Shown: one piece after another, positions 1 through 64,000 of the stretch
Layout: every line of letters starts with the position of its first letter
How positions within the stretch are numbered: position 1 is the first letter of the stretch
The notes under the pieces: generated by a model
What the model was told of the DNA's origin: nothing
Seen by the model: only the letters and a program-made list of their open reading frames with translations
The model's database searches: none
Translations under genes and position numbers: made by a program
IMG/VR virus record: IMGVR_UViG_3300020577_010320
DNA length: 64,000 nucleotides
Direction: 5' to 3' (one strand)
Source: a virus

Positions 1-4
1 CTCA

Positions 5-219
5 TCACCCCTCCCCGTCGTAAGTGAACAGCTCGTTACACCCGCGGTCCGCCGCCATACGATTGATTAAGTCGTCCGGCAGGAGTCTGTACAGTGTCGG
101 GGGTATGTTGACGCCGATCGGCTTCAGGGTGATCCAACCGTAAACTCGGTCGCCGATGTTGAACCACACCGCCACACTACGGCCACAGTAAAACTGCCGG
201 TGATATCTGACGAACACGT
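5..219 (-). CDS. tandem-array small protein, LPG...ELFxYDEEG-tail family
   Basis: ends ...NELFTYDGEG*; GTG/ATG start immediately after upstream stop. Confidence 0.6.
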
Positions 220-503
220 CAGCCCTCCTCGTCGAAAACGAACAGGTCATCGTCGTGGAACACGTCCGCGCCGTTGACGTAGAACTGGCCGTACGTGTCG
301 CCGGGTAGGAGCCTAGACACAGCGAACCACGACTCGTCTGGATCCTCCTTGACGTCCCCGTCACACCCGAAGTCGCGGTACGGCACGTCGTCGACAACGT
401 AGCCGTGCTGGTTGTGTAACACGCGGGCGACGCAGACCAGACTCAGGTCTTGATAGTTGTCCCGCGACCGCCGCACGCCCTTGAAGTGAACAGTACCGAT
501 CAT
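219..503 (-). CDS. tandem-array small protein, LPG...ELFxYDEEG-tail family
   Basis: ends ...LFVFDEEG*; ATG overlaps upstream TGA (GAGGAGGGGTGATGA). Confidence 0.65.
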   Translation of the reverse strand: MIGTVHFKGVRRSRDNYQDLSLVCVARVLHNQHGYVVDDVPYRDFGCDGDVKEDPDESWFAVSRLLPGDTYGQFYVNGADVFHDDDLFVFDEEG

Positions 504-735
504 CACCCCTCCTCGTCGAAAACGAACAGGTAATCGCTCCACGACCCGAAAAGCGTCCCGGACCCGTCTTGGGCGTCCCCCGGCAGGTGCACGATTAGGC
601 GGTTATACGCCTCCGCGTTCCTCAGATTGCTCCCGGGCGGGCGGGTTCGGATGAACTGATCGCCCGAATCGCCGTACACCACGACTACACCGTAGATAGC
701 CCTAGAGCGTCGTACTAGTAGAGTTCGCCCCACGT
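503..735 (-). CDS. tandem-array small protein, LPG...ELFxYDEEG-tail family
   Basis: ends ...YLFVFDEEG*; start overlaps upstream stop. Confidence 0.6.
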
Positions 736-962
736 CAGCCCTCCTCATCGAGGGTGAACAGATCGCCAGGGTCGCTCGGCAGATCCCACCACAAGAAATG
801 CATTTGGCGGTTACGGTAGTAGTCGAACCGCGGATGGCTGTACTGAACCTCCAGCTCCCGGTCCTCGTCGTCACACGGCTGGCACTGGAGGTCCCTGACC
901 GTCGAGACGCGGATGACGTCCTGCGTCCGCTCCACGTGATACACGCGCCACACGTCGGTCAT
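735..962 (-). CDS. tandem-array small protein, LPG...ELFxYDEEG-tail family
   Basis: ends ...WWDLPSDPGDLFTLDEEG*; 75 aa from MTDVW. Confidence 0.65.
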   Translation of the reverse strand: MTDVWRVYHVERTQDVIRVSTVRDLQCQPCDDEDRELEVQYSHPRFDYYRNRQMHFLWWDLPSDPGDLFTLDEEG

Positions 963-1207
963 CACCCATCCTCGTCGAACTCGAACAGTGTGTTGTGTGG
1001 ATAGGTTACGGCTCCGGGCAAGGAGTTCCACACCCTCCTGTCTGAGCGGGTCCGGCCGCACTCGCTCACCCGTCCGGTCGGGACCACTATCACTTCGAAC
1101 CGACCCTCCCACCCATCGTACGTCGTATGGAGCACAGTCTGACCGCACAGGCAGAGCGCTGACAGCAGTTGTCGCTTAACGCAGAATAGTGACACGTTGG
1201 TACGCAC
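962..1207 (-). CDS. tandem-array small protein, LPG...ELFxYDEEG-tail family
   Basis: ends ...WNSLPGAVTYPHNTLFEFDEDG*; TGAGTG junction. Confidence 0.6.
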   Translation of the reverse strand: MRTNVSLFCVKRQLLSALCLCGQTVLHTTYDGWEGRFEVIVVPTGRVSECGRTRSDRRVWNSLPGAVTYPHNTLFEFDEDG

Positions 1208-1453
1208 TCACCCCTCCTTGTCTAGAGTAAAGAGTTCATCGTCGTACGCCTGTCGCCACCTGTACAACCAGCCGCCGGGCAGGAGCTGCCACACGCGGGC
1301 GAGTTCGGGGTCGACCCACGAAATGGAACAGTCGACGTTACAACGCCAACCTCGCAGATGGGTGTCCACTAAGGCCGCCGGCGGGTGGCTGTTTTCCACG
1401 AAGTGCGCGCTGACGCACCGTCCGAACCGACGCATGTGTGAGGTTACACTCAC
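1208..1453 (-). CDS. tandem-array small protein, LPG...ELFxYDEEG-tail family
   Basis: ends ...WQLLPGGWLYRWRQAYDDELFTLDKEG*. Confidence 0.6.
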   Translation of the reverse strand: MSVTSHMRRFGRCVSAHFVENSHPPAALVDTHLRGWRCNVDCSISWVDPELARVWQLLPGGWLYRWRQAYDDELFTLDKEG

Positions 1454-1454
1454 T

Positions 1455-1745
1455 TCACCCCTCCTCGTCGAAGACGAATAGCTCGTTACACTTCCGCGTC
1501 TCTACCTCACACCCACCGGGTAGGTTCAGCCACACGTGTCGCTGCTGACCGGCCTGGTCGCGGTACCGCAGCCAGAACGACCAGACGACGACGCACGGGT
1601 ACTCCCAGCCGGCGTGTACCCCCACCCCCTGGGGGACGTCGTGGTACCTGGAACTCTTGACGACGCTCAGCCGGACGCCGGGTTTGGACCGCCCCGGACC
1701 CCTACGGACGATGTGGGCCGCCCTGTGAACACTAACGTTCGACAC
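1455..1745 (-). CDS. tandem-array small protein, LPG...ELFxYDEEG-tail family
   Basis: ends ...WLNLPGGCEVETRKCNELFVFDEEG*. Confidence 0.6.
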   Translation of the reverse strand: MSNVSVHRAAHIVRRGPGRSKPGVRLSVVKSSRYHDVPQGVGVHAGWEYPCVVVWSFWLRYRDQAGQQRHVWLNLPGGCEVETRKCNELFVFDEEG

Positions 1746-1748
1746 CGA

Positions 1749-2072
1749 TCAGCCCTCCTCGTCGTAAGTGAACAGTTCATCGTCGACGTCTGTCGTCAAC
1801 ACGGACTGGTCTCGGAAGACCCCGCCGCCCGGTAGTAGGTGCCACACGTCGTACAATTGGGCGTCCACGAACACGTCGCGGCTGTAGATGGAGAACTCCG
1901 TCCAGTACAGCGTGACTATCGGGTCGAAACTACCGTCGACCGGTATGTAGTCCGAGAACACACACGCCGCGTCATGGCCGACCGTGATCTCGCGCGCCTG
2001 TTCCCAGCCGCGGTCGGTGCAGCTCTCCGCGTAGAAGTAGAACTGCAGCGAGGTGCGAAACACGTAGGGCAT
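1749..2072 (-). CDS. tandem-array small protein, LPG...ELFxYDEEG-tail family
   Basis: ends ...WHLLPGGGVFRDQSVLTTDVDDELFTYDEEG*; ATG 6 nt after upstream TGA, SD GAGGAGGGG. Confidence 0.65.
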   Translation of the reverse strand: MPYVFRTSLQFYFYAESCTDRGWEQAREITVGHDAACVFSDYIPVDGSFDPIVTLYWTEFSIYSRDVFVDAQLYDVWHLLPGGGVFRDQSVLTTDVDDELFTYDEEG

Positions 2073-2077
2073 CGACG

Positions 2078-2398
2078 TCACCCCTCCTCGTCGAGGACGA
2101 ACAACTCGTCGAAGGGTCCCTCGCATTGTGAGTCCGAGTCGCAGCCTCCCGGCAGAAGAGCCCAAACCCGGCACAGCTCGGCGCAAACGAAGTCGCCAGT
2201 CCGAACGACGAGATACCGCTTCACCATCGCACACGCTCCGTAGGCGCAGACCTCGCGGTACATAGTACCGTAACGCCAGAACCCCTCTACGATGTCGTGC
2301 GGATAGTGCAGTTCTGCGTCAGGGTAGGCGAAAGGCGCCATCTCATTGTAGTAGCACCAACAGTCGACGTCGGATCGACCGACCGTACAGCAGGTCAT
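2078..2398 (-). CDS. tandem-array small protein, LPG...ELFxYDEEG-tail family
   Basis: ends ...WALLPGGCDSDSQCEGPFDELFVLDEEG*; GTGATGA junction. Confidence 0.65.
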   Translation of the reverse strand: MTCCTVGRSDVDCWCYYNEMAPFAYPDAELHYPHDIVEGFWRYGTMYREVCAYGACAMVKRYLVVRTGDFVCAELCRVWALLPGGCDSDSQCEGPFDELFVLDEEG

Positions 2399-2649
2399 CA
2401 CCCCTCCTCGTCATAGACAAACAATTCCCCGCGCATGGATCCACGACACATCCGAGGCAGCAGGTTGAGCAGTACACCGGTCGGCGAAGAGCGAAACTCC
2501 TTACGCACACACTCCTGGCTCGAAAGGGGTAAATACACGAGGTGATCGCTCGTCGCCATGTGAATGCGAGTCGTCTGGCCGAACTTTTTGTAGCAGACGT
2601 AGACTCCGATCGAGAACCGTCCCCGGCCCAAGTCGAACGGCTTATTCAT
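2398..2649 (-). CDS. tandem-array small protein, LPG...ELFxYDEEG-tail family
   Basis: ends ...LNLLPRMCRGSMRGELFVYDEEG*. Confidence 0.6.
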   Translation of the reverse strand: MNKPFDLGRGRFSIGVYVCYKKFGQTTRIHMATSDHLVYLPLSSQECVRKEFRSSPTGVLLNLLPRMCRGSMRGELFVYDEEG

Positions 2650-2858
2650 CACCCCTCCTCGTCGTGAACGTAAAGGTCGGCGTACCCAGGCATCAAGCGC
2701 CACATGACGTGGTCGGCGAGTCTGTTGAGTGACACGTCGATTACATACGCTACGCACCGCGTGTCTGGCGGGCACTCACCGGCGACGGAGTCTATAACGC
2801 CACCACGGTGCCCCCGTGTGTGGACGAATCTGATCAAGACGTGGTAACGCACGGTCAC
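2649..2858 (-). CDS. tandem-array small protein, LPG...ELFxYDEEG-tail family
   Basis: ends ...WRLMPGYADLYVHDEEG*. Confidence 0.6.
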   Translation of the reverse strand: MTVRYHVLIRFVHTRGHRGGVIDSVAGECPPDTRCVAYVIDVSLNRLADHVMWRLMPGYADLYVHDEEG

Positions 2859-3145
2859 CCCTCCTCGTCGAACACGAACAACTCTCGGAGCGTGTCCCGG
2901 TCCCAGTTCGGCCTAACGCCGCCTGGCAGGTTCAGCCACACGCGTTGGTCGTCTGGGTACACGCACTGCAGCGTAGTAAGTATTTGGGGCTCGCAGTCGA
3001 TAGATGCGTCCGGGTGACGGTGTACAGCCCAGTAGATCGGTTCAACGGGTATCGTCGATGCGAACGCCGCAACCTCGACGTAGTCCGGGGTGACTACGAT
3101 TACTCGTCGCATATAACGGCGGAGTAGGTAGTTGTACACGGTCAC
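2855..3145 (-). CDS. tandem-array small protein, LPG...ELFxYDEEG-tail family
   Basis: ends ...WLNLPGGVRPNWDRDTLRELFVFDEEG*. Confidence 0.6.
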   Translation of the reverse strand: MTVYNYLLRRYMRRVIVVTPDYVEVAAFASTIPVEPIYWAVHRHPDASIDCEPQILTTLQCVYPDDQRVWLNLPGGVRPNWDRDTLRELFVFDEEG

Positions 3146-3396
3146 CCCTCCTCGTCGTGGATGTACAACTCGTTCTCGTACACACCGTGCCGGCGAACGC
3201 CTGCAGCACCTGGCAGCTTCGCGTACCACCCCACCGGCGTTTGGGGTGTACCGAGGAAGCGGTTGATGTGCGTCTTGATGAGACGCCTCCCGTGTGCGTA
3301 CGTCCAAAACGCACCCAGCTCATATGCGTCTACGTGGATCACGTCCGTGTAGTATTCGCGCGAGGGGCCCCGGCTCACGACGAGCATCAGCTTCAT
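3142..3396 (-). CDS. tandem-array small protein, LPG...ELFxYDEEG-tail family
   Basis: ends ...WYAKLPGAAGVRRHGVYENELYIHDEEG*; ATGA overlap with upstream non-family gene. Confidence 0.6.
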   Translation of the reverse strand: MKLMLVVSRGPSREYYTDVIHVDAYELGAFWTYAHGRRLIKTHINRFLGTPQTPVGWYAKLPGAAGVRRHGVYENELYIHDEEG

Positions 3397-3650
3397 ACAT
3401 CCTCCAGGTCGACGCCGTCCCACAGCTCCTTGACGTCCACCGAGAACACCCCGGAGACGCCGGTGATCGCAGCCACGTGCGCCATGTCCGCCCGCCCGTG
3501 AACCAGCCCGCAGTCCAGCACCTCGTCGACCGTCATGCCGGCCTTCGTCAGGCGGCTCACGACGCCGGCCATCTTCTCCCGCATGAACGCCGCCTCTACG
3601 AGTACGCGGACGTCCTTGACGTCCCCCGACGCCTTACGCTTCTTCGCCAC
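3393..3650 (-). CDS. hypothetical small protein (non-family insert in array)
   Basis: 85-aa ORF; GTG start with AGGAG 6 nt upstream; no DEEG tail. Confidence 0.5.
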   Translation of the reverse strand: MAKKRKASGDVKDVRVLVEAAFMREKMAGVVSRLTKAGMTVDEVLDCGLVHGRADMAHVAAITGVSGVFSVDVKELWDGVDLEDV

Positions 3651-3660
3651 GGCGACTCCT

Positions 3661-3690
3661 AAAAAGAAAAACCGTCCCGGAGGACGGTGT
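3661..3690 (-). terminator. rho-independent terminator (minus strand)
   Basis: ACCGTCC-tccg-GGACGGT hairpin followed by TTTTTCTTTTT on minus strand, directly after 3729..3947. Confidence 0.6.
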
Positions 3691-3728
3691 GTTCTGCCGC
3701 AACCATAATGACAGTTTGGGGCCGCGTG

Positions 3729-3947
3729 TTAAACGACCCGCACGTACCTACCCCTACGCCCGTCCCAGCACTCGCGGGTGATCGTCAAGCTGGCCCCGCC
3801 CTTGACCAGCCGTCTGAGCAACTCCTCGGCGTCAGCCTTGGACGCCTGCGCCTCGCCGTTGGCGGGGAATCGGTAATCGGCCCCGGTACGGTCCTTGCCG
3901 TGGACGACCCACCGGTCCGGTAGGCTCACCTCGTTGTGCTTAGCCAT
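3729..3947 (-). CDS. hypothetical small protein (non-family insert)
   Basis: 72-aa ORF MAKHNEVSLPDRW...; followed by terminator. Confidence 0.5.
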   Translation of the reverse strand: MAKHNEVSLPDRWVVHGKDRTGADYRFPANGEAQASKADAEELLRRLVKGGASLTITRECWDGRRGRYVRVV

Positions 3948-3950
3948 CGC

Positions 3951-4168
3951 TCACCCTTCTTCGTCCCATTCGAACAGTGTGAACCCGGTCGGCATTTTCA
4001 GCCACACGGCGGTCCACTCCCACTGACGCCTGCCGCCGTCGATTATGGTTATGCGGTTCGTACGGTTGCAGTACAGCGGGCGTTCTAGACTACACCAGTA
4101 CCCGTCCACACTCGCCGAGATCGAGTGCGGGGTGTTCGGGTACTCTACGTGCCAGAGCCGCGTCAAGT
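3951..4168 (-). CDS. tandem-array small protein, LPG...ELFxYDEEG-tail family
   Basis: ends ...WLKMPTGFTLFEWDEEG*. Confidence 0.55.
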
Positions 4169-4371
4169 CAACCCTCCTCGTCCAATACGAACAGCTCACC
4201 GGGGCGTTCTGGACTCCACCCGGGAAGACGGTACCACAAGTGTTGGTCGAAGTACTTCGCTGTGCGGAAATTGAACCCCACAGTAAGGGCCACGTGACTG
4301 TCCTGCACGCACGACGGGCGCGACGCCCGCAACTCAAACGCGCACCAGTACCGCTCGATATTGCAAAACAT
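4168..4371 (-). CDS. tandem-array small protein, LPG...ELFxYDEEG-tail family
   Basis: 67 aa MFCNIERYW...WYRLPGWSPERPGELFVLDEEG*; length matches overlap-start. Confidence 0.65.
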   Translation of the reverse strand: MFCNIERYWCAFELRASRPSCVQDSHVALTVGFNFRTAKYFDQHLWYRLPGWSPERPGELFVLDEEG

Positions 4372-4595
4372 CACCCCTCCGCGTCCCAAGTGAACAGGTC
4401 GCCGTAGTTTGGCAGGCTGGTCCACACGACCACCCAGGACTGAACCCAGGATCCTTCGATAATACTCCTACGGAATACGTCTAACGCGTCCAAGTCACGA
4501 AACACTACCGGCACCGGTGAAGTGTACGGTTTGGGGATGAACGCGCACCACCCGACGTGGTAGGCGTTGTAAAACTTGATTAGGCGGCTACACAC
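4371..4595 (-). CDS. tandem-array small protein, LPG...ELFxYDEEG-tail family
   Basis: ends ...WTSLPNYGDLFTWDAEG*. Confidence 0.6.
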   Translation of the reverse strand: MCSRLIKFYNAYHVGWCAFIPKPYTSPVPVVFRDLDALDVFRRSIIEGSWVQSWVVVWTSLPNYGDLFTWDAEG

Positions 4596-4598
4596 GGT

Positions 4599-4790
4599 TC
4601 AGCCATCCTCGTCCAATACGAACAACTCACTAATCCACCGCTTCGTCCACCCTGGTAGTGAGCGCCACAAGAGCTGGTCGTTCGCGTTCGAATTCAGGTA
4701 GCGAAAGTCAAGTCCAACAACGTCAAAACAGTGACCGTTGCGGTCCGCCAGGGGGCAACAATCGCAGTTCCGTGACATGTAACACACCAT
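4599..4790 (-). CDS. tandem-array small protein, LPG...ELFxYDEEG-tail family
   Basis: 63 aa MVCYMS...WRSLPGWTKRWISELFVLDEDG*. Confidence 0.65.
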   Translation of the reverse strand: MVCYMSRNCDCCPLADRNGHCFDVVGLDFRYLNSNANDQLLWRSLPGWTKRWISELFVLDEDG

Positions 4791-5047
4791 CACCCCTCCC
4801 AGTCGTAAACGAACAGTTCCGCCTCGTCCCCCCATCGGTCGAGGTAGTCGAACCCGCTGCCGCCGGGGAGAGACGTCCATACGCGCAAGAACTCACCCGG
4901 ATGGGCCCACTCTCCGCCCACGACCGTAGTACGGAGGCGACCGTAAAACCCCGTCGGGAGGAGTGTCACTTCGTGCACCAGAGCCACATACCAGTTACCC
5001 ACGTCGGGCGTGTAGTGGCGCTCCACGTATTCGAAGACGCGGGCCAT
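4790..5047 (-). CDS. tandem-array small protein, LPG...ELFxYDEEG-tail family
   Basis: ends ...WTSLPGGSGFDYLDRWGDEAELFVYDWEG*. Confidence 0.6.
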   Translation of the reverse strand: MARVFEYVERHYTPDVGNWYVALVHEVTLLPTGFYGRLRTTVVGGEWAHPGEFLRVWTSLPGGSGFDYLDRWGDEAELFVYDWEG

Positions 5048-5286
5048 CACCCTTCCTCATCGAGTACGAACAGTTCCCGTAAGTCTCTGAACCCAGGCAG
5101 GTTCCAATACAAGTCGTCAGTCCAACCGTCGTCGTCGAATCTACAGTTAGCCACAGACTCGAGGCTGACGAGAAACGTTATCGGCTGCGAGTGTCCGAAC
5201 GCGGACACCCGGAACAACACGCCCACATTTGCGTACCCGCCGGCGCAACGGCGTAAGTCCTCCACTACGGCTGGGAGCAGAGTCAT
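5047..5286 (-). CDS. tandem-array small protein, LPG...ELFxYDEEG-tail family
   Basis: ends ...WNLPGFRDLRELFVLDEEG*. Confidence 0.6.
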   Translation of the reverse strand: MTLLPAVVEDLRRCAGGYANVGVLFRVSAFGHSQPITFLVSLESVANCRFDDDGWTDDLYWNLPGFRDLRELFVLDEEG

Positions 5287-5588
5287 CATCCCTCCTCATC
5301 GAGTACGAACAAAGAAGCGTGTTGCGGCGAACAGGCGACGCCGCCCGGCAGCATGTGCCACAACTTCGTGTCTTCATACGCCTCCGCCGGCTCGGATAAA
5401 TCCTCCGAGAGAAGCCCTTTGGGAGTCACCACCCTGCGCCACCCGACGTAGCCCGAACTGCGGACCACTCTGTACACCCCGGCGCCTCGCGCCAGCGGGC
5501 ACGTCGTCACGACCAGGTGCCACTCGTACCACGCCGGGTTCGGTCTGTCGACGGCGACGTGACGGTAGTCGTAGGGCCACTGCACCAC
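5286..5588 (-). CDS. tandem-array small protein, LPG...ELFxYDEEG-tail family
   Basis: ends ...WHMLPGGVACSPQHASLFVLDEEG*. Confidence 0.6.
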   Translation of the reverse strand: MVQWPYDYRHVAVDRPNPAWYEWHLVVTTCPLARGAGVYRVVRSSGYVGWRRVVTPKGLLSEDLSEPAEAYEDTKLWHMLPGGVACSPQHASLFVLDEEG

Positions 5589-5819
5589 TCACCCCTCCTC
5601 GTCGTAAGTGAACAACTCGTCAGGGCGGGACGGGCGCCAACCCGGTAACGCCCGCCACAAACGATGCGACTCCGGACTCCAACCCGCACGACCCTCGTCG
5701 CTGCGATCGAGCGCGGCGACGACGCCGCCCAGGACAATGACGTCCTCCATGTCAATGCGGTGCCCGTCGGCCCGGTAGACGTACCAATGCGACGAGCCGC
5801 GTTCCATACGTTTGACCAT
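5589..5819 (-). CDS. tandem-array small protein, LPG...ELFxYDEEG-tail family
   Basis: ends ...WRALPGWRPSRPDELFTYDEEG*. Confidence 0.6.
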   Translation of the reverse strand: MVKRMERGSSHWYVYRADGHRIDMEDVIVLGGVVAALDRSDEGRAGWSPESHRLWRALPGWRPSRPDELFTYDEEG

Positions 5820-6019
5820 CACCCCTCCGCGTCGAAGACGAACAGCTCGTCCAGGGCGTCAAAACTCCAACCCGGTAACAGCGACCACAGCTCGCCCCGG
5901 GTTGCGGTATAACCCCACCGGACGTGCGGCGGGAAGATGATGAGGGCGAACCTGGAATCATCGAACGAATCGATCAGGCGAACCGAACGCATCGTTCGTT
6001 CCATGTAGTACGGGGTCAT
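5819..6019 (-). CDS. tandem-array small protein, LPG...ELFxYDEEG-tail family
   Basis: ends ...WSLLPGWSFDALDELFVFDAEG*. Confidence 0.6.
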   Translation of the reverse strand: MTPYYMERTMRSVRLIDSFDDSRFALIIFPPHVRWGYTATRGELWSLLPGWSFDALDELFVFDAEG

Positions 6020-6216
6020 CACCCCTCCCCGTCGAACTGATACAACTCCGCATAGTTCGGCATCGAGTCCCACACGTTACTAGCCGTGTACCTCTCCGTG
6101 TACACACTCAACGTCCGCCCGCGGTGCGGGACGTCGCCGTTGTACGCCGTGACCAAGATGATCCGCCCGCCGGCGTCGCTGCGGCGGGCGGTGCAAACGA
6201 GCTCCGTCGTAACCAT
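6019..6216 (-). CDS. tandem-array small protein, LPG...ELFxYDEEG-tail family
   Basis: ends ...WDSMPNYAELYQFDGEG*. Confidence 0.55.
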   Translation of the reverse strand: MVTTELVCTARRSDAGGRIILVTAYNGDVPHRGRTLSVYTERYTASNVWDSMPNYAELYQFDGEG

Positions 6217-6410
6217 CACCCCTCCTCGTCGCAAATGAACAAGTCACTAAGAGGATACAGACGCCAACCCGGTAAAAGCGACCACAGCACCTTATCTCTG
6301 GAGTACGCGTCCATGAGAGACGGGTACTGACGCCTGACCGAATCGACGCGTCCACACTGGTAACAGCACACCACGTAACCGTCACGCTCACGCGTCATGT
6401 ACTGTAGCAT
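6216..6410 (-). CDS. tandem-array small protein, LPG...ELFxYDEEG-tail family
   Basis: ends ...WSLLPGWRLYPLSDLFICDEEG*. Confidence 0.6.
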   Translation of the reverse strand: MLQYMTRERDGYVVCCYQCGRVDSVRRQYPSLMDAYSRDKVLWSLLPGWRLYPLSDLFICDEEG

Positions 6411-6619
6411 CACCCCTCCCCATCGAACACGAACAACTCGTCACAAGTTCCACCACCTCGGTTGTAGTCGCCCGGCAGGTTTTCCCACCAGACGGGGTAG
6501 TCCGGCAAGTGCGGGTAATACACTACGTCGACCTCCGCCAAACCCACGTACAACTCGACGCGCGGGGATGCTGACACGGAAACGTCGTAACACCTAACAA
6601 GGTCTTTGAATTGTCGCAT
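6410..6619 (-). CDS. tandem-array small protein, LPG...ELFxYDEEG-tail family
   Basis: ends ...WENLPGDYNRGGGTCDELFVFDGEG*. Confidence 0.6.
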   Translation of the reverse strand: MRQFKDLVRCYDVSVSASPRVELYVGLAEVDVVYYPHLPDYPVWWENLPGDYNRGGGTCDELFVFDGEG

Positions 6620-6831
6620 CACCCCTCCTCGTCGTAGGTGTACAGCGACTGGGCGTCGGGCAGAAGACACATCACGCCGCCCACGTCCAACAGTTTTTCG
6701 TTCGGCGCCCACACGACCATCACATCCCCGACCCTACGCCGCCAGTCGCAGTCGCTAATACGCACGACCCAGCCGGACCACCCCATCAACAAGGAGTCCA
6801 GGACCAACTCGCGCTGCAGGCTATACGTCAT
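6619..6831 (-). CDS. tandem-array small protein, LPG...ELFxYDEEG-tail family
   Basis: ends ...LLPDAQSLYTYDEEG*; TAATG overlap with HAD gene stop. Confidence 0.55.
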   Translation of the reverse strand: MTYSLQRELVLDSLLMGWSGWVVRISDCDWRRRVGDVMVVWAPNEKLLDVGGVMCLLPDAQSLYTYDEEG

Positions 6832-7352
6832 TACCTGTCGACCTCGCCGAATCGGGTGGACAGGGCGCACAACTTCTCCTCCACCGCGCGACTAACGGTA
6901 GAGATCGAAACCCAGTCGGACAGGCGGTGCGGCTCCAACGACCAGTGAATGAACGTCCCGCCGCGGGCCTCGAACCCCTCCTTGTGTCGGAGGTCGTCGT
7001 CGATCAGTACGGCCCTCGGGTGGGCGACCTGATACTTCGACACACAGAGCATGAAGTTGTCGCGCAGCTCGGGTCGGTGCTCAGCGACCCAGGCGGTCTT
7101 ACCCTCGAACACACCCCGCCGAGCACCGGGAGCCGACGGGATCTTGGTCAGCAAGAACGCGGACTCGCCGAAGTCTTGATTGACGGACCCGAGCCAGTCG
7201 CGGATTACCGGGACGAGGTACCGGTTGCCCGGAGCCGGCGGTAAGGAGGACCAGAACTTCTTGCTGGTGTACCCCTTGGTCGCCATCCTGTCCTTCAAAC
7301 GCTGGTGAGTGTCGACAAGAACTCCGTCCATGTCGATGTACACGGTGAACAC
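6831..7352 (-). CDS. HAD-superfamily 5'(3')-deoxyribonucleotidase-like hydrolase
   Basis: MFTVYIDMDGVLVD (DxDGV motif I) ... VLIDDDLRHKEGFEARGGTFIHW; 173 aa. Confidence 0.6.
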   Translation of the reverse strand: MFTVYIDMDGVLVDTHQRLKDRMATKGYTSKKFWSSLPPAPGNRYLVPVIRDWLGSVNQDFGESAFLLTKIPSAPGARRGVFEGKTAWVAEHRPELRDNFMLCVSKYQVAHPRAVLIDDDLRHKEGFEARGGTFIHWSLEPHRLSDWVSISTVSRAVEEKLCALSTRFGEVDR

Positions 7353-7874
7353 GGAAATGCCCTCCAGTTGCGATTAAACGGACTGTAACGGACGATGTGT
7401 GGTCAAGACGACCAGGAACCCATCTCAAGCCCTGGACGTCTTAAACGCGAAATATGGAGAAACGCGGTAGGAGTGGGTTGGGCGGGGGTGGAGTGGACTA
7501 CGGCGAATCCGATCGGCTGAGCTAGGTTGCGTCCTGTTTAAGATTAAACGCCCCAGGATCGACGATCTGGGTACTGGATGAAATCTGAGTCACCCTCGTG
7601 GGCTCAGTGTCTTAAAACGCGTTTAATCGCAAAACTGGGGGAGTTCCTTTATAAAGGATCTCAGTCGGTTTTTGGCGATTTTCCGTAACTCTGTAGTGTC
7701 TTTTTCCTGCTTTGAGGAAAAAGACACGGCTTTCTTCTTCTTAACCATATTTCTTAAGAAGAAGAAGAAGAAGAAAGACAGCTGCAATATATCGACGGCT
7801 CCGACGCCCCTTTTTCGACCGTCTTCGACCGGAGTGTTTACCATCTTGGTAAACTTAGGATTCTCACCAATTCC
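7353..7874. promoter_or_regulatory. AT-rich structured intergenic island with TTAAACG iterons, perfect hairpins and (AAG)n
   Basis: GATTAAACG/CGTTTAATC copies at ~7372, 7441, 7548, 7612, 7621; 12-bp perfect hairpin GTGTCTTTTTCC...GGAAAAAGACAC at 7696-7727; TTCTTCTTCTTAA...TTAAGAAGAAGAA hairpin; (AAG)6; local GC far below flanks. Confidence 0.5.
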
Positions 7875-8114
7875 TCATCCTTCCTGGTCATGAGTGTACA
7901 GCTCGTGCGGATCGTCACGACCGCCTGGCAGTAATGCAGCAAAACCTCGAGGTCCGACACCGTAACCGTATTCGAGTGCGCTGGCGACCCGCGGTGGTAC
8001 CCTCCCCACCCTGCCGCCAAGAACCCCAGGCTGGTCGCTGTCGAACCGGCGCACCTCGACTCCGTCGTAGAACCTGCTCATGCCATATGACTTGGACACG
8101 TCATCCCTCTTCAT
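7875..8114 (-). CDS. tandem-array small protein, LPG...ELFxYDEEG-tail family
   Basis: ends ...ALLPGGRDDPHELYTHDQEG*. Confidence 0.55.
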   Translation of the reverse strand: MKRDDVSKSYGMSRFYDGVEVRRFDSDQPGVLGGRVGRVPPRVASALEYGYGVGPRGFAALLPGGRDDPHELYTHDQEG

Positions 8115-8343
8115 CGTAGACGAACAACTCGCACCACTGGTCCCACCATTGTTGTGAGTCGGGCATCATTTGACAGCTGCGGGCAGCGTTCCCCGGCAAC
8201 GCCTTCCAAACCGACAAGTCTTGGTTCGGTGTGACGGCCTGTGGGTGGCGCACCGTACTCAGGATGTGGCAGCCACGCGACAGCAGATACACCGCCGTCC
8301 CACCGTACTGTCGGTGTAAGGCTACGAACTGATCCACTGTCAC
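8101..8343 (-). CDS. tandem-array small protein, LPG...ELFxYDEEG-tail family
   Basis: ends ...WKALPGNAARSCQMMPDSQQWWDQWCELFVYDEEG*. Confidence 0.6.
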   Translation of the reverse strand: MTVDQFVALHRQYGGTAVYLLSRGCHILSTVRHPQAVTPNQDLSVWKALPGNAARSCQMMPDSQQWWDQWCELFVYDEEG

Positions 8344-8741
8344 CCCTCCTCGTCCCAAACGAACAAGGCTAGCACCCACTCCGTCGTCGACCCGCCCACG
8401 TGGTCTGTGGGGAGAGTGATCCAGAAGTCGACTGGAACACCTTTCGGGCGTTCTATCCAACCCGCATAGCTGACTCGACCGGTCGCTTTGTTGTGTCGGT
8501 CGAGGCAGACGCCGTCGTCGCCGCGCAGCGGACGCAGGTATTGCGGCGACCGGCCGCCGTCTACCTCGTCCCACACGAACAGCTCGTCCGGCGGGGCCCA
8601 CCCACGCGACCGGCGGTACCCTCCCGGCAGTTCTAGGGTTGACGCGTTTGCGTCGTGCTCACACACCCAGCTGGTGACGCCGTTAATGTTGCAGGTGTAG
8701 ACGCCCTCTTCGACCCGATGCATTTCGAATTCTGCAGTCAT
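8340..8741 (-). CDS. two-unit in-frame fusion of the LPG...DEEG-tail family
   Basis: internal ...LELPGG...DELFVWDEVDGG... plus terminal ...WITLPTDHVGGSTTEWVLALFVWDEEG*. Confidence 0.6.
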   Translation of the reverse strand: MTAEFEMHRVEEGVYTCNINGVTSWVCEHDANASTLELPGGYRRSRGWAPPDELFVWDEVDGGRSPQYLRPLRGDDGVCLDRHNKATGRVSYAGWIERPKGVPVDFWITLPTDHVGGSTTEWVLALFVWDEEG

Positions 8742-8986
8742 CACCCCTCCCCGTCGTTTACGTAGAGTTCGCAGAACGCGCTATCTGCGCCGCCCGCCAT
8801 CGCGCGACTGCGGTCAGCGTCGCCGGGTAGTAGCATCCAGAACGCGTCTCCCAGATGACTCACGTGCGGGTACATGACGCTTGCCTCCGGTGCGTCATCG
8901 GTGTACACCACCGAAACGAACGGGACGCCGTACTCACACACGTAGTACTCCCTCACCACGAAGTCGATGGTCTTGATGGGCATCAT
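8741..8986 (-). CDS. tandem-array small protein, LPG...ELFxYDEEG-tail family
   Basis: ends ...WMLLPGDADRSRAMAGGADSAFCELYVNDGEG*; ATGATGA junction. Confidence 0.6.
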   Translation of the reverse strand: MMPIKTIDFVVREYYVCEYGVPFVSVVYTDDAPEASVMYPHVSHLGDAFWMLLPGDADRSRAMAGGADSAFCELYVNDGEG

Positions 8987-9384
8987 CCCTCCTCGTCCCA
9001 CGCGAACAGTTCGTCGGCCTCATTGTTGCCGCCGTACCTCGGGAGTAGCATCCACAGCTCGTCGGGGACCCCGCCCGGCCTGAGGCAGCCCCCCACGAGG
9101 TCGGACCATTCCCACACCACGTTGTATCGATACAGATCGACCCCGACGTCGCTTCTGTCCGGCCACACGTACGTCAGCGAGGCGCCGCCGTCGACCTCGT
9201 CCCACACGAACAGGTCGTCCCGTCTCCCGTAACCTGGTAGGAGGCCGACGACGACGATCGATTGTTGACGGTGTGTACTTTTGTTGAGGTCGTAGCACAC
9301 CACGGTCCGGCTACAGTATGTTGGACCGCCGCCATGTGCCACCACCCCGACCCTGGTCCTGGTCAAGATGAACTCGGTCGCCAT
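8983..9384 (-). CDS. two-unit in-frame fusion of the LPG...DEEG-tail family
   Basis: internal ...LLPGYGRRDDLFVWDEVDGG... plus terminal ...WMLLPRYGGNNEADELFAWDEEG*. Confidence 0.6.
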   Translation of the reverse strand: MATEFILTRTRVGVVAHGGGPTYCSRTVVCYDLNKSTHRQQSIVVVGLLPGYGRRDDLFVWDEVDGGASLTYVWPDRSDVGVDLYRYNVVWEWSDLVGGCLRPGGVPDELWMLLPRYGGNNEADELFAWDEEG

Positions 9385-9614
9385 CATCCCTCCTCGTCGA
9401 AGACGAACAACTCGTCACAAGTCGACGGGCTGCTCCGACTACAACCGCCCGGCAACAGCTGCCACCACTCGTTCGGCTCCCAGTCCTTCAGGTGTAGGTA
9501 CGCGACGTGGTTGCCGGTCACCGCGTTCAAATCAACTTCCACGACCGGCGTGTCGTAAAACAGCGGCCGGGTGTAAATCCTTACCAACGCGTAACTCGAT
9601 TCGGTCGCCATCAT
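9384..9614 (-). CDS. tandem-array small protein, LPG...ELFxYDEEG-tail family
   Basis: ends ...WQLLPGGCSRSSPSTCDELFVFDEEG*. Confidence 0.6.
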   Translation of the reverse strand: MMATESSYALVRIYTRPLFYDTPVVEVDLNAVTGNHVAYLHLKDWEPNEWWQLLPGGCSRSSPSTCDELFVFDEEG

Positions 9615-9904
9615 CCCTCCTCGTCTAGGACGAACAGCGTCGCTTTGTCGGGGAGCAGGTACCACAGTCGCTGGTGGTCGGCCAGCCGACACGGCCGGTC
9701 CAGCTCGCCGAGCCAGGGCCTTGTCCGCCACTGACACCGGTCGTTCGACTGCAGTAAGCGGTACGCCCCGTCGTACAGCGGCGCAGACTTGGACCCGCAG
9801 GACAGCATGACCCGAAGCGTCAGCGGTCGACCGGGGCACGGCAGCGGCCTGAAGTCGATCCACCACTTAGGGCTACGGTATTTGGTCAGGTCGAACACGG
9901 TCAC
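9611..9904 (-). CDS. tandem-array small protein, LPG...ELFxYDEEG-tail family
   Basis: ends ...WYLLPDKATLFVLDEEG*. Confidence 0.6.
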   Translation of the reverse strand: MTVFDLTKYRSPKWWIDFRPLPCPGRPLTLRVMLSCGSKSAPLYDGAYRLLQSNDRCQWRTRPWLGELDRPCRLADHQRLWYLLPDKATLFVLDEEG

Positions 9905-10113
9905 CCATCCTTGTCGTAGATGAATAGTTCGTTCGAGGTGTAAAACGTGTCGTTCATCGTGTCGTGCGCGACGACGCGCAGCTGAGGCAGCGCCTGCCAC
10001 AGGTAGTCGTACTCGACGGGGATCGGCGGGACGACCTGCACCGTCTTGTTGGTCTTGGTACACGACAGCCACACGCCGTCCGTATACCTGTCGGCGAAGT
10101 CGAACACGGTCAC
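9901..10113 (-). CDS. tandem-array small protein, LPG...ELFxYDEEG-tail family
   Basis: ends ...WQALPQLRVVAHDTMNDTFYTSNELFIYDKDG*. Confidence 0.55.
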   Translation of the reverse strand: MTVFDFADRYTDGVWLSCTKTNKTVQVVPPIPVEYDYLWQALPQLRVVAHDTMNDTFYTSNELFIYDKDG

Positions 10114-10433
10114 CCCTCCTCGTCGTGGACGTAGAGCTCGGCTTCGCACTCGATACTGCTACACTTTCCGGCCCAACCCCCGGGCAGGTTCATCCACACG
10201 GCGACGAACGCGTCGTCAGACACGACGGGTTCGTGCGTCACGTGACTATCCTTAAACCACTCGGAGTCGACGAAGAAGCCGCTGACGGTCGGGGGGTCGC
10301 GGTACCAGCGTCGGGGGCGGTCGTTCGGTGAGACCCACTGGACGCCGATGTCCAGGTCGCCGTCCTCGTACGGCGGAGACAGGTCGAGTCTGAACACCCG
10401 CAAACTTTCGTCGGGTAAGCGGGGTACCATCAT
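10110..10433 (-). CDS. tandem-array small protein, LPG...ELFxYDEEG-tail family
   Basis: ends ...WMNLPGGWAGKCSSIECEAELYVHDEEG*. Confidence 0.6.
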   Translation of the reverse strand: MMVPRLPDESLRVFRLDLSPPYEDGDLDIGVQWVSPNDRPRRWYRDPPTVSGFFVDSEWFKDSHVTHEPVVSDDAFVAVWMNLPGGWAGKCSSIECEAELYVHDEEG

Positions 10434-10666
10434 CCCTCCTCGTCGTAAGTGAAGAGTTCGCTGCCGCACGGCAACCGAATGCGCGTCAGCATCAGCTGAC
10501 GGATGCCGATGTTGAAGCCTTCTTCGAGACACAACCGGATCTGGACGCTGTGCGAAATCCTCAGCCAGTCCCTCAAGAGTCTAGTGTATGCCTCAGGCCA
10601 AAGCCGCACGTCGACGTATCGAAACCCAGGCCACGGCGCGGATTCCCACGGTTTCGGCTTCATCAC
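10430..10666 (-). CDS. tandem-array small protein, LPG...ELFxYDEEG-tail family
   Basis: ends ...RLPCGSELFTYDEEG*. Confidence 0.55.
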   Translation of the reverse strand: MMKPKPWESAPWPGFRYVDVRLWPEAYTRLLRDWLRISHSVQIRLCLEEGFNIGIRQLMLTRIRLPCGSELFTYDEEG

Positions 10667-11001
10667 CCTTCCTCGTCATGGACGTAGAGTTCGGCGTCGA
10701 TCAGCCGACACTCGTCGTATATACCGCGGTCGGATCCAGGCAGTAGGTTCCACAGCCCCCAGTGTTGCCGGTTTATCCCGCAACACACGAAGTTTGAGAC
10801 GCCGTCGGGCGACACGCTGTCGCCGCCCGGGAACACCTGGCCCAGCCGTTCGCCGTTGTACCACGTCTTCGGCGTACCGTCCTCACCCAACCACTGGACG
10901 CCGACCTTGGCGTCGTCGTCATCGAATTCGTTAAATTCCGGGTCCCAGACTTCGTGTCTAAACACCCGCATTCTCACGTGCGGCGGCGGTTTCGTCATCA
11001 T
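10663..11001 (-). CDS. tandem-array small protein, LPG...ELFxYDEEG-tail family
   Basis: ends ...WNLLPGSDRGIYDECRLIDAELYVHDEEG*. Confidence 0.6.
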   Translation of the reverse strand: MMTKPPPHVRMRVFRHEVWDPEFNEFDDDDAKVGVQWLGEDGTPKTWYNGERLGQVFPGGDSVSPDGVSNFVCCGINRQHWGLWNLLPGSDRGIYDECRLIDAELYVHDEEG

Positions 11002-11288
11002 CCTTCCTCGTCGTGGACGTAGAGTTCGGAGTCGAAGGACGGGAACTCGGCGTACTGCGGGAGCAGCAGCCACACGCGGACGGCCTCCGGATCCAGGCCG
11101 ACGTACCGGTTGGTGGTGCGTGTCCCGCCCAGGCGCACAGCGACGCCCGACCAGAGCGTGTCGTTGGATATCTGGTCGTTCTGGTGTTTAGTCGCGCGTA
11201 TCAGAACTTGGCGGGGACCGATCGTCCTGTGGTGAAAGTACTCGAACACAAACCGCCTGTTGGCGGTCGTTATCCGCTCGTACATCAT
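10998..11288 (-). CDS. tandem-array small protein, LPG...ELFxYDEEG-tail family
   Basis: ends ...WLLLPQYAEFPSFDSELYVHDEEG*. Confidence 0.6.
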   Translation of the reverse strand: MMYERITTANRRFVFEYFHHRTIGPRQVLIRATKHQNDQISNDTLWSGVAVRLGGTRTTNRYVGLDPEAVRVWLLLPQYAEFPSFDSELYVHDEEG

Positions 11289-11294
11289 ACGCGG

Positions 11295-11549
11295 TCACCT
11301 CATGTAGGCGGCGTAGACCTCGATCAGCTCGAGCGCGGTGCGCTCGTCCATGTAGTACGGCTCCTGGACAGGCTCGGGGTTGACGATCGTCTTGACGGAT
11401 CGGCGGCGGACGAACCCGCCCACCAGACACGCCACGCAGACGGACAGGACCGTCGCGGCGAGCGTCGTCTCCCAGACGCCAGACGACGCTAAGTACGACG
11501 CGATCACACTAAACACGGCATCCTCCATTGGCTGTGGTTTGAAACTCAA
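11295..11549 (-). CDS. small membrane protein (non-family insert in array)
   Basis: 84 aa with hydrophobic segment ATVLSVCVACLVGGFV; no DEEG tail. Confidence 0.45.
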   Translation of the reverse strand: MSFKPQPMEDAVFSVIASYLASSGVWETTLAATVLSVCVACLVGGFVRRRSVKTIVNPEPVQEPYYMDERTALELIEVYAAYMR

Positions 11550-11788
11550 CCTTCTTCATCGTAGACGTACAGCTCGTCGCAACCTTCCTGGTACGCGTCC
11601 GGCCCGGCGCGGGCCAGGAACCAGCCGGGTAGGAGCCATACAAGGTCGTATTCGTGGGGCGGTACACACATACAATCCAAGCAATCCAGGTCGATCCACT
11701 CCGTCACCTCACCGTTGCGGGGGTCTCGAACCACCTCAACCATCGCAACTCTCGCCCGCCGCAGGCGCTTAACTGGGTCGGCCATCAC
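11546..11788 (-). CDS. tandem-array small protein, LPG...ELFxYDEEG-tail family
   Basis: ends ...WLLPGWFLARAGPDAYQEGCDELYVYDEEG*. Confidence 0.6.
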   Translation of the reverse strand: MMADPVKRLRRARVAMVEVVRDPRNGEVTEWIDLDCLDCMCVPPHEYDLVWLLPGWFLARAGPDAYQEGCDELYVYDEEG

Positions 11789-12000
11789 CCCTCCTCGTCA
11801 CGGACGAACAGTTCGGCTTCTTGGCAACTCCGAAGAGTGCCGGGAAGTCCCCATCCGGGCAGTTGACGAACGAACACCCGGTGGTCGTAACTCATGAGTC
11901 TGTCGTCTATCAAACTTATTGAGTGCAGAATAGCCGGACCGCCCGTGGAGCCGATGTACGTCGTACTCAGCCCCACGCGTATCACTTCGACCGTCATCAC
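11785..12000 (-). CDS. tandem-array small protein, LPG...ELFxYDEEG-tail family
   Basis: ends ...RQLPGWGLPGTLRSCQEAELFVRDEEG*. Confidence 0.6.
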   Translation of the reverse strand: MMTVEVIRVGLSTTYIGSTGGPAILHSISLIDDRLMSYDHRVFVRQLPGWGLPGTLRSCQEAELFVRDEEG

Positions 12001-12191
12001 CCCTCCTCGTCGTAGGTGAACAACTCACTGAACTGTCTGTCCCCATCGGAACGGACGCACGGCAGTTGGTCCCACAAGATCCAGAAGTCGTTTCCAGCCG
12101 AACCACCCCTGCCGACGATCAATTTGTCGCTATCGGACCAGGCCCACCACGCGCCGCCGCACCGTCGCAACCGCCGATAAGCTGGTCTCAC
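11997..12191 (-). CDS. tandem-array small protein, LPG...ELFxYDEEG-tail family
   Basis: ends ...WDQLPCVRSDGDRQFSELFTYDEEG*. Confidence 0.6.
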   Translation of the reverse strand: MRPAYRRLRRCGGAWWAWSDSDKLIVGRGGSAGNDFWILWDQLPCVRSDGDRQFSELFTYDEEG

Positions 12192-12703
12192 GGTACACCC
12201 CTCGGTACTGTAGTCGGGGCTATCACTCCCTGAGCCCTTGCGTCGTTTTCCCGCAGCCGTTCGAACACCCGACGCGTAGCGGCCGGGTCACCGCCGGTGT
12301 ACAAAGCCCAGGCGAAATAATGGCGGCACGCCTTGCGCCATCTGGAGTCGGGTTGCCATCCGGAGTCGCCGACGTACGGAGAGTCCGCGCCCTGAACCAG
12401 ACCGTACACTGGTACGACCAGGTAGTCGCCCAGGTGCTTGCCGTACGTGTAGTACTGGTAGCCGTTGAACCCGTACCACATCGCGTCCAGGCACGGGGCC
12501 TGGCCCCAAGAGTCCACGGTCGCCAGGCAGCCACGCCACTCGGCGACCGCGCGGGCGACGTGGATCCGCCCCAAGCGCACGGTCTTCTCGGGCGTGTCGC
12601 CGTGGAGCGGGAGTACAGCTCGGGACGCCGTCAGGATCATCTCGGCCGCGTCTCGGACGCGGAAGTCGTCGACGCCCAGCAGGAACACCAGGATCGCCGT
12701 CAT
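12188..12703 (-). CDS. hypothetical protein; paralog of 37765..38256
   Basis: MTAILVFLLGVDDFRVRDAAEMIL... vs MYIVVSVLVVALGADDFRTREAATSAL... shared N-terminal architecture and internal motifs. Confidence 0.5.
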   Translation of the reverse strand: MTAILVFLLGVDDFRVRDAAEMILTASRAVLPLHGDTPEKTVRLGRIHVARAVAEWRGCLATVDSWGQAPCLDAMWYGFNGYQYYTYGKHLGDYLVVPVYGLVQGADSPYVGDSGWQPDSRWRKACRHYFAWALYTGGDPAATRRVFERLRENDARAQGVIAPTTVPRGVP

Positions 12704-12719
12704 GTCAACCTCCTTGTGG

Positions 12720-12917
12720 TCAGCCGTCCTCGTCCAACACGAACACCTCGTACCCTGCGTCGCGGCCGGGCAGAGAGTCTATGATTCGGTTGAACCCCCC
12801 AAGCTCCCGGTCGTTAAACCTCCATGACGCAGTGCGTAAGTGGATCAGGCGTGCGGGGCGGCCGCTGTGAAGGACGGTCAGGTACGTGTAACTCTCACGC
12901 AGCACGAACCAAGTCAT
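12720..12917 (-). CDS. tandem-array small protein, LPG...ELFxYDEEG-tail family
   Basis: ends ...IDSLPGRDAGYEVFVLDEDG*. Confidence 0.55.
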   Translation of the reverse strand: MTWFVLRESYTYLTVLHSGRPARLIHLRTASWRFNDRELGGFNRIIDSLPGRDAGYEVFVLDEDG

Positions 12918-13147
12918 CACCCCTCCTCGTCGTAGGTGAAGAGTTCTCCCACAGCCCGACGGCCGTACCACCCAGGCAGGCGTTGCCACACCAGTCTGGT
13001 CCGATCATCTAAGAAGCCCAGACGACCGCCGTACACATTGTCGCACGTTAAGAACGCGTAGTACTTGTTCGTCCCAGGAACTAACAAATCGACGAACGCG
13101 TTGTCCCGGCCCATGCCGAACGCCTTGCCGGTGTAGGCGGTCATCAT
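12917..13147 (-). CDS. tandem-array small protein, LPG...ELFxYDEEG-tail family
   Basis: ends ...WQRLPGWYGRRAVGELFTYDEEG*. Confidence 0.6.
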   Translation of the reverse strand: MMTAYTGKAFGMGRDNAFVDLLVPGTNKYYAFLTCDNVYGGRLGFLDDRTRLVWQRLPGWYGRRAVGELFTYDEEG

Positions 13148-13374
13148 CCCTCCTTGTCGTAGGTGAACAGGTCGTCGTTGGTCGGCAGGTCGCTGTACAC
13201 GGTGCCCACGATCTGGACGTGGTCGTCGTACGGCTTCAGGCCGATCGTCTCCGTGTGCCCGACCTGCTCGTACCGCCCGACGCCGTCGCCTCGGTACCGG
13301 CGTACGACGACGCACGTCTTACCATACCAGTAGGGCAGACGACGCAGCGCGATCACCGGTGAGTACGCGCTCAT
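13144..13374 (-). CDS. tandem-array small protein, LPG...ELFxYDEEG-tail family
   Basis: ends ...YSDLPTNDDLFTYDKEG*. Confidence 0.55.
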   Translation of the reverse strand: MSAYSPVIALRRLPYWYGKTCVVVRRYRGDGVGRYEQVGHTETIGLKPYDDHVQIVGTVYSDLPTNDDLFTYDKEG

Positions 13375-13604
13375 CACCCCTCCCCGTCGTAGGCGAACAG
13401 TTCGCGATCCCTGGTACACCCGGAACGCACGTCGAAGCCGCCGGGCAGTCTGTCTACGAACGAGTAAACGTCGTCGGTCAGAACCCTGACCGGCTGCAGC
13501 GTCACAAGGGGCCCGAGCCCCATCCAAGTATCACCGATCCTGCGATACACGCACATCTGGTTGGACGACGCCCACCGGCGTAGCGATAACGGTTCGGCCA
13601 TCAC
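13374..13604 (-). CDS. tandem-array small protein, LPG...ELFxYDEEG-tail family
   Basis: ends ...VDRLPGGFDVRSGCTRDRELFAYDGEG*. Confidence 0.6.
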   Translation of the reverse strand: MMAEPLSLRRWASSNQMCVYRRIGDTWMGLGPLVTLQPVRVLTDDVYSFVDRLPGGFDVRSGCTRDRELFAYDGEG

Positions 13605-13840
13605 CCCTCCTCATCGTAGGTGAATAGCTCGTCGCGCCCCAACGTAATGAGTCTCCCGTCACTGCGCCGACGATTGCTGCCTGGAAGCTTGTCGATTAGA
13701 GTTCGCAACGAATCAGCGATCCACCGCTGCTCCACGTTCTGTAGTCTTAGCCCCTGGCACGTGTGGAGTGTACAGTCCTGCCAGTACCAGTGTACGTCGA
13801 TCGCGTCGTACATCCCTCTGGTTACACTTATGTACATCAC
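13601..13840 (-). CDS. tandem-array small protein, LPG...ELFxYDEEG-tail family
   Basis: ends ...IDKLPGSNRRRSDGRLITLGRDELFTYDEEG*. Confidence 0.6.
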   Translation of the reverse strand: MMYISVTRGMYDAIDVHWYWQDCTLHTCQGLRLQNVEQRWIADSLRTLIDKLPGSNRRRSDGRLITLGRDELFTYDEEG

Positions 13841-14106
13841 CCCTCCTCGTCGTAAGTAAAGAGTTCACACACCGGCCCGAAGTCGCCGCCTGGCAGGCGA
13901 CACCATACCTGGCGGAGTTCGTAGCTCACGTAGCGGACGTCGGGGCCGAAGTCTACACGGGCAGGCGACCAGGTTAGGTAGGATTCAGCCACTCCCAAGT
14001 CCACGCGCGGGAGCGTGGGCGGCTTCGTGTGGCGTATTAGGACCCAGCGTCTGTGCTCAGTAATGCCGCACCTCCCACATGATGTAGTTCCGGCCGGGTA
14101 GGACAC
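13837..14106 (-). CDS. tandem-array small protein, LPG...ELFxYDEEG-tail family
   Basis: ends ...WCRLPGGDFGPVCELFTYDEEG*; 5' end uncertain (overlaps next ORF). Confidence 0.55.
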   Translation of the reverse strand: MSYPAGTTSCGRCGITEHRRWVLIRHTKPPTLPRVDLGVAESYLTWSPARVDFGPDVRYVSYELRQVWCRLPGGDFGPVCELFTYDEEG

Positions 14107-14620
14107 CCAGGCACCTATCGAACACGGACAGTTCCAGCACGTGGTCCGGGTACAGGTCCAACAGGTCCTGCACGTCGTCCCACCCGTTCTCGTTCAGCAC
14201 GCCCTTGAGCTTGGCGACCGCGGCGACCCCGCTCAGGGTCGGTTCGGGCTTGAGCATGATCTGGCGCCAGTTGTACCCGAGCGGCGGACGCGTGTGGCCG
14301 ACGATCTCCAACCCGTAAGTAGTCCTCACGACGTCCCCCTGCCACAGGGTCGGGTACAGGGCCGACACCATCGCGCTGATATTGACGCCGGCCGACCGGA
14401 ACTCGGGCGAGTCGGCGACCTGAGAGACGTCGGCGGTGGGGACGTTGAGACGGAGGGGCCCGCCCGGCTTGAGAGTCCGGACGCCCCAGAGGTCGTAGCG
14501 TGCTGCCGCCGCGGACTTTCCCCAAGCATCGACGGAGAAGAACTGCTCGATCGTGTTACCGAGCAAGCCCGCGGACAGCAGGCGGTACATCGTGGTCTTG
14601 TCTGTGATCGGACTGCGCAT
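14057..14620 (-). CDS. hypothetical protein
   Basis: 187-aa ORF, no recognisable motif; possible later start at MYRLL (14590). Confidence 0.4.
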   Translation of the reverse strand: MRSPITDKTTMYRLLSAGLLGNTIEQFFSVDAWGKSAAAARYDLWGVRTLKPGGPLRLNVPTADVSQVADSPEFRSAGVNISAMVSALYPTLWQGDVVRTTYGLEIVGHTRPPLGYNWRQIMLKPEPTLSGVAAVAKLKGVLNENGWDDVQDLLDLYPDHVLELSVFDRCLGVLPGRNYIMWEVRHY

Positions 14621-14819
14621 CTACCTGTTCCTGAATCAACAACGCGTCGCGCGGCGTCCGGTAAAGGACGACGTTCCACGCCGCTCTCTCGGCCTCGAGC
14701 CTTACACGCCGTTTTTCGGCTTGGCGGTCGGACTCGACGAATAAAAAGCACGCGAGGGCCAGGCATGTCAGCCAGGACCCCGCGTGCGCCAGGTAGTGCG
14801 TAACGACCTCGGGCGTCAT
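14556..14819 (-). CDS. small membrane protein (hypothetical)
   Basis: MTPEVVTHYLAHAGSWLTCLALACFLFV...; ATG directly after upstream TAG; overlaps 14057..14620 by ~35 nt so one of the two may be wrong. Confidence 0.35.
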   Translation of the reverse strand: MTPEVVTHYLAHAGSWLTCLALACFLFVESDRQAEKRRVRLEAERAAWNVVLYRTPRDALLIQEQVDAQSDHRQDHDVPPAVRGLAR

Positions 14820-14820
14820 G

Positions 14821-15228
14821 CTAGACCGGCGTCTGAGTTGTGGCGCGGGTCCGGACCCTACCCAGGACGTCCTCCACATACCGGCGTCCCCGACGCTGCA
14901 GCCGGTTGAGTTGCGAATCCACCTGCGTCTGCGGGATCCGTAACGCTCCCTTGTGGCCCATGTACGGCGCAGTCACCAGACGGCAGACGGCGCTCCGCCA
15001 TCCGTTGACGATCAACCCTCCCACCCGGGCGCGGATGTGCGACAACTTCATCCTGTCGTCGACGCGCCAGTCGTGGACGACGCGGTCGACGATGCTCGGA
15101 ACGTTCTCGGCGTACCAGGCGTCGGCGTACGCCTCGAGCCGGCGTAACAACTCGGCTTCACTGGTTCTAAGGAACGAGTCCATCCGTTCCGCGGCCTTTT
15201 CGAGGGGCGTCATTACTTCTCCTCTCAA
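14821..15228 (-). CDS. hypothetical protein, 'ADAWY' motif; paralog of 15656..16003
   Basis: LEAYADAWYAENVPSIVDRVVHDW vs AEFADAWYTDVGPQLLRTALSA. Confidence 0.5.
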   Translation of the reverse strand: MRGEVMTPLEKAAERMDSFLRTSEAELLRRLEAYADAWYAENVPSIVDRVVHDWRVDDRMKLSHIRARVGGLIVNGWRSAVCRLVTAPYMGHKGALRIPQTQVDSQLNRLQRRGRRYVEDVLGRVRTRATTQTPV

Positions 15229-15266
15229 CGGTACAGACTCTAGACTGTAGTTTTGCGGAGCTCACA

Positions 15267-15578
15267 TCAAGCCACCACGGCGTCTCGAGCCTTCAACCGT
15301 TTGCTTGCGTTATAGTACTCGACCCGCTTCGCCGCGGCCGCCGTCCGGTTTCTGGTCTTAGGCCGACGCTTGCGGATCGACCAGTTGGCGGCGCAGACGT
15401 AGGTGTACGGGCGGCCCCGGGTGTAAACGTCGTAGGGCCGGTAACCCTCGTTCGTGTACCACGACAGGAACACCCGCCCGCGGACCTCGTCTACGAACGC
15501 GACGAGGGCGGACATCCCCTGCTGGTCTTTCTGGACGTAGTCGCCCTTTTCCAGGGCGTCGAACTCCTCACGCGTCAC
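15267..15578 (-). CDS. hypothetical basic protein
   Basis: 103-aa ORF, Lys/Arg-rich C-terminus. Confidence 0.45.
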   Translation of the reverse strand: MTREEFDALEKGDYVQKDQQGMSALVAFVDEVRGRVFLSWYTNEGYRPYDVYTRGRPYTYVCAANWSIRKRRPKTRNRTAAAAKRVEYYNASKRLKARDAVVA

Positions 15579-15655
15579 GAGCGCCCCCTGTAATTGAAGG
15601 TGTCAGTTGGTCGCCAGGTAGTGCGTAACGACCTGGGACATCCTACCCCTACGGT

Positions 15656-16003
15656 TTACTGCTTGTCCTGGCTGGCGACGACGTCGTCGACGGCTCTCTT
15701 GATCAGAACGGCCGCGGACCGCTCGAACAGGCGGTTGATCTCGCTCCTAGCGTCCTTGGCGGCCGCCGGCAGCCAACCACCGAGGAAGTCGCGGTGGTTG
15801 GCGTTGACACGGTCGCGAGCGTCGTTCCACCCGGAGTACGTGAGCTCGATGTGGCGGCGCATCGCGCCGGACGCACTCAGCGCCGTACGCAGCAGTTGCG
15901 GGCCGACGTCGGTGTACCAGGCGTCGGCGAATTCGGCGATCAGTTTGGCGCGGTCGGCGCCGGCCTCCAGCAGGGCTTTGGCCAGTTCTTTCGGCTCGGT
16001 CAT
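15656..16003 (-). CDS. hypothetical protein, 'ADAWY' motif paralog
   Basis: start trimmed to MTEPKELAK (ATG 16001-16003) with AGGGGTGGG upstream; track ORF 5' extension runs through terminator hairpin. Confidence 0.5.
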   Translation of the reverse strand: MTEPKELAKALLEAGADRAKLIAEFADAWYTDVGPQLLRTALSASGAMRRHIELTYSGWNDARDRVNANHRDFLGGWLPAAAKDARSEINRLFERSAAVLIKRAVDDVVASQDKQ

Positions 16004-16082
16004 GTCCCACCCCTGTGTAGATTGTTTCCCTCGGTTCACGGAATGATGACAGTCAGGGGTCGGCGATTTAGTGCATCGACGC

Positions 16083-16115
16083 CTAAAGAAACGGCCCCCG
16101 TGTAGGGGGCCGTTC
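16083..16115 (-). terminator. rho-independent terminator (minus strand)
   Basis: GGCCCCC-gtgta-GGGGGCC hairpin then TTTCTTT on minus strand, immediately after stop of 16120..17388. Confidence 0.55.
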
Positions 16116-16119
16116 GGAG

Positions 16120-17388
16120 TCAACTCAGCTTCGGGTAGGACCCCTCGTAGTCGTCCCCGGTGGCGAGGAACGTGTGCTCCTCGATCGGGCCGTACTTAGG
16201 GTCGATGAAGTACACTTCCTGGCCGGGGACCGCCACCTCCCCGAACCGCGCCAGGCCGTGCTCCGTCGTGCCGATCAGCGACCGGTTCACGAACGTCGTC
16301 GTGCCGTTGATCTCGGCCACCAGCCGCCGGTGCCAGTGCCCGAACAGCACGATGTCGAGCGGCATACCGGCCCGCGCGTGCGTCGTCGACATGCAGTTCA
16401 CGCTGTGGACCATCGAGTACCCGATGGTGCCCAACTGCTTGCGGAGCGCGTCGCCGTGGCCCTGGTACACGCGGTACCCGGCGACGTCGTACAGTGAGAA
16501 CAACCCGTCCGCGATGTTGAACTCCACGTTCCTCTGATCGCGGAGCATGTGCTTGGCGAACGTGTAAATGCCCCAGTCGTAGGAGTCGTTCGGGGCCTTC
16601 GGGTCGGGCCCCTTGAGGCGGTCGTTCCGGCGGCCGTGGTTGCCGACGGTGCAGTGGACCCGGACCTTCCGGAACCGGCCGGCCAGGTCGCGGAGCACCT
16701 GCGCGAACAGGCCGCCGCACTCGATCATGGCGTGCATGGGCGTCGCCGCGTCGGTGTGCTTGTGTAGGTCGTGGATGGTGCCGGTGGCGAAGTCGCCGTT
16801 GGCCGCCACTACCAGCTCCGGGTAGGTGAATCGACCGGACGCCTCCAGGTCGTCGATCCGGGCCAGGAACGACTTGACGACCCGGTAGGCGCGGCGGTGC
16901 GTCTCGGCGGCGTCGTAGGAGTTCAGACCCATGACGCGGGCCGAGTCGACCTTCTCGGCGTAGTGCCAGTCGGACAGGTGGAGGATGACGCCGACCTGCT
17001 TGGCGGTCGTGGACGGCCGCCGCGGCGTCACCGTCCGGACCGGCGGGAGGGTGAGGTGCCGGGTGTTCGCCTCGAGTTTCCGCTCGAACCACTCACGGAA
17101 GGCGAGCTCGCGGACCGCGTCCTTCAGCTCCTCCTCGTGTAGCCGCCGCCGGGACTTGTCCAGCTCGGCGGCCACCGGGTCATAGGCCGCCGTTTCCGGC
17201 TGGGTCTTCTTCGCCTCCTGGGCGGCCCTGAGCCGCTCCCTGACGTCCGGCGGCAGGTACTTAGCCACCGTCTTGTGACAGTGACCGAGCTTCTCCGCGA
17301 CGGACTCGACGCACGGGTCCTTGAGGAACTCCTTGATGATGCGAGTACGGGCCTTCTTGTCCAGCGTGTTGTGCGACATGCGTTCCAT
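16120..17388 (-). CDS. calcineurin-like metallophosphoesterase with N-terminal HTH-like region
   Basis: ANGDFATGTIHD ... GNHGRRNDR ... GHWHRR spacing resembles MPP motifs II-III-V; 422 aa. Confidence 0.5.
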   Translation of the reverse strand: MERMSHNTLDKKARTRIIKEFLKDPCVESVAEKLGHCHKTVAKYLPPDVRERLRAAQEAKKTQPETAAYDPVAAELDKSRRRLHEEELKDAVRELAFREWFERKLEANTRHLTLPPVRTVTPRRPSTTAKQVGVILHLSDWHYAEKVDSARVMGLNSYDAAETHRRAYRVVKSFLARIDDLEASGRFTYPELVVAANGDFATGTIHDLHKHTDAATPMHAMIECGGLFAQVLRDLAGRFRKVRVHCTVGNHGRRNDRLKGPDPKAPNDSYDWGIYTFAKHMLRDQRNVEFNIADGLFSLYDVAGYRVYQGHGDALRKQLGTIGYSMVHSVNCMSTTHARAGMPLDIVLFGHWHRRLVAEINGTTTFVNRSLIGTTEHGLARFGEVAVPGQEVYFIDPKYGPIEEHTFLATGDDYEGSYPKLS

Positions 17389-17402
17389 CTACTGTTGTGC
17401 TG

Positions 17403-17735
17403 TTACCGACCGCCGCGGTCCGCCCACGACTGGACGGAGGCCGCGGCTTCCCTGGACGAGTAGACGGAGCGAGACTGTACGGAGTACGGAGTGCGGTAGA
17501 CGACTACGGCCTCCCCGTCGCGCCAGAACTCGACGGCCAGTTCGCGGCCGCCTGGTTCGCCGAAGAGGAAGCAAACACGGGCGTCCGGGCTGACCCGGAC
17601 GCGCCTGACTTCGTGTGGAGTACTCAGACATTGTAGGAAAGCGACTGCGGCCTGCCTACACCGGTCCGAGACGGCGGCCTCGGCCCTGGCGTTGTGGTGG
17701 TCGACCAGTGTGTGGAGTTGGGCTTCGCCGACCAT
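17403..17735 (-). CDS. hypothetical protein
   Basis: 110-aa ORF between phosphoesterase and array block D. Confidence 0.4.
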   Translation of the reverse strand: MVGEAQLHTLVDHHNARAEAAVSDRCRQAAVAFLQCLSTPHEVRRVRVSPDARVCFLFGEPGGRELAVEFWRDGEAVVVYRTPYSVQSRSVYSSREAAASVQSWADRGGR

Positions 17736-17784
17736 GTCGACCTCCGGCGGGGAGGACTATGTTTACTACTTAGCCGGCGGCTCG

Positions 17785-18030
17785 TCAACCGTCCTCGTCG
17801 TAGACGAATAGGTCAAGAAACTTGAACGGAGAACGCCGACCGCCGGGTAGTGAGTCCCAGATCGTGCGGGTCGACAGTTTACGCCCACGCGACGTCCATC
17901 GCGTGCTATCGGCGTACACAAGTTGGTGATCCGGCGGGACTAGGAAGCGTACGACCATGACGACGCTGCGTACCGTACTAGATTGTCGGCGTACGCGATT
18001 CAGGCAGAACGTACCGTCGCAGAGCATCAT
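17785..18030 (-). CDS. tandem-array small protein, LPG...ELFxYDEEG-tail family
   Basis: ends ...WDSLPGGRRSPFKFLDLFVYDEDG*. Confidence 0.6.
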   Translation of the reverse strand: MMLCDGTFCLNRVRRQSSTVRSVVMVVRFLVPPDHQLVYADSTRWTSRGRKLSTRTIWDSLPGGRRSPFKFLDLFVYDEDG

Positions 18031-18266
18031 CCCTCCTCATCGAAGACGAACAACTCAGCGGCGACCCGAGGGCTCCATCCCGGTAAAGCACGGAAGACGT
18101 CGTACGTTTTGCGCCAGACGTCTTCCGGCAACAGACCTATGTTCAGGTCAATGAGCACGCTCTCACACCCACCCGCGCGCGTGTATACCTTGGCGCGGTA
18201 TCGCATTACGCCTGTCTTGTGCTGGAGAGACAGCGAGTCGCGGTACATCTTGAACGCCCGCATCAC
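18027..18266 (-). CDS. tandem-array small protein, LPG...ELFxYDEEG-tail family
   Basis: ends ...FRALPGWSPRVAAELFVFDEEG*; N-term MMRAFKMYRDSLSLQHKTGV similar to 18466..18708. Confidence 0.6.
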   Translation of the reverse strand: MMRAFKMYRDSLSLQHKTGVMRYRAKVYTRAGGCESVLIDLNIGLLPEDVWRKTYDVFRALPGWSPRVAAELFVFDEEG

Positions 18267-18466
18267 CCCTCCTCGTCGTAGGTGAACAACTCGTCCCTGC
18301 GGTAGCTCGGATTCGTGGCGTACCAGGGGCTACCTGGCAGCCGCTGCCAAACGTGTGTAAGGCCCGGTCCCTCACGAGGCAGACACAGATCCACGTCTGA
18401 TAGCCACTGACGCTCCACTACCACTACCGACACGCTCGTGAACCGATACAGCTTAAATCGCCCCAT
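18263..18466 (-). CDS. tandem-array small protein, LPG...ELFxYDEEG-tail family
   Basis: ends ...WQRLPGSPWYATNPSYRRDELFTYDEEG*. Confidence 0.6.
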   Translation of the reverse strand: MGRFKLYRFTSVSVVVVERQWLSDVDLCLPREGPGLTHVWQRLPGSPWYATNPSYRRDELFTYDEEG

Positions 18467-18708
18467 CACCCCTCCTCGTCGTAGACGAACAAGTCGGCGG
18501 CGCTCTGGATCCCCTCCCACCCCGGTAACGAGAGGAACACGTGATTCGTCGCGTGCCACACTCCTCCGGGGAGCAGATCTGCGTTTATGACGACGCGCCC
18601 CCCATCGTGCCGGCCCGTGCACATGTACACCGCGATGAGACTGTATACCCCACCCGTCCCGTACGAGAGGGACAGCGCCTGTCGGTGCATCGTGAACGAC
18701 CGCATCAC
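18466..18708 (-). CDS. tandem-array small protein, LPG...ELFxYDEEG-tail family
   Basis: ends ...FLSLPGWEGIQSAADLFVYDEEG*. Confidence 0.6.
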   Translation of the reverse strand: MMRSFTMHRQALSLSYGTGGVYSLIAVYMCTGRHDGGRVVINADLLPGGVWHATNHVFLSLPGWEGIQSAADLFVYDEEG

Positions 18709-18959
18709 CCCTCCTTATCGTGAGTGTACAATTCCTTCGAGCCGTTTGCGCCCGGTAAAAGGTACCACACCCGCCGCCACGCCGCCGCTTTAAGGTGTAC
18801 TCTTCGCGGGCTCTCTGGGTACGCCGCGAGATACGTGCTGAACGTGACGACGAACTCGCGATTGAACGATTGGTCTGTACTGTAGAGTATTACAATCTGA
18901 TTCGTCCGGACCGTGCATTGTTGCCTGGCGGCTCCTATCGTGAATCGCTGGTCGGACAT
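18705..18959 (-). CDS. tandem-array small protein, LPG...ELFxYDEEG-tail family
   Basis: ends ...WYLLPGANGSKELYTHDKEG*. Confidence 0.6.
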   Translation of the reverse strand: MSDQRFTIGAARQQCTVRTNQIVILYSTDQSFNREFVVTFSTYLAAYPESPRRVHLKAAAWRRVWYLLPGANGSKELYTHDKEG

Positions 18960-19154
18960 TCACCCCTCCTCGTCGTAGGTGAACAGTTCGGCGTCGGCGG
19001 TTACGGCGGAAAACATGAAAGTGGGCGGCATTGGGGCCGGGAGTGACGCCATTACCACACAGTAGGGCGACAAACGTATTGTCCGTGTCGCCCCCCGCCG
19101 CAGCATCACCGTGACGTACGTGTCGGTTTGGGTGCGTTGTCGGTAAAGGTTCAT
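18960..19154 (-). CDS. tandem-array small protein, LPG...ELFxYDEEG-tail family
   Basis: ends ...SAVTADAELFTYDEEG*. Confidence 0.55.
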   Translation of the reverse strand: MNLYRQRTQTDTYVTVMLRRGATRTIRLSPYCVVMASLPAPMPPTFMFSAVTADAELFTYDEEG

Positions 19155-19381
19155 CACCCCTCCCTGTCGAACAAGAATAACGACGCATCCCCGCCCGAGT
19201 CGTGTACCCCGCCGGGGAGGCGCTCCCATATGCGTTGTAACTCCATCAGGCATCCCACAGGGACCACGCCGCGCTTGTCGCAATGGATGTACAGGTTGTG
19301 GCGCACCCTGATCCACTTTCGACCCAACGGGTTATAGCCGCGGCTGCGACTTAAACGCACGGACGCCGTGTACGACATCAC
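19154..19381 (-). CDS. tandem-array small protein, LPG...ELFxYDEEG-tail family
   Basis: ends ...WERLPGGVHDSGGDASLFLFDREG*. Confidence 0.55.
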   Translation of the reverse strand: MMSYTASVRLSRSRGYNPLGRKWIRVRHNLYIHCDKRGVVPVGCLMELQRIWERLPGGVHDSGGDASLFLFDREG

Positions 19382-19554
19382 CCCTCCTCGTCGTAGGTGA
19401 ACAGTTCCTCATCCGGGTGCTTCCAGCCCGCATACCGCCCCGGGAGTTTGATGCCAATGTGGGCCCCGACGATGTTAATGATCGCGATCAGACTCTCGTC
19501 AACGGGGCGGACCAAGTACGCCCACATCAAAACGCGACGCATCCGGAAGGACAT
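19378..19554 (-). CDS. tandem-array small protein, LPG...ELFxYDEEG-tail family (first of block D)
   Basis: ends ...IKLPGRYAGWKHPDEELFTYDEEG*; ATG 19554 with GAGG 5 nt upstream. Confidence 0.55.
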   Translation of the reverse strand: MSFRMRRVLMWAYLVRPVDESLIAIINIVGAHIGIKLPGRYAGWKHPDEELFTYDEEG

Positions 19555-19564
19555 GCTCACCTCA

Positions 19565-19597
19565 GTAAGAAAAGCGGCGGCCCGAGAGGACCGCCGC
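19565..19597 (-). terminator. rho-independent terminator (minus strand)
   Basis: GCGGCGG-loop-CCGCCGC hairpin followed by TTTTCTT on minus strand, just after Thg1-like stop. Confidence 0.55.
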
Positions 19598-19610
19598 GCG
19601 GGTGTGACGA

Positions 19611-20438
19611 CTATGCGCCGACCAGATCGGCCTTGAGCACCGGGTCCTCGCCCTTGAGGAGGACGCCGACCCGGTTCGCGATTGAGTGGAGCTTGGGCAG
19701 GTTCAGCACCTGCACCTTGCTCCGCGTCACCAGCAGGTTGGGGTCCCGGCGGGCGGCGTGCTTCGACGGCAACGCCAGCAGCTCCGCCGCGTTGTACTTC
19801 TCAGTCACGGACCGCACCCCGACGTACGTGCCACGCTTGAAGAACGCGGGGTAGTCGTTCCAGTTGACGCCCATCTGGTGGAGCATCTCCTGCATCTGCG
19901 CGCCGTTCTTGCCCAGCATCTCCGACGGCCGGTAGTACACCCGCGTCGCGCTGGAGATGCTGTTCTTGGTCGCGTCCTGCTCCCGCCACAGGAACGTGTT
20001 GGCGGCCTCGTCGACGTTCGGGACGTTCCACACCCGACAGTCGAAGAACGCCGTCTTGTCCGCCTTCTCGGGGACGAACTCGGCCAGTCGCCGGTTGAAC
20101 TCCCCGGTCAGGAACGACGACAGCAGCGACGTCGTCTTCTGCACCCGTCCGGCGAACTGGGGGACGTTGGTGCGGTTGTCCAAGGTGTACCAGCACAGCG
20201 AGATCTCGTCGCTCTGCGTGTACCCCACGTTAGCGTTGAACGTCTTGACGAGCAGCTTGGTGCAGCAGACCATCAGGTCGTGCAGCCGCTCGTCGTACGG
20301 CTTCTCCAGACCGGCCGTGAACTTCGAGAAGCCCCACCCGTCCAGGCGGGCCATGACCGGAATCCGCGGCGTCATCAGCCGGCGGTCGGCCATCTGCTCG
20401 TACGACTTCATCCGGTCGCCCAGGTCGTCCTTCTGCAT
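19611..20438 (-). CDS. Thg1-like 3'-5' nucleotidyltransferase (tRNA-His guanylyltransferase family / TLP)
   Basis: VMARLDGWGFSKF ... YTQSDEISLCW ... FDCRVW ... GVNWNDYPAFFKRGTYV align with Thg1 RLDGRNFHRF / GQSDEYSFVF / FDGRVV / INYNNELPMYRKGT; start trimmed to MQKDDLGDRMKSYEQ with GGGAGGA SD. Confidence 0.8.
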   Translation of the reverse strand: MQKDDLGDRMKSYEQMADRRLMTPRIPVMARLDGWGFSKFTAGLEKPYDERLHDLMVCCTKLLVKTFNANVGYTQSDEISLCWYTLDNRTNVPQFAGRVQKTTSLLSSFLTGEFNRRLAEFVPEKADKTAFFDCRVWNVPNVDEAANTFLWREQDATKNSISSATRVYYRPSEMLGKNGAQMQEMLHQMGVNWNDYPAFFKRGTYVGVRSVTEKYNAAELLALPSKHAARRDPNLLVTRSKVQVLNLPKLHSIANRVGVLLKGEDPVLKADLVGA

Positions 20439-20458
20439 GTCGGTCCTCCCAGGGTGGA

Positions 20459-20725
20459 TCACTTCTTCAGCCGCTCGATCTCCATCCAGCCGTCGTACCA
20501 CGCGTGGCGGTAAATCGACGATTCGTCGGCGTACGGGTTGGCCGCCGCCGACACGTTGTTGAACCGGGCCGCCATGCCCTCCCGCTTCACGTCCGCGACC
20601 GTGTGGGCGTTCTGTGCGTTAATGTAGATAATCGTGATCAGGGTCGTGAGCACGAGGCCGCCGAACAGGACCAGAACGCAAGTCCCCAAGACGCGGCCGA
20701 CGCGCTCCCAGCGTACGCGGTCCAT
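20459..20725 (-). CDS. small membrane protein
   Basis: 88 aa, TM segment GTCVLVLFGGLVLTTLITIIYI. Confidence 0.45.
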   Translation of the reverse strand: MDRVRWERVGRVLGTCVLVLFGGLVLTTLITIIYINAQNAHTVADVKREGMAARFNNVSAAANPYADESSIYRHAWYDGWMEIERLKK

Positions 20726-20726
20726 A

Positions 20727-20963
20727 CTAGTGCCTCTCCTGTTTATAGTCAGACAGAGCCTGTCTGCCCCCTGTGTGCTCCGACAGGTAGCGTACGCGCG
20801 CCACGTAGAGCAGGCCGGCGTATACCAGGACGACGAACACCGTGAACGCCAGGCCGATGAGGCAGCTGGCGTTACGGACGACCCAACCGTTGGCCTGCGG
20901 TAACATCCTCACTCCTCTTATCAGACGTACCCCCAGTCGGCCCCGTACACGCTCGACGCCCAT
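20727..20963 (-). CDS. small membrane protein
   Basis: 78 aa, TM segment CLIGLAFTVFVVLVYAGLLYVA. Confidence 0.45.
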   Translation of the reverse strand: MGVERVRGRLGVRLIRGVRMLPQANGWVVRNASCLIGLAFTVFVVLVYAGLLYVARVRYLSEHTGGRQALSDYKQERH

Positions 20964-21277
20964 TCGTCCGTCGCGCCGGCCGCGTTGGAGGGCGTGTAGG
21001 ACTGGAGCACCTCGGCCGGCTCGAACTCGGCCAGGATACCCTCACGCTCCGCCTTGCCCTTGGCGCAGATCGCGCGGAAGAGGCGCCGGATCCCCGTCTC
21101 AGCGGCCTCCCGCGTCTTGTACTGGTAGCTCGTGTCAAGGACGACGCGCGTCTCATCGCCCTTGACGAACGCGTAGCCGGCCCACCCGGCCGACTTGTCC
21201 GTCCCCTGCCCGCCGACGTACTCGAAGCCGTCGACGCCGGTCTGCCGGATGAACGCCTGCGTACTCTCGCTGATCAT
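20921..21277 (-). CDS. hypothetical protein
   Basis: 118-aa ORF. Confidence 0.4.
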   Translation of the reverse strand: MISESTQAFIRQTGVDGFEYVGGQGTDKSAGWAGYAFVKGDETRVVLDTSYQYKTREAAETGIRRLFRAICAKGKAEREGILAEFEPAEVLQSYTPSNAAGATDEWASSVYGADWGYV

Positions 21278-21291
21278 CGCTTAGCCCTCAA

Positions 21292-21516
21292 TCATTTGGG
21301 GTTAGGGAACATCTTCTCCCACTGGCCGACGCCGGCCCATGTGGGCGTCCAGAAGTCGACGAGCCATTCCGGCGACTTAAGTTGACTCTCCACGAGTCGC
21401 TGACGATCGTATTCGGCCTCCGCCGCGTACCAAATGGGCTTGTCCCGGCCTGACGGGCGTCCAAGATGGAGCCACATGCGTCGCGCGATGTCGGACACCG
21501 CCTCGTGTCTGTCCAC
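21292..21516 (-). CDS. hypothetical protein
   Basis: 74-aa ORF, Trp-rich. Confidence 0.4.
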   Translation of the reverse strand: MDRHEAVSDIARRMWLHLGRPSGRDKPIWYAAEAEYDRQRLVESQLKSPEWLVDFWTPTWAGVGQWEKMFPNPK

Positions 21517-21603
21517 GTTACAGGACCTCCTCCAGCGACACCAACCCTACGCCCTCGCGGTACCGGGTTAGGTAAAACCGACTGACGATACGCCGGGTGG
21601 ACA

Positions 21604-21825
21604 TCACCCCTCCTCGTCTTGCACGAACAACGCCGTGTGGTCCGGCAACCGCACGTACCACATGTTGAAATAGTCAGAATTACTTGACGCGTGGTTGTCG
21701 TCCCACCCCGGATACTGTACAGCGCTCATCAATGATGTTGCGTCGATTTCGACGTAGAACTCGCCAGCCTTGAAGCCCTTGTGCTCGCTAGGATCGCACA
21801 TACGCCGAAGCCTGGTAACCACTGT
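21604..21825 (-). CDS. tandem-array small protein, LPG...ELFxYDEEG-tail family
   Basis: ends ...WYVRLPDHTALFVQDEEG*. Confidence 0.55.
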   Translation of the reverse strand, partial: TVVTRLRRMCDPSEHKGFKAGEFYVEIDATSLMSAVQYPGWDDNHASSNSDYFNMWYVRLPDHTALFVQDEEG

Positions 21826-22250
21826 CAGCCCTCCTCGTCCAGGACGAACAACTCGGCTTGGCCTTTGTTGCCGGGCAACGCCGACCAGACGGCGAGGGAC
21901 TGCGAGTCGGCCGTCCACCCGTTCGACGGCCCGAACCGCCGCAGCCGCGTCGGGAACACGCCTAAATACCGAATGTGACAACTGCAGTGATTGGGGTCAC
22001 GCCAGTCGGGCACGTCGCAGTGGTCTCCCAGTCGACCCACCACCTCGACGACGATCGCCGGCGCGTAACTCACACGACCTATGTTGACCCGGAACGGGTT
22101 GTCCGGCCCCAGAGACACGTGCGCGTTGAGACGCAGCCGTCGAACCGCGCGTGTGGCGCACGGGCACGCCTCGTCGAGCAGGCCGGCGTACCGGTCAAAC
22201 GTCGTCGCCCAGACCCAGAGGTCCTTCAACCAGGTTAGTAATCGCATCAC
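21825..22250 (-). CDS. tandem-array small protein, LPG...ELFxYDEEG-tail family
   Basis: 141 aa, ends ...WSALPGNKGQAELFVLDEEG*. Confidence 0.6.
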   Translation of the reverse strand: MMRLLTWLKDLWVWATTFDRYAGLLDEACPCATRAVRRLRLNAHVSLGPDNPFRVNIGRVSYAPAIVVEVVGRLGDHCDVPDWRDPNHCSCHIRYLGVFPTRLRRFGPSNGWTADSQSLAVWSALPGNKGQAELFVLDEEG

Positions 22251-22477
22251 CCCTCCTCGTCGTACGTGTAGAGTTCGTCGTCGACGTCGGCTTCCCAGTA
22301 TGCGCCGGGTAGATTACGGTAGAAGTCCGTCGGTTCTACACCTCTTAGCCTATCGAGCCGAACTTCAGAGTGACTCACGAGTGTAAGGCCGGTGCTGGTT
22401 ATGACGATGCGCATGTAAACCACGACGTTGTCGTCATTCCTGACAACACCACTCGTGTAGTACGTAGCGTGCATCAC
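22247..22477 (-). CDS. tandem-array small protein, LPG...ELFxYDEEG-tail family
   Basis: MMHATYYTSGVVRNDDNVVVYMRIVITSTGLTL...ELYTYDEEG*; near-duplicate of next gene. Confidence 0.65.
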   Translation of the reverse strand: MMHATYYTSGVVRNDDNVVVYMRIVITSTGLTLVSHSEVRLDRLRGVEPTDFYRNLPGAYWEADVDDELYTYDEEG

Positions 22478-22707
22478 CCCTCCTCGTCGTATGTGTAGAG
22501 TTCGTCTCTATCGGCACCGGACGCACGATACGCGCCGGGTAACCCACAGCAGACGTCCGGCGTTGCTACACCTCTTAGCCTCTGTAACCAAACGTCCACA
22601 CGACTCGAGAGTGTAAGGCCGGTGCTGGTTATGACGACGCGCATGTAAACCGTGACGCTGTCGTAATCTCTGACAACACCACTCGTGTAGTACGTAGCGT
22701 GCATCAC
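22474..22707 (-). CDS. tandem-array small protein, LPG...ELFxYDEEG-tail family
   Basis: MMHATYYTSGVVRDYDSVTVYMRVVITSTGLTL...ELYTYDEEG*; near-duplicate of previous. Confidence 0.65.
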   Translation of the reverse strand: MMHATYYTSGVVRDYDSVTVYMRVVITSTGLTLSSRVDVWLQRLRGVATPDVCCGLPGAYRASGADRDELYTYDEEG

Positions 22708-22910
22708 CCCTCCTCGTCGTACGCGAACAACTCAAACCTCCTATTCGGGTCCCAGCCGGGCAAGTCGAACCACGCGCGGTCGCTGCTCGATATCGCACTG
22801 TGTCTGCACGTGGCGATAACCGAGCCGAGTGCCGTGCCGAGTGCGTCGTGCAGATGCCACCGGCCGAACATCCGTTCTATCCGGTGTATCTTTACGTGTT
22901 CCACCGTCAC
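22704..22910 (-). CDS. tandem-array small protein, LPG...ELFxYDEEG-tail family
   Basis: ends ...WFDLPGWDPNRRFELFAYDEEG*. Confidence 0.6.
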   Translation of the reverse strand: MTVEHVKIHRIERMFGRWHLHDALGTALGSVIATCRHSAISSSDRAWFDLPGWDPNRRFELFAYDEEG

Positions 22911-23155
22911 CCCTCCTCATCGAACACGAACAACTCATCGACGTTAGCACCACCGGGTAGGTCGGCCCACGTGGTGTACCAGTCCGACAGCCGAGTCTCG
23001 TCCACCCGCCACCACCCCAGGGGGAGTACTGGGTGGAGGTGTCGCTTGTGAGGGATAAAGGCCGCAGACTGTCCGTGTAGCTGAATCTGGTAGTGTACGG
23101 TGACCGTGCCGCTAACTTCGCGCACGACACGAATCACATGGTACTCGGCCGTCAT
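22907..23155 (-). CDS. tandem-array small protein, LPG...ELFxYDEEG-tail family
   Basis: ends ...WADLPGGANVDELFVFDEEG*. Confidence 0.6.
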   Translation of the reverse strand: MTAEYHVIRVVREVSGTVTVHYQIQLHGQSAAFIPHKRHLHPVLPLGWWRVDETRLSDWYTTWADLPGGANVDELFVFDEEG

Positions 23156-23383
23156 TCACCCCTCCGGATCTGGAACGAACAGCTCTAGCGTCCGGTCGAA
23201 CCCCGGACTGTAATACGCCCCACCAGGCAACTTAGACCAGACCCCCCACCGGCTGGTCCGTGCACGATGTATGAGGGTGCTGTACTGTTTTTCGTCGCCG
23301 ATGGGGTGGACGACCATCGTCCAGGTCACGTCGACGCCGTAGTCGCCGCGGTACATGCGGCTTAACGTGAACGTCGCAGTCAT
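23156..23383 (-). CDS. tandem-array small protein, LPG...ELFxYDEEG-tail family
   Basis: ends ...WSKLPGGAYYSPGFDRTLELFVPDPEG*. Confidence 0.55.
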   Translation of the reverse strand: MTATFTLSRMYRGDYGVDVTWTMVVHPIGDEKQYSTLIHRARTSRWGVWSKLPGGAYYSPGFDRTLELFVPDPEG

Positions 23384-23578
23384 TCATCCCTCCTCGTCGT
23401 AGACGAACAATTCATCAAGTTTATTCGGCACCCACCCGGGAAGGAGCCTCCACGTCGAGTCACCACGACAAGGATTCACACCGAAGGCGGTGCAGCCGTC
23501 GATGCACCCGAGACGGTAACCATCGGCGTTTTCCAATCGCCAGACAGCGTGCAATCGCTCGATCGTGCGGAGCATCAC
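23384..23578 (-). CDS. tandem-array small protein, LPG...ELFxYDEEG-tail family
   Basis: ends ...WRLLPGWVPNKLDELFVYDEEG*. Confidence 0.6.
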   Translation of the reverse strand: MMLRTIERLHAVWRLENADGYRLGCIDGCTAFGVNPCRGDSTWRLLPGWVPNKLDELFVYDEEG

Positions 23579-23781
23579 CCCTCCTCATCGTAGACGAATA
23601 GAGTGGACGGCCCCGGCAACCAGTACCAGACACGGTCCGGCTCCCCTATTATAGGGTCCATCAGGAGGCGAAATTCGTTGACCACTGAGTTTACGGCGAC
23701 CGCCACAGTCACGACGCAGTAGCCGGGCCCACGTGTCACTCGTATCACGCGGTGTGAGATGAGCATTAGCGGCCTCAACAC
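23575..23781 (-). CDS. tandem-array small protein, LPG...ELFxYDEEG-tail family
   Basis: ends ...WYWLPGPSTLFVYDEEG*. Confidence 0.6.
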   Translation of the reverse strand: MLRPLMLISHRVIRVTRGPGYCVVTVAVAVNSVVNEFRLLMDPIIGEPDRVWYWLPGPSTLFVYDEEG

Positions 23782-24005
23782 GGGTTAAGGATCTCCGAGA
23801 ACTGTCCGTCAGCCCGGCGGATGAAGACTGTGCCGCCGGCCGTGACCTGTTGGTCGAGATACTGGGCGAACTCCACGAGGCGGTGGAGTTCGGTCGTCAC
23901 AGACGTGTCGGTCAGCACCGCCCGCGCCTCGATCTTCCGGAGCGTGTCGGCCCGGACCATCACAGTCAACTTGACCAGGTCTTCAAGCGGTTCGGCCACG
24001 GTCAT
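23775..24005 (-). CDS. hypothetical small protein (non-family insert)
   Basis: 76 aa MTVAEPLEDLVKL...; ATGA overlap with upstream family gene stop. Confidence 0.45.
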   Translation of the reverse strand: MTVAEPLEDLVKLTVMVRADTLRKIEARAVLTDTSVTTELHRLVEFAQYLDQQVTAGGTVFIRRADGQFSEILNPC

Positions 24006-24208
24006 CCCTCCTCGTCTAAGGTGAACAGGCTGCCGAAGTCGGGCATTTTGTTGAACCACACGTCGTACAGGTCCCGGACCCGGGGGTAGCTCGGGGTCGG
24101 CTCGTTCAGCCTGGTGAACGCGATCAGGGCCGACGGCAGGCGAGGATACCAGAACACCTCCACCACCAGCGCGTTGCCGCCGCGCTTTCGCCACACTGAC
24201 GCAGTCAT
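24002..24208 (-). CDS. tandem-array small protein, LPG...ELFxYDEEG-tail family
   Basis: ends ...WFNKMPDFGSLFTLDEEG*. Confidence 0.6.
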   Translation of the reverse strand: MTASVWRKRGGNALVVEVFWYPRLPSALIAFTRLNEPTPSYPRVRDLYDVWFNKMPDFGSLFTLDEEG

Positions 24209-24436
24209 TCACCCCTCCTCGTCTAAAGTGAACAACTCGGTCATGTCCGGTAGGGCTTTCCACAAGAGAATCATCGTGGCGTCTGACTCATTCGCCACGG
24301 ACGACTCGTAGAACTCGATGTCTTTTCTCCACCGGCGTAGTATTACTATCCGGCGGTAGAGACCGTCACAGCCGTCCGCGTACCCGTAGTCGCGTGTCAT
24401 GTGTACGCCGTCCCAGCTAGGTGCGGACACTGTCAC
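24209..24436 (-). CDS. tandem-array small protein, LPG...ELFxYDEEG-tail family
   Basis: ends ...WKALPDMTELFTLDEEG*. Confidence 0.6.
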   Translation of the reverse strand: MTVSAPSWDGVHMTRDYGYADGCDGLYRRIVILRRWRKDIEFYESSVANESDATMILLWKALPDMTELFTLDEEG

Positions 24437-24654
24437 CCCTCCTGGTCGTGTACGTACAGGTCACGCTCGTCTGGTAACGACCCCCACAGGTCCCTCATCC
24501 GCCAATCCGGGTCCTGAACGGTCAGATGCGGGAACACAAAGTCTCGGTTGGGGCCGACCGCCCAACAAACAGTGTAAACGACGTTGAATCCGTACCCGAC
24601 GTAAGACCGGTCGCGCCAAAGCGTTACGCCGCTGTGCTCGTTAGGTGACGCCAT
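24433..24654 (-). CDS. tandem-array small protein, LPG...ELFxYDEEG-tail family
   Basis: ends ...WGSLPDERDLYVHDQEG*. Confidence 0.6.
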   Translation of the reverse strand: MASPNEHSGVTLWRDRSYVGYGFNVVYTVCWAVGPNRDFVFPHLTVQDPDWRMRDLWGSLPDERDLYVHDQEG

Positions 24655-24901
24655 CACCCCTCCTTGTCGTGGACGAACAGTTCGTCGCCGTTCGGTAACA
24701 TCTCTTGAAACCACCACTGACATAGCTGAAGCATACCGGGTGACGCGTCGTTGCTCGACCACGTGCAGAATTTCACCAGGTTGTCAGTCCAGGCGCGGTC
24801 CGGGTCGGTGTATCGGCACACGATCCGGTACTGTCCGCACGATCCGGCGTCGTCGAAGAACCCTTCGTCGCGGTACATGCTCCAGCTCGTAAACCACACG
24901 T
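24654..24901 (-). CDS. tandem-array small protein, LPG...ELFxYDEEG-tail family
   Basis: ends ...FQEMLPNGDELFVHDKEG*. Confidence 0.55.
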
Positions 24902-25146
24902 CACCCCTCCCGGTCGAGTTTGAACGCGTCGCCCCCGCTCGGCAATAAGCGGAACACTCTGAACGTCTCCCAGACTTTGACCGCCCCACGCCGGTGTAAG
25001 TCGTCCAAGTGGTGGAATCGCATGGTGCTGTGACGCTTGCCGTACCGCACTACGGCCGTGTACTTGAGCATCCCTTCGGACTTAACAGTCTCGGTTGTTA
25101 CTCCGTACCACATGCGCCGGACGCTCTGCGTTCGAGACACGGTCAC
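24901..25146 (-). CDS. tandem-array small protein, degenerate tail
   Basis: ends ...FRLLPSGGDAFKLDREG*. Confidence 0.5.
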   Translation of the reverse strand: MTVSRTQSVRRMWYGVTTETVKSEGMLKYTAVVRYGKRHSTMRFHHLDDLHRRGAVKVWETFRVFRLLPSGGDAFKLDREG

Positions 25147-25412
25147 CCCTCTTCATCGTGAACGAACAGGCCGACGTCGCCAGGCAGAGACAACCACACC
25201 CGCCGGAGCTCCCACACCGCCAGCGTCGGCTTGACGCGAGAAGCGTAAAGATGAGGAAACCCGACGGACGCACAGAGACCGAAGCCCCGACCTGCAGCTT
25301 GATGTAAGCTGACGTCGAATGCGAACGGCCCGCGGCCTTGTATCGCGGTTCGGTTGAAGCGGCGGTAGAACCCGGACAGACCGCGTCTTAGCCTTATAAT
25401 ATGACACGACAT
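25143..25412 (-). CDS. tandem-array small protein, LPG...ELFxYDEEG-tail family
   Basis: ends ...WLSLPGDVGLFVHDEEG*. Confidence 0.6.
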   Translation of the reverse strand: MSCHIIRLRRGLSGFYRRFNRTAIQGRGPFAFDVSLHQAAGRGFGLCASVGFPHLYASRVKPTLAVWELRRVWLSLPGDVGLFVHDEEG

Positions 25413-25415
25413 GGG

Positions 25416-25646
25416 TCACCCCTCCCCGTCCCAGACGAACAGAGTTTTGCCGTTCGGCAGTTTGTTGATGTAGGCGTCGTGCGTCAGCAACCGGAATCTG
25501 TGCCTCCGGCCGCCCTCGTACATCGTCCCGAACCGGGAGAACGCGACGAACGCTGGTGCGGGGCCGTTCGCGAAGTCGTCGATCACGAGGACCCGAAACT
25601 CATACAGGTCACGCTCACGCGCCATGAGGTAGATCACGGCGGTCAC
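25416..25646 (-). CDS. tandem-array small protein, LPG...ELFxYDEEG-tail family
   Basis: ends ...YINKLPNGKTLFVWDGEG*. Confidence 0.6.
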   Translation of the reverse strand: MTAVIYLMARERDLYEFRVLVIDDFANGPAPAFVAFSRFGTMYEGGRRHRFRLLTHDAYINKLPNGKTLFVWDGEG

Positions 25647-25845
25647 CCCTCCTCATCGTAGGTGAACAGGTCGTCGAAGTTGGGCAGCTCGTCGAACAAG
25701 TAGCCGCGGGGGGCTTTCGTCAGGCCGCCGTTTGCGTACGGTAGTGGTGTGACGCGGACACACCACACACAACCCCAACCAGTCATAACGCCGGGCCAGC
25801 TACCGAACCAGAACCGATTCGGCCGCAATCCTAAGTGGGCGGTCA
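25643..25845 (-). CDS. tandem-array small protein, LPG...ELFxYDEEG-tail family (first of block E)
   Basis: MTAHLGLRPNRFWFG...LFDELPNFDDLFTYDEEG*; start ATG 25845 preceded by vestigial unit-end CTGTTCATACGAGGAGGGTCGGTATGA. Confidence 0.6.
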
Positions 25846-25869
25846 TACCGACCCTCCTCGTATGAACAG

Positions 25870-25900
25870 CTAAAAACAACCCGAGCCGTAGGCGCTCGGG
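25870..25900 (-). terminator. rho-independent terminator (minus strand) downstream of tRNA
   Basis: CCCGAGC-gcctacg-GCTCGGG hairpin followed by TTGTTTTTAGCT on minus strand. Confidence 0.55.
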
Positions 25901-25906
25901 CGTGAG

Positions 25907-25991
25907 TGGCGGTGCGGGCAGGAGTCGAACCTGCACGCCTGTCGGGGCGGGCCCTGAACACGGGCCTGTGTCTACACTTCACCACCGCACC
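25907..25991 (-). tRNA. tRNA gene with encoded CCA, long (type II-like) variable arm; anticodon tentatively GUU (Asn) but loop atypical
   Basis: minus strand: GGTGCGG acceptor / CCGCACC-G-CCA 3' end; T-arm GCAGG-TTCGACT-CCTGC; anticodon stem GGCCC/GGGCC with loop GUGUUCA; 15-nt variable region CGCCCCGACAGGCGU; 3-bp D stem. Confidence 0.7.
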
Positions 25992-25998
25992 GTGGTCG

Positions 25999-28635
25999 TC
26001 AGCCGACGTCCAGCGACGTCGAGTACTCGATCGTCTCCGACATGACGGTCAGCACCATCCCGTCGGCCGCCACGTAGTACGTGGCCTCGTCGGCCGCCTT
26101 GGTCTGGGCGGCCAGCTCCGGGTACTGCGTCGTCAGGTCGTCGTGGGTCAGGCCCGGCACGTCGAACTTGGCCGGCGTCATGCCGGACGCGCCCGTCGTG
26201 AACACGTACGGCTGGACCGACGTCCGGTACAGGTCGTCGAACTGGTCGGCCACGAGACGGGCCGCCTGGTCGATCGCGGACTGGGCCTCGGAGGCGTCCT
26301 CGCAGGCCGAGTACCCGCACCCGAGCACGCTGACCAGCTCGTGGGCCCCGAGCGTGGTCAGCGTGCTGGACGTGTCCCGGAGCAGCTTCTTCTCGCCCAT
26401 GAGCTGCATGAACGTGCTCACGACGACCGTCGCCAGGGCCGTGTCCGACTCGTGCCTGGCGCTCACCGCGACCTTGCTCTTCCCGCCCGTGACCCCCTCG
26501 AACCAGCCCCGCAGGGTGGTCTCCTTGGTCGGGACGGGCTTCTTGTCGACGGTGAGCGAGAAGTACTTCCGGAACAGCTCGTTCCCGGACGGCAGGTCCA
26601 GGGACGCGACGTCCACCGTCCCGATCGAGATCACGTACCCCTTGCGGAAGTCGATCAGCCCGCGCTGGACGAAATCCTGGTACGCCGGGTTGTCCTTCTT
26701 CAGCCGGACGCCCTTCGGGGCGGGCGGGTACGGGTTGGCCGACGGCGCGCTGAAGTACCCGGCCGGCGTCAGGTTCCACGCCTTGTACGCCTCCTTGGCT
26801 TCCGGGGACAGGTTGTCGGGGTCGCCGCTCTTGAGGGCGTTGAGGAACTTCATCATGACCGCCAGAGACAGCAGACGGTCGAACATGTGGCGGGTGACGC
26901 CGTGACTACCCGAGTCGTCCACGGTCACCACCGGCCGGTTTTCGAAGGAGACGACGTACGTCTCGCCGGCGAAGAAGCCGTCTTTGCCGTCCGCCTTCGT
27001 CACCGCCCCGATCCGCCGCAGGGCGTTGTACATGGGTTGGGTGTTGATCCGGATCGGCAGGCGCGGCGTGCAGACCCTGCCGTCGCCCACCAGCGTGAAC
27101 TGACGGTACGTCTGCAGCTTGGGCGCCGGCACGCCGCCCAGGTCGTCGCCGTACTTCAGGGTCTTCCCGGTGACGATGTTCTCCAGGACGACGTCCTGCA
27201 CCACCCGGAGGTTGACGGTCGCCGTGTTGCGGTTCGTCTCGAACGCCGTCGGCTTGGCCAGCTGGCCGGAGAGCGCGACGGCGCGGACCGGGTTGGGCTC
27301 GAACGTCGCCTCGCCGGCGTCGTCGACCACCCACTTCCCCTGCCGGCTCTTGAGGCCGCGGCGTTGGTACGCCTGGTACACCTCGGCCGGGTCGACGAGG
27401 AAGTCGCCCATGTGGCGCTTGAGCGTGTTGATCACGCCCATCACGGACACGCGGTCGTCCTCGCCGGCCGGGGCGTACTCGCGGCCGGTCAGGTCGCCGG
27501 CGATCAGCAGGGCGTCGAGCTCGGCGGCGAACGCGCCCAGGTCCTCCTGGTCCAGGGCGTCGCGGTACCGCTTGACCAGGGCGACGTCCTCGGAGGCGAG
27601 GAGCGCCGTCTTGGCCACGTTCAGGCGGCCGGCGGCCAGGGCGGCGCGGGCCAGGGCGTACGCCGCCTTGCCGCGCTGGGCCGCCGGGAACGCGGACTTG
27701 TCGTACTCGGCCTCGTCCGTGAACTTGAACTGGTACACCGTCGCTTCGCCCGGGGCGAGGGCCGGCACCAGCAGGTCGGCCTGCCCGCACGCGACCCGCT
27801 TGGACTGCGAGCCGGTCACCACCTGGCAGTTGAACCCCTTGGGCAGCGGGAACAGCTGGGCCGGCTCCGAGCACGTCTCCCGCAGCTTCGCCGCCGACGC
27901 GTACATGGCGTTGTACACCTCGGCCAGCGTGCCGCTCTTGACGGCCGTCCCGCCGCCGGTCGTCGCCAGGGTGCCGAGCAGGCGGACGTCGCCCCACCCG
28001 TGACAGACGGTGTTCAGGTACGCGTTCTTCTCGGCGAGGGACGCGGCGAGCCGGGTCAGCTTCCGCTCCTCGGAGGCGGACGACGGGTCGTTGAAGTACC
28101 CGTCCGTGTGCAGGACGATGCAGGTCGTCTCGTCCGGGTCGAGCGCGTCGACCGCGGCCTCCAGGGCCTGCGACGCGCAGGTCATGCACGACGCCGTGAT
28201 GCGGTCGATCGCCCGCTGCTCGGCGGAGTTGCGGGCGTTCACCTGGGAGATCGGGCTCCGGATGAACTCCTCCCGGCAGTCGCCCTGGCTGCTGTACGTG
28301 TACAGGCTGACCTTGAAGTTCGCGTCCTGCTTGTACTCGTCCACCGCCAGCAGCTTCTTGATCTCCGCCCTCATGCCCTCGATCTGGCCGTACATCGACC
28401 CCGAGCGGTCGACGATCAGGACCAGGTGGGCGACCTTGGTCTGGACCGGCGCCTCGGCCACCGCCGGCACGGCGACCTCGAACGCGTTACAGAGCACGTA
28501 CTGCAGCGCGTCGCCGTTCTGGCTGTACGTCCGGAACTTCACCGACCGCGGCACGCCGCCGGTCCTCTCCACCGCCGTCCGGTCGCCGGTCTTCGTCTTG
28601 GTGACCGGAGCCTTCGCCGTCTTCGTCTTAGCCAT
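25999..28635 (-). CDS. large von Willebrand factor A (VWA) domain protein
   Basis: LVLIVDRSGSMYG (MIDAS DxSxS) ... TCIVLHTDGYFND; start trimmed to MAKTKTAKAP (ATG 28633-28635) with AAGGGGA SD; ~878 aa. Confidence 0.7.
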   Translation of the reverse strand: MAKTKTAKAPVTKTKTGDRTAVERTGGVPRSVKFRTYSQNGDALQYVLCNAFEVAVPAVAEAPVQTKVAHLVLIVDRSGSMYGQIEGMRAEIKKLLAVDEYKQDANFKVSLYTYSSQGDCREEFIRSPISQVNARNSAEQRAIDRITASCMTCASQALEAAVDALDPDETTCIVLHTDGYFNDPSSASEERKLTRLAASLAEKNAYLNTVCHGWGDVRLLGTLATTGGGTAVKSGTLAEVYNAMYASAAKLRETCSEPAQLFPLPKGFNCQVVTGSQSKRVACGQADLLVPALAPGEATVYQFKFTDEAEYDKSAFPAAQRGKAAYALARAALAAGRLNVAKTALLASEDVALVKRYRDALDQEDLGAFAAELDALLIAGDLTGREYAPAGEDDRVSVMGVINTLKRHMGDFLVDPAEVYQAYQRRGLKSRQGKWVVDDAGEATFEPNPVRAVALSGQLAKPTAFETNRNTATVNLRVVQDVVLENIVTGKTLKYGDDLGGVPAPKLQTYRQFTLVGDGRVCTPRLPIRINTQPMYNALRRIGAVTKADGKDGFFAGETYVVSFENRPVVTVDDSGSHGVTRHMFDRLLSLAVMMKFLNALKSGDPDNLSPEAKEAYKAWNLTPAGYFSAPSANPYPPAPKGVRLKKDNPAYQDFVQRGLIDFRKGYVISIGTVDVASLDLPSGNELFRKYFSLTVDKKPVPTKETTLRGWFEGVTGGKSKVAVSARHESDTALATVVVSTFMQLMGEKKLLRDTSSTLTTLGAHELVSVLGCGYSACEDASEAQSAIDQAARLVADQFDDLYRTSVQPYVFTTGASGMTPAKFDVPGLTHDDLTTQYPELAAQTKAADEATYYVAADGMVLTVMSETIEYSTSLDVG

Positions 28636-28711
28636 GACACATCCCCTTAGTGTGCGTCGGTCGGCAACGGCGCCTCTCGACAAGTGATAGTGACACGATG
28701 CGCGGCAGAAT

Positions 28712-28957
28712 TCAGCCACCCAGGTGGGCGTACTCGTCGACGTCCAGGACGAACAGGGTTTCGTCGCGCGGGAACCCTGTGTAATTGATGTCCGCGCGCC
28801 ACCGGGTGTCAAGGGGCTGGTACTTAGGCAAGTTGCTCACCACCCTGAACACCCACCTCGGCGGACAGCCGAGGACGCCACACGAAATGTCACCCTCTAA
28901 GCCGCAGGCGCACCCCATGCGGCGGTACACCTCCATGAACCACTTCGGCTTCGACAT
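28712..28957 (-). CDS. tandem-array small protein, degenerate/extended tail
   Basis: ...RDETLFVLDVDEYAHLGG*; start MSKPKW overlapping upstream TGA. Confidence 0.45.
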   Translation of the reverse strand: MSKPKWFMEVYRRMGCACGLEGDISCGVLGCPPRWVFRVVSNLPKYQPLDTRWRADINYTGFPRDETLFVLDVDEYAHLGG

Positions 28958-29183
28958 CAGCCCTCCTCGTCGTAGGTGAACAGCGTAGTCCCGTTCGGTA
29001 ACAAACTGGAGTACACGCCGTTGACCAGGTCGTACCACGTTGTCGCGTAGGTCTCCGGTTTCACCTGTATCTCCGACAGGTCCGCATAAGCGCTGCCGTC
29101 AGTGGCGTACAGATATACCGACATGTAAGCTCTGAGATTTGTGGCTCTACACATGCGGTACTGCGTTGCCTTACGTAGCACGT
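28957..29183 (-). CDS. tandem-array small protein, LPG...ELFxYDEEG-tail family
   Basis: ends ...SSLLPNGTTLFTYDEEG*; identical 15-aa tail to next gene. Confidence 0.6.
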
Positions 29184-29446
29184 CAGCCCTCCTCGTCGTA
29201 GGTGAACAGCGTAGTCCCGTTCGGTAACAGGTGCGAACCCTTACGTCGGCGACCGCGGTCGTTGTAAGACCAGACGTATCGCCCTGGCTCCAGTCGCAAC
29301 CTGACACTTCGCCAGACGCCGTCATAGGCATAGCGTGTGTGTACTTCGCACGCGTTGGCACAGCTCCTGTTGTGCGTCTTGGCCCGCGATACCACGACCG
29401 TTTTACGGCTAGAGAGCGTCGTCCCACGATCCACAGACGTCGTCAT
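29183..29446 (-). CDS. tandem-array small protein, LPG...ELFxYDEEG-tail family
   Basis: ends ...SHLLPNGTTLFTYDEEG*. Confidence 0.6.
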   Translation of the reverse strand: MTTSVDRGTTLSSRKTVVVSRAKTHNRSCANACEVHTRYAYDGVWRSVRLRLEPGRYVWSYNDRGRRRKGSHLLPNGTTLFTYDEEG

Positions 29447-29447
29447 G

Positions 29448-29669
29448 TCAGCCCTCCGCGTCGAGCACGAACAGTTCGCTCAGGCACCCGTCGTCCGCCA
29501 CCTGGCGCGGCAGGCGTTGCAGGATCCGCTTGTACCGCTTGCTACCGCTCTTACCGGCCCCGCGTTGCTTTATCTCCGCCCAGCCGCCGTACTTGTACTC
29601 GACGTACACGCACGGCGGGTTCTTGCGAGTGTCACGAAACACGTCGGTAGTATGACGCTTACCACTCAT
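29448..29669 (-). CDS. tandem-array small protein, LPG...ELFxYDEEG-tail family
   Basis: ends ...LQRLPRQVADDGCLSELFVLDAEG*. Confidence 0.55.
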   Translation of the reverse strand: MSGKRHTTDVFRDTRKNPPCVYVEYKYGGWAEIKQRGAGKSGSKRYKRILQRLPRQVADDGCLSELFVLDAEG

Positions 29670-30048
29670 GTTCCAACCTCGCGGCCTCGGGGATGATGGC
29701 GGGCGTCTCCGCGAACTCGGCGGTGTCGCATACGAACAATTCCTGGCGGTTCGGCAGGAGGTCCCAGACCTGCCAAAAGTCCTTGGGCTTCCCCTTGAGT
29801 CGCTTCGCCTCGGCCTTGGAGATCCCCCACCGGCGGTTCTTAGGTTCGCGCATGGTGGGCGGCGCGAGTACGTAAGCGGCGTCGATGAATGACGCCATAC
29901 ATATCATCCCAGGATGACCACTGTACTCGGTCAGGTAGGACACCTCGACCATCGCCACCTCCCGCGTGCGCGCGTTCTCGTCGGCGAGCATCGGCCGCTT
30001 GGCAAACCGCCGCGCCTCGATGTACCGGCACTCCCGCACAGATTCCAT
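29659..30048 (-). CDS. family member with internal tail motif and C-terminal extension
   Basis: ...WQVWDLLPNRQELFVCDTAEFAETPAIIPEAARLEHEW*; motif internal, no DEEG stop. Confidence 0.5.
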   Translation of the reverse strand: MESVRECRYIEARRFAKRPMLADENARTREVAMVEVSYLTEYSGHPGMICMASFIDAAYVLAPPTMREPKNRRWGISKAEAKRLKGKPKDFWQVWDLLPNRQELFVCDTAEFAETPAIIPEAARLEHEW

Positions 30049-30065
30049 GAGACCCCTCCGTGACG

Positions 30066-30098
30066 CGTAAAGAAACGCGGTGCGACGGGCACCGCGTT
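30066..30098 (-). terminator. rho-independent terminator (minus strand)
   Basis: CGCGGTGC-gacgg-GCACCGCG hairpin followed by TTTCTTT on minus strand. Confidence 0.55.
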
Positions 30099-30108
30099 GT
30101 GACTCACT

Positions 30109-30249
30109 TCTGCATCTCCACCTTGAGCGACGCGCTCATCGGGGTGGGGGCCACGCCCGCGTAGTGGGCGTGGACGACGACTTTCTGGTAGCTGCAGCCG
30201 GCGCAGCTGACGATGGTGGACAGGGCGAAGGCGCGCAGGGCGTTCATGG
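30109..30249 (-). CDS. possible small lipoprotein (46 aa) not in ORF track
   Basis: MNALRAFALSTIVSCAGCSYQK... signal peptide plus lipobox-like IVSC; sits between RNA ligase and terminator. Confidence 0.3.
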
Positions 30250-30313
30250 GTCTAGTCCGTGACCAGGTAGTGTGGTTCCGTCCACAACATGGTGACAGCC
30301 CTGACCGCCCTAT

Positions 30314-31501
30314 TTACCGCCGCTTCGCGACCTTCATGGTCATGTACTCGGGCGAGATCAGCTTCAGGATCACGCGCCCGTACCGGGGGTTGTGGGTCTC
30401 GATCGTTGGCCGGATCACCAGGCCCTCGCAGACCGTCCCGGCGGCGCACCCGGGGGCCGCGGACTTCCGGTCGCTCATCGCCTCCAGCTGGGCGAAGTCG
30501 AACGGCACGTCCTCGGCGATCAGAGGGGCGGTCGGCACGCCGGCCCGGGTCAGCAGGTTGTACGCCTCCGACCCGTTCAGGAACCGACCGTCCGTGTACA
30601 CGTCGAACGCCGCGAACTTGTTGCCGTCCGGGAACCCGTACTTGACCTGGTGGGTGTTACCGTACACCTCCCCGTACACCGTCGTGCCGGGGTTGGCGGC
30701 CAGGAACGTCCACAGCTCCGTCTGCTTCTCGAAGAACTCCCAGATGCCCGCGACGCGGCCCTTCTTCTTCTCGATCTCCGCCAGCACCCGGTTGACCCCG
30801 TCGACGTTCGGGGTGCCGTCCTGGAGCTTCATATTCGCCTCCAGGTACTCGCGGGTGACGTGGTCGTAGTTGGGGTTGCGGCGGACCCAGCAGTTGCGGG
30901 ACTTGACCCAGTACCGACCGTCGTGGAAGACGACGCGATAGTTGGACCCGTCCAGCTTCTCCTGGACGAACACCGGCGTGCCCGCGTCGATCAGCGTCAT
31001 GTTGCTGCGGAGGGCGTCGACGTCGTAGTAGTCGGGCCCGGTCAAGAGGTCCGGGCCCGGCTCGTGCTCGCCTCCGATCGTGAACCCGCGTTTCTTGTGG
31101 CCGCCGGCCGTGGGGTCGTCGGCGTCGTACCGCTTCACACCCAGCCGCTCGGCCCAGTCCTCACCCACGACCGCGTCGGCCGGGGCGGGGACCAGCAGGC
31201 CGTAGCTGACGTACTTCTTCAGAAACTTGCGGGCGCGGATCCGGGCCAGGCCGTCGGAGTCGGCCTGCGGGGCCAGGAAGCCGAACTCGGGTCGGGTCGT
31301 GTCGACCACGCTGTCGGGGACGACGTACACGGCCTTGTCGACGCCGGCCCAGTCCTCGGTCCGGACGACGCAGGTGTACCCACCCACGCGGACCAGCGAC
31401 AGTGCGTCGGCGTCCTCGATCTTGGTCATCTCGAACGGCACCACCAGCGCCTGGTGGGTCGTCTTCTTGTTCAACAGCATCGGTGTGGCGGTCTCGGACA
31501 T
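30314..31501 (-). CDS. ATP-dependent RNA ligase-like nucleotidyltransferase
   Basis: motif I FVQEKLDGSNYRVVF (KxDGxN as in Rnl2/Rnl3-type ligases); 395 aa. Confidence 0.55.
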   Translation of the reverse strand: MSETATPMLLNKKTTHQALVVPFEMTKIEDADALSLVRVGGYTCVVRTEDWAGVDKAVYVVPDSVVDTTRPEFGFLAPQADSDGLARIRARKFLKKYVSYGLLVPAPADAVVGEDWAERLGVKRYDADDPTAGGHKKRGFTIGGEHEPGPDLLTGPDYYDVDALRSNMTLIDAGTPVFVQEKLDGSNYRVVFHDGRYWVKSRNCWVRRNPNYDHVTREYLEANMKLQDGTPNVDGVNRVLAEIEKKKGRVAGIWEFFEKQTELWTFLAANPGTTVYGEVYGNTHQVKYGFPDGNKFAAFDVYTDGRFLNGSEAYNLLTRAGVPTAPLIAEDVPFDFAQLEAMSDRKSAAPGCAAGTVCEGLVIRPTIETHNPRYGRVILKLISPEYMTMKVAKRR

Positions 31502-31576
31502 GTCGGCCTCGGGTAGTGTAGGGAAAAGAATCGGAAAAAGGCTCCGCGGCTGGTGTGGCCGCGGGGCGGAGAGTGG

Positions 31577-32419
31577 TTACTTACCGGCCGGGTGCATTTC
31601 CTTGAACAGCGGCATGCCGTCGGACCCGGTGGGGACGTAGACGGTCGCGCCGTGGTTCTCCTTCAGGGCCTGGATCCACAGGTAGCGCAGGTAGTTAGAG
31701 TCCAGGTCCTTCTTGATGATGGCCTGGGCGTCGGCGATGCCCTTGGCCTCGATCACCTTGGACTCGGCCTCCAACTCTTTCTGCCGCTTGTTGGTCAACC
31801 CCTCCTGCTCCTTCTGCTTGAACACGTACGCCATCCGGAGCGCGTCCTGCTCGGCCGACGCCTTGGCCTCGATCCGGGACTTGACGCTCTCCGGCAGGTG
31901 CGGCTCCTGGATCATCACCTGCTCGACGATGAAGCCCTGCGGCGCCAGGTCTTTGTTCAGGTGGGCGGTGATCTTTCGCTCCACCTCGGTCCGCGCGTCC
32001 GTGTACAGGGCCTCAGGCGCGTACTCGGCCCCGACGTCGTTCATCGCGTTCTTGAAGTACGGGTCCACCAAGACCTTCTCGTACTCCTCGCCGACGGCCG
32101 CCAGGAGCGTCGTCAGCTTGGCCGGGTCGACGCGGTACAGGAGGACGCCCTTCACCTTCACGGGCAGGCCGCCCTTGGTGGGGATCGTCATCTCCTCCTC
32201 GTTCCGCTTCGTTTGCAGGTTGATGCGGTGGACCGACTTCCACGGGAGCACCAGGTACGGGCCGCCCGGCTGCAAGGTCTGGTCGTTGATCGCGCCGAAA
32301 CTGTACATCACCCCGACCGACCCCGTCGGGATGCTGAAGCAGACGCAGGTGACCGGGAACAGGATCGCCACGACCACGGCCAGGGCGATCAGCAGGAAGA
32401 CCTTCAGCTCGCTATCCAT
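31577..32419 (-). CDS. SPFH/band-7 (prohibitin/HflC-like) membrane protein
   Basis: N-terminal TM then SPFH core ...GLPVKVKGVLLYRVDPAKL...EQDALRMAYVFKQKEQEG...AKGIADAQAII; 280 aa. Confidence 0.8.
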   Translation of the reverse strand: MDSELKVFLLIALAVVVAILFPVTCVCFSIPTGSVGVMYSFGAINDQTLQPGGPYLVLPWKSVHRINLQTKRNEEEMTIPTKGGLPVKVKGVLLYRVDPAKLTTLLAAVGEEYEKVLVDPYFKNAMNDVGAEYAPEALYTDARTEVERKITAHLNKDLAPQGFIVEQVMIQEPHLPESVKSRIEAKASAEQDALRMAYVFKQKEQEGLTNKRQKELEAESKVIEAKGIADAQAIIKKDLDSNYLRYLWIQALKENHGATVYVPTGSDGMPLFKEMHPAGK

Positions 32420-32483
32420 GTGCTACTCACATCAGGAGGGAAACGGGGGCGGAACACCCGCCCCCCGTGGACGGCTTACGCCG

Positions 32484-33209
32484 TTACTGCGACTTCTTGA
32501 ACCGCGACAGTACCTCGTCGGTCGCGGCCTCTTCGTTCAGCCTCACGACCTCGTCGCGCGGGGACCGGGTCTTGTATTCCTGGGCGTCGAGCTCCTTCTG
32601 GGCGGCCGCGGCGTAATCGGTCTGGCCGAAGTCGTCCGCGGCGTTCATCTGCGTCTCGAGCTTGCCGAGTTCGATCCGAGCCCCGGCGTCGGTGCACTTG
32701 AGGTTCTCGACCTCGAGGTCGGCCCGGAGCTTGGCCGCCCGCTTCTCGGACGCCGTCAGGGATTCCGTCGCGCGGTCGTAGGTGTCCTGACACAGCTTGA
32801 CCTGGGCTTCGGCGGCGGCCAGGTCGGCGGCCAGGCGCCGCAGCGTCGCCTCGTCGGCGTTCTTGTCGACCGCCGTCTGCACGCTGACGGTGTAAGCCTT
32901 CACGTCCTTCTTCTTCGCCTCCAGGCGGCGTAGCGACTCCTGCTGGGCGGCGTAGAACTTGGCCCGTGCCTCGTTGGCCTTGACCAGCGCCGCCTGACGG
33001 TCCTTGATGTTCTGCGACCAGTTGCTGACCACGTGGGCCGCGTCGATCTCCGCCGCCTTCTCGCCGGCCTTACCCCGCAGGGCCCGCCAGATCGAGGTCA
33101 GGAGGCCGGAGCGCAGCGCTCCGACGAACAGCAGGACCGCGGCGACCGTGAACAGAATTCCCCACAACATCGTCGTCTCCTTGGACAGGGTGAAAAGTAC
33201 CTTCCTCAC
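32484..33209 (-). CDS. PspA/IM30-like coiled-coil protein
   Basis: N-terminal hydrophobic helix then long coiled coil (ALVKANEARAKFYAAQQESLRRLEAKKKDV...); adjacent to SPFH gene. Confidence 0.5.
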   Translation of the reverse strand: MRKVLFTLSKETTMLWGILFTVAAVLLFVGALRSGLLTSIWRALRGKAGEKAAEIDAAHVVSNWSQNIKDRQAALVKANEARAKFYAAQQESLRRLEAKKKDVKAYTVSVQTAVDKNADEATLRRLAADLAAAEAQVKLCQDTYDRATESLTASEKRAAKLRADLEVENLKCTDAGARIELGKLETQMNAADDFGQTDYAAAAQKELDAQEYKTRSPRDEVVRLNEEAATDEVLSRFKKSQ

Positions 33210-33210
33210 A

Positions 33211-33417
33211 CTACAGCTTGTGCCACGTCACCAGCAGAAACGGGCCGAACCCGTACTCGTCGTGCCCTAACCCGTACTCCGCTTTGCCCCAGCACCAACA
33301 GGAGCGTTGGGGCAGGAAGTGAACGCAGCACGCCCGACCACACACCGCGAACCACACGGACACCAGCCCGGCGTGCTTGTAGAACAGGCTGTACCAGGTG
33401 CCGTCCTCAGCGCCCAT
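33211..33417 (-). CDS. small Cys/Trp-rich hypothetical protein
   Basis: 68-aa ORF filling gap, stop 2 nt before next start. Confidence 0.3.
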   Translation of the reverse strand: MGAEDGTWYSLFYKHAGLVSVWFAVCGRACCVHFLPQRSCWCWGKAEYGLGHDEYGFGPFLLVTWHKL

Positions 33418-34141
33418 CGCTGAGCACCGTGATCCGGAACTTCTCCAGGAAGTCCCCCACGTGGACGAGCAGGACCTCGCTGGCCTTGTCGACCGTCACG
33501 TACACGACCTCGTCCCGCTTGTCCTCGGCATCCGCTGGGAACTCGGCGTTGAACGTCCACAGCCGACCGAAGTCGGTGAGCGGACTGAACGGGCCGCCGA
33601 CGGCGCTAACCTCGTACCCGGCCGCCGGCCCTTGTCGGCGGAACAGGGTGTCGACGCCGCGGACGTTCATGTTCAGGACGTCCTCGGTCGGGGATCGCAC
33701 CAGGTTGTACAGCTCATCCTTGTGCTGCTTGGTGTGCGGCGCCGTGTACAGCATCTCCAGCGCCCGGCCGTCGCTCTCGACCCCGGGGACCGGGTGCTCG
33801 AAGAACCGGAGTAGGAACGGGTCCTGCGTCGGGGACGGCGAGTTCTCCGCCACGACGTAGTCGGTGAACCGGCCGCCGTTCGCCAGGTTCCGTTTGAACT
33901 GCCTCACCTCGAGGACCTGATACGCCCCCTTGTTGAACCGTGGGTGATCGATCAGGAACGTCGCCCCCTGCAACACGCCCAGCGGGTTGTACCCGTGGAG
34001 CGTCGCTGTGTCCTCCCTCGGCGGGTTAACCGAGAGGGCGATGTTGCTGGACCGGTTTGAGGCGCTGAGGCTCGCTGCGAACAACATCCAGGCGACGACG
34101 ATCACGAGGAGCACGGCGCCGAGAGCGAGAAACAGTGTCAC
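33407..34141 (-). CDS. hypothetical membrane-anchored protein
   Basis: N-terminal TM MTLFLALGAVLLVIVVAWMLFAASL; 244 aa. Confidence 0.5.
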   Translation of the reverse strand: MTLFLALGAVLLVIVVAWMLFAASLSASNRSSNIALSVNPPREDTATLHGYNPLGVLQGATFLIDHPRFNKGAYQVLEVRQFKRNLANGGRFTDYVVAENSPSPTQDPFLLRFFEHPVPGVESDGRALEMLYTAPHTKQHKDELYNLVRSPTEDVLNMNVRGVDTLFRRQGPAAGYEVSAVGGPFSPLTDFGRLWTFNAEFPADAEDKRDEVVYVTVDKASEVLLVHVGDFLEKFRITVLSDGR

Positions 34142-34166
34142 AAGCGTTCTCCAGGTTAGTGGCCGA

Positions 34167-34436
34167 TCATGAAGGTGGGTTGTCGCGGACGAACGAACTC
34201 AGTCGATCGGGGAACTTCGGACAATCGTGAACACCGCTGATGAGGTAGGACCGACCGGACGGTCGGTCCACCCAGACCCAGCGCAGTTCCGACCAACCCT
34301 GCCGCGTACCACACGACGCGCAGACGTGCGTGGTGCCGTACGGCGATCCTGTGCCGTCTGCGCGCATCTTGTCTTCACACTTTTCACGGACCTTCGTCGT
34401 CACGTCAGTAAACACGCAGCCCACGTAGGGATCCAT
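34167..34436 (-). CDS. small Cys-rich hypothetical protein
   Basis: 89 aa with CxxC-like pairs (CASCG..., GVHDCPKF). Confidence 0.4.
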   Translation of the reverse strand: MDPYVGCVFTDVTTKVREKCEDKMRADGTGSPYGTTHVCASCGTRQGWSELRWVWVDRPSGRSYLISGVHDCPKFPDRLSSFVRDNPPS

Positions 34437-34505
34437 CGTGTCTCCAGGTTAGTGGTAGATGTGGTCAGGTCCGGCTGTTGCGGTCGGGTCGGTCCCAGGC
34501 AGGGG

Positions 34506-35411
34506 TCACCGCCGGCGGAAGCGGCTCAGAGGGTTTTTTGAGCCGGCAGTCGCGTCCAGACAACTGAGTATCAGGAGCCACGTCACCGCGACAGCGACGA
34601 GGCCGAGCAAGACTGTGACGCACCACCAGGCTACCGACGATTTCTCCGGCTCGTCGTCGACTTCCTTCTCCTCAACCAGCATCGGGTTGGTCACGGCGTC
34701 GACGAACTCGTCGCTGTACATCACGTCCGGCGCGTCGGCGTTCAGCGTCGGCGGCGTGAACGTCGGATTCACCGGCGTCTTCTTGGCCTCCAGCGCGGCC
34801 AGGCGGGCGTCGAACTCTTTGTCCTTGGCCCGCAACTCGGCGGCCCGTGCCGCGTCTACGTCGTCGCGGTGGTGATAGTACCACAGCGCCCGCTCGTCGG
34901 CCGACCGCCGGCTGTCCAACAGCCACACCCAGAACAGCGTGCTGTACGGGTCGTGGTAATGAGTCACCACGGTCGATGGGACATGAACTTCCTTGTACAC
35001 CGTCTTGACGCGTTCCTCACGCTCGACGACGGTCTTGCTCGTACCGGCCGACCGCACCGCCCCCACGGACGGGGAGTTCGGCGTCACCTTCACCTCGTCT
35101 CCCTTAGGCGTCTTGAACGTCGCCTTGGGCGCTCCGGCGACGACCGACGGCGTCTTCACCGTCTTACCCAGACCAGCGACGTCGGTGTTATGCGTCGTCT
35201 TGGGGGCGGACACGAGGCTCTTGATCTCGGCCGACGTAGCCGGCCGGACCGAGAAGCTCGACTTCGTACCAGTGGACCCGGAACTGGACGTGGACGGTGT
35301 AGACGACGGTCGCGAACTCGGGGTGGAACTCGGGTTGGACGAACCGCTCTTCTGTGCGACGCCCGCACCGACCACCAACAACGCCAGGATCGATGCGTAC
35401 ACGAAACGCAT
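34506..35411 (-). CDS. secreted Ser/Thr/Pro-rich protein
   Basis: signal-like N-terminus MRFVYASILALLVVGAGVA then SSNPSSTPSSRPSSTPSTSSSGSTG low complexity; C-terminal TM. Confidence 0.55.
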   Translation of the reverse strand: MRFVYASILALLVVGAGVAQKSGSSNPSSTPSSRPSSTPSTSSSGSTGTKSSFSVRPATSAEIKSLVSAPKTTHNTDVAGLGKTVKTPSVVAGAPKATFKTPKGDEVKVTPNSPSVGAVRSAGTSKTVVEREERVKTVYKEVHVPSTVVTHYHDPYSTLFWVWLLDSRRSADERALWYYHHRDDVDAARAAELRAKDKEFDARLAALEAKKTPVNPTFTPPTLNADAPDVMYSDEFVDAVTNPMLVEEKEVDDEPEKSSVAWWCVTVLLGLVAVAVTWLLILSCLDATAGSKNPLSRFRRR

Positions 35412-35496
35412 GTTAGGGGCCTCACCGAAAGGAAAAAGAGAACCGCCCGACGCGGTTAAGCGCCGGGCGGTTACGGGTAGTACTCGTAATACGTAG

Positions 35497-35748
35497 TTAG
35501 CCGTTGCGGAGCTTGGCCTTCACCTGGTCCGCCATCTTCGCGGTGAACAGCTGGTCGAAGAGGGCGTGAGCCGTCTTGACCGCCGCGTACGCGATCGGCC
35601 GGCTGGCGGTCGCCGTCTCGAGGACGGTGAACACCGCGTCGATCACGACCTTGATGACCGCCGGGTCCAGGCCCGCGGCGGCCGCCGTGGCGGCGGAGGT
35701 GGCGACCACGACGTTGGACTCAGGAGCGAAACCAAAATTCTGCGCCAT
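35497..35748 (-). CDS. hypothetical small Ala-rich protein
   Basis: 83-aa ORF. Confidence 0.4.
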   Translation of the reverse strand: MAQNFGFAPESNVVVATSAATAAAAGLDPAVIKVVIDAVFTVLETATASRPIAYAAVKTAHALFDQLFTAKMADQVKAKLRNG

Positions 35749-35803
35749 CTTAAATCCTACCTACTCTGAACTACACGGAAACGGAACCAATCGAACGGTA
35801 GGA

Positions 35804-37276
35804 TTAACAGGCCAGAACCGCGTAGAGGTCGGCGTCCACCCGCCGAACGGGGGCCAGGTGGACGTCAGCCGAGCTCCGCCCGCAGCACGGCGGGGCCTCG
35901 GCCTTCGACTTGTCCAACATCTTCTGGATGTTGGTCACGAGCTTGTTGAAGTCGGCGGTCAGCGTGGCGAAGTCGGCCTTCGCCTTGATGTGTTCCGCCA
36001 GCTGCTTGACGTCGACGAGGACCACGGCCGCGTCGAGGCCGAGGTCCGCGAACTGCTTCTCGACCGACGAACTGCCGGTCGAGATGTTGACCACCACGCC
36101 GTTCACGTAGGTGGTCGTCACCGTGCCGGTGAACCCGGAGCCCGGGGCGGGCGGGTTGGGACCGGGAGGCACCGGCGGGGTCGGGCCAGGCGGGACCGGG
36201 GGCGTCGGGTCAGGGGTGGGGGCGGTGACGTCGCACCACATGGCCCCGAACCCGATACGGTTCGCGCCGTACGCGATCCTCATGTACCCCTGCTCACCCC
36301 ACCGCTCAGACCAGCTGTTACGCATGATCCAGTAGCCGCCGGTGCGGGCGGTGGGGTCATCCTTCCAGCCAACCAAGATGACGGCGTGGTTGATGCCACG
36401 CGACCCGGAACCCTGGAAGATGCCGCCCGAGTAGTTCGAGAACGCATTGTCGGCGGCGACCGCCACCGCCAGGGGCCCGTGGGCGTACAGAGCGCCCTTG
36501 ATCAGGTCCACACTCGGCACGTCGTCAGTGGCCCCGACGTAGCCGAAGTCCGCGATCTTCATCAGCCGGGCGGTATCGATCGATTTGCACCGACCCTCAC
36601 GCCCCTGGTACGGGCCGTAGAGTTCCGTAGTCGGCAGGCCGGTCTTCTTGGCCCACTCGAGCACGGTCTCCGGCCAGTCGCCGTTGCACCCGCCGTTGTT
36701 GCCGCAGTCGAGCGTGTACTGCTCGCTGAGGTTCAACTTCTGGCCAGCACGCCAGAAGGCCGACTCCACCACCCCGGTCCCGGCAAAGTCCCAACAGCTC
36801 CCGCAGGAACCTTGGTCCTTCACCGGCGGCACCCAGCCCTTCTCTCGCGCGTCGAACGCCGCAGGCAGGGCGACGTCCATCAACGCGGAGAGCTTCAGGC
36901 CGTTCCGCGACCAGGACTTCAGGGTCCGGGCCCGCAGGTCGGTGGGCACCATCAGGCCCTTACCCTTGGGGGGCAACGGGTCGGCGACCGGCTCGGGGAC
37001 CGGGGCGGGCTCGTCGGCCGAGCGACCGACCGCCTTGAGGTAGTCGAACCCGCCGGTGAACTTCACCGGCAGCTCGGAGACCGCGGCGACCCGTGTCGTC
37101 GGCGGCTGACCGACGGCCTCGTGACCGCCGGCAAAGAAGCCCAACAGGGCCGGCACGAACAACAGTCGAAACTTCACGTCGCTCTCCTTCGCCCAATCGT
37201 TCCTTACCACCTGCCCCCAAAGAACCCACGCCGCTGGGGGTAACACACCCCGTTGGCGCAGTTCCCGGAGGCGCAC
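35804..37276 (-). CDS. papain-like (C1A, cathepsin-like) cysteine peptidase with Pro-rich linker and C-terminal domain
   Basis: KDQGSCGSCWDFAGTGVVESAF (catalytic Cys motif QGxCGSCW), NHAVILVGW (His), WIMRNSWSERWGEQGY (Asn/Trp); PTPPVPPGPTPPVPPGPNPPAPG linker; 5' end likely shorter. Confidence 0.8.
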   Translation of the reverse strand: MRLRELRQRGVLPPAAWVLWGQVVRNDWAKESDVKFRLLFVPALLGFFAGGHEAVGQPPTTRVAAVSELPVKFTGGFDYLKAVGRSADEPAPVPEPVADPLPPKGKGLMVPTDLRARTLKSWSRNGLKLSALMDVALPAAFDAREKGWVPPVKDQGSCGSCWDFAGTGVVESAFWRAGQKLNLSEQYTLDCGNNGGCNGDWPETVLEWAKKTGLPTTELYGPYQGREGRCKSIDTARLMKIADFGYVGATDDVPSVDLIKGALYAHGPLAVAVAADNAFSNYSGGIFQGSGSRGINHAVILVGWKDDPTARTGGYWIMRNSWSERWGEQGYMRIAYGANRIGFGAMWCDVTAPTPDPTPPVPPGPTPPVPPGPNPPAPGSGFTGTVTTTYVNGVVVNISTGSSSVEKQFADLGLDAAVVLVDVKQLAEHIKAKADFATLTADFNKLVTNIQKMLDKSKAEAPPCCGRSSADVHLAPVRRVDADLYAVLAC

Positions 37277-37743
37277 GTCGCCGGTCCTTCAACGACGCCA
37301 CCACGCAGACCGCCGAACTGCACGGCACCGAGCGGCGCCATCGTCGGCAGGGCCTGTGACTGATCCTGGATCGGCACCAGGTAGCACTGCCCGTTTACAC
37401 ACACCCGGGTGTACTGTACCGGCTGCGTCGACCCAGTACTCGGCTGGCCGGCCAGGAACTCCTTGGGGATTTCCTTGGCCGGTTCGGGTTTCGGTTCGGC
37501 CGCCTTGACCGCAGTCACAGGGGCCGGCGGTCGCTCCTTGATCACCGTGCCCGCCTCGTTTCGGCGGAGAACCCAGTCCCCGTCCAAGCCGGGAATCTCG
37601 CACCGGACCTCCTTCACTGTTCCATCCTGGACCAGCTTGTACACCCGAGCGTACGCCGCTTTCGACTCCGGAGTCGGTTCGCCCCCCGTCGCCGGGGTAC
37701 ACGAAAAAAGCAGCAGGCACACCACCGTCGTGATCGTTCGCAT
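37204..37743 (-). CDS. hypothetical secreted protein
   Basis: N-terminal signal MRTITTVVCLLLFSCTPATG; 179 aa. Confidence 0.45.
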   Translation of the reverse strand: MRTITTVVCLLLFSCTPATGGEPTPESKAAYARVYKLVQDGTVKEVRCEIPGLDGDWVLRRNEAGTVIKERPPAPVTAVKAAEPKPEPAKEIPKEFLAGQPSTGSTQPVQYTRVCVNGQCYLVPIQDQSQALPTMAPLGAVQFGGLRGGVVEGPATCASGNCANGVCYPQRRGFFGGRW

Positions 37744-37764
37744 GCGTCACCTGTCTTTCTGGCG

Positions 37765-38256
37765 CTAGTAACTGTCACGACAGTTGTACAGCGCCTCGTC
37801 CGCGCGACGCAACCTCTCATACAGCCGGTGGACGACGGCCACGTCAGCCCCGTTGAGGATCGCGTTAACCGCCGCCTCGTACGACACGAACCTCCACCGC
37901 GAGTCCACGTCCCACCCCTCGGGGCCGCCGATGTCCGTGGCGCGCGTCGACGACGCACCCGAGAACAACAACGTCAACGGCCTAACCGTGTGGCCGTAGA
38001 CGTTGAGGGAGTGACCCGTCTGCGGCGACCACCACATCGTCGAGTAACAGGGCGGCAGGCCCCACGACTGAACGAGACGGTGGACACGCCGAACCCAGGC
38101 GGCGTGGACTCGCTGGAGCCGGACCGTCTGTTCCGGCGACGTGCCGTGTGCGGGCACGTCGGCGTTCAGAGTGATCAGGGCGGAGGTCGCGGCCTCTCGC
38201 GTCCGAAAGTCGTCCGCGCCCAGGGCGACGACGAGAACAGAAACTACGATGTACAT
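37765..38256 (-). CDS. hypothetical protein; paralog of 12188..12703
   Basis: shared N-terminus and overall length with 12188..12703. Confidence 0.5.
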   Translation of the reverse strand: MYIVVSVLVVALGADDFRTREAATSALITLNADVPAHGTSPEQTVRLQRVHAAWVRRVHRLVQSWGLPPCYSTMWWSPQTGHSLNVYGHTVRPLTLLFSGASSTRATDIGGPEGWDVDSRWRFVSYEAAVNAILNGADVAVVHRLYERLRRADEALYNCRDSY

Positions 38257-38283
38257 AGTACTTCACCTGGTAGTCGTGGTGAG

Positions 38284-39597
38284 TTACGCCGGCTGAGCGC
38301 TGCGCTTCAGCTCGGCCGTCTTGGCGCACATCGCCGCGACGGTGTCCAGCGTCGTCAGGTCGAGCTCTTGGAGCTGGGTCAGGACGCGGTCCTGGGCCCA
38401 GCGAATGGTCTCGTTGTACGACTGGACCTGGTTATCCAGCCGCCGCAGACGCTCGTCGTGGAAGTCCACGATGCGCTGGTGCTCGGCCTTGTACGCCTCG
38501 TACCGCGCCGCGAGGGCCTGGCGCTCGGCGACCAGCTGAGACGTTTCGACGATGGTCTCCGCGGACTCCGCCGCGTTCTCGAACACCAGGGACAGGTTCG
38601 AGTACCGAGCCGGCGGCAGCTGGGTGATCAGCGACGGCAGGTCCACGACGGCGCTGGACGGCACGTCCACGTTGCTGTCGACGACGACCGTGGCGGCCGG
38701 GTAGAGGGACGGGGTCTCGGTCACGGTGGTGGGCGCGTCCACCTGGACGGCCGTCGGCAGGACGGCGGTGGGGGCTTCGACCGGAGAGACGATGGTGTCG
38801 ACCATGATTGCAACGCTCTGACTGACCTGCGGGGCGTCGGCCTGGACGTCAGGCTCGACCGGGACGGACTCGGAGTTCACTTGGACGGTAGAGGGGCTGA
38901 GTGACTCGTTGTACGTCGACTCCGCATAGCCGGCTTTGAGCTTACGGGCGATCTCACCCATCTGGTCGGCGACGTAGTAGCCGTCGGCCGGGTGAAGGAA
39001 CAACTGGTAGCCCCAGTCGGCCGCGCGAGGGGAGAACCGGATGGTCACCCCGTCGCCGAAAGGGCTGAACAGCGAGTATTCCGCGTCGTCCACGGGCGTG
39101 TACGACGGGTCGCGGGTGAACCGCTGGGCCACGTCCACGATCCAGACCGTGGTCGCCAGGCTGTACCCGGCGGCAGTCAGGATCGCCCGGAGGGACTCGT
39201 CGACCTGATAGGCCCCGAGCTCCGCCTTGAACGCGTCGACTTTGTAGCCGGCGTCGAGCTGCTTGTCCTCGCGCCGGAAGCCGAAGTAAAGACCAGGAGC
39301 ACAGCCGCGGGTAGGTTCCGTGATGATGCCCATAGATGCTTCTGCCGTCCTCAGGTTACGGAACCGTCGTCTTCGTCCTCGAGGTAGTACTGAACGCTGA
39401 CCGGGTCGACCACGAATCTGAGGTCGCCGGCCAGCTCGACCCGCTTGTACTGCGGGGCGTCGTAATGGGATTTGTGCGCCAGCTTCCGCCGCCCGGTGTC
39501 GCCGATCGGCTGGTAAGTCTGACCCTTGCGGAGCACCTTCTTCATCAGAAATCCCACGAGTTCGAGCATGGAATAATGACGGATTTCCCCCCGTCAT
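38284..39597 (-). CDS. hypothetical protein
   Basis: 437-aa ORF, ATGA-type junction with next gene. Confidence 0.5.
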   Translation of the reverse strand: MTGGNPSLFHARTRGISDEEGAPQGSDLPADRRHRAAEAGAQIPLRRPAVQAGRAGRRPQIRGRPGQRSVLPRGRRRRFRNLRTAEASMGIITEPTRGCAPGLYFGFRREDKQLDAGYKVDAFKAELGAYQVDESLRAILTAAGYSLATTVWIVDVAQRFTRDPSYTPVDDAEYSLFSPFGDGVTIRFSPRAADWGYQLFLHPADGYYVADQMGEIARKLKAGYAESTYNESLSPSTVQVNSESVPVEPDVQADAPQVSQSVAIMVDTIVSPVEAPTAVLPTAVQVDAPTTVTETPSLYPAATVVVDSNVDVPSSAVVDLPSLITQLPPARYSNLSLVFENAAESAETIVETSQLVAERQALAARYEAYKAEHQRIVDFHDERLRRLDNQVQSYNETIRWAQDRVLTQLQELDLTTLDTVAAMCAKTAELKRSAQPA

Positions 39598-40286
39598 TTA
39601 GCCTTCAGCGGAGCCGGCGGCGTCGGCCCCGCTTGGTCCACGTAACTGCCGACGTACTGCTGCTCCGTGCCGGTCACCTCGTCGAACGCGACCTGACAGA
39701 TTTCGTCGCCGGCCCGGACGATCACCGGCGTCGTCACCGTGATCTCCAGCGTCCACTGCCGCCTGAACCCGACGTCGCCCCACCCGCCGGTCTGGTGGGA
39801 GCTCAGACCAAACCGGGCCCACGTCGACCGCCCCTCGAGCCGCGGGGCGTATTTGGTCGTCGACCCGGCGACCTCAATCGTCGACCCCAGGTACAGAACT
39901 CCCGGAAGCAGCACGTACCCGGCCGTCGGGATCGTGTACGTCGTCAGGTCCTTGGCCGGGTCAATCGGCTTCCGCGGGTCGAGCGCGTACTGGTCCACGA
40001 ACCCCTGGCACCAGGTGTCCTCCCAGGCGGACAGGGGTGGCGTCCACCCGGAGTGGGGGGACCCAGCGTAGGACCAGAGGAAGTTGGTGTACAGCAGATG
40101 ACGCTTCTGTCCGTCGACGTCGTAGTTGCTGTGCATCAACTCCAGGAACTTCAGCTGCTTGTTGTAGACCATCACCTTGTCGGCCAGCCGGAGGTTGACC
40201 GAGTTCGGGTTCACGGTGACCGGCTCGGGGTCGATGACAATCTCGCCGCTACCGCGCAACCGCATGATTTCGGGGCCGCTGAGCAT
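39594..40286 (-). CDS. dcd: dCTP deaminase / dUTPase-superfamily protein
   Basis: MLSGPEIMRLRGSGEIVIDPEPVTVNPNSVNLRL (Dcd N-term) and RLEGRSTWARFGLSSHQTGGWGDVGFRRQWTLEI matching Dcd SGRSSLARLGL...GWSG...LE. Confidence 0.7.
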   Translation of the reverse strand: MLSGPEIMRLRGSGEIVIDPEPVTVNPNSVNLRLADKVMVYNKQLKFLELMHSNYDVDGQKRHLLYTNFLWSYAGSPHSGWTPPLSAWEDTWCQGFVDQYALDPRKPIDPAKDLTTYTIPTAGYVLLPGVLYLGSTIEVAGSTTKYAPRLEGRSTWARFGLSSHQTGGWGDVGFRRQWTLEITVTTPVIVRAGDEICQVAFDEVTGTEQQYVGSYVDQAGPTPPAPLKAK

Positions 40287-40782
40287 TCCGCGCCTTCTCC
40301 TTCAACTCGACCGGACTCACCACCATCGACGTCACCTGCTCCGGCGGCAACCCGAGCCGCCGGTACAACACGTCGTCCCGCAACGCCACCAGCCGCCGGG
40401 TCCAGGCCGCGAACTCGTCGAGGGAGGTCGCGCGGTCGACGGCGTGGTGAATCACCAGGCACTGCGGCTCCAGGCAAGCCGCCAGCGGGTGCTTCCCGTT
40501 GACGACGTCCAGCTTGTAGTGAAACCCGTTGTAGAGCAGAGTCCCCTGAACACGCAGGACGACGCTAACGACCGACGCCTCATCGGCGTCAATCGGGGAG
40601 TCGCCGTTGGTCCAGCGTACGTCCGAAACGTGCGCCCCTTCGGCGGCGTCCAGCCGCCCCAGGAACGCGGCCACCCGCTCGCCGTCCAGGACGGGCAGCG
40701 GGGTTCGGCCGCGGGACTGGAAGTTGATCGCCAGCACTGCGTACATCCGGCGTCCCTCGTTGACTGTTGCTTCTCGCGTCAC
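40249..40782 (-). CDS. hypothetical protein
   Basis: 177-aa ORF. Confidence 0.4.
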   Translation of the reverse strand: MTREATVNEGRRMYAVLAINFQSRGRTPLPVLDGERVAAFLGRLDAAEGAHVSDVRWTNGDSPIDADEASVVSVVLRVQGTLLYNGFHYKLDVVNGKHPLAACLEPQCLVIHHAVDRATSLDEFAAWTRRLVALRDDVLYRRLGLPPEQVTSMVVSPVELKEKARNAQRPRNHAVAR

Positions 40783-40803
40783 GCACCAGTAGCGCCAGCA
40801 CCC

Positions 40804-41556
40804 TCAATCGTCGTCGGACGACAGACCGAAGTCCTCCGCCGGGTGGTCGGCGATCATGGCCTTCACCTCGTCCGGCAGGTTGGCGGGGATCAGGTTGCTG
40901 AAGTCGGACGTGCCGGCCCAGCTGGGGCCGCCGTTTGACGTCCAGTGGAACCACTCGACCTTGCCATCCTCGTCGGCGCACGCCGTCAGATGGTGCTCGC
41001 CGTGAGTCCACTCAAACTTCACCCGCGTCGGGGCGTCGTCGTGATAAACCAGCCGCGGGTCCGGCGTCCACAGCTTGAGGCCGCCCACCAGGTGGGAGTA
41101 CAGCTTGATCGCCGTTTCCAGGGACCGCTGGGTCAGCTTGTCGTCGAAGTACTGCTTGCCCAGCCACCTAACGACCGCGGTGCTGACTCGGACTACACCT
41201 GTCGGCGCGCCCTCGTCGAGGGTCTGCACCATCAGGAACGGCGGCGTCATTTCCGGCGGTTGCTGCATCAGGCTGGACAGGAACGGCGTCGGGTCGGTCT
41301 TGACGTCCGCCCGCGCCTGCCCAGCCCCCTTGGTCGCCAGCGCCGCCGTAACGCTGCCGACGATCGAGAGGCCGTGACCGATCGCCCGCCCCGCGAGGCC
41401 GACCGCCTCCGCCGACGCGACCGTGCCGACATGCACCGCCGCGCGGGCTACCGACACGAACTGAACCGTCGCCCACGCCGCGACGCAGCACAGGCCGGCG
41501 ACCGCGAGGTTGAACACCACGGTCGTGATCTCCACTACAGACAAGTCGAGCGTCAT
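40804..41556 (-). CDS. hypothetical membrane protein
   Basis: N-terminal TM VVFNLAVAGLCCVAAWATVQFV; 250 aa; directly downstream of E1 gene. Confidence 0.45.
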   Translation of the reverse strand: MTLDLSVVEITTVVFNLAVAGLCCVAAWATVQFVSVARAAVHVGTVASAEAVGLAGRAIGHGLSIVGSVTAALATKGAGQARADVKTDPTPFLSSLMQQPPEMTPPFLMVQTLDEGAPTGVVRVSTAVVRWLGKQYFDDKLTQRSLETAIKLYSHLVGGLKLWTPDPRLVYHDDAPTRVKFEWTHGEHHLTACADEDGKVEWFHWTSNGGPSWAGTSDFSNLIPANLPDEVKAMIADHPAEDFGLSSDDD

Positions 41557-41675
41557 GGGTCTCCAGGACTTATGGGTTAAGGGTCCGTCCGTCGCGCCTC
41601 CTCGGAAACGCTACGCCTGGCCAGCAGGAATGTCAACACCGCCGCGAACGCCATCAGCAGAGCCATCGCGCACCT

Positions 41676-41715
41676 GCCAAATAAGAGAAGCGCCGTCCGG
41701 GACGTCCCGGACGGC
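41676..41715 (-). terminator. rho-independent terminator (minus strand) after E1 gene
   Basis: 12-bp perfect stem CGCCGTCCGGGA-cg-TCCCGGACGGCG followed by CTTCTCTTATTT on minus strand. Confidence 0.55.
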
Positions 41716-41728
41716 GTGGGTTACCGAT

Positions 41729-51119: not shown

Positions 51120-53567
51120 TTACTTCTCGGAGTCGCCACCGCTCGGCGGACGCAGCTCGGGAATGATGCCGGCGTCCGGGGTGTTGCCGACGATCTTCTC
51201 CTGGAGCAGAAGGACGAGTTCGCCCAGACCCTCGAACTGCGACTGCATCTGGTCCTCGAGCGGCCCGACCTCGCTCTCGCCAAACTGCTCGGTCCAGGCG
51301 TCGATGTTCCAGTGCATGTGGGCCAACAGGTCGCCCAGGTCGCTTACCGCCTTGGATAGGCGCGTCTTCGTTTCCTGCAGCAGCGTCCCGATCCGCTTGT
51401 GCTTCACGAGGGCGGCCAGGAACGCGGTGTCGAACAACTCTCGACGACCCGAAGCGGCAGCGGTCGCAACCGACCCGAGTACGTCCCGGTCCGAGTAACC
51501 TTTATCCTCGTCCTTGCTCGGCGGCGGGGGCTCTGAGCCGTTGCCGATGCCGGGGACGTCGCCCTGGATCCCGTACGTCATCGGGTATGGGCGGTACCGG
51601 TCCTGGGCCCCGGCCCGCATCAGCATATCCTGAATCGGGATCGACACGACCGACCCGGTTTCAGTCGGCACGACGTCGTCAGCGAACGAGGCAGGAGCCG
51701 CAATCTGGTCGAACGGCATGGTCGGCGCGTTGGGCGCGTCGTCAGCCAAGTTGCGGGAATACTGGTCGGCGTACTTGACCATGAACTCGACGCGGCCGTT
51801 GGCCTTGGCCACCTTCACCAACTCTTCCACCAGTTGGGCGTCGATGCCGCGGCGAGCGATGAGCTCAAACTTGACGGCGTTGACACCAGCCAGCTTGGTC
51901 TGGTTGACGAACCACGCGTGGGCGTCTTTCTTGAGCGTAACCGCCTTGTCGCCCATCTTGTGCCGACGCGCGAACAGGTACCGCTCGGGGTCAGTGCCGT
52001 CGCCCAGCTGGAGACGCTTACCGTACGCGTCATCAATCTTCAGCAGGTGACAGCCCTGAGGTAGGTACAGCTCGTTACCGTGTAGGATCGGCTTGGACGC
52101 CTCATCGAACACCTCGACGCGCTTCTCACTATCATCCTTACGGAGCGGAACGCGGCCGTGCTGGTAGTCGGGACGGTCGACGTGCTCGACGTCGTTGGCC
52201 GCGGCCCAGAACGGCTTCTTCGAGCCGACGTACCCTAGAGCGTGAACGCACCCGTCTTCCGACTTATTGAAGGGCACGGTGGCGACAAACCCGGCACCGA
52301 AGTTGGGGTTCTCGTTCACCTTGGCGATGGCGACGAAGCTGCCGTTGGGGACGCCCTCGACCTCGTCCTTCACCTGCTGCAGGTCGTCGACCCACTTGGC
52401 GAACGCGTCGTGGTCGGCCTCGCCGGTAACCCACACGGCGTTTTGATGAGTGAGCGTCCACTTCTTATCCGACTTCCGCATGACGAACACGCGGTCGCGA
52501 GCCGGACCCCACCCGGTCAGGTGGGTGAGCACGATACACTCAGCTAGTTCGTGCCCTTCCACGAGAACCTGGTAGATGCCGTTGTTAAGCGGGTTGCGGA
52601 AGATGTCGGACCCGATGTCGACGCCGCCTACCCAGGTGACCTCGGACTTGTCCTTGGGGCCGCGGTCGTCCTTGTAGATGTCTTCCTGGTCCCGGAGCTT
52701 CTCCCACTCATCCGAGTCGAACAGCATGCCCTTGGGCGGCTTCACGTCCTTCAGGTCCCCGCGACGACGCGTGATGGTTAAAGACATGGACGTGACCTCC
52801 CCCGCCTGCTTGGCGGGGAAGGTAAACAGGTCCTTGTCGGCGGGCTTGAACAGCTCGAGAGGCTTACGCGCCTCGGCTTGCTCGGCCTTCTTAAGCGCGG
52901 CGGCCAGCTTCTCGTGGCCGTAGAACTTGTCGATCGCCTTTGCGAACCACGGGTACTTACTGGCGTACTCGCCGATGTACTCCAGGACCTCGGGGTGCGC
53001 TTCGGCCACCTTGAGCAGGTCGGGGAACGTCGGCTCCGGGACGTTGAGCTTGCCGATGGCGCGGCCGACGTCTTTCTTGATCGTGGCGAAGTCCGCAGCG
53101 TACTTAGTGGGCGGGAACTTGAGCTGCCACAGGGACGGCTGGGCCGTGTCGCGGGTGTCCGACCGCCGGCGGGCTTCCGGCGGCTCGTCGCCGCTTTCCA
53201 TAAGGAACTTGTTCACGTAGTTGTCGGACAGCGGCACCGTTTGCTTGTTCTTGGGGTCGCGGAGCTGCTCCGTCCCCTTGATGACGCCGTCCCGGTAGAA
53301 CACCGGGACATACACGATCCGCTTGCCGACCTTGAACCCGAAGACGCCGACCGCCTTGGTGTTGTCCTTGTCCTGGTCCAACACCTGAAAGCCGATCTCG
53401 TGCTTGAACAGGCCGGGAGCCTTAGCCCCCAAGAACGAACGTCCGATCGTCGCCAGGCTGTTCTCGAACGTCTGAACGTCCCCGGCGGCCAGCTTCGTCA
53501 GTTCGTACTTGCTAAGTTGAAACGACATGTCGGCGTCCGTTGCGTGAGTTTGGGGGTCGCGGGCCAT
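51120..53567 (-). CDS. large hypothetical protein (815 aa)
   Basis: long uninterrupted ORF in gene-dense minus-strand run. Confidence 0.55.
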   Translation of the reverse strand: MARDPQTHATDADMSFQLSKYELTKLAAGDVQTFENSLATIGRSFLGAKAPGLFKHEIGFQVLDQDKDNTKAVGVFGFKVGKRIVYVPVFYRDGVIKGTEQLRDPKNKQTVPLSDNYVNKFLMESGDEPPEARRRSDTRDTAQPSLWQLKFPPTKYAADFATIKKDVGRAIGKLNVPEPTFPDLLKVAEAHPEVLEYIGEYASKYPWFAKAIDKFYGHEKLAAALKKAEQAEARKPLELFKPADKDLFTFPAKQAGEVTSMSLTITRRRGDLKDVKPPKGMLFDSDEWEKLRDQEDIYKDDRGPKDKSEVTWVGGVDIGSDIFRNPLNNGIYQVLVEGHELAECIVLTHLTGWGPARDRVFVMRKSDKKWTLTHQNAVWVTGEADHDAFAKWVDDLQQVKDEVEGVPNGSFVAIAKVNENPNFGAGFVATVPFNKSEDGCVHALGYVGSKKPFWAAANDVEHVDRPDYQHGRVPLRKDDSEKRVEVFDEASKPILHGNELYLPQGCHLLKIDDAYGKRLQLGDGTDPERYLFARRHKMGDKAVTLKKDAHAWFVNQTKLAGVNAVKFELIARRGIDAQLVEELVKVAKANGRVEFMVKYADQYSRNLADDAPNAPTMPFDQIAAPASFADDVVPTETGSVVSIPIQDMLMRAGAQDRYRPYPMTYGIQGDVPGIGNGSEPPPPSKDEDKGYSDRDVLGSVATAAASGRRELFDTAFLAALVKHKRIGTLLQETKTRLSKAVSDLGDLLAHMHWNIDAWTEQFGESEVGPLEDQMQSQFEGLGELVLLLQEKIVGNTPDAGIIPELRPPSGGDSEK

Positions 53568-53603
53568 CCTAGCACACGCGACTGTTGCTTACAATGGGCG
53601 TAC

Positions 53604-53870
53604 TTACGTCACTTTACCTCTGGACTCCCGCAGGTGGGCGGCCATCTCCTGGATGTGCTGGCGCACCGCCTCAGCGTGATCGGCCGCGGACTCGTACTCC
53701 AGTACGGTGTCGTAGCAGCAATTCCGCGGACACCGCTGGCTGCCCCACGTCAGGTAGTACCAGCCGACACCGGACCAGGTGCCACGCACAACGTCCGCGT
53801 TTTCATAGCCCTCGACGATCTTGATTTCGTCCTTCGTCTTCAGGAACTCCCAAGTGCCGGATGTATCCAC
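53604..53870 (-). CDS. hypothetical small protein
   Basis: 88-aa ORF. Confidence 0.4.
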   Translation of the reverse strand: MDTSGTWEFLKTKDEIKIVEGYENADVVRGTWSGVGWYYLTWGSQRCPRNCCYDTVLEYESAADHAEAVRQHIQEMAAHLRESRGKVT

Positions 53871-53878
53871 TCGACCTC

Positions 53879-54286
53879 CTAGATCATGTACGACAACTCG
53901 ACGACACCCACGATGCTCTCGTAGTAGTCCAAGTTGTCGAACCTAATTCTCTTGTCTGCATGCCACAGCATCAGGGGGCCGCACCCGCACACGACGCCGT
54001 GTATCCCGCGGTCCGTACACTGCACCTGAAACCAGTAGTCGTTCCCATGTACCAGGGACGTCAGCGGCTGCCCTGACAGGATGAACCCGGCGTACTTAAG
54101 GTGCGTTATGGCGTGCCGATAGTACCTCGACCGGCGGATGACGTCGAGACAGTGCGTCACCACCTCCTTGTTGCTGCACACCACGGACGCGCACCCGTAA
54201 ACATCCAAGTGGGCGTCGTCGATCCGGGGTGCGTACCAGACCGACACCACGTACTGCGGCGACGTCTTGAGGGGTTGGGGGTGCAT
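53879..54286 (-). CDS. hypothetical Cys/His-rich protein
   Basis: 135-aa ORF. Confidence 0.4.
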   Translation of the reverse strand: MHPQPLKTSPQYVVSVWYAPRIDDAHLDVYGCASVVCSNKEVVTHCLDVIRRSRYYRHAITHLKYAGFILSGQPLTSLVHGNDYWFQVQCTDRGIHGVVCGCGPLMLWHADKRIRFDNLDYYESIVGVVELSYMI

Positions 54287-54645
54287 CAGTTAAAGGCCCG
54301 ACTATGACAATCGTAACACGGTCTGTGTATAACAGCGCATGCTACGCACAGCGCGGGTAACTTCGACACGAGTGTGATGTACTTGAGAGCCTGCGGGTCG
54401 TGCGTCGGGTCATAAAAACCGTCGACGACGTGGGTTACCGTCAGCTGCGGCTCCAGCTCGTCGCCGTCGTATGGGCCGGCCGGCCTCATATGAACGGAGA
54501 TCGATAGCCTCACAGGTGGGAACGGACCGCACCGACAGTTGGAACCGCTGACCTTACAGAACCGAACAACGCGACCGGAGGCGGTGGTATAAAAGTACCC
54601 ACCGCCTCCGGTCTTAGCGAGATGCGAACTCTGCGTCACACTCAC
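54286..54645 (-). CDS. hypothetical Cys-rich protein
   Basis: 119-aa ORF, multiple Cys. Confidence 0.4.
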   Translation of the reverse strand: MSVTQSSHLAKTGGGGYFYTTASGRVVRFCKVSGSNCRCGPFPPVRLSISVHMRPAGPYDGDELEPQLTVTHVVDGFYDPTHDPQALKYITLVSKLPALCVACAVIHRPCYDCHSRAFN

Positions 54646-54652
54646 CTCTCTT

Positions 54653-55180
54653 TCATTTCAGCTTCTCGAGTAGCGGGTTGAACAACGTCTTCGTAGCAGC
54701 GAACGAGTCGCCACCCTTCAGGGCCCCCTGCAGTCCCGTCATCGCCGCCAGACCCGCTGGGCCGGCAGACAACACACCTTCCGTCAGACCGGGGGCGGCG
54801 GCCCCTAGCATGCCGCCGAACATGTCCGCGCCCGTCGGACTGTTCATCTGCTTCTGTACAAAGCTGAGCGCCGTGTTGGCCGGACCCTGCCACGACTGCG
54901 GCAGATGACTCGTCGCGGATAGGAGCGGGGGGACGTTGGCTGTCAGCTTCGACGTTGCGTCGTACGCGTTCGTACCGCCCAGCGCGTTCAGCCCCTTACC
55001 GATCGGGTTACCCAACCAACCCATTGCATCAAACCCGCCGGGCTTCCCGGACGGCGGAGTAAGTGCGGGCGTAGCACCTGGCTTGGCTGCACCGGCGTTC
55101 GGCTGCATCAAGCGTGGCGGCTGCGGGACCGACGGGGTGGCCGGGGGCGGTACCGGTGGGCTAAGAAGGGGGTTGCTCAC
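54653..55180 (-). CDS. Pro-rich low-complexity protein; C-terminus similar to 57367..58140
   Basis: PPVPPPATPSVPQPP...; tail ...FAATKTLFNPLLEKLK resembles ...KTTFSKILSNLKR. Confidence 0.45.
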   Translation of the reverse strand: MSNPLLSPPVPPPATPSVPQPPRLMQPNAGAAKPGATPALTPPSGKPGGFDAMGWLGNPIGKGLNALGGTNAYDATSKLTANVPPLLSATSHLPQSWQGPANTALSFVQKQMNSPTGADMFGGMLGAAAPGLTEGVLSAGPAGLAAMTGLQGALKGGDSFAATKTLFNPLLEKLK

Positions 55181-55256
55181 GACGCCGTCCTGATGTGTAA
55201 GTGGTTGCAGCTTTTTGAGCTACAACGAAATATAATGACGCGCAAACGTCCGATAT

Positions 55257-57140
55257 TTACAGGATCGGCTTCTTAGCGGCCTGCGCGTCCCAGCCTTTCG
55301 TCTTACCCATTTCGCCGAAGTGGAGGCCCTCGGCGAGCGGCGTTACGTACGACGTCCCCTTGGGGTCGGCGACCGCGCCGCGGGCGGCGGCGGTCAACAG
55401 GTTCTTCTCAAGGCCGGACCCGAGCATCTGCGTCATCCAGTCCGAGTCGTACTTCAGGGTGTCCTGGGACCGGATCATGACGGGCGTGAAGTCCGGCGGC
55501 GACGCGTGGGTGTGGACCTGGTCCACCCCGTACTTACCCATCGTGTCCGCTACCGACCTGGTCACCTTAGTGCCGATCGTGTAGTGGAGGGCGGGGCGTT
55601 CGAGGTACTGGCCGACTGCGTGGTTAGGACGGCCAACTTGAGTTCCGGGGCGAGGTTCGTACGACGACTCAAGATTCTGGTAACTAACCACGTCCCCAGG
55701 CGCGTGATCTCCCAACTCGCGATCCACACGCACGTGATCAATAAGACCGCGAGCGACAAGCTCGATGTTACGTCGGTCTGGGTCGAAGCCCACGTCATGG
55801 GAAGTCTCCACAAAGTGTTTAAGGAACAGCCGCCTACCCTCGCCGATTCCCTTGTGGGCTACGAATTCAGCCGGGTTGGGTAGTCCGTCGGTCAGCATGT
55901 CGCCGGCTTCAACCTTGTCGCCGACCGCAACCTTGATTTTGGCGTCCGGACGAGCGTAGTGCTCGTGGCCGTTGATCGTAACGTAATGCCCACCCTGCGG
56001 AGCCGGTCGGATCTGGTCGACCGACCCTTCCTGTTGGGCGTGCAACGCACCGTCCGTGTATTCCTTGGGTACACTGAACATCCGGTCCAGTACGGGGAAG
56101 CCCTGCTGCCCCTTGGTCGCACCGGCCACGCCGCCGCCGTGCTTGGACCCGATGATCATCTGCGTCATCGGCTCGGACAACGACTGAGCGGCGGCCAAGC
56201 CCACGTAGTCGCCCTTGGGGGCGATCACTCCGCGCTCACGGATGCCGACGTCCTTACCGTAAACGCCGCCGTCCGCGGGTCCGCCGACAAGCGGACTACG
56301 GATCAGGATCTCGTCGTGCCCCTTACGCTTGAGGTCGGCCAGCACCTCACGCGTAAGGATAGTGTTTCGCTGGTGCCCGCCTATCGGGGCCGACAGTAGG
56401 GCCCCCTCGTTGGCGGGGTCGTGAGTGTCTACGGGAAGACCACGAATGCCGCCGTGCGGGTCAGGACCGTCGTCGTCAGACACGACAAGGCGGTGGCTCA
56501 GGTTGTTGAGTCGCTTACTCAGGTAGCCGCCGTCGGCCGTACCCAGCTTCGTCAGGGTGAGACTCTGCCGGGCGCCGTAGCTGCCCGCGAAGTACTCGTG
56601 GGGCCGAAGCCCTTCGGCGAACGAGTGCTGAATCGGGTACGGGACGGGGTTGTAGTTGGCATCGGCGTATAGCGTATCGCCGGCGACCAGCGACCGCAGG
56701 TTTTCCGCCTTACCTTTCGCACCACTGACAACCTGTAGGGCGAGCGGGTTGCCAGCGGCTTGGTGCTCGGCCAGGATCGTCTTCTGGAGTGGGTCCATGT
56801 ACTCCAGCGACGTCTGGATCAGCTTGGCGTCGCGCATCTTGGCGTTCAAGCTGGTGTCGCTGAGGATGGCGTGAACGCGTTGGTTGAGTTCTTCTCGGAG
56901 CTTGGTTGACTCGGGCCCGGGGTCCATGTGCTCGGGACCGAACGAGTACCCGCCGCTCATGAACCCGGCCTCGGCCGACAAGTCCGACAGCTTCTTGAAG
57001 ATCTCGCGGTACTGGTCGGGGTGGTTACGTGCGACGTACTCGGCGATCTCGGAGATGCCCTTCTTGTTCAACGCCTTGTACCGCCCACGGAGCGCGGGCG
57101 GCAGCACCTCGTCGATCATGAGTTGGCCGACCGTGGGCAT
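55257..57140 (-). CDS. multisubunit RNA polymerase beta' C-terminal portion (regions F-H homolog)
   Basis: VVSGAKGKAENLRSLVAG, TLTKLGTADGGYLSKRLNNLSHRLVV, AAQSLSEPMTQMIIGSKHGGG match beta'/Rpb1 bridge-helix/trigger-loop region motifs. Confidence 0.8.
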   Translation of the reverse strand: MPTVGQLMIDEVLPPALRGRYKALNKKGISEIAEYVARNHPDQYREIFKKLSDLSAEAGFMSGGYSFGPEHMDPGPESTKLREELNQRVHAILSDTSLNAKMRDAKLIQTSLEYMDPLQKTILAEHQAAGNPLALQVVSGAKGKAENLRSLVAGDTLYADANYNPVPYPIQHSFAEGLRPHEYFAGSYGARQSLTLTKLGTADGGYLSKRLNNLSHRLVVSDDDGPDPHGGIRGLPVDTHDPANEGALLSAPIGGHQRNTILTREVLADLKRKGHDEILIRSPLVGGPADGGVYGKDVGIRERGVIAPKGDYVGLAAAQSLSEPMTQMIIGSKHGGGVAGATKGQQGFPVLDRMFSVPKEYTDGALHAQQEGSVDQIRPAPQGGHYVTINGHEHYARPDAKIKVAVGDKVEAGDMLTDGLPNPAEFVAHKGIGEGRRLFLKHFVETSHDVGFDPDRRNIELVARGLIDHVRVDRELGDHAPGDVVSYQNLESSYEPRPGTQVGRPNHAVGQYLERPALHYTIGTKVTRSVADTMGKYGVDQVHTHASPPDFTPVMIRSQDTLKYDSDWMTQMLGSGLEKNLLTAAARGAVADPKGTSYVTPLAEGLHFGEMGKTKGWDAQAAKKPIL

Positions 57141-57142
57141 GG

Positions 57143-57364
57143 TTATACCGTGATGCGCTTTTTGACGTGGGAAGCCTTAACGCCGAGCGTGTCGAGCACC
57201 GTCTGGAAGTCGTCGTCGTTGCAGGTAGACACTAGCACGCAGTTGTCGGCGTAAGTGACAGCCACCACTACGGGGTTGCCGTGTTGGTCGCGGATGAGAA
57301 CCCGACTGGCTTCCAACGAGTCGGGGTCACGACCACCAGGCTTGAACGTCTCGACCTTCAGCAT
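57143..57364 (-). CDS. hypothetical small protein
   Basis: 73-aa ORF. Confidence 0.4.
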   Translation of the reverse strand: MLKVETFKPGGRDPDSLEASRVLIRDQHGNPVVVAVTYADNCVLVSTCNDDDFQTVLDTLGVKASHVKKRITV

Positions 57365-57366
57365 AT

Positions 57367-58140
57367 TTAGCGCTTTAGGTTGCTCAGGATCTTACTGAAC
57401 GTGGTCTTACTGTCGCTAGACGCGGCCTTGGACACCGGCGTCCCACCAGTCAGACGACGAACGAGGGCGCTACCGTCAGCCGCAGACTTAGCAGCAACCG
57501 GCGACAGACTGGGCAGCTGTTGCGCGACCTGCGACGGGGGAGCGCCAGCGGCGGCCCCACCGGGTGCCGGAGCGCCAGGTGCAGCGCCGCCAGGACCAGG
57601 AACCGGAGGCTGCATGTTCAACACCTGAGCCGCCGGCACCTCGAGTCCGAGCTTCTCAGCCAACGCAGTCAGAATCGCCTTCTGGGCAGAGATGTCGTGC
57701 ATCAGTTGATGCCAATGATGCGGCTCGACCTTAAGGCTGGCCGTAGCCGGCTTACCCCCAGGACCGGTAGCCCCACCACCCTGTTGGAGCAGCTGGAGAA
57801 TCTGATCCATCTTGGCAGCCTGCGGGTCCTGCGGCCCACCAGGGGCTCCGCCGACGTCCGGACTCGGAGCTCCGCCGGCCGCAGCGGGGTCACCGGGGGG
57901 AGGGCCCCCAGCGCCAGGCGGCGGACCGCCAGCCCCAGGAGGGGGGCCGGCGGGGGCGCCCGGAGGAGGACCGCCCGCACCCGGCGGAGCTCCACCCTGC
58001 GACGGATCACCCCCGCCGCCCATTACCATCTGCGCGACGGCCGGAGAGGGGGTGAAGGCCGCCTTCTCCGTCGCGTCCTTCCGGGCCCCCTTCAGCGTGT
58101 TGAAAAGGTCGAAAACGGTCGGGTCGAACAAGCTGGGCAT
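57367..58140 (-). CDS. Pro/Gly/Ala-rich repeat protein
   Basis: repeats GGPPPGAPAGPPPGAGGPPPGAGGPPPGD. Confidence 0.45.
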   Translation of the reverse strand: MPSLFDPTVFDLFNTLKGARKDATEKAAFTPSPAVAQMVMGGGGDPSQGGAPPGAGGPPPGAPAGPPPGAGGPPPGAGGPPPGDPAAAGGAPSPDVGGAPGGPQDPQAAKMDQILQLLQQGGGATGPGGKPATASLKVEPHHWHQLMHDISAQKAILTALAEKLGLEVPAAQVLNMQPPVPGPGGAAPGAPAPGGAAAGAPPSQVAQQLPSLSPVAAKSAADGSALVRRLTGGTPVSKAASSDSKTTFSKILSNLKR

Positions 58141-58352
58141 CGGGGCCTCAGTGGTGGTTTTGACTGCGTGTTGTCTTCTCGGTGCTCGCGTCGTCGGTCA
58201 TACTACACTAAGTCTCTCAAACGGTACAAATGGAGTTTATGCGTGGAAGACGTCACCACTTACGACGCCACGAGCTACCGACCGGGGTCAAACCCGACGT
58301 TCCAGGGTTCGACCGCCGGCCTGGACCCGACGCTCTCCCAGCAGCCGGTCTG

Positions 58353-58902
58353 GCATCTGATGACGCGATTCCTGGTTGGGGTCCTACGTCAGCACTTCGG
58401 CACGCAGGCGGCTATTGAAGACCCGGCGATGTTCAACCGGGTGTGGACTAACGCCCCGTCGTCGCCGATCACCATCGCCTCTCTGGCCGAGTGGAAGCCG
58501 CAAGACACACAGCAACGCCCGGCCATTTACGTCGACCGACTTGAACAAACCGTCGATATGAGTAAGCGATCCGTTGGTAACCAGCTGCACGGGTTGATGC
58601 CGGCGTTCTACAACACCATCTTCGACGGCAGTCACGTCGTACATTGTCTCGGCGGGCGGGAGGGTGAAGCAGAGCTGCTGGCCCACGAGGTGTGGCGACA
58701 ACTGCACGAGTTCGCCCCGCAGATTCAGAAGGAGTTGTGTCTACTCAGGTTCCTACCGGTAAAAGTCGGTAAGCGGGTGCAGTTCCAGAGCACGACCGAG
58801 CAGTACTCCGTACCCATCGAGATTATCTACGGATACCAGGAGACGTGGCGAATCAAGAATCTGAGTGAGTCTCAGCTGAACGCCATCAAGTTGAACATCT
58901 AA
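58353..58902 (+). CDS. hypothetical protein (only plus-strand gene candidate)
   Basis: plus-strand ORF ...HGLMPAFYNTIFDGSHVVHCLGG...IEIIYGYQETWRIKNL*; no minus-strand ORF in region; 5' end uncertain (58243-58429). Confidence 0.4.
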
Positions 58903-59036
58903 CGAAGCAACCCACCTCTCGGTGGGTTGAGTCGCGGACCTAAGAGTCGAACTTAGCAAACCAAGCGTATGAAACTCAGTCGAGCACCAGCCCGTCCGCG
59001 CGTTGAGTCGAATACTATAGTACTCGACTCTTAGCG
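58903..59036. other. structured convergent-intergenic element (nested stem-loops)
   Basis: CAACCCACC-tctc-GGTGGGTTG; GAGTCGA-atactatagtac-TCGACTC; outer pairing TAAGAGTCGA...TCGACTCTTA. Confidence 0.45.
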
Positions 59037-62000
59037 TCAACCCGTAATCTCGACTCTCGTATCAAAGTTGATCCTACCGGACGCAAACGCCTTGAGCGCG
59101 TCCTTGGCCGAGGCGAACTTAACGGGCGGGTTCGTCTTGTCCTCCTGGGTCGAGAGCGCGTGTAGGCCCTGCACGTACTCCATGTTTGGTAGAAAGTTGC
59201 TCGCCTTCATGGTTGCAGGGCTGAACAGGTTCTTGGACGGCAGTAGCTTGTCCTTCACCTCTTGTACCGACTTGTCTGACAGCGGCACCTGAATGGTAAA
59301 CGTGTCGCCGTCGAAGTCTGCGGCGTACGGCTTGGTCACCAGGTGGTTGATGTGTAGAGCGTCGCCAGGTACGAGCACGGGGTTGAAGCCCATCACACTG
59401 TACCTGTGCAAAGCCGGGTATCGTGTGGCCGTAACGGGGCGGTCCTTCATCTCGGCCAACAGGGCGTCTTTGGAGATCTTCTCACGCTTCTCCACGAGCT
59501 CAGCCACCTCGGCCCGCGGGATGCCCTGACGTACGAGGCGACGGACCACGAACGGGTGGTAGATCTCCCACGCCACGGACTCGGGGATGCCGATCTGGTC
59601 CATGTCTAGGTCGGGGTTCGGCAACGCCTGACCGCGACCCGAAAGGTTGGTAGGCGTACCCAGTAGCTTCTGCTGGATGTACGAAAACTTGGCCGTATCA
59701 CCGAGCAGCCGCTGGAGAATGCCCTTAACGCCCCGCTCCTTGTTCTTGGCCCCGATCGGGTCACCGAGGCCGACGGTGGCGCGAACGGCGTCGTACACAT
59801 TGAGCCGCTCGTCGCCCACGTCGTGCGTGTGCTGACTCAGGTCCTTGTACGCCTGGTTGGCCTCCATCAGCTCTTTGTAGAGCAGGTTGGCGTCGCTGAC
59901 GACCATGTCCTGGGCGCCGTGGGCTCCGGGCCGCACGGGACGCAGACCAGGGGGAAGGACCGGAACGGCGCTGAGCATCCAATCCTTCGGGTTCTGGCCG
60001 TTCTTCTCGAGCCCCTTGAGGTACCCGAGCTTACGATTGGCCTCGTCTCGCGTGGTCTTCCTGGACGACAACGCCTGGGCCCGCGTCTTCTTCAGCTCCT
60101 GGGCGACGTTCAACGTACCCAGGGCCGCACCGATCGCCTCCATACCCGTTCCAGTCGCGATCTCGTGGCGACCCGCGATGGTGTCACGGAACTGCTTCTC
60201 AGTCAGTCCTAGCAGTCGCCGGGCCGGCTCCTCGAACGCCGGGTTGAGCATCTTCTCGTGGAGGGTGATTTTACCCCACGTCCCCATCGAGTCGGTGTTG
60301 CCGAAGATGCGGTCGTCAAACAGACCGCCAGGGTAAGGGGCGCCGTTACGCGAGAAGTCCAACGTCTCGCCGTTCTTGATCTCGCGGTCACCGGCCAGCT
60401 CCTGTACGCGTTCGTTGGTCAGCGCCTTCAGATGGTACCGGCCGTCCTTATGAATCGGGTCGACGCCGGACGCCCTGAGCTCCGTGATGAACCGAGCGAA
60501 CGCCGGGGACTGCGACGGCTTGGGGGCGGGGAACCCTTGCATGTACGCCGCCCAAAACTCCTCGTTGGCGAGGCCCTTGTTCATGTGGGCGTCGTGAATG
60601 ACCTCCGTCGCGCCGTGAGAGAGCAACGCGTTGGTGTCGCCCAGAGACGCACGCATAGCCTTACCGGTCTGGCCCCGCAGCGGCTGACCCGACTCGTCGT
60701 GTCCGCCGAGCCCACGCCCCTTGGCCTTGGCCGAGGCGATGTGGTGTAGCTTCATGACGTACAGGTTGCCGACGCCGACGCCGGGGATAGGCTTACCCGT
60801 CTTTTGGTCCGTCAGCGTCTCACGGAACTTAACGCCGTGCTTGTCCATCTCCTCACGGACCCACTTACTGATGTTCCGCTGGTCGCCGTTGTCGTCGAAG
60901 TCGTTCACCGTATACGGCTGACCCCGCTTGGCGGCGATCTTACCCAGGATCGACTCGAAGATGGCCGACGGGTTGGCGCGGGAGATCGTACCAAGTGACG
61001 ACAAGATCACATCGATCGGTCGGCCCTGCTCGTCCAGCGGCATGTGGTGGTCTGGGACGACGACGCCGATGCCCTTGTTGCCGTGGCGGCCGCTCAGTTT
61101 GTCGCCGCTCTGGAACGCCATCTGCGTCCTCACCATGACGACCGGGCCGTTCGGGCCCTTGACGACGTCCGTGACCTCACCTGGGTCGTGGTGCTCCCAC
61201 GTTTCACTTACGTCGGACAGGCCGGACTTGGCGCCGCGCGACAGGCGGCCGAAGATGCCAGGCTTCTTCCGGATGCCTAGGATCATCGGGTCGCCGTAGT
61301 TGAGCTTCTGCCCAGGAAGGACGACGCCGTCGTCGTCCATCTTCTTCAACTGGTTCAGGTCGTACTTGCCGCTGAACGCCGCGACGTGGGGCCGCTTACC
61401 CAGGATCGTGTGCTCGTCCGGCTGGAGGGTGTGCTTGTACAGGTGGTCTGACGTCAGACGCTGGGCCGCCGACTGGGAGACGAGAATGGAGTCCTCATAC
61501 ACATTGCCGCGACCGCTCATGTACGCGACACGCAGATTGGCGCCGTAAGCAGCGTGCCCCTTCTCGTCGGTGTAGTTGGATCGCGCCAGCAGCTGCCCGG
61601 GGGCCACAGGGTCGCCGGGCTGAACGAGTGGGATATTGTGCAGGCCCGACTTGCGGCCGGTCGGCATGTAGTCGTGGAGCTCGTGCTTGGTCTCGGTCCC
61701 GTCCTGATATTGAACGGTGATCTCGCCGCGCTTGACTTCCTTGACGACGCCGGGCTTGTTACCCGCGTACACCGGCCCCATGTGCCGACCGTACAGCTCC
61801 TCAAACGACTTACCGGGCTGGTTGGGTACTTGGGTGCGTACGAAGGGCGCCTCCGGCTGAACGAGCGGGAGAGACTGCGTGATCATACGGCTGCCCATCG
61901 AGCTGCGATGGGCCTTGGAGTTCGACTTCAGTGGCACCATGTTGGTGAGCGGGCTGAAGCTCTGCTCCATCGTCGGCACGACGTAGTCGACCTCGTGCCG

Positions 62001-63410
62001 CGGCGCGAACGTCAGCTTACCGCGTTGGATCACGGGGATTACGGGCGCCTTGGAGTTCATAGCCCCCGGGAACGCCAGCGTCGCCTCCATCACGTCCTGC
62101 GGAGACTTGAAGATGATCTTCCCCGACTTCCGGTCCTGGAGTGGAGCGTAGATTCGCTTGTCCGTACCCAGACGCGTACCGAACGCGACACGAAGGTCGA
62201 CGCCGATCGTCTCGCTCTCAGACGTACGAGACAGGTCGATGAACGGAAACTGACCCGTACTGATCTCGCGGGCGCTCATGGGCACCGACTCGGCGTTACG
62301 CCCGATGCCGCCCTCGCCGACCTTGGTGATGCGGGCGCCGTGATCTACGTACTCCGTAGCCGCGTTACCTTCCGGACCGATCGCCAAACCGCTCTTCGTG
62401 AACAGAGCGCGGATGGCCGGGTTGAACATGCCCGGGGTAAGACGCTTGAGGTTGCCGACGTTGGTGGCCGCCCACAGCATCTTGTTCAGGATCGGGGCGG
62501 AGCGGTGGAGGCGCTCGGCGATCAGGTGTTCGGGGCCCCACACAGAACTGAACGCCGGGTTGTCACGGTCGTCCGGCGTCGTTTCGCCCCGAGCCACAGA
62601 CAGGAGCTTCTTGGTCGTGTCGAGGAGCGGGTCCTTACCGTAGTTGGTGTACTTCTTACCGAGCGTGCGTTCCATGACCCACGGGTCAAGTGGGTACTTG
62701 GATAGCTTCTCCGCCAGCACCTGTCGCTTATCGGTGCCGTCCGGGATCGCACCTGCCGGCCCCATACGCTCCCAGTACTTGTCGATGTGGTGAGGGCGGT
62801 CGGCCTTCTGGTTGACCTTGAACAGCTCCTCACCCCAGCTGTTCTTCAACTCCTCGTCCGTCGCGCCGAACGCCTTGAGCAGGGAAATCGTGGGGATCTC
62901 GGCCTGACCCACGGACGTGCGGAACACACCGGTCTCCGCGTCCAGTGCGATACGATGGGGGACGCCGGTGCCGGGGAGTAGGTTGACGTGCGCCTCAGTT
63001 CCGCCAGACCCCTTGGTACGCGTGTAAATGCCGGGGAGAAGGCGGAGCTGGTGGGAGACCGCGGAAGCGGTACCGTCCAAAACGAAAGTACCCTGGTTCG
63101 TCAGGGTGGGCACCGACGCCAACGCCATCTTCCGTCGGTCAACGATGTCGCCGGACGACTTATCCACCAACGAGAACGTGCCGTGCATCCGACGGGTCAA
63201 AGATCGGCCGCCCAGAAGTGCTTGCTTGTGCGCCGCCAGAGTGTAAGTGGCTGGGCCCGAGTAGTGCACGTCAGACAGCTGCAGTTTGTACCGCGAATTC
63301 TCGATCGGCGGCAACGACTGTACAGTCGTTAACGCGTTATCGAACACGCTGTTGCGGACGGCGGAGTGGTCGCCGAAGCGGCGCATCGGCGGTTGTTCGA
63401 ATCCGGGCAC
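59037..63410 (-). CDS. multisubunit RNA polymerase beta subunit fused to beta' N-terminal portion
   Basis: beta signatures GDKLSGRHGNKG, GNLYVMKLHHIASAKAKGRGLGG...GQTGKAMR; beta' catalytic AADFDGD (NADFDGD) ~95 aa from C-terminus; GTG start with GGAG SD. Confidence 0.85.
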   Translation of the reverse strand: MPGFEQPPMRRFGDHSAVRNSVFDNALTTVQSLPPIENSRYKLQLSDVHYSGPATYTLAAHKQALLGGRSLTRRMHGTFSLVDKSSGDIVDRRKMALASVPTLTNQGTFVLDGTASAVSHQLRLLPGIYTRTKGSGGTEAHVNLLPGTGVPHRIALDAETGVFRTSVGQAEIPTISLLKAFGATDEELKNSWGEELFKVNQKADRPHHIDKYWERMGPAGAIPDGTDKRQVLAEKLSKYPLDPWVMERTLGKKYTNYGKDPLLDTTKKLLSVARGETTPDDRDNPAFSSVWGPEHLIAERLHRSAPILNKMLWAATNVGNLKRLTPGMFNPAIRALFTKSGLAIGPEGNAATEYVDHGARITKVGEGGIGRNAESVPMSAREISTGQFPFIDLSRTSESETIGVDLRVAFGTRLGTDKRIYAPLQDRKSGKIIFKSPQDVMEATLAFPGAMNSKAPVIPVIQRGKLTFAPRHEVDYVVPTMEQSFSPLTNMVPLKSNSKAHRSSMGSRMITQSLPLVQPEAPFVRTQVPNQPGKSFEELYGRHMGPVYAGNKPGVVKEVKRGEITVQYQDGTETKHELHDYMPTGRKSGLHNIPLVQPGDPVAPGQLLARSNYTDEKGHAAYGANLRVAYMSGRGNVYEDSILVSQSAAQRLTSDHLYKHTLQPDEHTILGKRPHVAAFSGKYDLNQLKKMDDDGVVLPGQKLNYGDPMILGIRKKPGIFGRLSRGAKSGLSDVSETWEHHDPGEVTDVVKGPNGPVVMVRTQMAFQSGDKLSGRHGNKGIGVVVPDHHMPLDEQGRPIDVILSSLGTISRANPSAIFESILGKIAAKRGQPYTVNDFDDNGDQRNISKWVREEMDKHGVKFRETLTDQKTGKPIPGVGVGNLYVMKLHHIASAKAKGRGLGGHDESGQPLRGQTGKAMRASLGDTNALLSHGATEVIHDAHMNKGLANEEFWAAYMQGFPAPKPSQSPAFARFITELRASGVDPIHKDGRYHLKALTNERVQELAGDREIKNGETLDFSRNGAPYPGGLFDDRIFGNTDSMGTWGKITLHEKMLNPAFEEPARRLLGLTEKQFRDTIAGRHEIATGTGMEAIGAALGTLNVAQELKKTRAQALSSRKTTRDEANRKLGYLKGLEKNGQNPKDWMLSAVPVLPPGLRPVRPGAHGAQDMVVSDANLLYKELMEANQAYKDLSQHTHDVGDERLNVYDAVRATVGLGDPIGAKNKERGVKGILQRLLGDTAKFSYIQQKLLGTPTNLSGRGQALPNPDLDMDQIGIPESVAWEIYHPFVVRRLVRQGIPRAEVAELVEKREKISKDALLAEMKDRPVTATRYPALHRYSVMGFNPVLVPGDALHINHLVTKPYAADFDGDTFTIQVPLSDKSVQEVKDKLLPSKNLFSPATMKASNFLPNMEYVQGLHALSTQEDKTNPPVKFASAKDALKAFASGRINFDTRVEITG

Positions 63411-63807
63411 GGCGTAGCTCCGTTCGTTATTTGACTGAGCCGCATGATAGCTAAAAACAAAAGCTAAGAGCTATGTCATCTCGCGACTGTCGAGGCGGTC
63501 GCCGGGCGTATGCAGCCCTTCGCCTGTGTCCGACTACCGTCCACAGACCTGTCACCGACACGATCCAACCGAACCAACCTGCCAACCACCGTCCAACTGC
63601 TGCTCACGAGTTCCTTGGGCATGGGCACTTCTCCTCCGGTTAAAGGTCCATCACGTCATGTTCGACACGTGCTTACTGCAGGTGTTGGGTCACGGAACAT
63701 GCGAATCGGTTACTACTCGTAGCACCTTCGTACGGCCCAGTTTGATGTGGGCAAAGCAAACACGGGCCCCCGGAGGGGCCCGTTCGCGACCACGTTCCGG
63801 AGAACGC

Positions 63808-64000
63808 TTAGACTTCGACCTCGGCCGGCAGGGCGGCGGTCGACACGAAGCTGGTCTGGCTGAACTGCGTAGGTCCGACCACCCGGCCGGGGACGTACTC
63901 CGTCTCGTCGACGGAGGTCTGTTCGAGCTCGGGCGGCGGAGCGAAGTCCAGGTGGACGAACGTCCGCGTGGTGTTCTGGTCGGTGAGGACCGAGGCCAAG
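63808..64000 (-). CDS. hypothetical protein, probably 5'-truncated by window edge
   Basis: ORF runs to window end; stop at 63808. Confidence 0.3.
   Translation of the reverse strand, partial: LASVLTDQNTTRTFVHLDFAPPPELEQTSVDETEYVPGRVVGPTQFSQTSFVSTAALPAEVEV

What the first reader, a model, noticed from the sequence alone, without database searches (positions are those of the whole stretch)
16120..31501. tRNA end-repair toolkit: Thg1-like enzyme, RNA ligase and phosphoesterase
A Thg1-like 3'-5' polymerase (19611-20438), a KxDGxN nucleotidyltransferase of the RNA-ligase type (30314-31501) and a metallophosphoesterase (16120-17388) lie in the same region, plus a tRNA gene. Together they resemble repair systems that viruses use against host anticodon/tRNA nucleases, and Thg1-like proteins repair tRNA 5' ends.
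Basis: partly seen in the sequence, partly recalled or inferred. Interest (0 to 1): 0.65.

Follow-up and report, generated by a model that had tools for sequence, protein, structure and literature searches.

The report
Phage Thg1-like enzyme and RNA ligase
A large high-GC phage carries a reverse (3'-5') RNA polymerase of the Thg1-like type and a nick-sealing RNA ligase, the kind of RNA/tRNA-maintenance genes already described in jumbo phages. The nearby metallophosphoesterase looks like a DNA nuclease and does not belong with them.

Summary
All three ORFs are real, intact and correctly typed at domain level.

- **19611-20438(-):** a bacterial-type Thg1-like protein (TLP). Pfam Thg1 scores 1.9e-30 and the best solved relative is BtTLP.
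- **30314-31501(-):** an Rnl5 (DraRnl/NgrRnl) nick-sealing RNA ligase, with an N-terminal OB domain plus an NTase domain. The top 13 Foldseek hits are all NgrRnl.
- **16120-17388(-):** an HTH-fused metallophosphoesterase. Its fold is closest to the PolD DP1 proofreading exonuclease and to Mre11/SbcD.

The MPE family sits in DNA replication, recombination or packaging contexts elsewhere. It is never near a TLP or an RNA ligase in 240 viral loci.

In the window the three genes are 2.2-9.9 kb apart. Terminator-like hairpins separate the ligase from the TLP, and the TLP from the MPE. No polynucleotide kinase, Rnl1, or small MPE of the kind linked to TLP/ligase genes elsewhere was found in the 64 kb. 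This is therefore not a three-enzyme operon.

The TLP-ligase pairing does have comparative support. In 13 of 80 TLP-centred viral loci an RNA ligase of this Pfam family (PF09414; Rnl5 two-domain architecture in 6 of 10 checked) lies on the same strand within about 6 kb, and in 10 of them within 2.1 kb. Both gene families sit in tRNA-rich regions.

RNA-repair gene sets that include sporadic Thg1 are already described for jumbo phages (Iyer et al. 2021).

The parts
19611..20438 (-). Thg1-like protein (TLP), 275 aa, bacterial-type 3'-5' nucleotidyltransferase
   Evidence: Pfam Thg1 1.9e-30. Best solved relative is 4kgk BtTLP at 4e-37, against 1e-11 to 1e-13 for eukaryote-type Thg1. D33, D77 and E78 are invariant in 27 homologues. 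'ATKNSIS' replaces the eukaryotic HINNLYN motif (PMC6471195).
19574..19597 (-). Terminator-like hairpin directly after the TLP stop codon
   Evidence: 10-bp stem with 9 GC pairs and a T-rich tail.
30314..31501 (-). Rnl5-family (DraRnl/NgrRnl-type) ATP-dependent nick-sealing RNA ligase, 395 aa
   Evidence: PF21189 OB domain (25-105) plus PF09414 NTase (176-381), with no C-terminal domain. TIGR02306 RNA_lig_DRB0094 matches full length at 62.7 bits, below the equivalog cutoff. The best PDB sequence hits are NgrRnl. The AF2 model has pLDDT 89.9 and its top 13 Foldseek hits are NgrRnl at about E 1e-18, versus 1e-7 for T4 Rnl2. Motif residues: K182, E278, F299-D300 and E359-G360 invariant, K380 nearly invariant.
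31544..31564 (-). Terminator-like hairpin between the SPFH gene and the ligase start
   Evidence: 7-bp all-GC stem with a T-rich tail.
16120..17388 (-). HTH plus long helix plus metallophosphoesterase, 422 aa; DP1/Mre11-like nuclease-type MPE; not part of the RNA set
25907..25991 (-). Atypical tRNA-like gene (ARAGORN Asn-GTT): long variable arm, encoded CCA
   Evidence: Below the Rfam gathering score.
25879..25901 (-). Terminator-like hairpin after the tRNA-like gene; separates the ligase unit from the TLP unit
   Evidence: 8-bp stem with a T-rich tail.

Best explanation
The window is part of a large, high-GC phage genome that encodes its own multisubunit-type RNA polymerase. It is one long block of co-directional genes, most of them small. 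Two of the three flagged genes are RNA-end enzymes of the sort that big phages carry for RNA/tRNA maintenance.

(1) The TLP. By analogy with characterised bacterial and archaeal TLPs, it activates a 5'-monophosphate RNA end and adds Watson-Crick-templated nucleotides in the 3'-5' direction. This rebuilds 5'-truncated tRNA acceptor stems, or restores G-1 on tRNA-His.

(2) The Rnl5 ligase. By analogy with DraRnl and NgrRnl, it seals 3'-OH/5'-PO4 nicks in base-paired nucleic acid whose 3'-OH strand is RNA, for example nicks in tRNA stems.

Here the two are separately transcribed and 9.9 kb apart, and they probably act as independent members of a dispersed repertoire rather than as an operon.

The third gene is a DNA-directed nuclease-type MPE, DP1/Mre11-like with an N-terminal HTH, and belongs to DNA metabolism.

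Shown here: family and fold assignments, intact catalytic motifs, gene order, terminator-like hairpins, and neighbourhood statistics in other viral contigs. Inferred: the substrates (tRNA) and the activities.
For: Family assignments come, and catalytic residues.

TLP neighbourhoods: 26 of 80 TLP-centred IMG/VR loci have tRNA genes within 10 kb (165 tRNAs, 161 on the same strand). The closest relatives (L001, L019-L021) have the TLP inside large tRNA arrays.

Ligase neighbourhoods: 40 of 80 Rnl5-centred loci have tRNAs within 10 kb. The figure is 7 of 80 for MPE-centred loci, with about 20-fold lower tRNA density.

TLP-ligase linkage: 13 of 80 TLP loci carry a PF09414 ligase on the same strand, 10 of them within 2.1 kb. 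GC content ranges from 0.28 to 0.65 and only two pairs are close relatives. The binomial P is about 3e-5 against uniform placement within 10 kb.

Some of these clusters also hold an Rnl1 ligase, a kinase-Rnl1 fusion, or a small MPE (L086, L090, L026).

Published work already lists RNA ligases, kinases, phosphoesterases, CCA-adding enzyme and sporadic Thg1 as jumbo-phage RNA-repair genes (PMC7824862). TLP 5'-end repair biochemistry is in PMC3061083 and PMC6471195; Rnl5 nick-sealing is in PMC4408790.

MPE exclusion rests.
Against: In this window the TLP and ligase are 9.9 kb apart, with a strong terminator-like hairpin at 25901-25879 between them.

The reciprocal test found no TLP within 10 kb of the 80 viral loci whose ligases are most similar to this one.

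No kinase or 3'-phosphatase is present in the 64 kb, so ends left by metal-independent anticodon nucleases could not be processed by window genes alone.

The physiological role of Rnl5 is unknown, and genetics in Deinococcus points to radiation/DNA-damage tolerance (PMC5397189).

The tRNA-proximity control (MPE loci) comes mostly from smaller phages, so it is imperfect. tRNA arrays and accessory genes may simply share 'early' regions.

Neither tRNA-like gene in the window has a mismatched or truncated 5' acceptor strand that would call for a TLP.
Confidence: 0.55

Rival explanations
1. The TLP, ligase and MPE form one coordinated tRNA end-repair pathway against host anticodon/tRNA nucleases: the MPE heals 2',3'-cyclic-phosphate ends, the ligase reseals the break, and the TLP rebuilds 5' ends.
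For: All three have intact active sites. MPE domains do heal RNA 3' ends in bacterial Pnkp (from my own knowledge, not tested here). In a few other viral contigs a small MPE sits beside an RNA ligase and a TLP (L026, L086, L090).
Against: The window MPE belongs to a different family from those small MPEs: the small-MPE HMM does not hit it even at E<=1. Its fold is closest to DP1 and Mre11/SbcD. Relatives sit next to DNA polymerases, SSB, RecE/RusA, terminase and portal genes. None of 80 MPE loci has a TLP, ligase or kinase, and none of 160 TLP or ligase loci has this MPE. There is no 5' kinase in the window. Rnl5 enzymes are feeble on single-stranded RNA ends (PMC4408790). The genes lie in separate transcription units.
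Confidence: 0.06
2. The three genes are functionally unrelated accessory genes that happen to share a gene-dense region. The TLP only maintains G-1 on tRNA-His. The Rnl5 ligase works on DNA: RNA-primed or ribonucleotide-patched nicks during replication or repair. The MPE is a DNA nuclease.
For: Loss of DraRnl sensitises Deinococcus to ionising radiation (PMC5397189). In cultured phages that have both genes (CcrColossus, BcepSauron) they lie about 80-130 kb apart. None of the 80 closest ligase loci has a TLP. L029 has a tRNA-His gene directly upstream of its TLP, and in a 630-kb phage a HisRS-like gene lies about 7 kb from the TLP.
Against: Only 3 of the 165 tRNAs near TLP genes are tRNA-His, and two of the three have a genome-encoded G-1. 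Same-strand ligase-TLP adjacency recurs in at least 11 unrelated viral lineages. Half of the Rnl5 loci lie in tRNA clusters.
Confidence: 0.27
3. The TLP and Rnl5 form a dedicated two-step repair pathway for base-paired parts of tRNA. The TLP fills a gap in the 3'-5' direction using the opposite strand as template, removes pyrophosphate, and Rnl5 seals the remaining nick. This would be an RNA analogue of gap-filling plus ligation.
For: Operon-like adjacency in other viral contigs: a 2-nt gap in L035, 52 nt in L095, and abutting genes in L041 and L091. Both enzymes need duplex context and 5'-phosphate chemistry (PMC6471195, PMC4408790).
Against: No biochemical precedent was found in the literature searched. 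In this window the genes are not adjacent. Most TLP loci (67 of 80) have no ligase nearby.
Confidence: 0.12

Closest known systems
Bacterial Thg1-like proteins (e.g. Bacillus thuringiensis TLP, PDB 4kgk)
   Same: Same catalytic domain and the same invariant carboxylates (D33, D77, E78). Aligns over 211 residues at E 4e-37. Lacks the eukaryotic HINNLYN anticodon-recognition motif.
   Different: Phage-encoded. Carries a conserved C-terminal extension of about 60 aa, shared with its metagenomic, viral and Planctomycetes relatives (invariant P224, P248, N255), that lies beyond the stretch aligned with BtTLP. The nearest cellular homologues are about 55% identical and planctomycete.
Rnl5 nick-sealing RNA ligases (Deinococcus DraRnl / Naegleria NgrRnl, PDB 5cot)
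   Same: The signature architecture: an N-terminal OB-like domain plus an NTase domain, with no C-terminal module. Motifs I, III, IIIa, IV and V are present. The predicted fold matches NgrRnl over its full length.
   Different: About 21% identity to NgrRnl. Scores below the TIGR02306 equivalog cutoff (62.7 vs 151 bits). Has a linker of about 45 residues (roughly 125-170), the core of which (130-139) is modelled with low confidence. Phage relatives are frequently embedded in tRNA gene clusters, a context not reported for cellular Rnl5 in the papers read.
Jumbo-phage RNA-repair repertoires (Iyer et al. 2021, PMC7824862) and the T4 Pnkp/Rnl1 system
   Same: Phage-encoded RNA-end enzymes accompanying phage tRNA genes. 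Thg1 is explicitly listed there as a sporadic component.
   Different: The window has no Rnl1, Rnl2, RtcB, kinase, HAD/2H phosphoesterase, RlaP or CCA-adding enzyme. Its ligase is Rnl5, a family that paper does not name in the passages read; it names Rnl1, Rnl2 and 'rare divergent versions'.
PolD small subunit DP1 / Mre11-SbcD nuclease MPEs
   Different: Has an N-terminal HTH and a long helix instead of OB/PDE partner domains. No adjacent SbcC/Rad50 or PolD large subunit. Only 14% identity to DP1.

Membership tests
Thg1 superfamily, TLP clade | Thg1 catalytic domain above the curated threshold | tested here: met
   PF04446 scores 105.9 bits against a cutoff of 29.2.
Thg1 superfamily, TLP clade | Metal-binding carboxylates (equivalents of hThg1 D29, D76, E77) | tested here: met
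   D33, D77 and E78 are present and invariant in 27 sequences.
Thg1 superfamily, TLP clade | Closer to TLPs than to eukaryote-type Thg1; HINNLYN motif absent | tested here: met
   BtTLP 4e-37 versus Thg1 chains at 1e-11 to 1e-13. 'ATKNSIS' aligns where Thg1 has 'HINNLYN' (motif described in PMC6471195).
Thg1 superfamily, TLP clade | Templated 3'-5' nucleotide addition on 5'-truncated tRNA | not testable with these tools
   Needs an enzyme assay.
Rnl5 RNA ligases | Covalent nucleotidyltransferase motifs I, III, IIIa, IV, V | tested here: met
   K182-LDGSN, G-E278, F296-AAFD, E359-GLVIR, L-K380-LI. K182, E278, F299, D300, E359 and G360 are invariant in 32 sequences; K380 is nearly invariant.
Rnl5 RNA ligases | Signature domain order: N-terminal OB-like domain, then NTase, with no C-terminal domain | tested here: met
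   PF21189 at 25-105 and PF09414 at 176-381 of 395 aa. Foldseek gives full-length matches to NgrRnl with target-normalised TM 0.61-0.71.
Rnl5 RNA ligases | NCBIfam TIGR02306 (DRB0094) equivalog score | tested here: not met
   62.7 bits against a cutoff of 151.15, although aligned end to end. This makes it a divergent family member, not an equivalog.
Rnl5 RNA ligases | Seals duplex nicks that have an RNA 3'-OH strand | not testable with these tools
   Needs an enzyme assay.
T4-type / Pnkp-type tRNA break repair system | Loop-break ligase (Rnl1, Rnl4 or RtcB) | tested here: not met
   The Rnl1 HMM has no hit in the six-frame ORFs of the window. The ligase fold matches Rnl1/Trl1 only at E 1e-4, against 1e-18 for Rnl5.
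T4-type / Pnkp-type tRNA break repair system | 5'-OH polynucleotide kinase | tested here: not met
   No AAA_33/PNK-like hit in the window. No kinase among the Pfam/PHROG hits to window proteins or among precomputed Pfam hits for the gene stretches covered by short contigs of this phage. The rest of the genome is unseen.
T4-type / Pnkp-type tRNA break repair system | 2',3'-cyclic phosphodiesterase or 3'-phosphatase end-healing enzyme | tested here: inconclusive
Mre11/SbcD/DP1-type MPE nucleases | Complete MPE metal-ligand motifs and closest fold among nuclease-type MPEs | tested here: met
Mre11/SbcD/DP1-type MPE nucleases | Adjacent partner (SbcC/Rad50 ATPase or PolD catalytic subunit) | tested here: not met
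   The neighbours are small ORFs with no hits. This is resemblance in fold, not membership of those complexes.

The most novel reading that the evidence does not exclude
Phage Thg1-like proteins and Rnl5 ligases form a coupled pathway that repairs damage in the double-stranded parts of tRNAs. The TLP fills in the missing 5' strand in the reverse direction and Rnl5 seals the final nick. This would give both enzyme families, whose physiological roles in bacteria are still uncharted, a defined job in countering host nucleases that attack tRNA stems.
Probability: 0.12. Interest if true: 0.7.

Novelty: new member of a known kind. Interest (0 to 1): 0.35.

Why it matters
Neither bacterial-type TLPs nor Rnl5 ligases have an established physiological role. 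The Rnl5 papers call the function 'uncharted' (PMC5397189), and the TLP review (PMC6471195) never mentions viruses or ligases.

The window itself adds one more divergent phage example, of a kind already catalogued for jumbo phages. The by-product is more useful. PF09414 (largely Rnl5-architecture) ligase genes and TLP genes are recurrent same-strand neighbours in at least 11 unrelated viral lineages, and both families sit in tRNA-rich regions. That gives a concrete, testable hypothesis about substrates.

Cultured phages that encode both enzymes (for example CcrColossus and BcepSauron) could be used to test it.

The work also removes a tempting mis-annotation: the HTH-MPE is a DNA-type nuclease, not an RNA end-healing enzyme.

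Tried and rejected
- Megablast of 16 kb against INPHARED found no match, so no annotated close relative could be used.
- Single-protein scans of IMG/VR found only one TLP relative and no ligase relative; alignments were needed.
- The look-up of encoding contigs returned mostly short Logan contigs for this phage (under 5 kb for the TLP and MPE; only the ligase look-up reached a 74-kb contig), so the rest of its genome could not be inspected for kinase or phosphatase genes.
- Alignment A1 was too divergent to seed a locus scan, so a tighter alignment (A4) was used.
- I considered that the 937-aa VWA protein plus the adjacent tRNA-like RNA might be a Ro/Y-RNA-like module coupled to the ligase. 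Rejected for now: no TROVE domain, the VWA lies near the N-terminus, and no VWA homologue sits near ligases in 80 other loci.
- I considered that the TLP serves 5'-editing of mismatched phage tRNAs. Both tRNA-like genes in the window have perfectly paired acceptor stems.
- I considered a tRNA-His-specific role. Only 3 of 165 TLP-linked tRNAs are His, and two of those three encode G-1.
- I considered a phiKZ-like identity. The RNAP is closest (28%) to Vibrio phage D69 and Salmonella phage Arash, not to phiKZ-like phages.
- Burroughs & Aravind 2016 (NAR 44:8525) is not held in the library, so I could not check whether TLP-ligase linkage is already noted there.


Full report
**Context.** The window has about 63% G+C and nearly every ORF with coding-type GC3 lies on the minus strand, so it is one long co-directional block. 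It carries large RNA-polymerase beta/beta'-like genes at 59037-63410 and 55257-57140. The nearest relatives of these, at 28% identity, are in Vibrio phage D69 and Salmonella phage Arash. It also has a dCTP deaminase and many small ORFs with no hits. Megablast finds nothing in 50,697 phage records. The exact proteins are on record in metagenome assemblies, on contigs up to about 77 kb. This is a fragment of a large, uncultured, high-GC phage.

**Checking the observation.** All three ORFs are real and correctly typed.
- 19611-20438(-) matches Pfam Thg1 at 1.9e-30 and phrog_4717 at 6e-75.
- 30314-31501(-) matches Pfam RNA_ligase (3.6e-19) plus the PHA02142 OB domain (1.3e-9).
- 16120-17388(-) only just passes Pfam Metallophos (21.7 vs 21.5 bits). 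It matches phrog_284 'exonuclease' at 1e-37 and belongs to a family with 3,309 representative clusters. In that family D140, G198-D199, N250-H251, H311 and H353 are invariant, and H142 and H351 are at least 90% conserved.
- ARAGORN calls a tRNA at 25907-25991(-). Rfam finds nothing at gathering score. In a local search the best match is tRNA-Sec at 21.6 bits.

**The TLP.** Its best solved relative is the Bacillus thuringiensis Thg1-like protein 4kgk (E 4e-37 over 211 residues). Eukaryote-type Thg1 chains score 1e-11 to 1e-13. The catalytic carboxylates D33, D77 and E78 are present and invariant among 27 homologues. The eukaryote-specific HINNLYN motif is replaced by ATKNSIS (motif role per PMC6471195). 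It is therefore a bacterial-type TLP. These enzymes repair 5'-truncated tRNAs in vitro by templated 3'-5' addition (PMC3061083, PMC6471195). Homologues are abundant: 6,469 clusters at E<=1e-10. They include huge phages (L005, a 630-kb contig where the TLP lies among aminoacyl-tRNA synthetase genes) and Planctomycetes chromosomes (L006). In the phage collection, 164 records carry one, mostly jumbo phages where it is already annotated as tRNA-His guanylyltransferase.

**The ligase.** The best sequence hits in the PDB are all Naegleria gruberi RNA ligase. NCBIfam TIGR02306 (the DRB0094/DraRnl family) aligns end to end, but at 62.7 bits it is below the equivalog cutoff of 151. JGI names the homologues 'RNA ligase (TIGR02306 family)'. 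An AlphaFold model (pLDDT 89.9) gives NgrRnl as its top 13 Foldseek hits at about E 1e-18. By comparison, T4 Rnl2 scores 1e-7, Rnl3 1e-5, Rnl1/Trl1 1e-4 and DNA ligases 1e-3. Motifs I, III, IIIa, IV and V are intact. It is an Rnl5 ligase, not a DNA ligase. Rnl5 enzymes seal 3'-OH/5'-PO4 nicks in duplexes whose 3'-OH strand is RNA and are feeble on single-stranded RNA. Rnl1 and Rnl4 are the loop-break tRNA repair ligases (PMC4408790). The physiological role of Rnl5 is described as uncharted (PMC5397189).

Annotated phage relatives sit in DNA contexts:
- beside exonuclease VIII and RusA in cyanophage S-CBS1;
- between an SSB/annealing protein, an HNH endonuclease, a DNA polymerase and a helicase in Bacteroides phage BU1-1;
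- between ribonucleotide reductase and DNA Pol III alpha in Myxococcus phage Mx1.

In 80 MPE-centred IMG/VR loci the recurrent neighbours are an amidase, large terminase, portal and SSB. None of those loci has a TLP, RNA ligase or kinase, and only 7 have any tRNA.

**Arrangement in the window.** The MPE-TLP gap is 2.2 kb and the TLP-ligase gap is 9.9 kb, with about 25 small ORFs between the latter pair. There are strong terminator-like hairpins on the coding strand:
- directly after the TLP (19597-19574);
- directly after the tRNA-like gene (25901-25879);
- just upstream of the ligase (31564-31544).

The ligase and the TLP therefore lie in different predicted transcription units. HMMs for Rnl1, PNK-like kinase and small MPEs, built from other viral loci, find nothing in a six-frame ORF set of the whole window. 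Pfam/PHROG scans of the larger window proteins, together with precomputed Pfam hits for the short contigs of this phage that cover parts of the region, add only SPFH, PspA-like, VWA, dCTP deaminase and a papain-like peptidase.

**Is there any link between the TLP and the ligase?** I tested this in IMG/VR.

Among 80 TLP-centred loci with 10-kb flanks, iterated HMM searches gave the following:
- A PF09414 ligase in 13 loci, always on the TLP strand.
- Gaps to the TLP ranged from 2 nt to 6 kb, and 10 were within 2.1 kb.

Six of ten tested ligases show the OB+NTase architecture of Rnl5. The loci span GC 0.28-0.65, and only two pairs are close relatives. If ligases were placed uniformly within 10 kb, 10 of 13 within 2.1 kb has P about 3e-5.

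Some clusters add further RNA-end enzymes:
- L090 has a small MPE, Rnl1, TLP and Rnl5.
- L086 has a small MPE, a ligase, a TLP and a kinase-Rnl1 fusion.
- L026 has Rnl5, then a small MPE directly before the TLP.

The reciprocal test is negative: none of the 80 viral loci with ligases closest to this one has a TLP within 10 kb. In cultured phages with both genes (CcrColossus, BcepSauron) they are far apart.

Both families lie in tRNA-rich DNA. tRNAs occur within 10 kb in 26 of 80 TLP loci and 40 of 80 ligase loci, at about 0.1-0.17 tRNA per kb. For MPE loci the figures are 7 of 80 and about 0.007 per kb. That control is imperfect because MPE loci come mostly from smaller phages. The TLP association is with tRNA arrays in general. 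Only 3 of 165 linked tRNAs are tRNA-His, and two of those three have a genome-encoded G-1.

**Interpretation.** The best-supported reading is that the TLP and the Rnl5 ligase are independent members of a dispersed phage RNA/tRNA-maintenance repertoire. The MPE is a DNA-directed nuclease unrelated to them. The window holds no end-healing enzymes, so it cannot by itself reverse classic anticodon-nuclease damage (2',3'-cyclic phosphate and 5'-OH ends). Mechanistically, the TLP would rebuild 5'-truncated acceptor stems and Rnl5 would seal nicks in base-paired RNA. Both statements are inferences from characterised homologues.

A tighter coupling is not excluded. In that model the TLP fills gaps in the reverse direction and Rnl5 then seals the nick. 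The operon-like pairs in other contigs hint at this, but the window itself gives no support.

**Comparison with what is known.** Iyer et al. 2021 (PMC7824862) already describe jumbo-phage RNA-repair gene sets. These include RtcB, Rnl1, Rnl2, kinases, phosphoesterases, RlaP and CCA-adding enzyme, with Thg1 'sporadically present'. The finding is therefore a new member of a known kind. As far as the held literature shows, two things are new: the Rnl5 identity of the ligase, and the recurrent Rnl5-TLP-tRNA-array neighbourhoods. I could not check Burroughs & Aravind 2016.

**Verdict.** Interest is moderate to low.

Noticed in passing
window 25907-25991 (-); also L001:12873-13058, L071:14048-14133, L021, L049, L077, L115, L142, L148, L167, L168: The window's 'tRNA-Asn(GTT)' is 85 nt with a long variable arm, a 3-bp D stem, a perfect 7-bp acceptor stem and an encoded CCA. 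It falls below the Rfam tRNA thresholds (best match tRNA-Sec, 21.6 bits). Similar long-variable-arm tRNAs of 82-96 nt, with Asn, Cys, Thr, Val, Met or Ile anticodons, recur in the tRNA arrays next to TLP and Rnl5 genes in other viral contigs. Their amino-acid identity is unclear.
   Followed up: partly
window 58931-59000 (-), flanks 59040-58905: A 70-nt tRNA-Met(CAT)-like gene with a weak D arm and a G-U-rich anticodon stem. It is preceded by TTGACG-17-TAGTAT and followed by a hairpin (CAACCCACC...GGTGGGTTG) plus a T-rich tail. It looks like its own small transcription unit between the RNAP gene and a plus-strand ORF. Rfam does not detect it at gathering score.
   Followed up: partly
window 25999-28812 (-) together with 30314-31501 and 25907-25991: By terminator-like hairpins, the Rnl5 ligase, two small ORFs, a large VWA-domain protein (the ORF is 937 aa; the likely start is M60) and the tRNA-like gene form one predicted transcription unit. 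This loosely recalls Ro(vWA)/Y-RNA/ligase operons. However, there is no TROVE domain, and no VWA homologue lies near ligases in 80 other loci.
   Followed up: partly
window 31577-32419 (-) and 32484-33209 (-): An SPFH/Band-7 protein (Pfam 1.4e-30) and a PspA/IM30-like protein (weak hit) are encoded directly upstream of the ligase. These membrane-stress or scaffold-type genes are unusual in a phage. The pair is conserved in the Logan contigs of the same phage.
   Followed up: no
window 59037-63410 (-), 55257-57140 (-): A 1,457-aa RNA-polymerase beta/beta'-like protein and a second 627-aa RNAP-like protein. The nearest phage relatives (28% identity) are Vibrio phages D69/D181/D148 and Salmonella phage Arash, not phiKZ-like phages. 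Those Vibrio phages also encode a TLP.
   Followed up: partly
window 16120-17388 (-); L178-L257: The MPE family has an N-terminal HTH and a long helix ahead of a DP1-like nuclease domain. In many viral contigs it lies between or near the large terminase, portal, amidase and SSB genes. This raises the possibility of a role in DNA end processing or packaging rather than only in replication.
   Followed up: partly
L035:4509-10710 and L041:8836-14241: A conserved cluster in two related low-GC viral contigs: Rnl5 ligase, then TLP (gap 2 nt in L035), then a tRNA with a CUA anticodon (called 'Pyl' by ARAGORN, a possible amber suppressor), then nicotinate phosphoribosyltransferase, then NAD synthase.
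   Followed up: partly
L086:7309-12460, L090:7224-12916, L026:7514-10828: Compact viral RNA-end-enzyme clusters centred on a TLP. L086 has a small MPE, a ligase, a TLP and a kinase(AAA_33)-Rnl1 fusion. L090 has a small MPE, Rnl1, TLP and Rnl5. L026 has Rnl5 and then a small MPE directly before the TLP.
   Followed up: partly
L006 (GCA_016849885.1 contig JAESFG010000060.1) and P0117: The closest cellular homologues of the phage TLP (about 55-57% identity) appear to be planctomycete: one hit carries the source name 'Planctomycetaceae bacterium', and another sits on a 482-kb contig beside PSCyt1/PSCyt2/PSD1 and DUF1501 genes. This may hint at the host range or at the source of the gene.
   Followed up: no
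window 35804-37276 (-), 39594-40286 (-), 6831-7352 (-): Other auxiliary genes in the window: a papain-like Peptidase_C1 protein, a dCTP deaminase, and a 5'-3' deoxyribonucleotidase-like protein.
   Followed up: no

Follow-up and report, generated by a model that had tools for sequence, protein, structure and literature searches.

A tandem array of small genes with a shared C-terminal module in an uncultivated large phage

In the viral record IMGVR_UViG_3300020577_010320, small genes follow one another on a single strand and their products end in nearly the same residues, while the remainder of each protein, which we call the body, differs. The question raised by this locus is whether such genes are copies of one another that have diverged, or whether unrelated bodies have been moved in and out between conserved 3' elements. 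We analyzed 64,000 nucleotides of this record, hereafter the window. An earlier note on this DNA had proposed ongoing tandem duplication and rapid N-terminal divergence at 22247-29446, and had named three gene pairs as examples. All three pairs are found where it placed them. The interval is too narrow: the array covers 5-30048 and continues off the window at its left edge. Our reading, to which we assign a probability of roughly 0.65, is that the array is one previously undescribed, lineage-specific multigene family in an uncultivated large phage.

The array and its members

In the window, 76 co-oriented family genes encoding 60-140 amino acids (median 76) lie on the minus strand between positions 5 and 30048, where they occupy about 60% of the 30 kb. 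The array extends beyond position 1, as contig L027 carries at least three further members past the left edge, giving a family total of at least 79 (76 in the window and at least three on L027). Three islands of other genes interrupt it:

5..30048, minus strand: the whole array within the window, 76 family genes
14107..17784, minus strand: island with a metallophosphatase (16120-17388) and several ORFans, from the ORF and domain scan
19561..21603, minus strand: island with a Thg1-like gene (19611-20501) and small ORFs, from the ORF and domain scan
19574-19597: strong intrinsic terminator, which parts the Thg1 island from the next run of family genes
25907-25991: tRNA-Asn, adjoining the VWA island
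25999..28812, minus strand: island inside the interval of the earlier note, a VWA-domain protein with a DxSxS motif (DRSGS), from Pfam and the sequence

Homologs of the VWA protein elsewhere are found in neighborhoods without the mini-gene family. The phage also encodes multisubunit-RNA-polymerase-like proteins.

The array far exceeds chance expectation. Strict tails occur 68 times on the minus strand versus 0 times on the plus strand, and a degenerate 24-nt tail pattern gives 32 matches versus 0 expected. The family HMM unites 75 stop-to-stop ORFs at E<1e-3, all of them (75/75) on the minus strand and confined to the first 30.1 kb. Coding statistics indicate that the members are real, translationally coupled coding sequences. 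GC is 0.76 at third and 0.47 at second codon positions of the family bodies, with GC3 above GC2 in 76/76 genes, and TGA is the stop codon in 68/68 strict members. We observed the following junctions between successive members (n=75): 30 TGATG overlaps, 18 overlaps of 4 nt, and 18 gaps of 0-5 nt. In 66/75 junctions the next start thus overlaps the preceding stop or lies no more than 5 nt from it, just downstream of Shine-Dalgarno-like tail codons. The ATG of TGATG is a likelier start than the GTG one codon upstream.

An assembler that collapses or mis-joins repeats could create an apparent array, and the short-read contigs of other samples do end at tails and at an AT-rich element (7703, 11997, 18290). 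However, about 16 kb of the array recurs, ungapped and with 0-4 mismatches, in assemblies made independently from four sequencing runs. The bodies are unique sequences, and the repeats are only about 30 nt long. We therefore give an assembly artefact practically no credence.

Local paralogs and the divergence of bodies

We removed W..LPG and the tail from the members and scored the resulting 2278 body pairs against a null. Five pairs are clearly above noise, and all five are 1-3 genes apart, while 2270 of the 2278 are at null level. The four strongest are at most two genes apart and the fifth is three apart; pairs at most two genes apart make up 5.8% of all pairs, so that the chance for the top four is about 1e-5. 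At distances of six or more genes, 3/1953 pairs pass the 99.9% null threshold, and these only marginally. The 99% null threshold is exceeded by 26 pairs versus 22.8 expected, which agrees with the earlier statement that most other neighbors share only the tail. No DNA-level similarity between bodies was found in any frame, including frame-shifted comparisons. The members of the five pairs are as follows:

22247..22474, minus strand: copy 2 of the MHATYYTSGVVR pair, younger tandem paralog, 75 aa, 69% amino acid and 81% nucleotide identity to 22474-22704
22474..22704, minus strand: copy 1 of the MHATYYTSGVVR pair, younger tandem paralog, 76 aa; the pair is mosaic
8340..8741, minus strand: double-unit member, 133 aa, with an internal tail relic LPGG..ELFVWDEVDGG; paralog of 8983-9387; two HMM stretches match
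8983..9387, minus strand: double-unit member, 134 aa, paralog of 8340-8741
18027..18263, minus strand: paralog of 18466-18705 (MRAFKMYRDSLSL...), with one unrelated member between the two
18466..18705, minus strand: paralog of 18027-18263 (MRSFTMHRQALSL...), body score 84-118
10110..10433, minus strand: paralog of 10663-11001 (..RVFR..GVQW..WY..), two genes apart, body score 86, z about 11
10663..11001, minus strand: paralog of 10110-10433, body score 86, z about 11
22704..22910, minus strand: member of the 'IER...W...LPGW' subfamily; its weak paralog 23384-23575 is three genes away, from the subfamily alignment
23384..23575, minus strand: LPGW-subfamily member, with an ortholog (P0035) in the related phage that is 51% identical

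Two of the three pairs named earlier are among these five local pairs, so they do stand out from non-adjacent members. The genes 22247-22474 and 22474-22704 are the top body pair of the 2278 (local score 172-194, null maximum 58) and are similar over their whole length as had been claimed, although the identity is 69% in amino acids and 81% in nucleotides rather than about 75%. The genes 18027-18263 and 18466-18705 (rank 3-4 of 2278, z about 19) share the N-terminus that was pointed out, and their likeness runs over the whole length, at 44% amino acid and 63% nucleotide identity. The body scores are 127-148 for 8340-8741 versus 8983-9387 and 44-72 for 22704-22910 versus 23384-23575. As 8340-8741 and 8983-9387 are paralogous double units, the fusion of two units predates that duplication. 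Their neighbors 8741-8986 and 8101-8343 are weakly similar (z 4.2), which suggests that a unit of two genes may have been duplicated here. A strict two-gene-unit duplication was rejected for the array, given this weak support at 8101-9387 and none at 17785-18705 or 9901-11001. Because bodies above noise are all 1-3 genes apart, and contig L005 from a distant relative has its own adjacent triplet of paralogs, the proposed birth of members by tandem or local duplication is supported.

The earlier note also proposed fast body divergence with a conserved tail, and the substitution rates bear this out. Body dN/dS is 0.90 in the young pair 22247-22474/22474-22704 (dS 0.26), 0.5-0.98 in the L005 triplet, and 0.23, 0.85, 0.16 and 0.60 for four orthologs in the related phage that are 44-63% identical; in the tail, dN is about 0. 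The differences in the young pair are distributed 13/9/12 over the three codon positions. These rates show that bodies are weakly constrained and change almost neutrally until no pairwise similarity is left, and that the tail is under strong purifying selection.

To call the divergence N-terminal, as had been done, is imprecise. In the young pair the bodies diverge at the center: codons 1-32 are 93% identical in nucleotides versus 66% for codons 33-65, and synonymous differences are 1/22.5 versus 9.7/24.7 sites (Fisher p=0.005). In the recent pairs no part of the body is better conserved than the extreme N-terminus. Identity of 100% begins within the upstream tail of the young pair, TACGACGAGGAGGGGTG. 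We rejected the target of a diversity-generating retroelement as an explanation for the variable part, as it has no A bias (T>C 9, G>A 7, G>T 5 etc.). Its differences are evenly spread over codon positions, and no reverse transcriptase was detected among the ORFs scanned.

With 2270 of 2278 body pairs at null and no DNA-level or frame-shifted homology, the bodies might not be homologous at all; the C-terminal module and junction would then have been grafted repeatedly, by partial duplication, onto unrelated or de novo ORFs. The DNA here is GC-rich and long alternative-frame ORFs are plentiful in it, and the pair 28957/29183 described below resembles exactly such a graft. We nonetheless consider this origin unlikely. 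Sizes are uniform (median 76 aa), and all bodies have an unusual composition in common, in which V, R, Y, W, and C are abundant. The LPGW subfamily, whose members are dispersed, aligns over the full length and has an N-terminal h-x-R/ER motif in common, and two AlphaFold models agree on three N-terminal strands and a helix. In addition, divergence at dN/dS of 0.5-0.9, with dS reaching saturation, suffices to erase similarity. We infer that all bodies descend from a common ancestor because they share the module, are alike in size and composition, and show weak subfamily motifs.

The shared tail, junctions, and proposed recombination

The C-terminal consensus of the family products is W-x2-LPG-x(3-20)-[DE]LF[VT][YFLH]-D-E-E-G-stop, a shared module of about 25 amino acids in which W-x2-LPG and the final [DE]LF[VT][YFLH]DEEG-stop are separated by a loop of 3-20 amino acids. 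Since the last three codons, GAG GAG GGG/GGA, together with TGA supply the following gene with its Shine-Dalgarno sequence and stop-start junction, the tail is constrained twice over, once as protein and once as translation signal. In GAGGAGGGGTGATG, for example, GGAGG sits 4 nt ahead of the ATG. Of the members, 87% use GGG or GGA for the terminal Gly, versus 29-37% in the background, and at position -3 the residue varies (E, G, K, A, R, Q) with the codon nearly always ending in G. Junctions have lower GC and less structure than bodies.

Taken with the uniform TGA stops, the GGAGG spacing and these codon biases would fit a 3' sequence selected only for Shine-Dalgarno and stop-start coupling, with the peptide as a by-product and the ORFs as unrelated ORFans. 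This is very improbable in our view, because conservation covers nine codons plus an LPG at variable distance upstream, far beyond the needs of a Shine-Dalgarno sequence, and because residues are kept where codons are not. Leu at -8 is coded by six codons, Asp at -4 by GAC (55) and GAT (13), F and E also vary synonymously, and the substitutions seen are F/Y and V/T/I/A. Tails without a coupled downstream gene retain DEEG or DQEG in non-SD codons, such as GAT GAA GAA GGT at 11546 and GAC CAG GAA GGA at 7875. On contig L005 the peptide motif persists with different junction types and TAA stops. As synonymous variation and uncoupled tails keep the residues, selection on the motif also acts at the level of the protein.

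In three events a breakpoint falls within the tail or at its edge: the mosaic young pair, an identical tail on unrelated bodies, and an indel relative to a related phage. The features concerned in the latter two are:

28957..29181, minus strand: member whose last 44 nt and stop are identical to those of its upstream neighbor; the bodies are unrelated (body score 22)
29183..29446, minus strand: upstream partner carrying the identical LLPNGTTLFTYDEEG tail, from the tail comparison
23575..24001, minus strand: 427-bp segment comprising the member 23575-23781 and the non-family ORF 23782-24001, from comparison with the composite of the related phage

The tail identity in the first pair is as previously noted, with the last 15 amino acids (LLPNGTTLFTYDEEG) the same on unrelated bodies (28th percentile). 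The run of 44 nt plus stop (47 nt) compares with 27 nt for the next longest in the array. The related phage is represented by a 2.1-kb composite (REL) of three short contigs, L046, L025, and L026, from different samples. In it the 427-bp two-gene segment is absent and the flanking orthologs abut stop-to-start, so the indel fits precisely into the junction of a tail stop with the following start. In the same 2.1-kb composite, a single 129-aa gene stands where the window has two genes, and the upstream neighbor differs.

Over about 16 kb of the array, contigs of this phage recovered from four samples share at least 99.8% identity and have zero gaps. Gene content differs between related phages and is stable among near-identical strains. 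The duplication had been called ongoing, which the data do not support: the youngest pair is at 81% nucleotide identity and dS 0.26, and the contigs from the four samples show no copy-number change. As no near-identical copies and no copy-number polymorphism were seen, the rate of duplication is low relative to divergence.

These observations show that new copies arise locally, with breakpoints in the conserved tail or at the junction. We propose that duplication would occur by unequal homologous recombination between the conserved 3' ends of 27-45 nt, and would be followed by slow birth-and-death, with occasional gene conversion and one gene fusion.

The same events could instead reflect cassette shuffling, in which the 3' element is primarily a recombination site (compare attC, pilS, and vls) and bodies are swapped in rather than diverged. 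The 44 nt and stop shared by unrelated bodies, the tail-bounded whole-gene indels in the comparison with the relative, and the mid-gene breakpoint of the mosaic pair would all fit. Like integron arrays, this one is a long run of small co-oriented ORFs, each with a conserved 3' element. However, the element here is a stretch of about 30 nt within the ORF and lacks an attC-like imperfect palindrome. No hairpins were found at junctions from -70 to +10 (mean fold z +0.24, 4% below -2), and an integron array was rejected for want of an attC-type imperfect inverted repeat there. No recombinase domain, integrases included, was detected in the 30 non-family ORFs scanned within the window, on a contig that extends further. 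There are no silent donor copies, because 66/75 junctions place the next start just downstream of the Shine-Dalgarno-like tail codons; an antigenic-variation system with one expression site and silent donors was rejected as well, since members are complete ORFs with coupling at these junctions. Tail identity is 73% at every distance (permutation p=0.05), without the homogenization that would attend concerted evolution, which we also rejected. Finally, the syntenic orthologs in the relative, at 44-63% identity, point to vertical inheritance of bodies. We find a cassette system, which the earlier note had suggested as a comparison, quite improbable. Recombination at the 3' element fares better, in that the three events have breakpoints there, while the tails otherwise are not homogenized. 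Local duplication with divergence of the bodies remains our preferred reading.

Distribution, possible function, and known systems

The family is confined to a narrow lineage of uncultivated large phages encoding RNA-polymerase-like proteins. An HMM search of 1.84 billion representative proteins gave 37 hits at E<=0.001, most of them proteins of the same phage; P0030, P0033, and P0035 are hits on short contigs of the related phage. A word-indexed search of 5.8 billion proteins gave 7 hits even at E<=10. The DNA tail patterns matched one related contig only, L005, in IMG/VR, and in metagenome and GTDB genome collections gave single hits without a family-like C-terminal context. A codon-independent peptide pattern matched 24 stretches in all of IMG/VR, with 0 confirmed. 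Among cultured phages, megablast gave no DNA match for the region and tblastn of a family member gave chance hits only. No family member was found within +/-10 kb of relatives of the RNA-polymerase-like protein on 24 contigs, which is uninformative because the array is 29 kb from that gene in the window.

None of the 64 members searched matched any family in PHROGs or PADLOC, and Pfam gave a single spurious hit for them (E=0.001). A sequence profile search of the PDB found no match at E<=10, and Foldseek of AlphaFold models against the PDB found none below E=1. A literature search for the motif or a comparable phage family returned nothing specific. The two AlphaFold models both have a low-confidence pLDDT of 63; they have the arrangement of strands and helix described above, with the tail a strand in one and coil in the other. 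Each protein may be a small beta-rich domain in which a basic body, with V, R, Y, W, and C in abundance, precedes an acidic tail. The C-terminal module might be a structural core strand or a common docking tag, and the variable bodies could form a diversified repertoire of host-interaction effectors for takeover or anti-defense. Diversified effectors with a common C-terminal module are our best guess at function.

A more specific idea, which we regard as doubtful, is that the module is an acidic docking address tag for one common partner, in which case the approximately 80 genes would be the largest single-family library of tagged, fast-diversifying mini-effectors known in a phage. The partner may be the virion or ejection machinery, a host hub protein, or the array-encoded VWA protein with its DxSxS motif. 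In two sources (PMC12373910, PMC9391042), the T-even internal proteins (Ip1-3 and at least 10 others) are described as otherwise unrelated small proteins with a short capsid-targeting peptide in common; the peptide leads to packaging and injection, and each variable body inhibits a different host defense (GmrSD variants). The array resembles them in architecture only, as a short conserved peptide on otherwise unrelated bodies. Its tag differs in being C-terminal, about 25 aa long, acidic, and overlapping the Shine-Dalgarno sequence of the next gene, at a copy number about tenfold higher. The T-even tag is N-terminal and is cut by the prohead protease, while the array tag is not known to have a protease site or to be associated with virions. 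The conserved 5' motif of the hypervariable ip loci reportedly also acts as recombination homology (Repoila et al. in 1994). A targeting role of the array tag is purely hypothetical. If it were true, the system would be like the T4 internal proteins but C-terminal and about tenfold larger, with tag DNA that doubles as ribosome-binding site and recombination homology.

In poxviruses, ASFV, and giant viruses, the growth of gene families through tandem duplication is well documented, while tandem gene amplification in phages is known mainly from the laboratory. No other phage is known to us in which a single family has about 80 tandem members. With at least 79 members, the array is a natural, old, and very large phage example of such expansion. 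It has the features of a multigene family, namely at least three adjacent co-oriented paralogs, neighbors that are the closest relatives, and content that differs between related phages. Like viral accordions (poxvirus K3L, ASFV MGF, giant-virus paralogs, T4 dmd-tifA), it consists of tandem co-oriented small accessory paralogs, with recombination between short homologies and weakly constrained lineage-specific content. For T4, PMC9391042 describes how recombination at short homologies amplifies segments with small accessory genes in tandem, including an 85-aa inhibitor gene amplified via 6-10-bp microhomologies. Unlike active accordions, the array has no near-identical copies or copy-number polymorphism, and it is old and diverged. 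Also unlike viral accordions, its recombination homology would be the conserved coding motif itself, which is at once peptide motif, ribosome-binding site of the next gene, and stop-start junction. The array offers a clean system for asking how large sets of small accessory proteins are built up and kept by phages, how quickly similarity is lost (5/2278 body pairs clearly above noise), and what the shared C-terminal motif does.

In cluster K mycobacteriophages, start-associated sequences (SAS) repeat a ribosome-binding-site motif directly upstream of many starts. Like the array, they are a conserved nucleotide motif that contains a ribosome-binding site and recurs at many genes of one phage genome. 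However, SAS are intergenic and non-coding and their genes are not paralogs, whereas the array motif codes for the C-terminus of the preceding paralog.

Extent and anatomy of the array

A search for the conserved tail found 68 ORFs between positions 5 and 29669, all 68 of them on the minus strand. A profile built from those 68 matched 75 stop-to-stop ORFs (E<1e-3) and, weakly, one more, again all on the minus strand and none past 30.1 kb. A degenerate 24-nt tail pattern occurs 32 times versus 0 expected, and a contig that extends the array past the left edge of the window carries at least three further members. The feature is much larger than the interval (22247-29446) singled out in the earlier note.

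Members are 60-140 aa long (median 76). Of 75 junctions, 30 have the one-base stop/start overlap TGATG, 18 overlap by 4 nt, 18 have a gap of 0-5 nt, and only 9 have a larger gap. The array is split into runs by three islands of non-family genes and by strong intrinsic terminators, of which there are at least two (19574-19597, 3671-3688). By consensus, a variable body is followed by W-x2-L-P-(G/N/D), a 3-20-residue loop, and (D/E)-L-(F/Y)-(V/T)-(Y/F/L/H/W)-D-E-E-G-stop. The bodies are real coding sequence, since GC3 is 0.76 compared to a GC2 of 0.47 and exceeds it in 76/76. Their composition is unusual, with V, R, Y, W and C abundant and A, K, E and Q scarce, and the median net charge is +2 for the body and -4 for the tail. 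Two members (8340-8741 and 8983-9387) contain an internal tail relic, ...LFVWDEVDGG..., and are fused double units. At the edges of runs, two degenerate members on the minus strand (28712-28956 and 29659-30048) have extra residues after the tail and no stop there (...ETLFVLDVDEYAHLGG and ...ELFVCDTAEFAETPAIIPEAARLEHEW); both resemble copies that are read through or in decay.

Two constraints on the conserved tail

The final codons, GAG-GAG-GGG-TGA(TG), place GGAGG four bases 5' of the next ATG. The terminal glycine codon is GGG or GGA in 87% of members versus 29-37% in other genes, the stop codon is TGA in 68/68 strict members, and at position -3 the amino acid varies while the third base of the codon is nearly always G. 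Compared to the bodies, the junctions have lower GC and weaker predicted structure.

We considered whether the tail could be a ribosome-binding site alone, and rejected this. The motif is more than that because there is constraint at the protein level: the Leu at -8 uses six codons and the Asp at -4 both of its codons, tail replacements are conservative (F/Y and V/T/I/A), and the spacing between the tail and the LPG motif upstream varies. Tails without a coupled downstream gene keep the amino acids with codons that do not form a Shine-Dalgarno sequence, such as GAT GAA GAA GGT TGA (11546) and GAC CAG GAA GGA TGA (7875). The distant relative L005 (IMGVR_UViG_3300020577_005315) also keeps the peptide, yet it has 2-3-nt spacers, TAA stops, and a last glycine that is mostly GGC. 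Two constraints, a translation signal and a protein motif, overlap on the tail.

Duplication, divergence and recombination

The earlier note cited three gene pairs as signs of tandem duplication, and all three are real. The pair 22247-22474/22474-22704 (hereafter the young pair) is 69% identical in protein and 81% in DNA. The pair 18027-18263/18466-18705 has a common N-terminus and 44% identity across the whole length. The pair 28957-29181/29183-29446 has an identical 15-residue tail (44 identical nt plus the stop) on bodies that, as the note had said, are unrelated. We stripped the W..LPG and tail and then aligned the bodies in all 2278 pairings. The 99.9% null threshold was exceeded by eight pairs versus 2.3 expected, and only four were far above it (null maximum 58): 22474/22247 (score 172), 8983/8340 (127), 10663/10110 (86) and 18466/18027 (84). 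Two of the cited pairs thus rank first and third or fourth, so the possibility that they are no more similar than non-adjacent members fails. Each of the four top pairs is one or two genes apart, and a fifth local pair, 23384/22704 (score 44), is three genes apart. The remaining pairs are at the null level (26 above the 99% threshold versus 22.8 expected), and no DNA-level or frame-shifted similarity between bodies was found. Where an A-x-A' pattern recurs, similarity of the intervening genes is confined to 8101-9387 (z 4.2). In keeping with tandem duplication, L005 has an adjacent paralog triplet of its own (52-65% aa identity); the middle gene of this triplet (L005:4597-4827) has a 12-residue internal micro-duplication (MYRYYGTTSFVRMYRYYHMAS), which shows that small-scale slippage acts inside bodies too.

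The claim that bodies diverge quickly is also upheld. In the young pair dS is 0.26 and body dN/dS is 0.90, while tail dN is 0. Its structure is mosaic: identity is 93% in codons 1-32, where 22.5 sites have 1 synonymous difference, and 66% in codons 33-65, where 24.7 sites have 9.7 (Fisher p=0.005). In codons 33-65 the differences fall evenly on the codon positions and have no adenine bias. In the L005 triplet dN/dS is 0.5-0.98. A 2.1-kb composite of a related phage, joined from three short and cleanly overlapping contigs of other samples (L046, L025, L026), is syntenic with window 24916-23298, and its four orthologs are 44-63% identical to those in the window, with body dN/dS of 0.23, 0.85, 0.16 and 0.60. 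Given the dN/dS values of the young pair, the triplet and the orthologs, purifying selection on the bodies is weak and uneven, which suffices for similarity to be lost over the lifetime of the family.

Duplication is slow relative to divergence, and the description of it as ongoing is not supported, because four sequencing runs yielded contigs of the same phage that match window 1-7703, 11997-18292 and 22692-24664 without gaps and with 0-4 mismatches, and the youngest paralogs have already diverged by 19%. Five recognizable pairs among 76 genes fit slow birth-and-death rather than an active accordion.

The other proposal, that recombination between conserved 3' elements shuffles bodies in the manner of cassettes, stands only in part. 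Recombination events bounded by tails were observed. In the young pair perfect identity begins inside the tail of the upstream gene, so the duplication or conversion boundary lies in the conserved element. The identical tail on the unrelated bodies of 28957-29181 and 29183-29446 spans 47 nt, when the second-longest exact run has 27 nt. The window also has a 427-bp segment, made up of one family gene and one non-family ORF, that is missing from the related phage, where the flanking orthologs abut stop-to-start; the related phage also has one 129-aa gene versus two genes in the window, and the upstream neighbour differs. However, a dedicated mechanism moving bodies at the conserved 3' element is not supported: tail identity (27 nt) is 73% at every distance (permutation p=0.05), the junctions show no tendency to form hairpins (z +0.24), the scanned ORFs yielded no recombinase, and all members are complete ORFs with the next start at or adjoining the preceding stop in 66/75 junctions.

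In other samples, short-read assemblies of this phage stop at window 7703, 11997 and 18290, which are family tails or a conserved AT-rich element. Repeats of ~30 nt can by themselves break de Bruijn assemblies, and metagenomic contigs probably under-represent such arrays as a result. The AT-rich element is a block of ~135 nt that is 100% identical between window 7665-7800 (minus strand) and L005:6270-6405, although L005 is otherwise highly diverged, and in both phages it lies just downstream of the final gene in a family run. It contains a (UUC)6 run, which is FFFFFF within a 73-aa ORF (7623-7844), and two perfect hairpins, (CUU)n/(AAG)n and GUGUCUUUUUCC/GGAAAAAGACAC (MFE -45 kcal/mol, z -2.3). 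In Rfam it has only a weak sub-threshold match to Phe_leader (23 bits vs 55). The block could be a leader or attenuator, a non-coding RNA, or a small mobile element.

Distribution, possible function and genomic surroundings

Pfam, PHROGs, PADLOC and PDB sequences contain no match to the family. When 1.84 billion representative proteins were searched exhaustively with an HMM, there were 37 matches at E up to 0.001, most of them proteins of the window phage and a few on short contigs of a related phage. Tail DNA patterns found one related IMG/VR contig and otherwise isolated single matches without family context, and a codon-independent peptide pattern found only 24 stretches among 2.9 million viral contigs. 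The family is a narrow lineage-specific expansion. Two AlphaFold runs, on the whole family and on the subfamily with an LPGW motif, each gave a pLDDT of 63. Both models have three N-terminal strands and a short helix bearing the conserved Trp ahead of LPG, but they differ on the tail, which is coil in one, while LFVY forms a fourth strand in the other. Foldseek found no match in the PDB below E=1.

Judged solely by their pattern (tiny, fast-turnover proteins from lineage-specific, translationally coupled genes with one invariant module), the members bear the hallmarks of accessory phage genes for host interaction. In architecture they come closest to the T-even internal proteins, in which a short common targeting peptide is carried on otherwise unrelated bodies, each blocking a different GmrSD variant (PMC12373910; PMC9391042). 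Viral multigene families that arise through unequal recombination are already known, with T4 as an experimental precedent (PMC9391042), and the array is one of them. Its novelty lies in the family, in its scale for a phage, and in a conserved 3' element that serves at once as peptide motif, ribosome-binding site and recombination homology.

The window (GC ~62%, two tRNAs) looks like part of a large uncultivated phage. The genes discussed below are:

16120-17388: metallophosphatase
19611-20501: Thg1-like tRNA-His guanylyltransferase gene
25999-28812, minus strand: VWA-domain protein of 937 aa, mid-array, with a DxSxS motif (DRSGS)
30314-31501: RNA ligase, flanking the array
31577-33209, minus strand: SPFH/Band 7 protein and PspA/IM30-like protein (the latter below the Pfam cut-off), adjacent genes just past the array
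55257-57140 and 59037-63410, minus strand: multisubunit-RNA-polymerase beta/beta'-like genes

There was no nucleotide match to the window among 50,697 cultured-phage records; exact window proteins are also found on a JGI contig of 76,963 bp and, for several sequencing runs, in Logan assemblies. The polymerase-like protein has at least 24 relatives on uncultivated IMG/VR phage contigs (L055-L078; 40-46% identity, 44-62% GC, contigs up to 226 kb), and these proteins define a clade of at least 24 such contigs. The nearest cultured relatives, Vibrio phage D69 and Salmonella phage Arash, are only ~28% identical.

DxSxS is the beginning of the metal-site (MIDAS) signature of VWA domains. Across 96% of its length, the VWA protein is 30-32% identical to its best homologs, which occur in Gemmata genomes and large metagenomic contigs and hint at a planctomycete host. 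We speculate that this protein could in principle bind the invariant acidic tail; against this, the family is absent from the neighbourhoods of its homologs in Gemmata genomes, large metagenomic contigs and other phage contigs.

The metallophosphatase, Thg1-like and RNA ligase genes are interleaved with or flank the array and could be a tRNA or RNA repair set; a metallophosphatase-like ORF is near the array in L005 too. SPFH/Band 7 and PspA/IM30-like proteins are membrane-remodelling or membrane-stress proteins, unusual for a phage. At 20459-20725 (minus strand), an 88-aa ORF whose N-terminus is hydrophobic matches ribosome modulation factor below the threshold (RMF; 23.1 bits vs 27.9). ARAGORN calls a tRNA-Asn (GTT) of 85 nt, long for its isotype, at 25907-25991 (minus strand). 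The longest ORF of the family gene 25643-25936 overlaps this tRNA, and its true start is probably an internal ATG near 25846, with GAGGAGGG just before it.

Follow-up and report, generated by a model that had tools for sequence, protein, structure and literature searches.

A beta/beta-prime fusion RNA polymerase with a separately encoded beta-prime C-terminus in an uncultured viral genome

The 64,000-nucleotide stretch of viral DNA analyzed here (IMGVR_UViG_3300020577_010320, hereafter the window) carries two open reading frames (ORFs) that resemble parts of a multisubunit RNA polymerase (RNAP), and the question is whether they form a viral enzyme or are the rpoBC genes of a host and, if viral, how such an enzyme would be used. 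The best explanation overall, which we consider rather probable, is a minimal bacterial-type RNAP in two polypeptides that a large, high-GC, uncultured tailed phage encodes for itself and probably delivers in the virion; the analysis shows the identity, architecture, and conservation of the enzyme, its domain losses, and its viral context. No published description of this two-piece layout, a fusion plus a beta-prime C protein, was found in the literature.

Architecture of the two polymerase proteins

A first-pass annotation had read the ORF at 59037-63410 as beta hallmarks followed by the beta-prime catalytic region and the ORF at 55257-57140 as the beta-prime part with bridge-helix and trigger-loop motifs. 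Both ORFs are present there on the minus strand (Table 1), and both readings hold: GDKLSGRHGNKG, GNLYVMKLHH (residues 881 to 890), and AADFDGD were all located in the longer ORF, with Pfam in agreement, and the shorter one matches RNA_pol_Rpb1_5 (E 6.8e-21) and aligns through its residues 103 to 349 with E. coli beta-prime 692-951, which comprises the bridge helix and trigger loop, and in a further segment with 1194-1286. The alignment to polymerase profiles that had been proposed as a check gave matches for both ORFs, to Pfam as well as to solved bacterial RNAP chains.

Table 1. Features of the polymerase locus, with positions in the window
Feature	Position	Strand	Remarks
815-aa (~800-aa) protein	51120..53567	-	located after beta-prime C in 52 related loci
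175-aa protein	54653..55180	-	0 Cys; downstream of beta-prime C; conserved in a 63%-identical relative (L003)
beta-prime C gene	55257..57140	-	627 aa, 0 Cys; E. coli beta-prime ~574-1360
trigger-loop N-terminal arm AAAQSLSEPMTQMIIGSKHGGG	56121..56195	-	trigger-loop His kept, no SI3 insertion
F-loop and bridge-helix region, SGAKGKAENLRSL ... GARQSLTLTKLGTADGGYLSKRLNNLSHR	56490..56726	-	alignment to bacterial RNAP
73-aa protein	57143..57364	-	conserved directly upstream of beta-prime C; small beta-sheet and helix
Pro/Gly/Ala-rich 257-aa protein	57367..58140	-	0 Cys; conserved central helix; cassette member between the RNAP genes
219-aa gene	58243..58902	+	lineage-specific insertion between the RNAP genes
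structured spacer, three hairpins	58903..59036	-	134 nt after the fusion gene; MFE -61 kcal/mol, z = -5.0
beta::beta-prime-N fusion gene	59037..63410	-	1457 aa, GTG start, 0 Cys; ORF, Pfam, and PDB matches
beta-prime N module	59040..60440	-	residues ~991-1457; E. coli beta-prime ~15-65 and 160-552
catalytic motif AADFDGD	59304..59324	-	residues 1363-1369; D1365, D1367, G1368, D1369 invariant
beta module	60441..63410	-	residues 1-~990; mapping to E. coli beta
beta active-site motif GDKLSGRHGNKG	61071..61106	-	residues 769-780; D770, K771, K779 invariant

The longer ORF is confirmed as a complete, compact beta joined with no linker to beta-prime ~15-552 (E. coli numbering). Rpb2 and Rpb1 Pfam domains occur on this single polypeptide, namely RNA_pol_Rpb2_6 at residues 554-914 (E 5.6e-43), RNA_pol_Rpb1_1 at 1130-1194, and RNA_pol_Rpb1_2 at 1254-1386 (E 2.1e-19), and among bacterial RNAP structures (PDB) its residues 29-988 match beta and its residues 1068-1455 match beta-prime 159-550. 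Beta is one continuous module ending in ...FITELRASGVDPIHKDG that aligns with E. coli beta 51-224, 420-933, 1050-1146, and 1177-1340; SI1 and SI2 are missing, and the GDK...GNKG-type barrel motif with its two catalytic lysines is present as GDKLSGRHGNKG. The beta-prime N module keeps the lid, clamp-helix, and rudder segments together with the catalytic double-psi beta-barrel, and its sigma-docking clamp-helix segment aligns gap-free, while the zinc-binding domain is deleted, as it is in the whole fusion family. SI3 and the second zinc site are absent from beta-prime C.

Judged by these alignments, the catalytic residues are all intact across the fusion and beta-prime C, and those listed as invariant in Table 1 are so in 29 homologues, down to 29% identity. 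In AADFDGD an Ala takes the place of the canonical Asn of NADFDGD; this position is A, N, G, S, L, or M across the fusion family, and some members have DHDGD. The substitution, together with the variation in the family, may indicate a different substrate chemistry.

The two proteins contain no cysteine in 2,084 residues, compared with 1.6% in the window's other predicted proteins (P about 3e-15 for the depletion), and 20 of 29 fusion homologues are likewise free of it. Neither beta-prime zinc site (E. coli C70/C72/C85/C88 and C814/C888/C895/C898) is retained in the window enzyme. In the Arash clade, named after a Salmonella phage discussed below, the cysteines of beta-prime C are exactly the four of the second site; in the window clade these are lost and replaced by other residues. 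What is new here, as read from the protein sequences, is an enzyme that lacks both beta-prime zinc sites, the lineage-specific insertions, and any cysteine.

The fusion is no assembly artefact, because a 1457-aa ORF of the same cluster (at least 90% identical) occurs in three independent Logan assemblies and a single continuous ORF runs over the beta/beta-prime junction in more than 100 homologous protein clusters. In the family alignment no linker intervenes at the conserved junction, which is gap-free against Arash gp206 and D69 0261; the locus of a strain variant (L006) has 97% DNA identity to the window. At the other break, the fusion ends at E. coli beta-prime ~552 and beta-prime C begins at ~574, and the C-terminus of the one and the N-terminus of the other are identical in position among all split members (66/66 loci). 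Some relatives encode a single ~2,050-aa polypeptide; on one of these (P0113, 2077 aa) the alignments of the two window proteins follow each other head to tail and meet at adjacent nucleotides, 10647 and 10648.

Both rearrangements have cellular precedents. In Helicobacter and Wolbachia the C-terminus of beta is likewise fused head to tail with the N-terminus of beta-prime; such cellular rpoB-rpoC fusions yield functional enzymes, as does one engineered in E. coli. The first-pass annotation had equated the split with that of the cyanobacterial gamma and beta-prime subunits. The shared linker after conserved region D, in cyanobacterial and chloroplast gamma (RpoC1)/beta-prime (RpoC2), and the proximity of the two sites bear this out in part, but they are offset and not identical: the end of the window fusion corresponds to gamma ~556 of 624-626, gamma extending ~70 residues beyond it, and the start of RpoC2 falls ~12 residues inside the phage beta-prime C, with RpoC2 residues 93-99 corresponding to beta-prime C residues 105-106. 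The window enzyme differs from these precedents in that fusion and split are combined in one enzyme, in a virus, and in that SI3, the zinc sites, and a context of alpha, omega, or ribosomal-protein genes are all missing.

Gene neighborhood

The two RNAP genes had been described as non-adjacent. They do lie 1,896 bp apart, with three genes between them, one on the opposite strand; that description understates their fixed order, as beta-prime C is downstream of the fusion on the same strand and with a constant start residue in all 66 loci where it was found. In the conserved cassette the fusion is followed, in this order, by a Pro/Ala-rich protein of ~240 aa, a small one of ~75 aa, beta-prime C, and a protein of ~800 aa. 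The modal gap between fusion and beta-prime C is ~1 kb and is occupied by two conserved genes, and relatives with this gap have space for these ORFs only and none for the 219-aa gene. The spacer at 58903-59036 probably serves as a bidirectional terminator for the convergent genes on either side; the tRNA-Met that ARAGORN calls in it has no Rfam support.

The link of the two intervening proteins and the ~800-aa neighbor to the polymerase is positional only. No functional match was found for any of the three, no known fold relative for the 73-aa protein, and no counterpart of the two intervening proteins was detected in Arash or D69. The 815-aa protein weakly matches the Arash virion protein gp218 (E 6e-06, N-terminal ~150 aa only). 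An SNF2 helicase gene lies 5.7 kb upstream on the strain variant and matches Arash gp217 (E 5e-59), and in four other loci (L028-L031) the helicase gene is situated between the two RNAP genes.

A search for alpha-, omega-, or sigma-like partners, which had also been proposed, found none in the window: there was no RNA_pol_A, RNA_pol_L, or Rpb6 Pfam match among the scanned ORFs of the 64-kb window and 9.4 kb of the strain variant, the window scan leaving out ~35 ORFs shorter than 95 aa of a family with a DEEG terminus, and no sigma gene was found in the same 64 kb and 9.4 kb. Sigma-70-family genes do occur in some related clades, 8 to 9 kb upstream of the RNAP genes in Arash and in three further loci (L072, L082, and L074). 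One RNAP set is visible in the 64 kb and 9.4 kb, which are part of the genome only. No capsid, portal, or terminase genes were recognised in the window with PHROGs and Pfam.

Elsewhere in the window, positions 1-29,700 are occupied by 70 tandem small genes with a common ...DEEG C-terminus, and the phage-type genes include GP88, an RNA ligase, and a Thg1-like protein. Intergenic spacers contain a sigma-70-like -10 element, GTCATWAT.

Related polymerases and the use of the enzyme

Relatives are encoded by at least 509 IMG/VR viral contigs, and the best 80 of these are all full-length fusions. An identical architecture is present in cultured phages, namely Salmonella phage Arash (gp206 and gp216, OQ632216) and Vibrio phage D69 together with D181 and D148, in which a ~1,525-aa fusion is followed downstream on the same strand by a ~606-aa beta-prime C. 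The proteins of Arash and D69 are 27 to 29% identical to those of the window, beta-prime is split at the same residue, the fusion is also nearly cysteine-free, and in Arash an SNF2-type helicase and gp218 accompany the RNAP genes, as a helicase and a gp218-like protein do in the window type. Unlike the window clade, which has none of them, Arash and D69 retain all four cysteines of the second zinc site in beta-prime. A portal gene directly upstream and a sigma gene 8 kb upstream are further features of the Arash clade that are not seen in the window. The published Arash annotation names gp206 and gp216 'beta' and 'beta-prime' and leaves the fusion unmentioned (PMC10585845).

Other phage polymerases are more distant. 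The RNAPs of the jumbo phages phiKZ and AR9 resemble the window enzyme in that phage beta and beta-prime homologues occur without alpha or omega, in that beta-prime is split close to the cyanobacterial site, past the catalytic double-psi beta-barrel, and in the linkage of an SNF2-type helicase to the RNAP genes, and one of their two RNAP forms is packaged in virions. They consist, however, of 4 to 5 polypeptides with beta in 2 to 3 pieces, whereas in the window beta is whole and joined to beta-prime N; they come as two paralogous sets (virion and non-virion), whereas Arash has one; and they have no sigma homologue, relying on gp68 or gp226, whereas clades related to the window have sigma-70-family genes. 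The match of AR9 (E about 1e-11 over 320 aa) is far weaker than that of bacterial RNAP (E 1e-53). The uncultured phages of the metagenomic mReC set (PMC7481178) and Cobetia phage Carin-5 are, like the proposed source of the window, large tailed phages with beta and beta-prime alignable to cellular COG0085 and COG0086. Carin-5 has adjacent sigma, beta-prime, and beta genes, and the mReC tables list separate adjacent genes for beta (~1,000-1,400 aa) and beta-prime (~900-1,000 aa), which the window architecture does not resemble, a distinction drawn from the mReC tables and not from sequences. Supplementary Data 2 of that study mentions no fusion or beta-prime split (Weinheimer & Aylward 2020, PMC7481178).

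In the explanation we favor, the 1457-aa protein has both double-psi beta-barrels, with both catalytic lysines on that of beta and the three Mg-binding aspartates on that of beta-prime, so that one chain bears the active centre, while the 627-aa protein supplies the bridge helix, trigger loop, jaw, and C-terminal part of the clamp. The covalent link between beta and beta-prime would stand in for the alpha-dimer assembly platform and so make the enzyme independent of alpha, and the split of beta-prime may have arisen by gene fission at a permissive inter-domain linker, later filled by inserted genes. Promoter specificity would probably be conferred by a sigma-like factor whose gene lies in another part of the phage genome, as suggested by the retained clamp-helix segment and by the sigma genes near the RNAP genes in related clades. 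The nearby SNF2-family helicase is a probable partner, possibly a recycling or termination factor like RapA or NPH-I. From the homology to Arash, the cysteine depletion, and the gene neighborhood we infer that the enzyme would be packaged in the capsid, injected with the DNA, and start phage transcription independently of host RNAP.

Packaging in the window phage is suggested by its 28%-identical Arash homologue. Virion proteomics of Arash detected gp206 more than any other protein (3516 spectra, 100% coverage), alongside gp216 (1210 spectra), the helicase gp217 (1148), gp218 (1149), and the sigma factor gp10, and its authors caution that abundant, highly expressed proteins may be carry-over in virion preparations (PMC10585845). 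This caution for highly expressed enzymes would suit a phage RNAP that is functional but stays out of the virion, being made after infection for middle or late genes only, as are the non-virion RNAPs of phiKZ and AR9, while host RNAP or another injected enzyme reads the early genes; we regard this as possible though unlikely. It would fit the observation that no recognisable structural genes adjoin the RNAP genes in the window, and the GTCATWAT element could serve host RNAP. The rank and full coverage of gp206 in virions and the single set of RNAP genes in the complete Arash genome speak against it, as do the near absence of cysteine from the family, in contrast to the cytoplasmic enzymes of the window, and the homology of the conserved ~800-aa neighbor to an Arash virion protein.

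Great abundance in Arash virions would also be expected of a decayed RNAP relic that now acts as a structural or ejection protein without polymerizing RNA, and the loss of the Asn of NADFDGD and of both zinc sites, with the deletion of many modules, points the same way. We consider such a relic very improbable: homologues down to 29% identity keep every metal-binding aspartate and the two catalytic lysines, along with the bridge helix and the trigger-loop His; both halves occur together in 66 loci; and at least 28 of 120 listed homologues are interrupted by inteins, which usually target proteins that are essential and active.

The first-pass annotation had attributed the locus to a virus or mobile element rather than to host rpoBC, and a viral origin is supported. 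Relatives occur on contigs binned into three metagenome-assembled genomes (MAGs), and identity to bacterial beta and beta-prime (26 to 31%) is about equal to that with Arash, yet cellular rpoBC genes, whether of an unusual bacterium or in a mis-binned MAG, with a Helicobacter/Wolbachia-like fusion and a cyanobacterial-type rpoC split, have a negligible probability, given a window with 70 tiny tandem ORFs and phage-type genes and no ribosomal-protein or other housekeeping genes (a Salmonella control locus, L009, does have the rplKAJL/rpsL context), no alpha, omega, or sigma gene in the 64 kb and 9.4 kb, and a family that was not found in isolate genomes, that is on 3 MAG contigs only among 185,579 GTDB species genomes, and that recurs in viral contigs and cultured phages. 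Bacterial proteins match the window fusion in pieces (E about 1e-30), whereas Arash aligns with it at full length over the junction (E 1e-162).

Anatomy of a two-chain RNA polymerase

Both open reading frames (ORFs) that the first-pass annotation had read as RNA polymerase (RNAP) genes are real and lie on the minus strand, and the motifs it quoted could be located on the 1457-aa fusion protein at residues 769-780, 881-890, and 1363-1369. On this chain, Pfam places RNA_pol_Rpb2_6 at residues 554-914 (E 5.6e-43), RNA_pol_Rpb1_1 at residues 1130-1194, and RNA_pol_Rpb1_2 at residues 1254-1386 (E 2.1e-19). In alignments to solved structures, residues 29-988 correspond to a complete cyanobacterial beta subunit and residues 1068-1455 to E. 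coli beta-prime 159-550, while the second protein, beta-prime C, aligns through residues 3-492 with mycobacterial beta-prime 667-1188 and through residues 103-349 with E. coli beta-prime 692-951. The locus almost certainly encodes a functional phage multisubunit RNAP. A 1457-aa protein of the same cluster (at least 90% identity) is encoded in three independent assemblies, and the DNA of a strain variant on a 74-kb contig (L006) is 97% identical to the window over 14,964 nt, with 399 mismatches and no indel, so the fusion is not an assembly artefact.

With Salmonella RpoB and RpoC and a family profile as the ruler for E. coli numbering, the beta module is seen to be without SI1 (225-343) and SI2 (938-1040). 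The alignment reveals no linker at the beta/beta-prime junction of the fusion, and this junction is gap-free in all 29 family members examined. About 66 residues, including the CxC...CxxC zinc-binding domain, are gone from the beta-prime N module, and the lid, clamp-helix, rudder, and catalytic-barrel segments (beta-prime 160-550) have no large alignment gaps. The Asn of the NADFDGD motif is Ala in the fusion and variable across the family, while its three Asp residues are invariant; the Asn-to-Ala change may affect rNTP versus dNTP discrimination. In a by-eye alignment, the beta positions matching Q513, F514, and D516 read I, G, and E, from which rifampicin resistance is predicted. Beta-prime C starts at the counterpart of E. 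coli TTVGRAIL (~574), and its ...LTAAARGAVADPKGTSYVTPLAEGLHFG segment is presumably region H, judged by eye against the E. coli sequence.

Positions of the RNAP genes, their modules, and other features (window nucleotides unless residues are stated)
Feature	Position	Strand	Remarks
Fusion protein, 1457 aa	59037-63410	-	Pfam RNA_pol_Rpb2_6, RNA_pol_Rpb1_1, RNA_pol_Rpb1_2 in one chain
Beta module	fusion residues 1-~990		matches beta 51-224, 420-933, 1050-1146, 1177-1340
Junction	fusion ~residue 990/991		beta C-terminus ...FITELRASGVDPIHKDG directly joined to beta-prime ~residue 15 (RYHLKALTNERVQELAGDREIKNGETLDF)
Beta-prime N module	fusion residues ~991-1457		matches beta-prime 29-65 and 160-550
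Beta-prime C, 627 aa	55257-57140	-	Pfam RNA_pol_Rpb1_5, E 6.8e-21
Beta-prime C, matched part	residues 1-~609		matches beta-prime ~574 to ~1360; SI3 missing
~240-aa Pro/Ala-rich protein, counterpart (257 aa)	57367-58140		conserved central helix
~75-80-aa protein, counterpart (73 aa)	57143-57364		conserved in gap
Extra window gene	58243-58902	opposite	between the RNAP genes
~800-aa protein	51120-53567		follows beta-prime C in 52 loci
Hairpin region	58903-59036		three strong hairpins, z = -5.0
ARAGORN tRNA-Met call	58931-59000		within hairpin region
ARAGORN tRNA-Asn call	25907-25991		85 nt
GTCATWAT sites	3705-3712, 39573-39580, 46209-46216, 48315-48322, 55232-55239	-	
Tandem array	1-29,700	-	70 small ORFs, median spacing ~230 bp
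Array interruption	7353-7837		485 bp, non-coding
Thg1-like tRNA-His guanylyltransferase domain	19611-20501	-	E 1e-28
RNA ligase	30314-31501	-	E 3.6e-19
SPFH/Band 7 and PspA/IM30-like proteins	31577-33209	-	adjoining; E 9.8e-29 and 5.7e-05
Papain-family (Peptidase_C1) cysteine protease	35804-37276	-	Pfam E 2.1e-53
ThiF-family E1-like protein	41729-42487	-	E 1.4e-24
514-aa protein	42503-44047	-	weak JAB/MPN match
Possible ubiquitin-like module	41729-46153	-	also holds a 535-aa protein (7% Cys) and a 114-aa ORF

Family, gene layout, and the beta-prime split

The protein database contains 149 clusters related to the fusion at E <= 1e-10, most of them 1,435-1,550 aa long with both Rpb2_6 and Rpb1_2, and intein or LAGLIDADG domains occur in at least 28 of the 120 clusters listed. 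Five clusters of ~2,000-2,500 aa (P0112-P0116) add Rpb1_5 and are thus full beta::beta-prime fusions. At the P0113 locus, the two window proteins align at adjacent nucleotides (fusion end 10647, beta-prime C start 10648), so no intervening segment is lacking. At least 509 contigs in IMG/VR are related; among these, the 80 best, which reach up to 235 kb, all match residues ~1-1456, and 66 of them also encode beta-prime C, invariably (66 of 66) downstream, on the same strand, and from the same starting residue, after a gap of 851-7,444 bp (mode ~1.0 kb). Beta-prime C is absent from four loci despite 10 kb of downstream sequence. Relatives in GTDB species genomes are confined to three MAG contigs and, as the first-pass annotation had noted, the window contains no flanking ribosomal-protein genes; with housekeeping context lacking as well, a host chromosome was rejected.

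The ~1-kb gap contains two conserved ORFs, and the spacer after the fusion gene is strongly structured. ARAGORN called a tRNA-Met in this spacer and a tRNA-Asn elsewhere. With Rfam, the whole window is free of tRNA matches at gathering score, and a search of 58850-59080 at E <= 1 was also negative; we therefore rejected the tRNA-Met and treat the region as terminator hairpins. The 73-aa, 257-aa, and ~800-aa proteins found no match by PHROGs, Pfam, or PDB profile search, and their predicted folds were likewise unmatched, with Foldseek against the PDB returning nothing at E <= 0.001 for an AlphaFold2 model of the 802-aa protein (pLDDT 70.6, pTM 0.40). Hhalign detected no relation between the 73-aa family and the small ORFs of the phages D69 and Arash.

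The layout of the window recurs in the cultured Salmonella phage Arash (OQ632216), with gp206 (1525 aa) and gp216 (606 aa) 4.8 kb apart, and in Vibrio phage D69, with 0261 and 0264 0.6 kb apart, although the fusion is missed in the annotation of both and in the Arash paper (PMC10585845). The window RNAP gene adds a distant new member to this Arash-type family, and phage records gave no close DNA match to the window. In contrast, the RNAPs of phiKZ and AR9 are sigma-less, consist of 4-5 pieces, and come in two sets, whereas Arash encodes one set. The beta and beta-prime genes are separate in mReC and Carin-5-type phages, with the metagenome identifiers and gene sizes given for mReC not fitting the window layout, and the enzymes of crAss-like phages, YonO, and P23-45 are single-chain and far more divergent. 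We found no description of a phage RNAP made of beta::beta-prime N plus beta-prime C in full-text searches of the literature, including reviews from 2020, 2021, and 2026.

The split had been likened to that of cyanobacterial gamma/beta-prime, which holds for the linker that is shared but not for the exact position, as the fusion ends at the equivalent of gamma ~556 of 624-626; RpoC2 residues 93-99 align with beta-prime C residues 105-106. Fully fused relatives, variable inserted cargo, and the inteins and homing endonucleases that have entered the genes of close relatives suggest that the split probably arose through gene fission at a permissive linker. The fusion gene of Vibrio phage D181 is itself broken by a homing endonuclease. 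Its locus (L095, 2968-8482) encodes a 514-aa N-terminal part, the homing-endonuclease gene, and a 1006-aa C-terminal part, and that of Vibrio phage D148 is likewise interrupted by such a cassette, whereas the D69 counterpart (L002, 8289-12872) is uninterrupted, which shows that these RNAP genes are still being fragmented. Some beta-prime C homologues, such as that at 20733-23144 of a 63%-identical relative (L003) and those of several IMG/VR loci (L010, L060, L062, L074), reach 800-1,000 aa through an extra stretch after ~residue 330-390, near the trigger loop, perhaps an intein or SI3-like domain. Relatives form a natural series that shows how RNAP genes fragment: full fusions, splits of beta-prime in which the inserted genes span 0.85-7.4 kb, and copies broken up by inteins or homing endonucleases.

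Cysteine loss, virion association, and candidate partners

The two chains together contain no Cys in 2,084 residues, compared with 1.6% on average for the other proteins predicted in the window (P ~3e-15) and with 7 and 15 Cys in Salmonella beta and beta-prime. Cys is also absent from 20 of 29 fusion homologues and from most beta-prime C homologues. Beta-prime C of the Arash clade has exactly four Cys, corresponding to E. coli Zn2 ligands C814, C888, C895, and C898, all of which are replaced in the window clade, and the first zinc site is absent across the whole family. The predicted zinc content is therefore none for enzymes of the window clade and about one per enzyme for Arash. Neighboring proteins are Cys depleted as well, among them the 257-aa protein, that encoded at 54653-55180, and several upstream ORFs of L006, and the protein at 44126-45733 is a Cys-rich outlier (7.1% versus a window average of 1.6%). 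We infer that Cys depletion is an adaptation to survival outside the cell and to probable unfolding through the tail.

In purified Arash virions, gp206 (beta::beta-prime N) was the most detected protein, with 3516 spectra and 100% coverage, accompanied by gp216 (beta-prime C; 1210 spectra), the helicase gp217 (1148), the structural protein gp218 (1149), and the sigma factor gp10 (467); the authors propose a role in early transcription and also allow for carry-over of abundant proteins (PMC10585845). By homology, the RNAP of the window phage is probably packaged in its virion too.

On L006, the fusion gene is preceded at 5.7 kb by the gene for an SNF2 helicase, a homologue of Arash gp217 (29% identity, E 5e-59). 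The gp217 gene directly follows beta-prime C in Arash, and at loci L028-L031 the helicase gene is placed between the two RNAP genes, similar to the Swi2/Snf2-RNAP linkage in phiKZ-like phages (Iyer et al.). We are evenly divided on whether this helicase is a functional partner of the RNAP. In Arash and at three other loci (L072, L082, L074), sigma-70-family ORFs precede the fusion gene by 8-9 kb. Neither Pfam nor jackhmmer with the Arash sigma factor detected the suggested alpha, omega, or sigma partners in the window or L006. The Pfam scan used predicted ORFs as concatenated packs, excluding DEEG-family ORFs of <95 aa, and Arash gp196 was the positive control (Sigma70_r2, E 6e-10). Sigma-dependent initiation is possible, though somewhat less likely than not.

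Phage multisubunit RNAPs bear on the minimal size of a cellular-type polymerase, its assembly without alpha and omega, and the origins of these enzymes. This family is widespread, still alignable to bacterial RNAP, and carries both active-centre barrels on one polypeptide; with two chains (or one) and no zinc sites or Cys, it is a good target for structural work, synthetic biology, and orthogonal transcription. A broader proposal, which we regard as rather unlikely as a whole, is that no known bacterial-type multisubunit RNAP is more reduced than this one: an enzyme of two chains (one in some relatives), free of Cys, zinc, alpha, and omega, that would be packaged in the capsid along with an SNF2 helicase and would enter the cell by being threaded through the tail, Cys loss being an adaptation to extracellular survival and ejection unfolding and the two conserved small proteins encoded between the RNAP genes being new subunits or packaging/ejection adaptors. 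If virion delivery is general, it would provide a host-independent route to early transcription distinct from those of phiKZ/AR9 and N4, and this route may also employ sigma factors. Since the cultured Arash infects Salmonella, these predictions are directly testable.

Other features of the window

Elsewhere, the window resembles phage DNA and its content is mostly unassigned, with genes all on one strand and few PHROG matches; recognizable genes encode an RNA ligase, a Thg1-like protein, a Mre11-type exonuclease, GP88, a dCTP-deaminase-like protein, ThiF and JAB proteins, and a papain-type protease. The ORFs of the tandem array, none of which is on the plus strand, all end in L(F/Y)x(x)D(E)EG-stop, with a W..LPG motif upstream of this tail. 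Their junction DNA is GACGAGGAGGGGTGATG, and there are 45 copies of GGAGGGGTGA. The codons for DEEG serve at the same time as Shine-Dalgarno sequence for the ORF that follows, whose ATG overlaps the preceding TGA stop. The array, a large paralogous expansion for a phage, matches no known family and has no Pfam or PHROG hit. The stretch interrupting it, which might serve as an origin or in regulation, has a low G+C content (0.49 versus 0.62) and contains A/T-rich repeats as well as a run of (TTC)n.

GTCATWAT occurs five times, always on the coding strand, versus 0.62 expected. Four of the five copies are intergenic, lying ~17-18 nt past the TAA that ends the preceding gene and often ahead of a hairpin, and one directly follows beta-prime C, as it does in L006. 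The motif may be a -10-like promoter element, a reading that is no more than a hint, given five sites in the window and their absence from L003.

The ThiF and JAB/MPN genes and their neighbors may form a module for ubiquitin-like conjugation and deconjugation. The Thg1-like domain and the RNA ligase suggest an RNA repair toolkit, and two RNA ligases are also present in Arash virions (PMC10585845). The papain-family protease is unusual for a phage, and the SPFH/Band 7 and PspA/IM30-like proteins point to membrane-associated functions.
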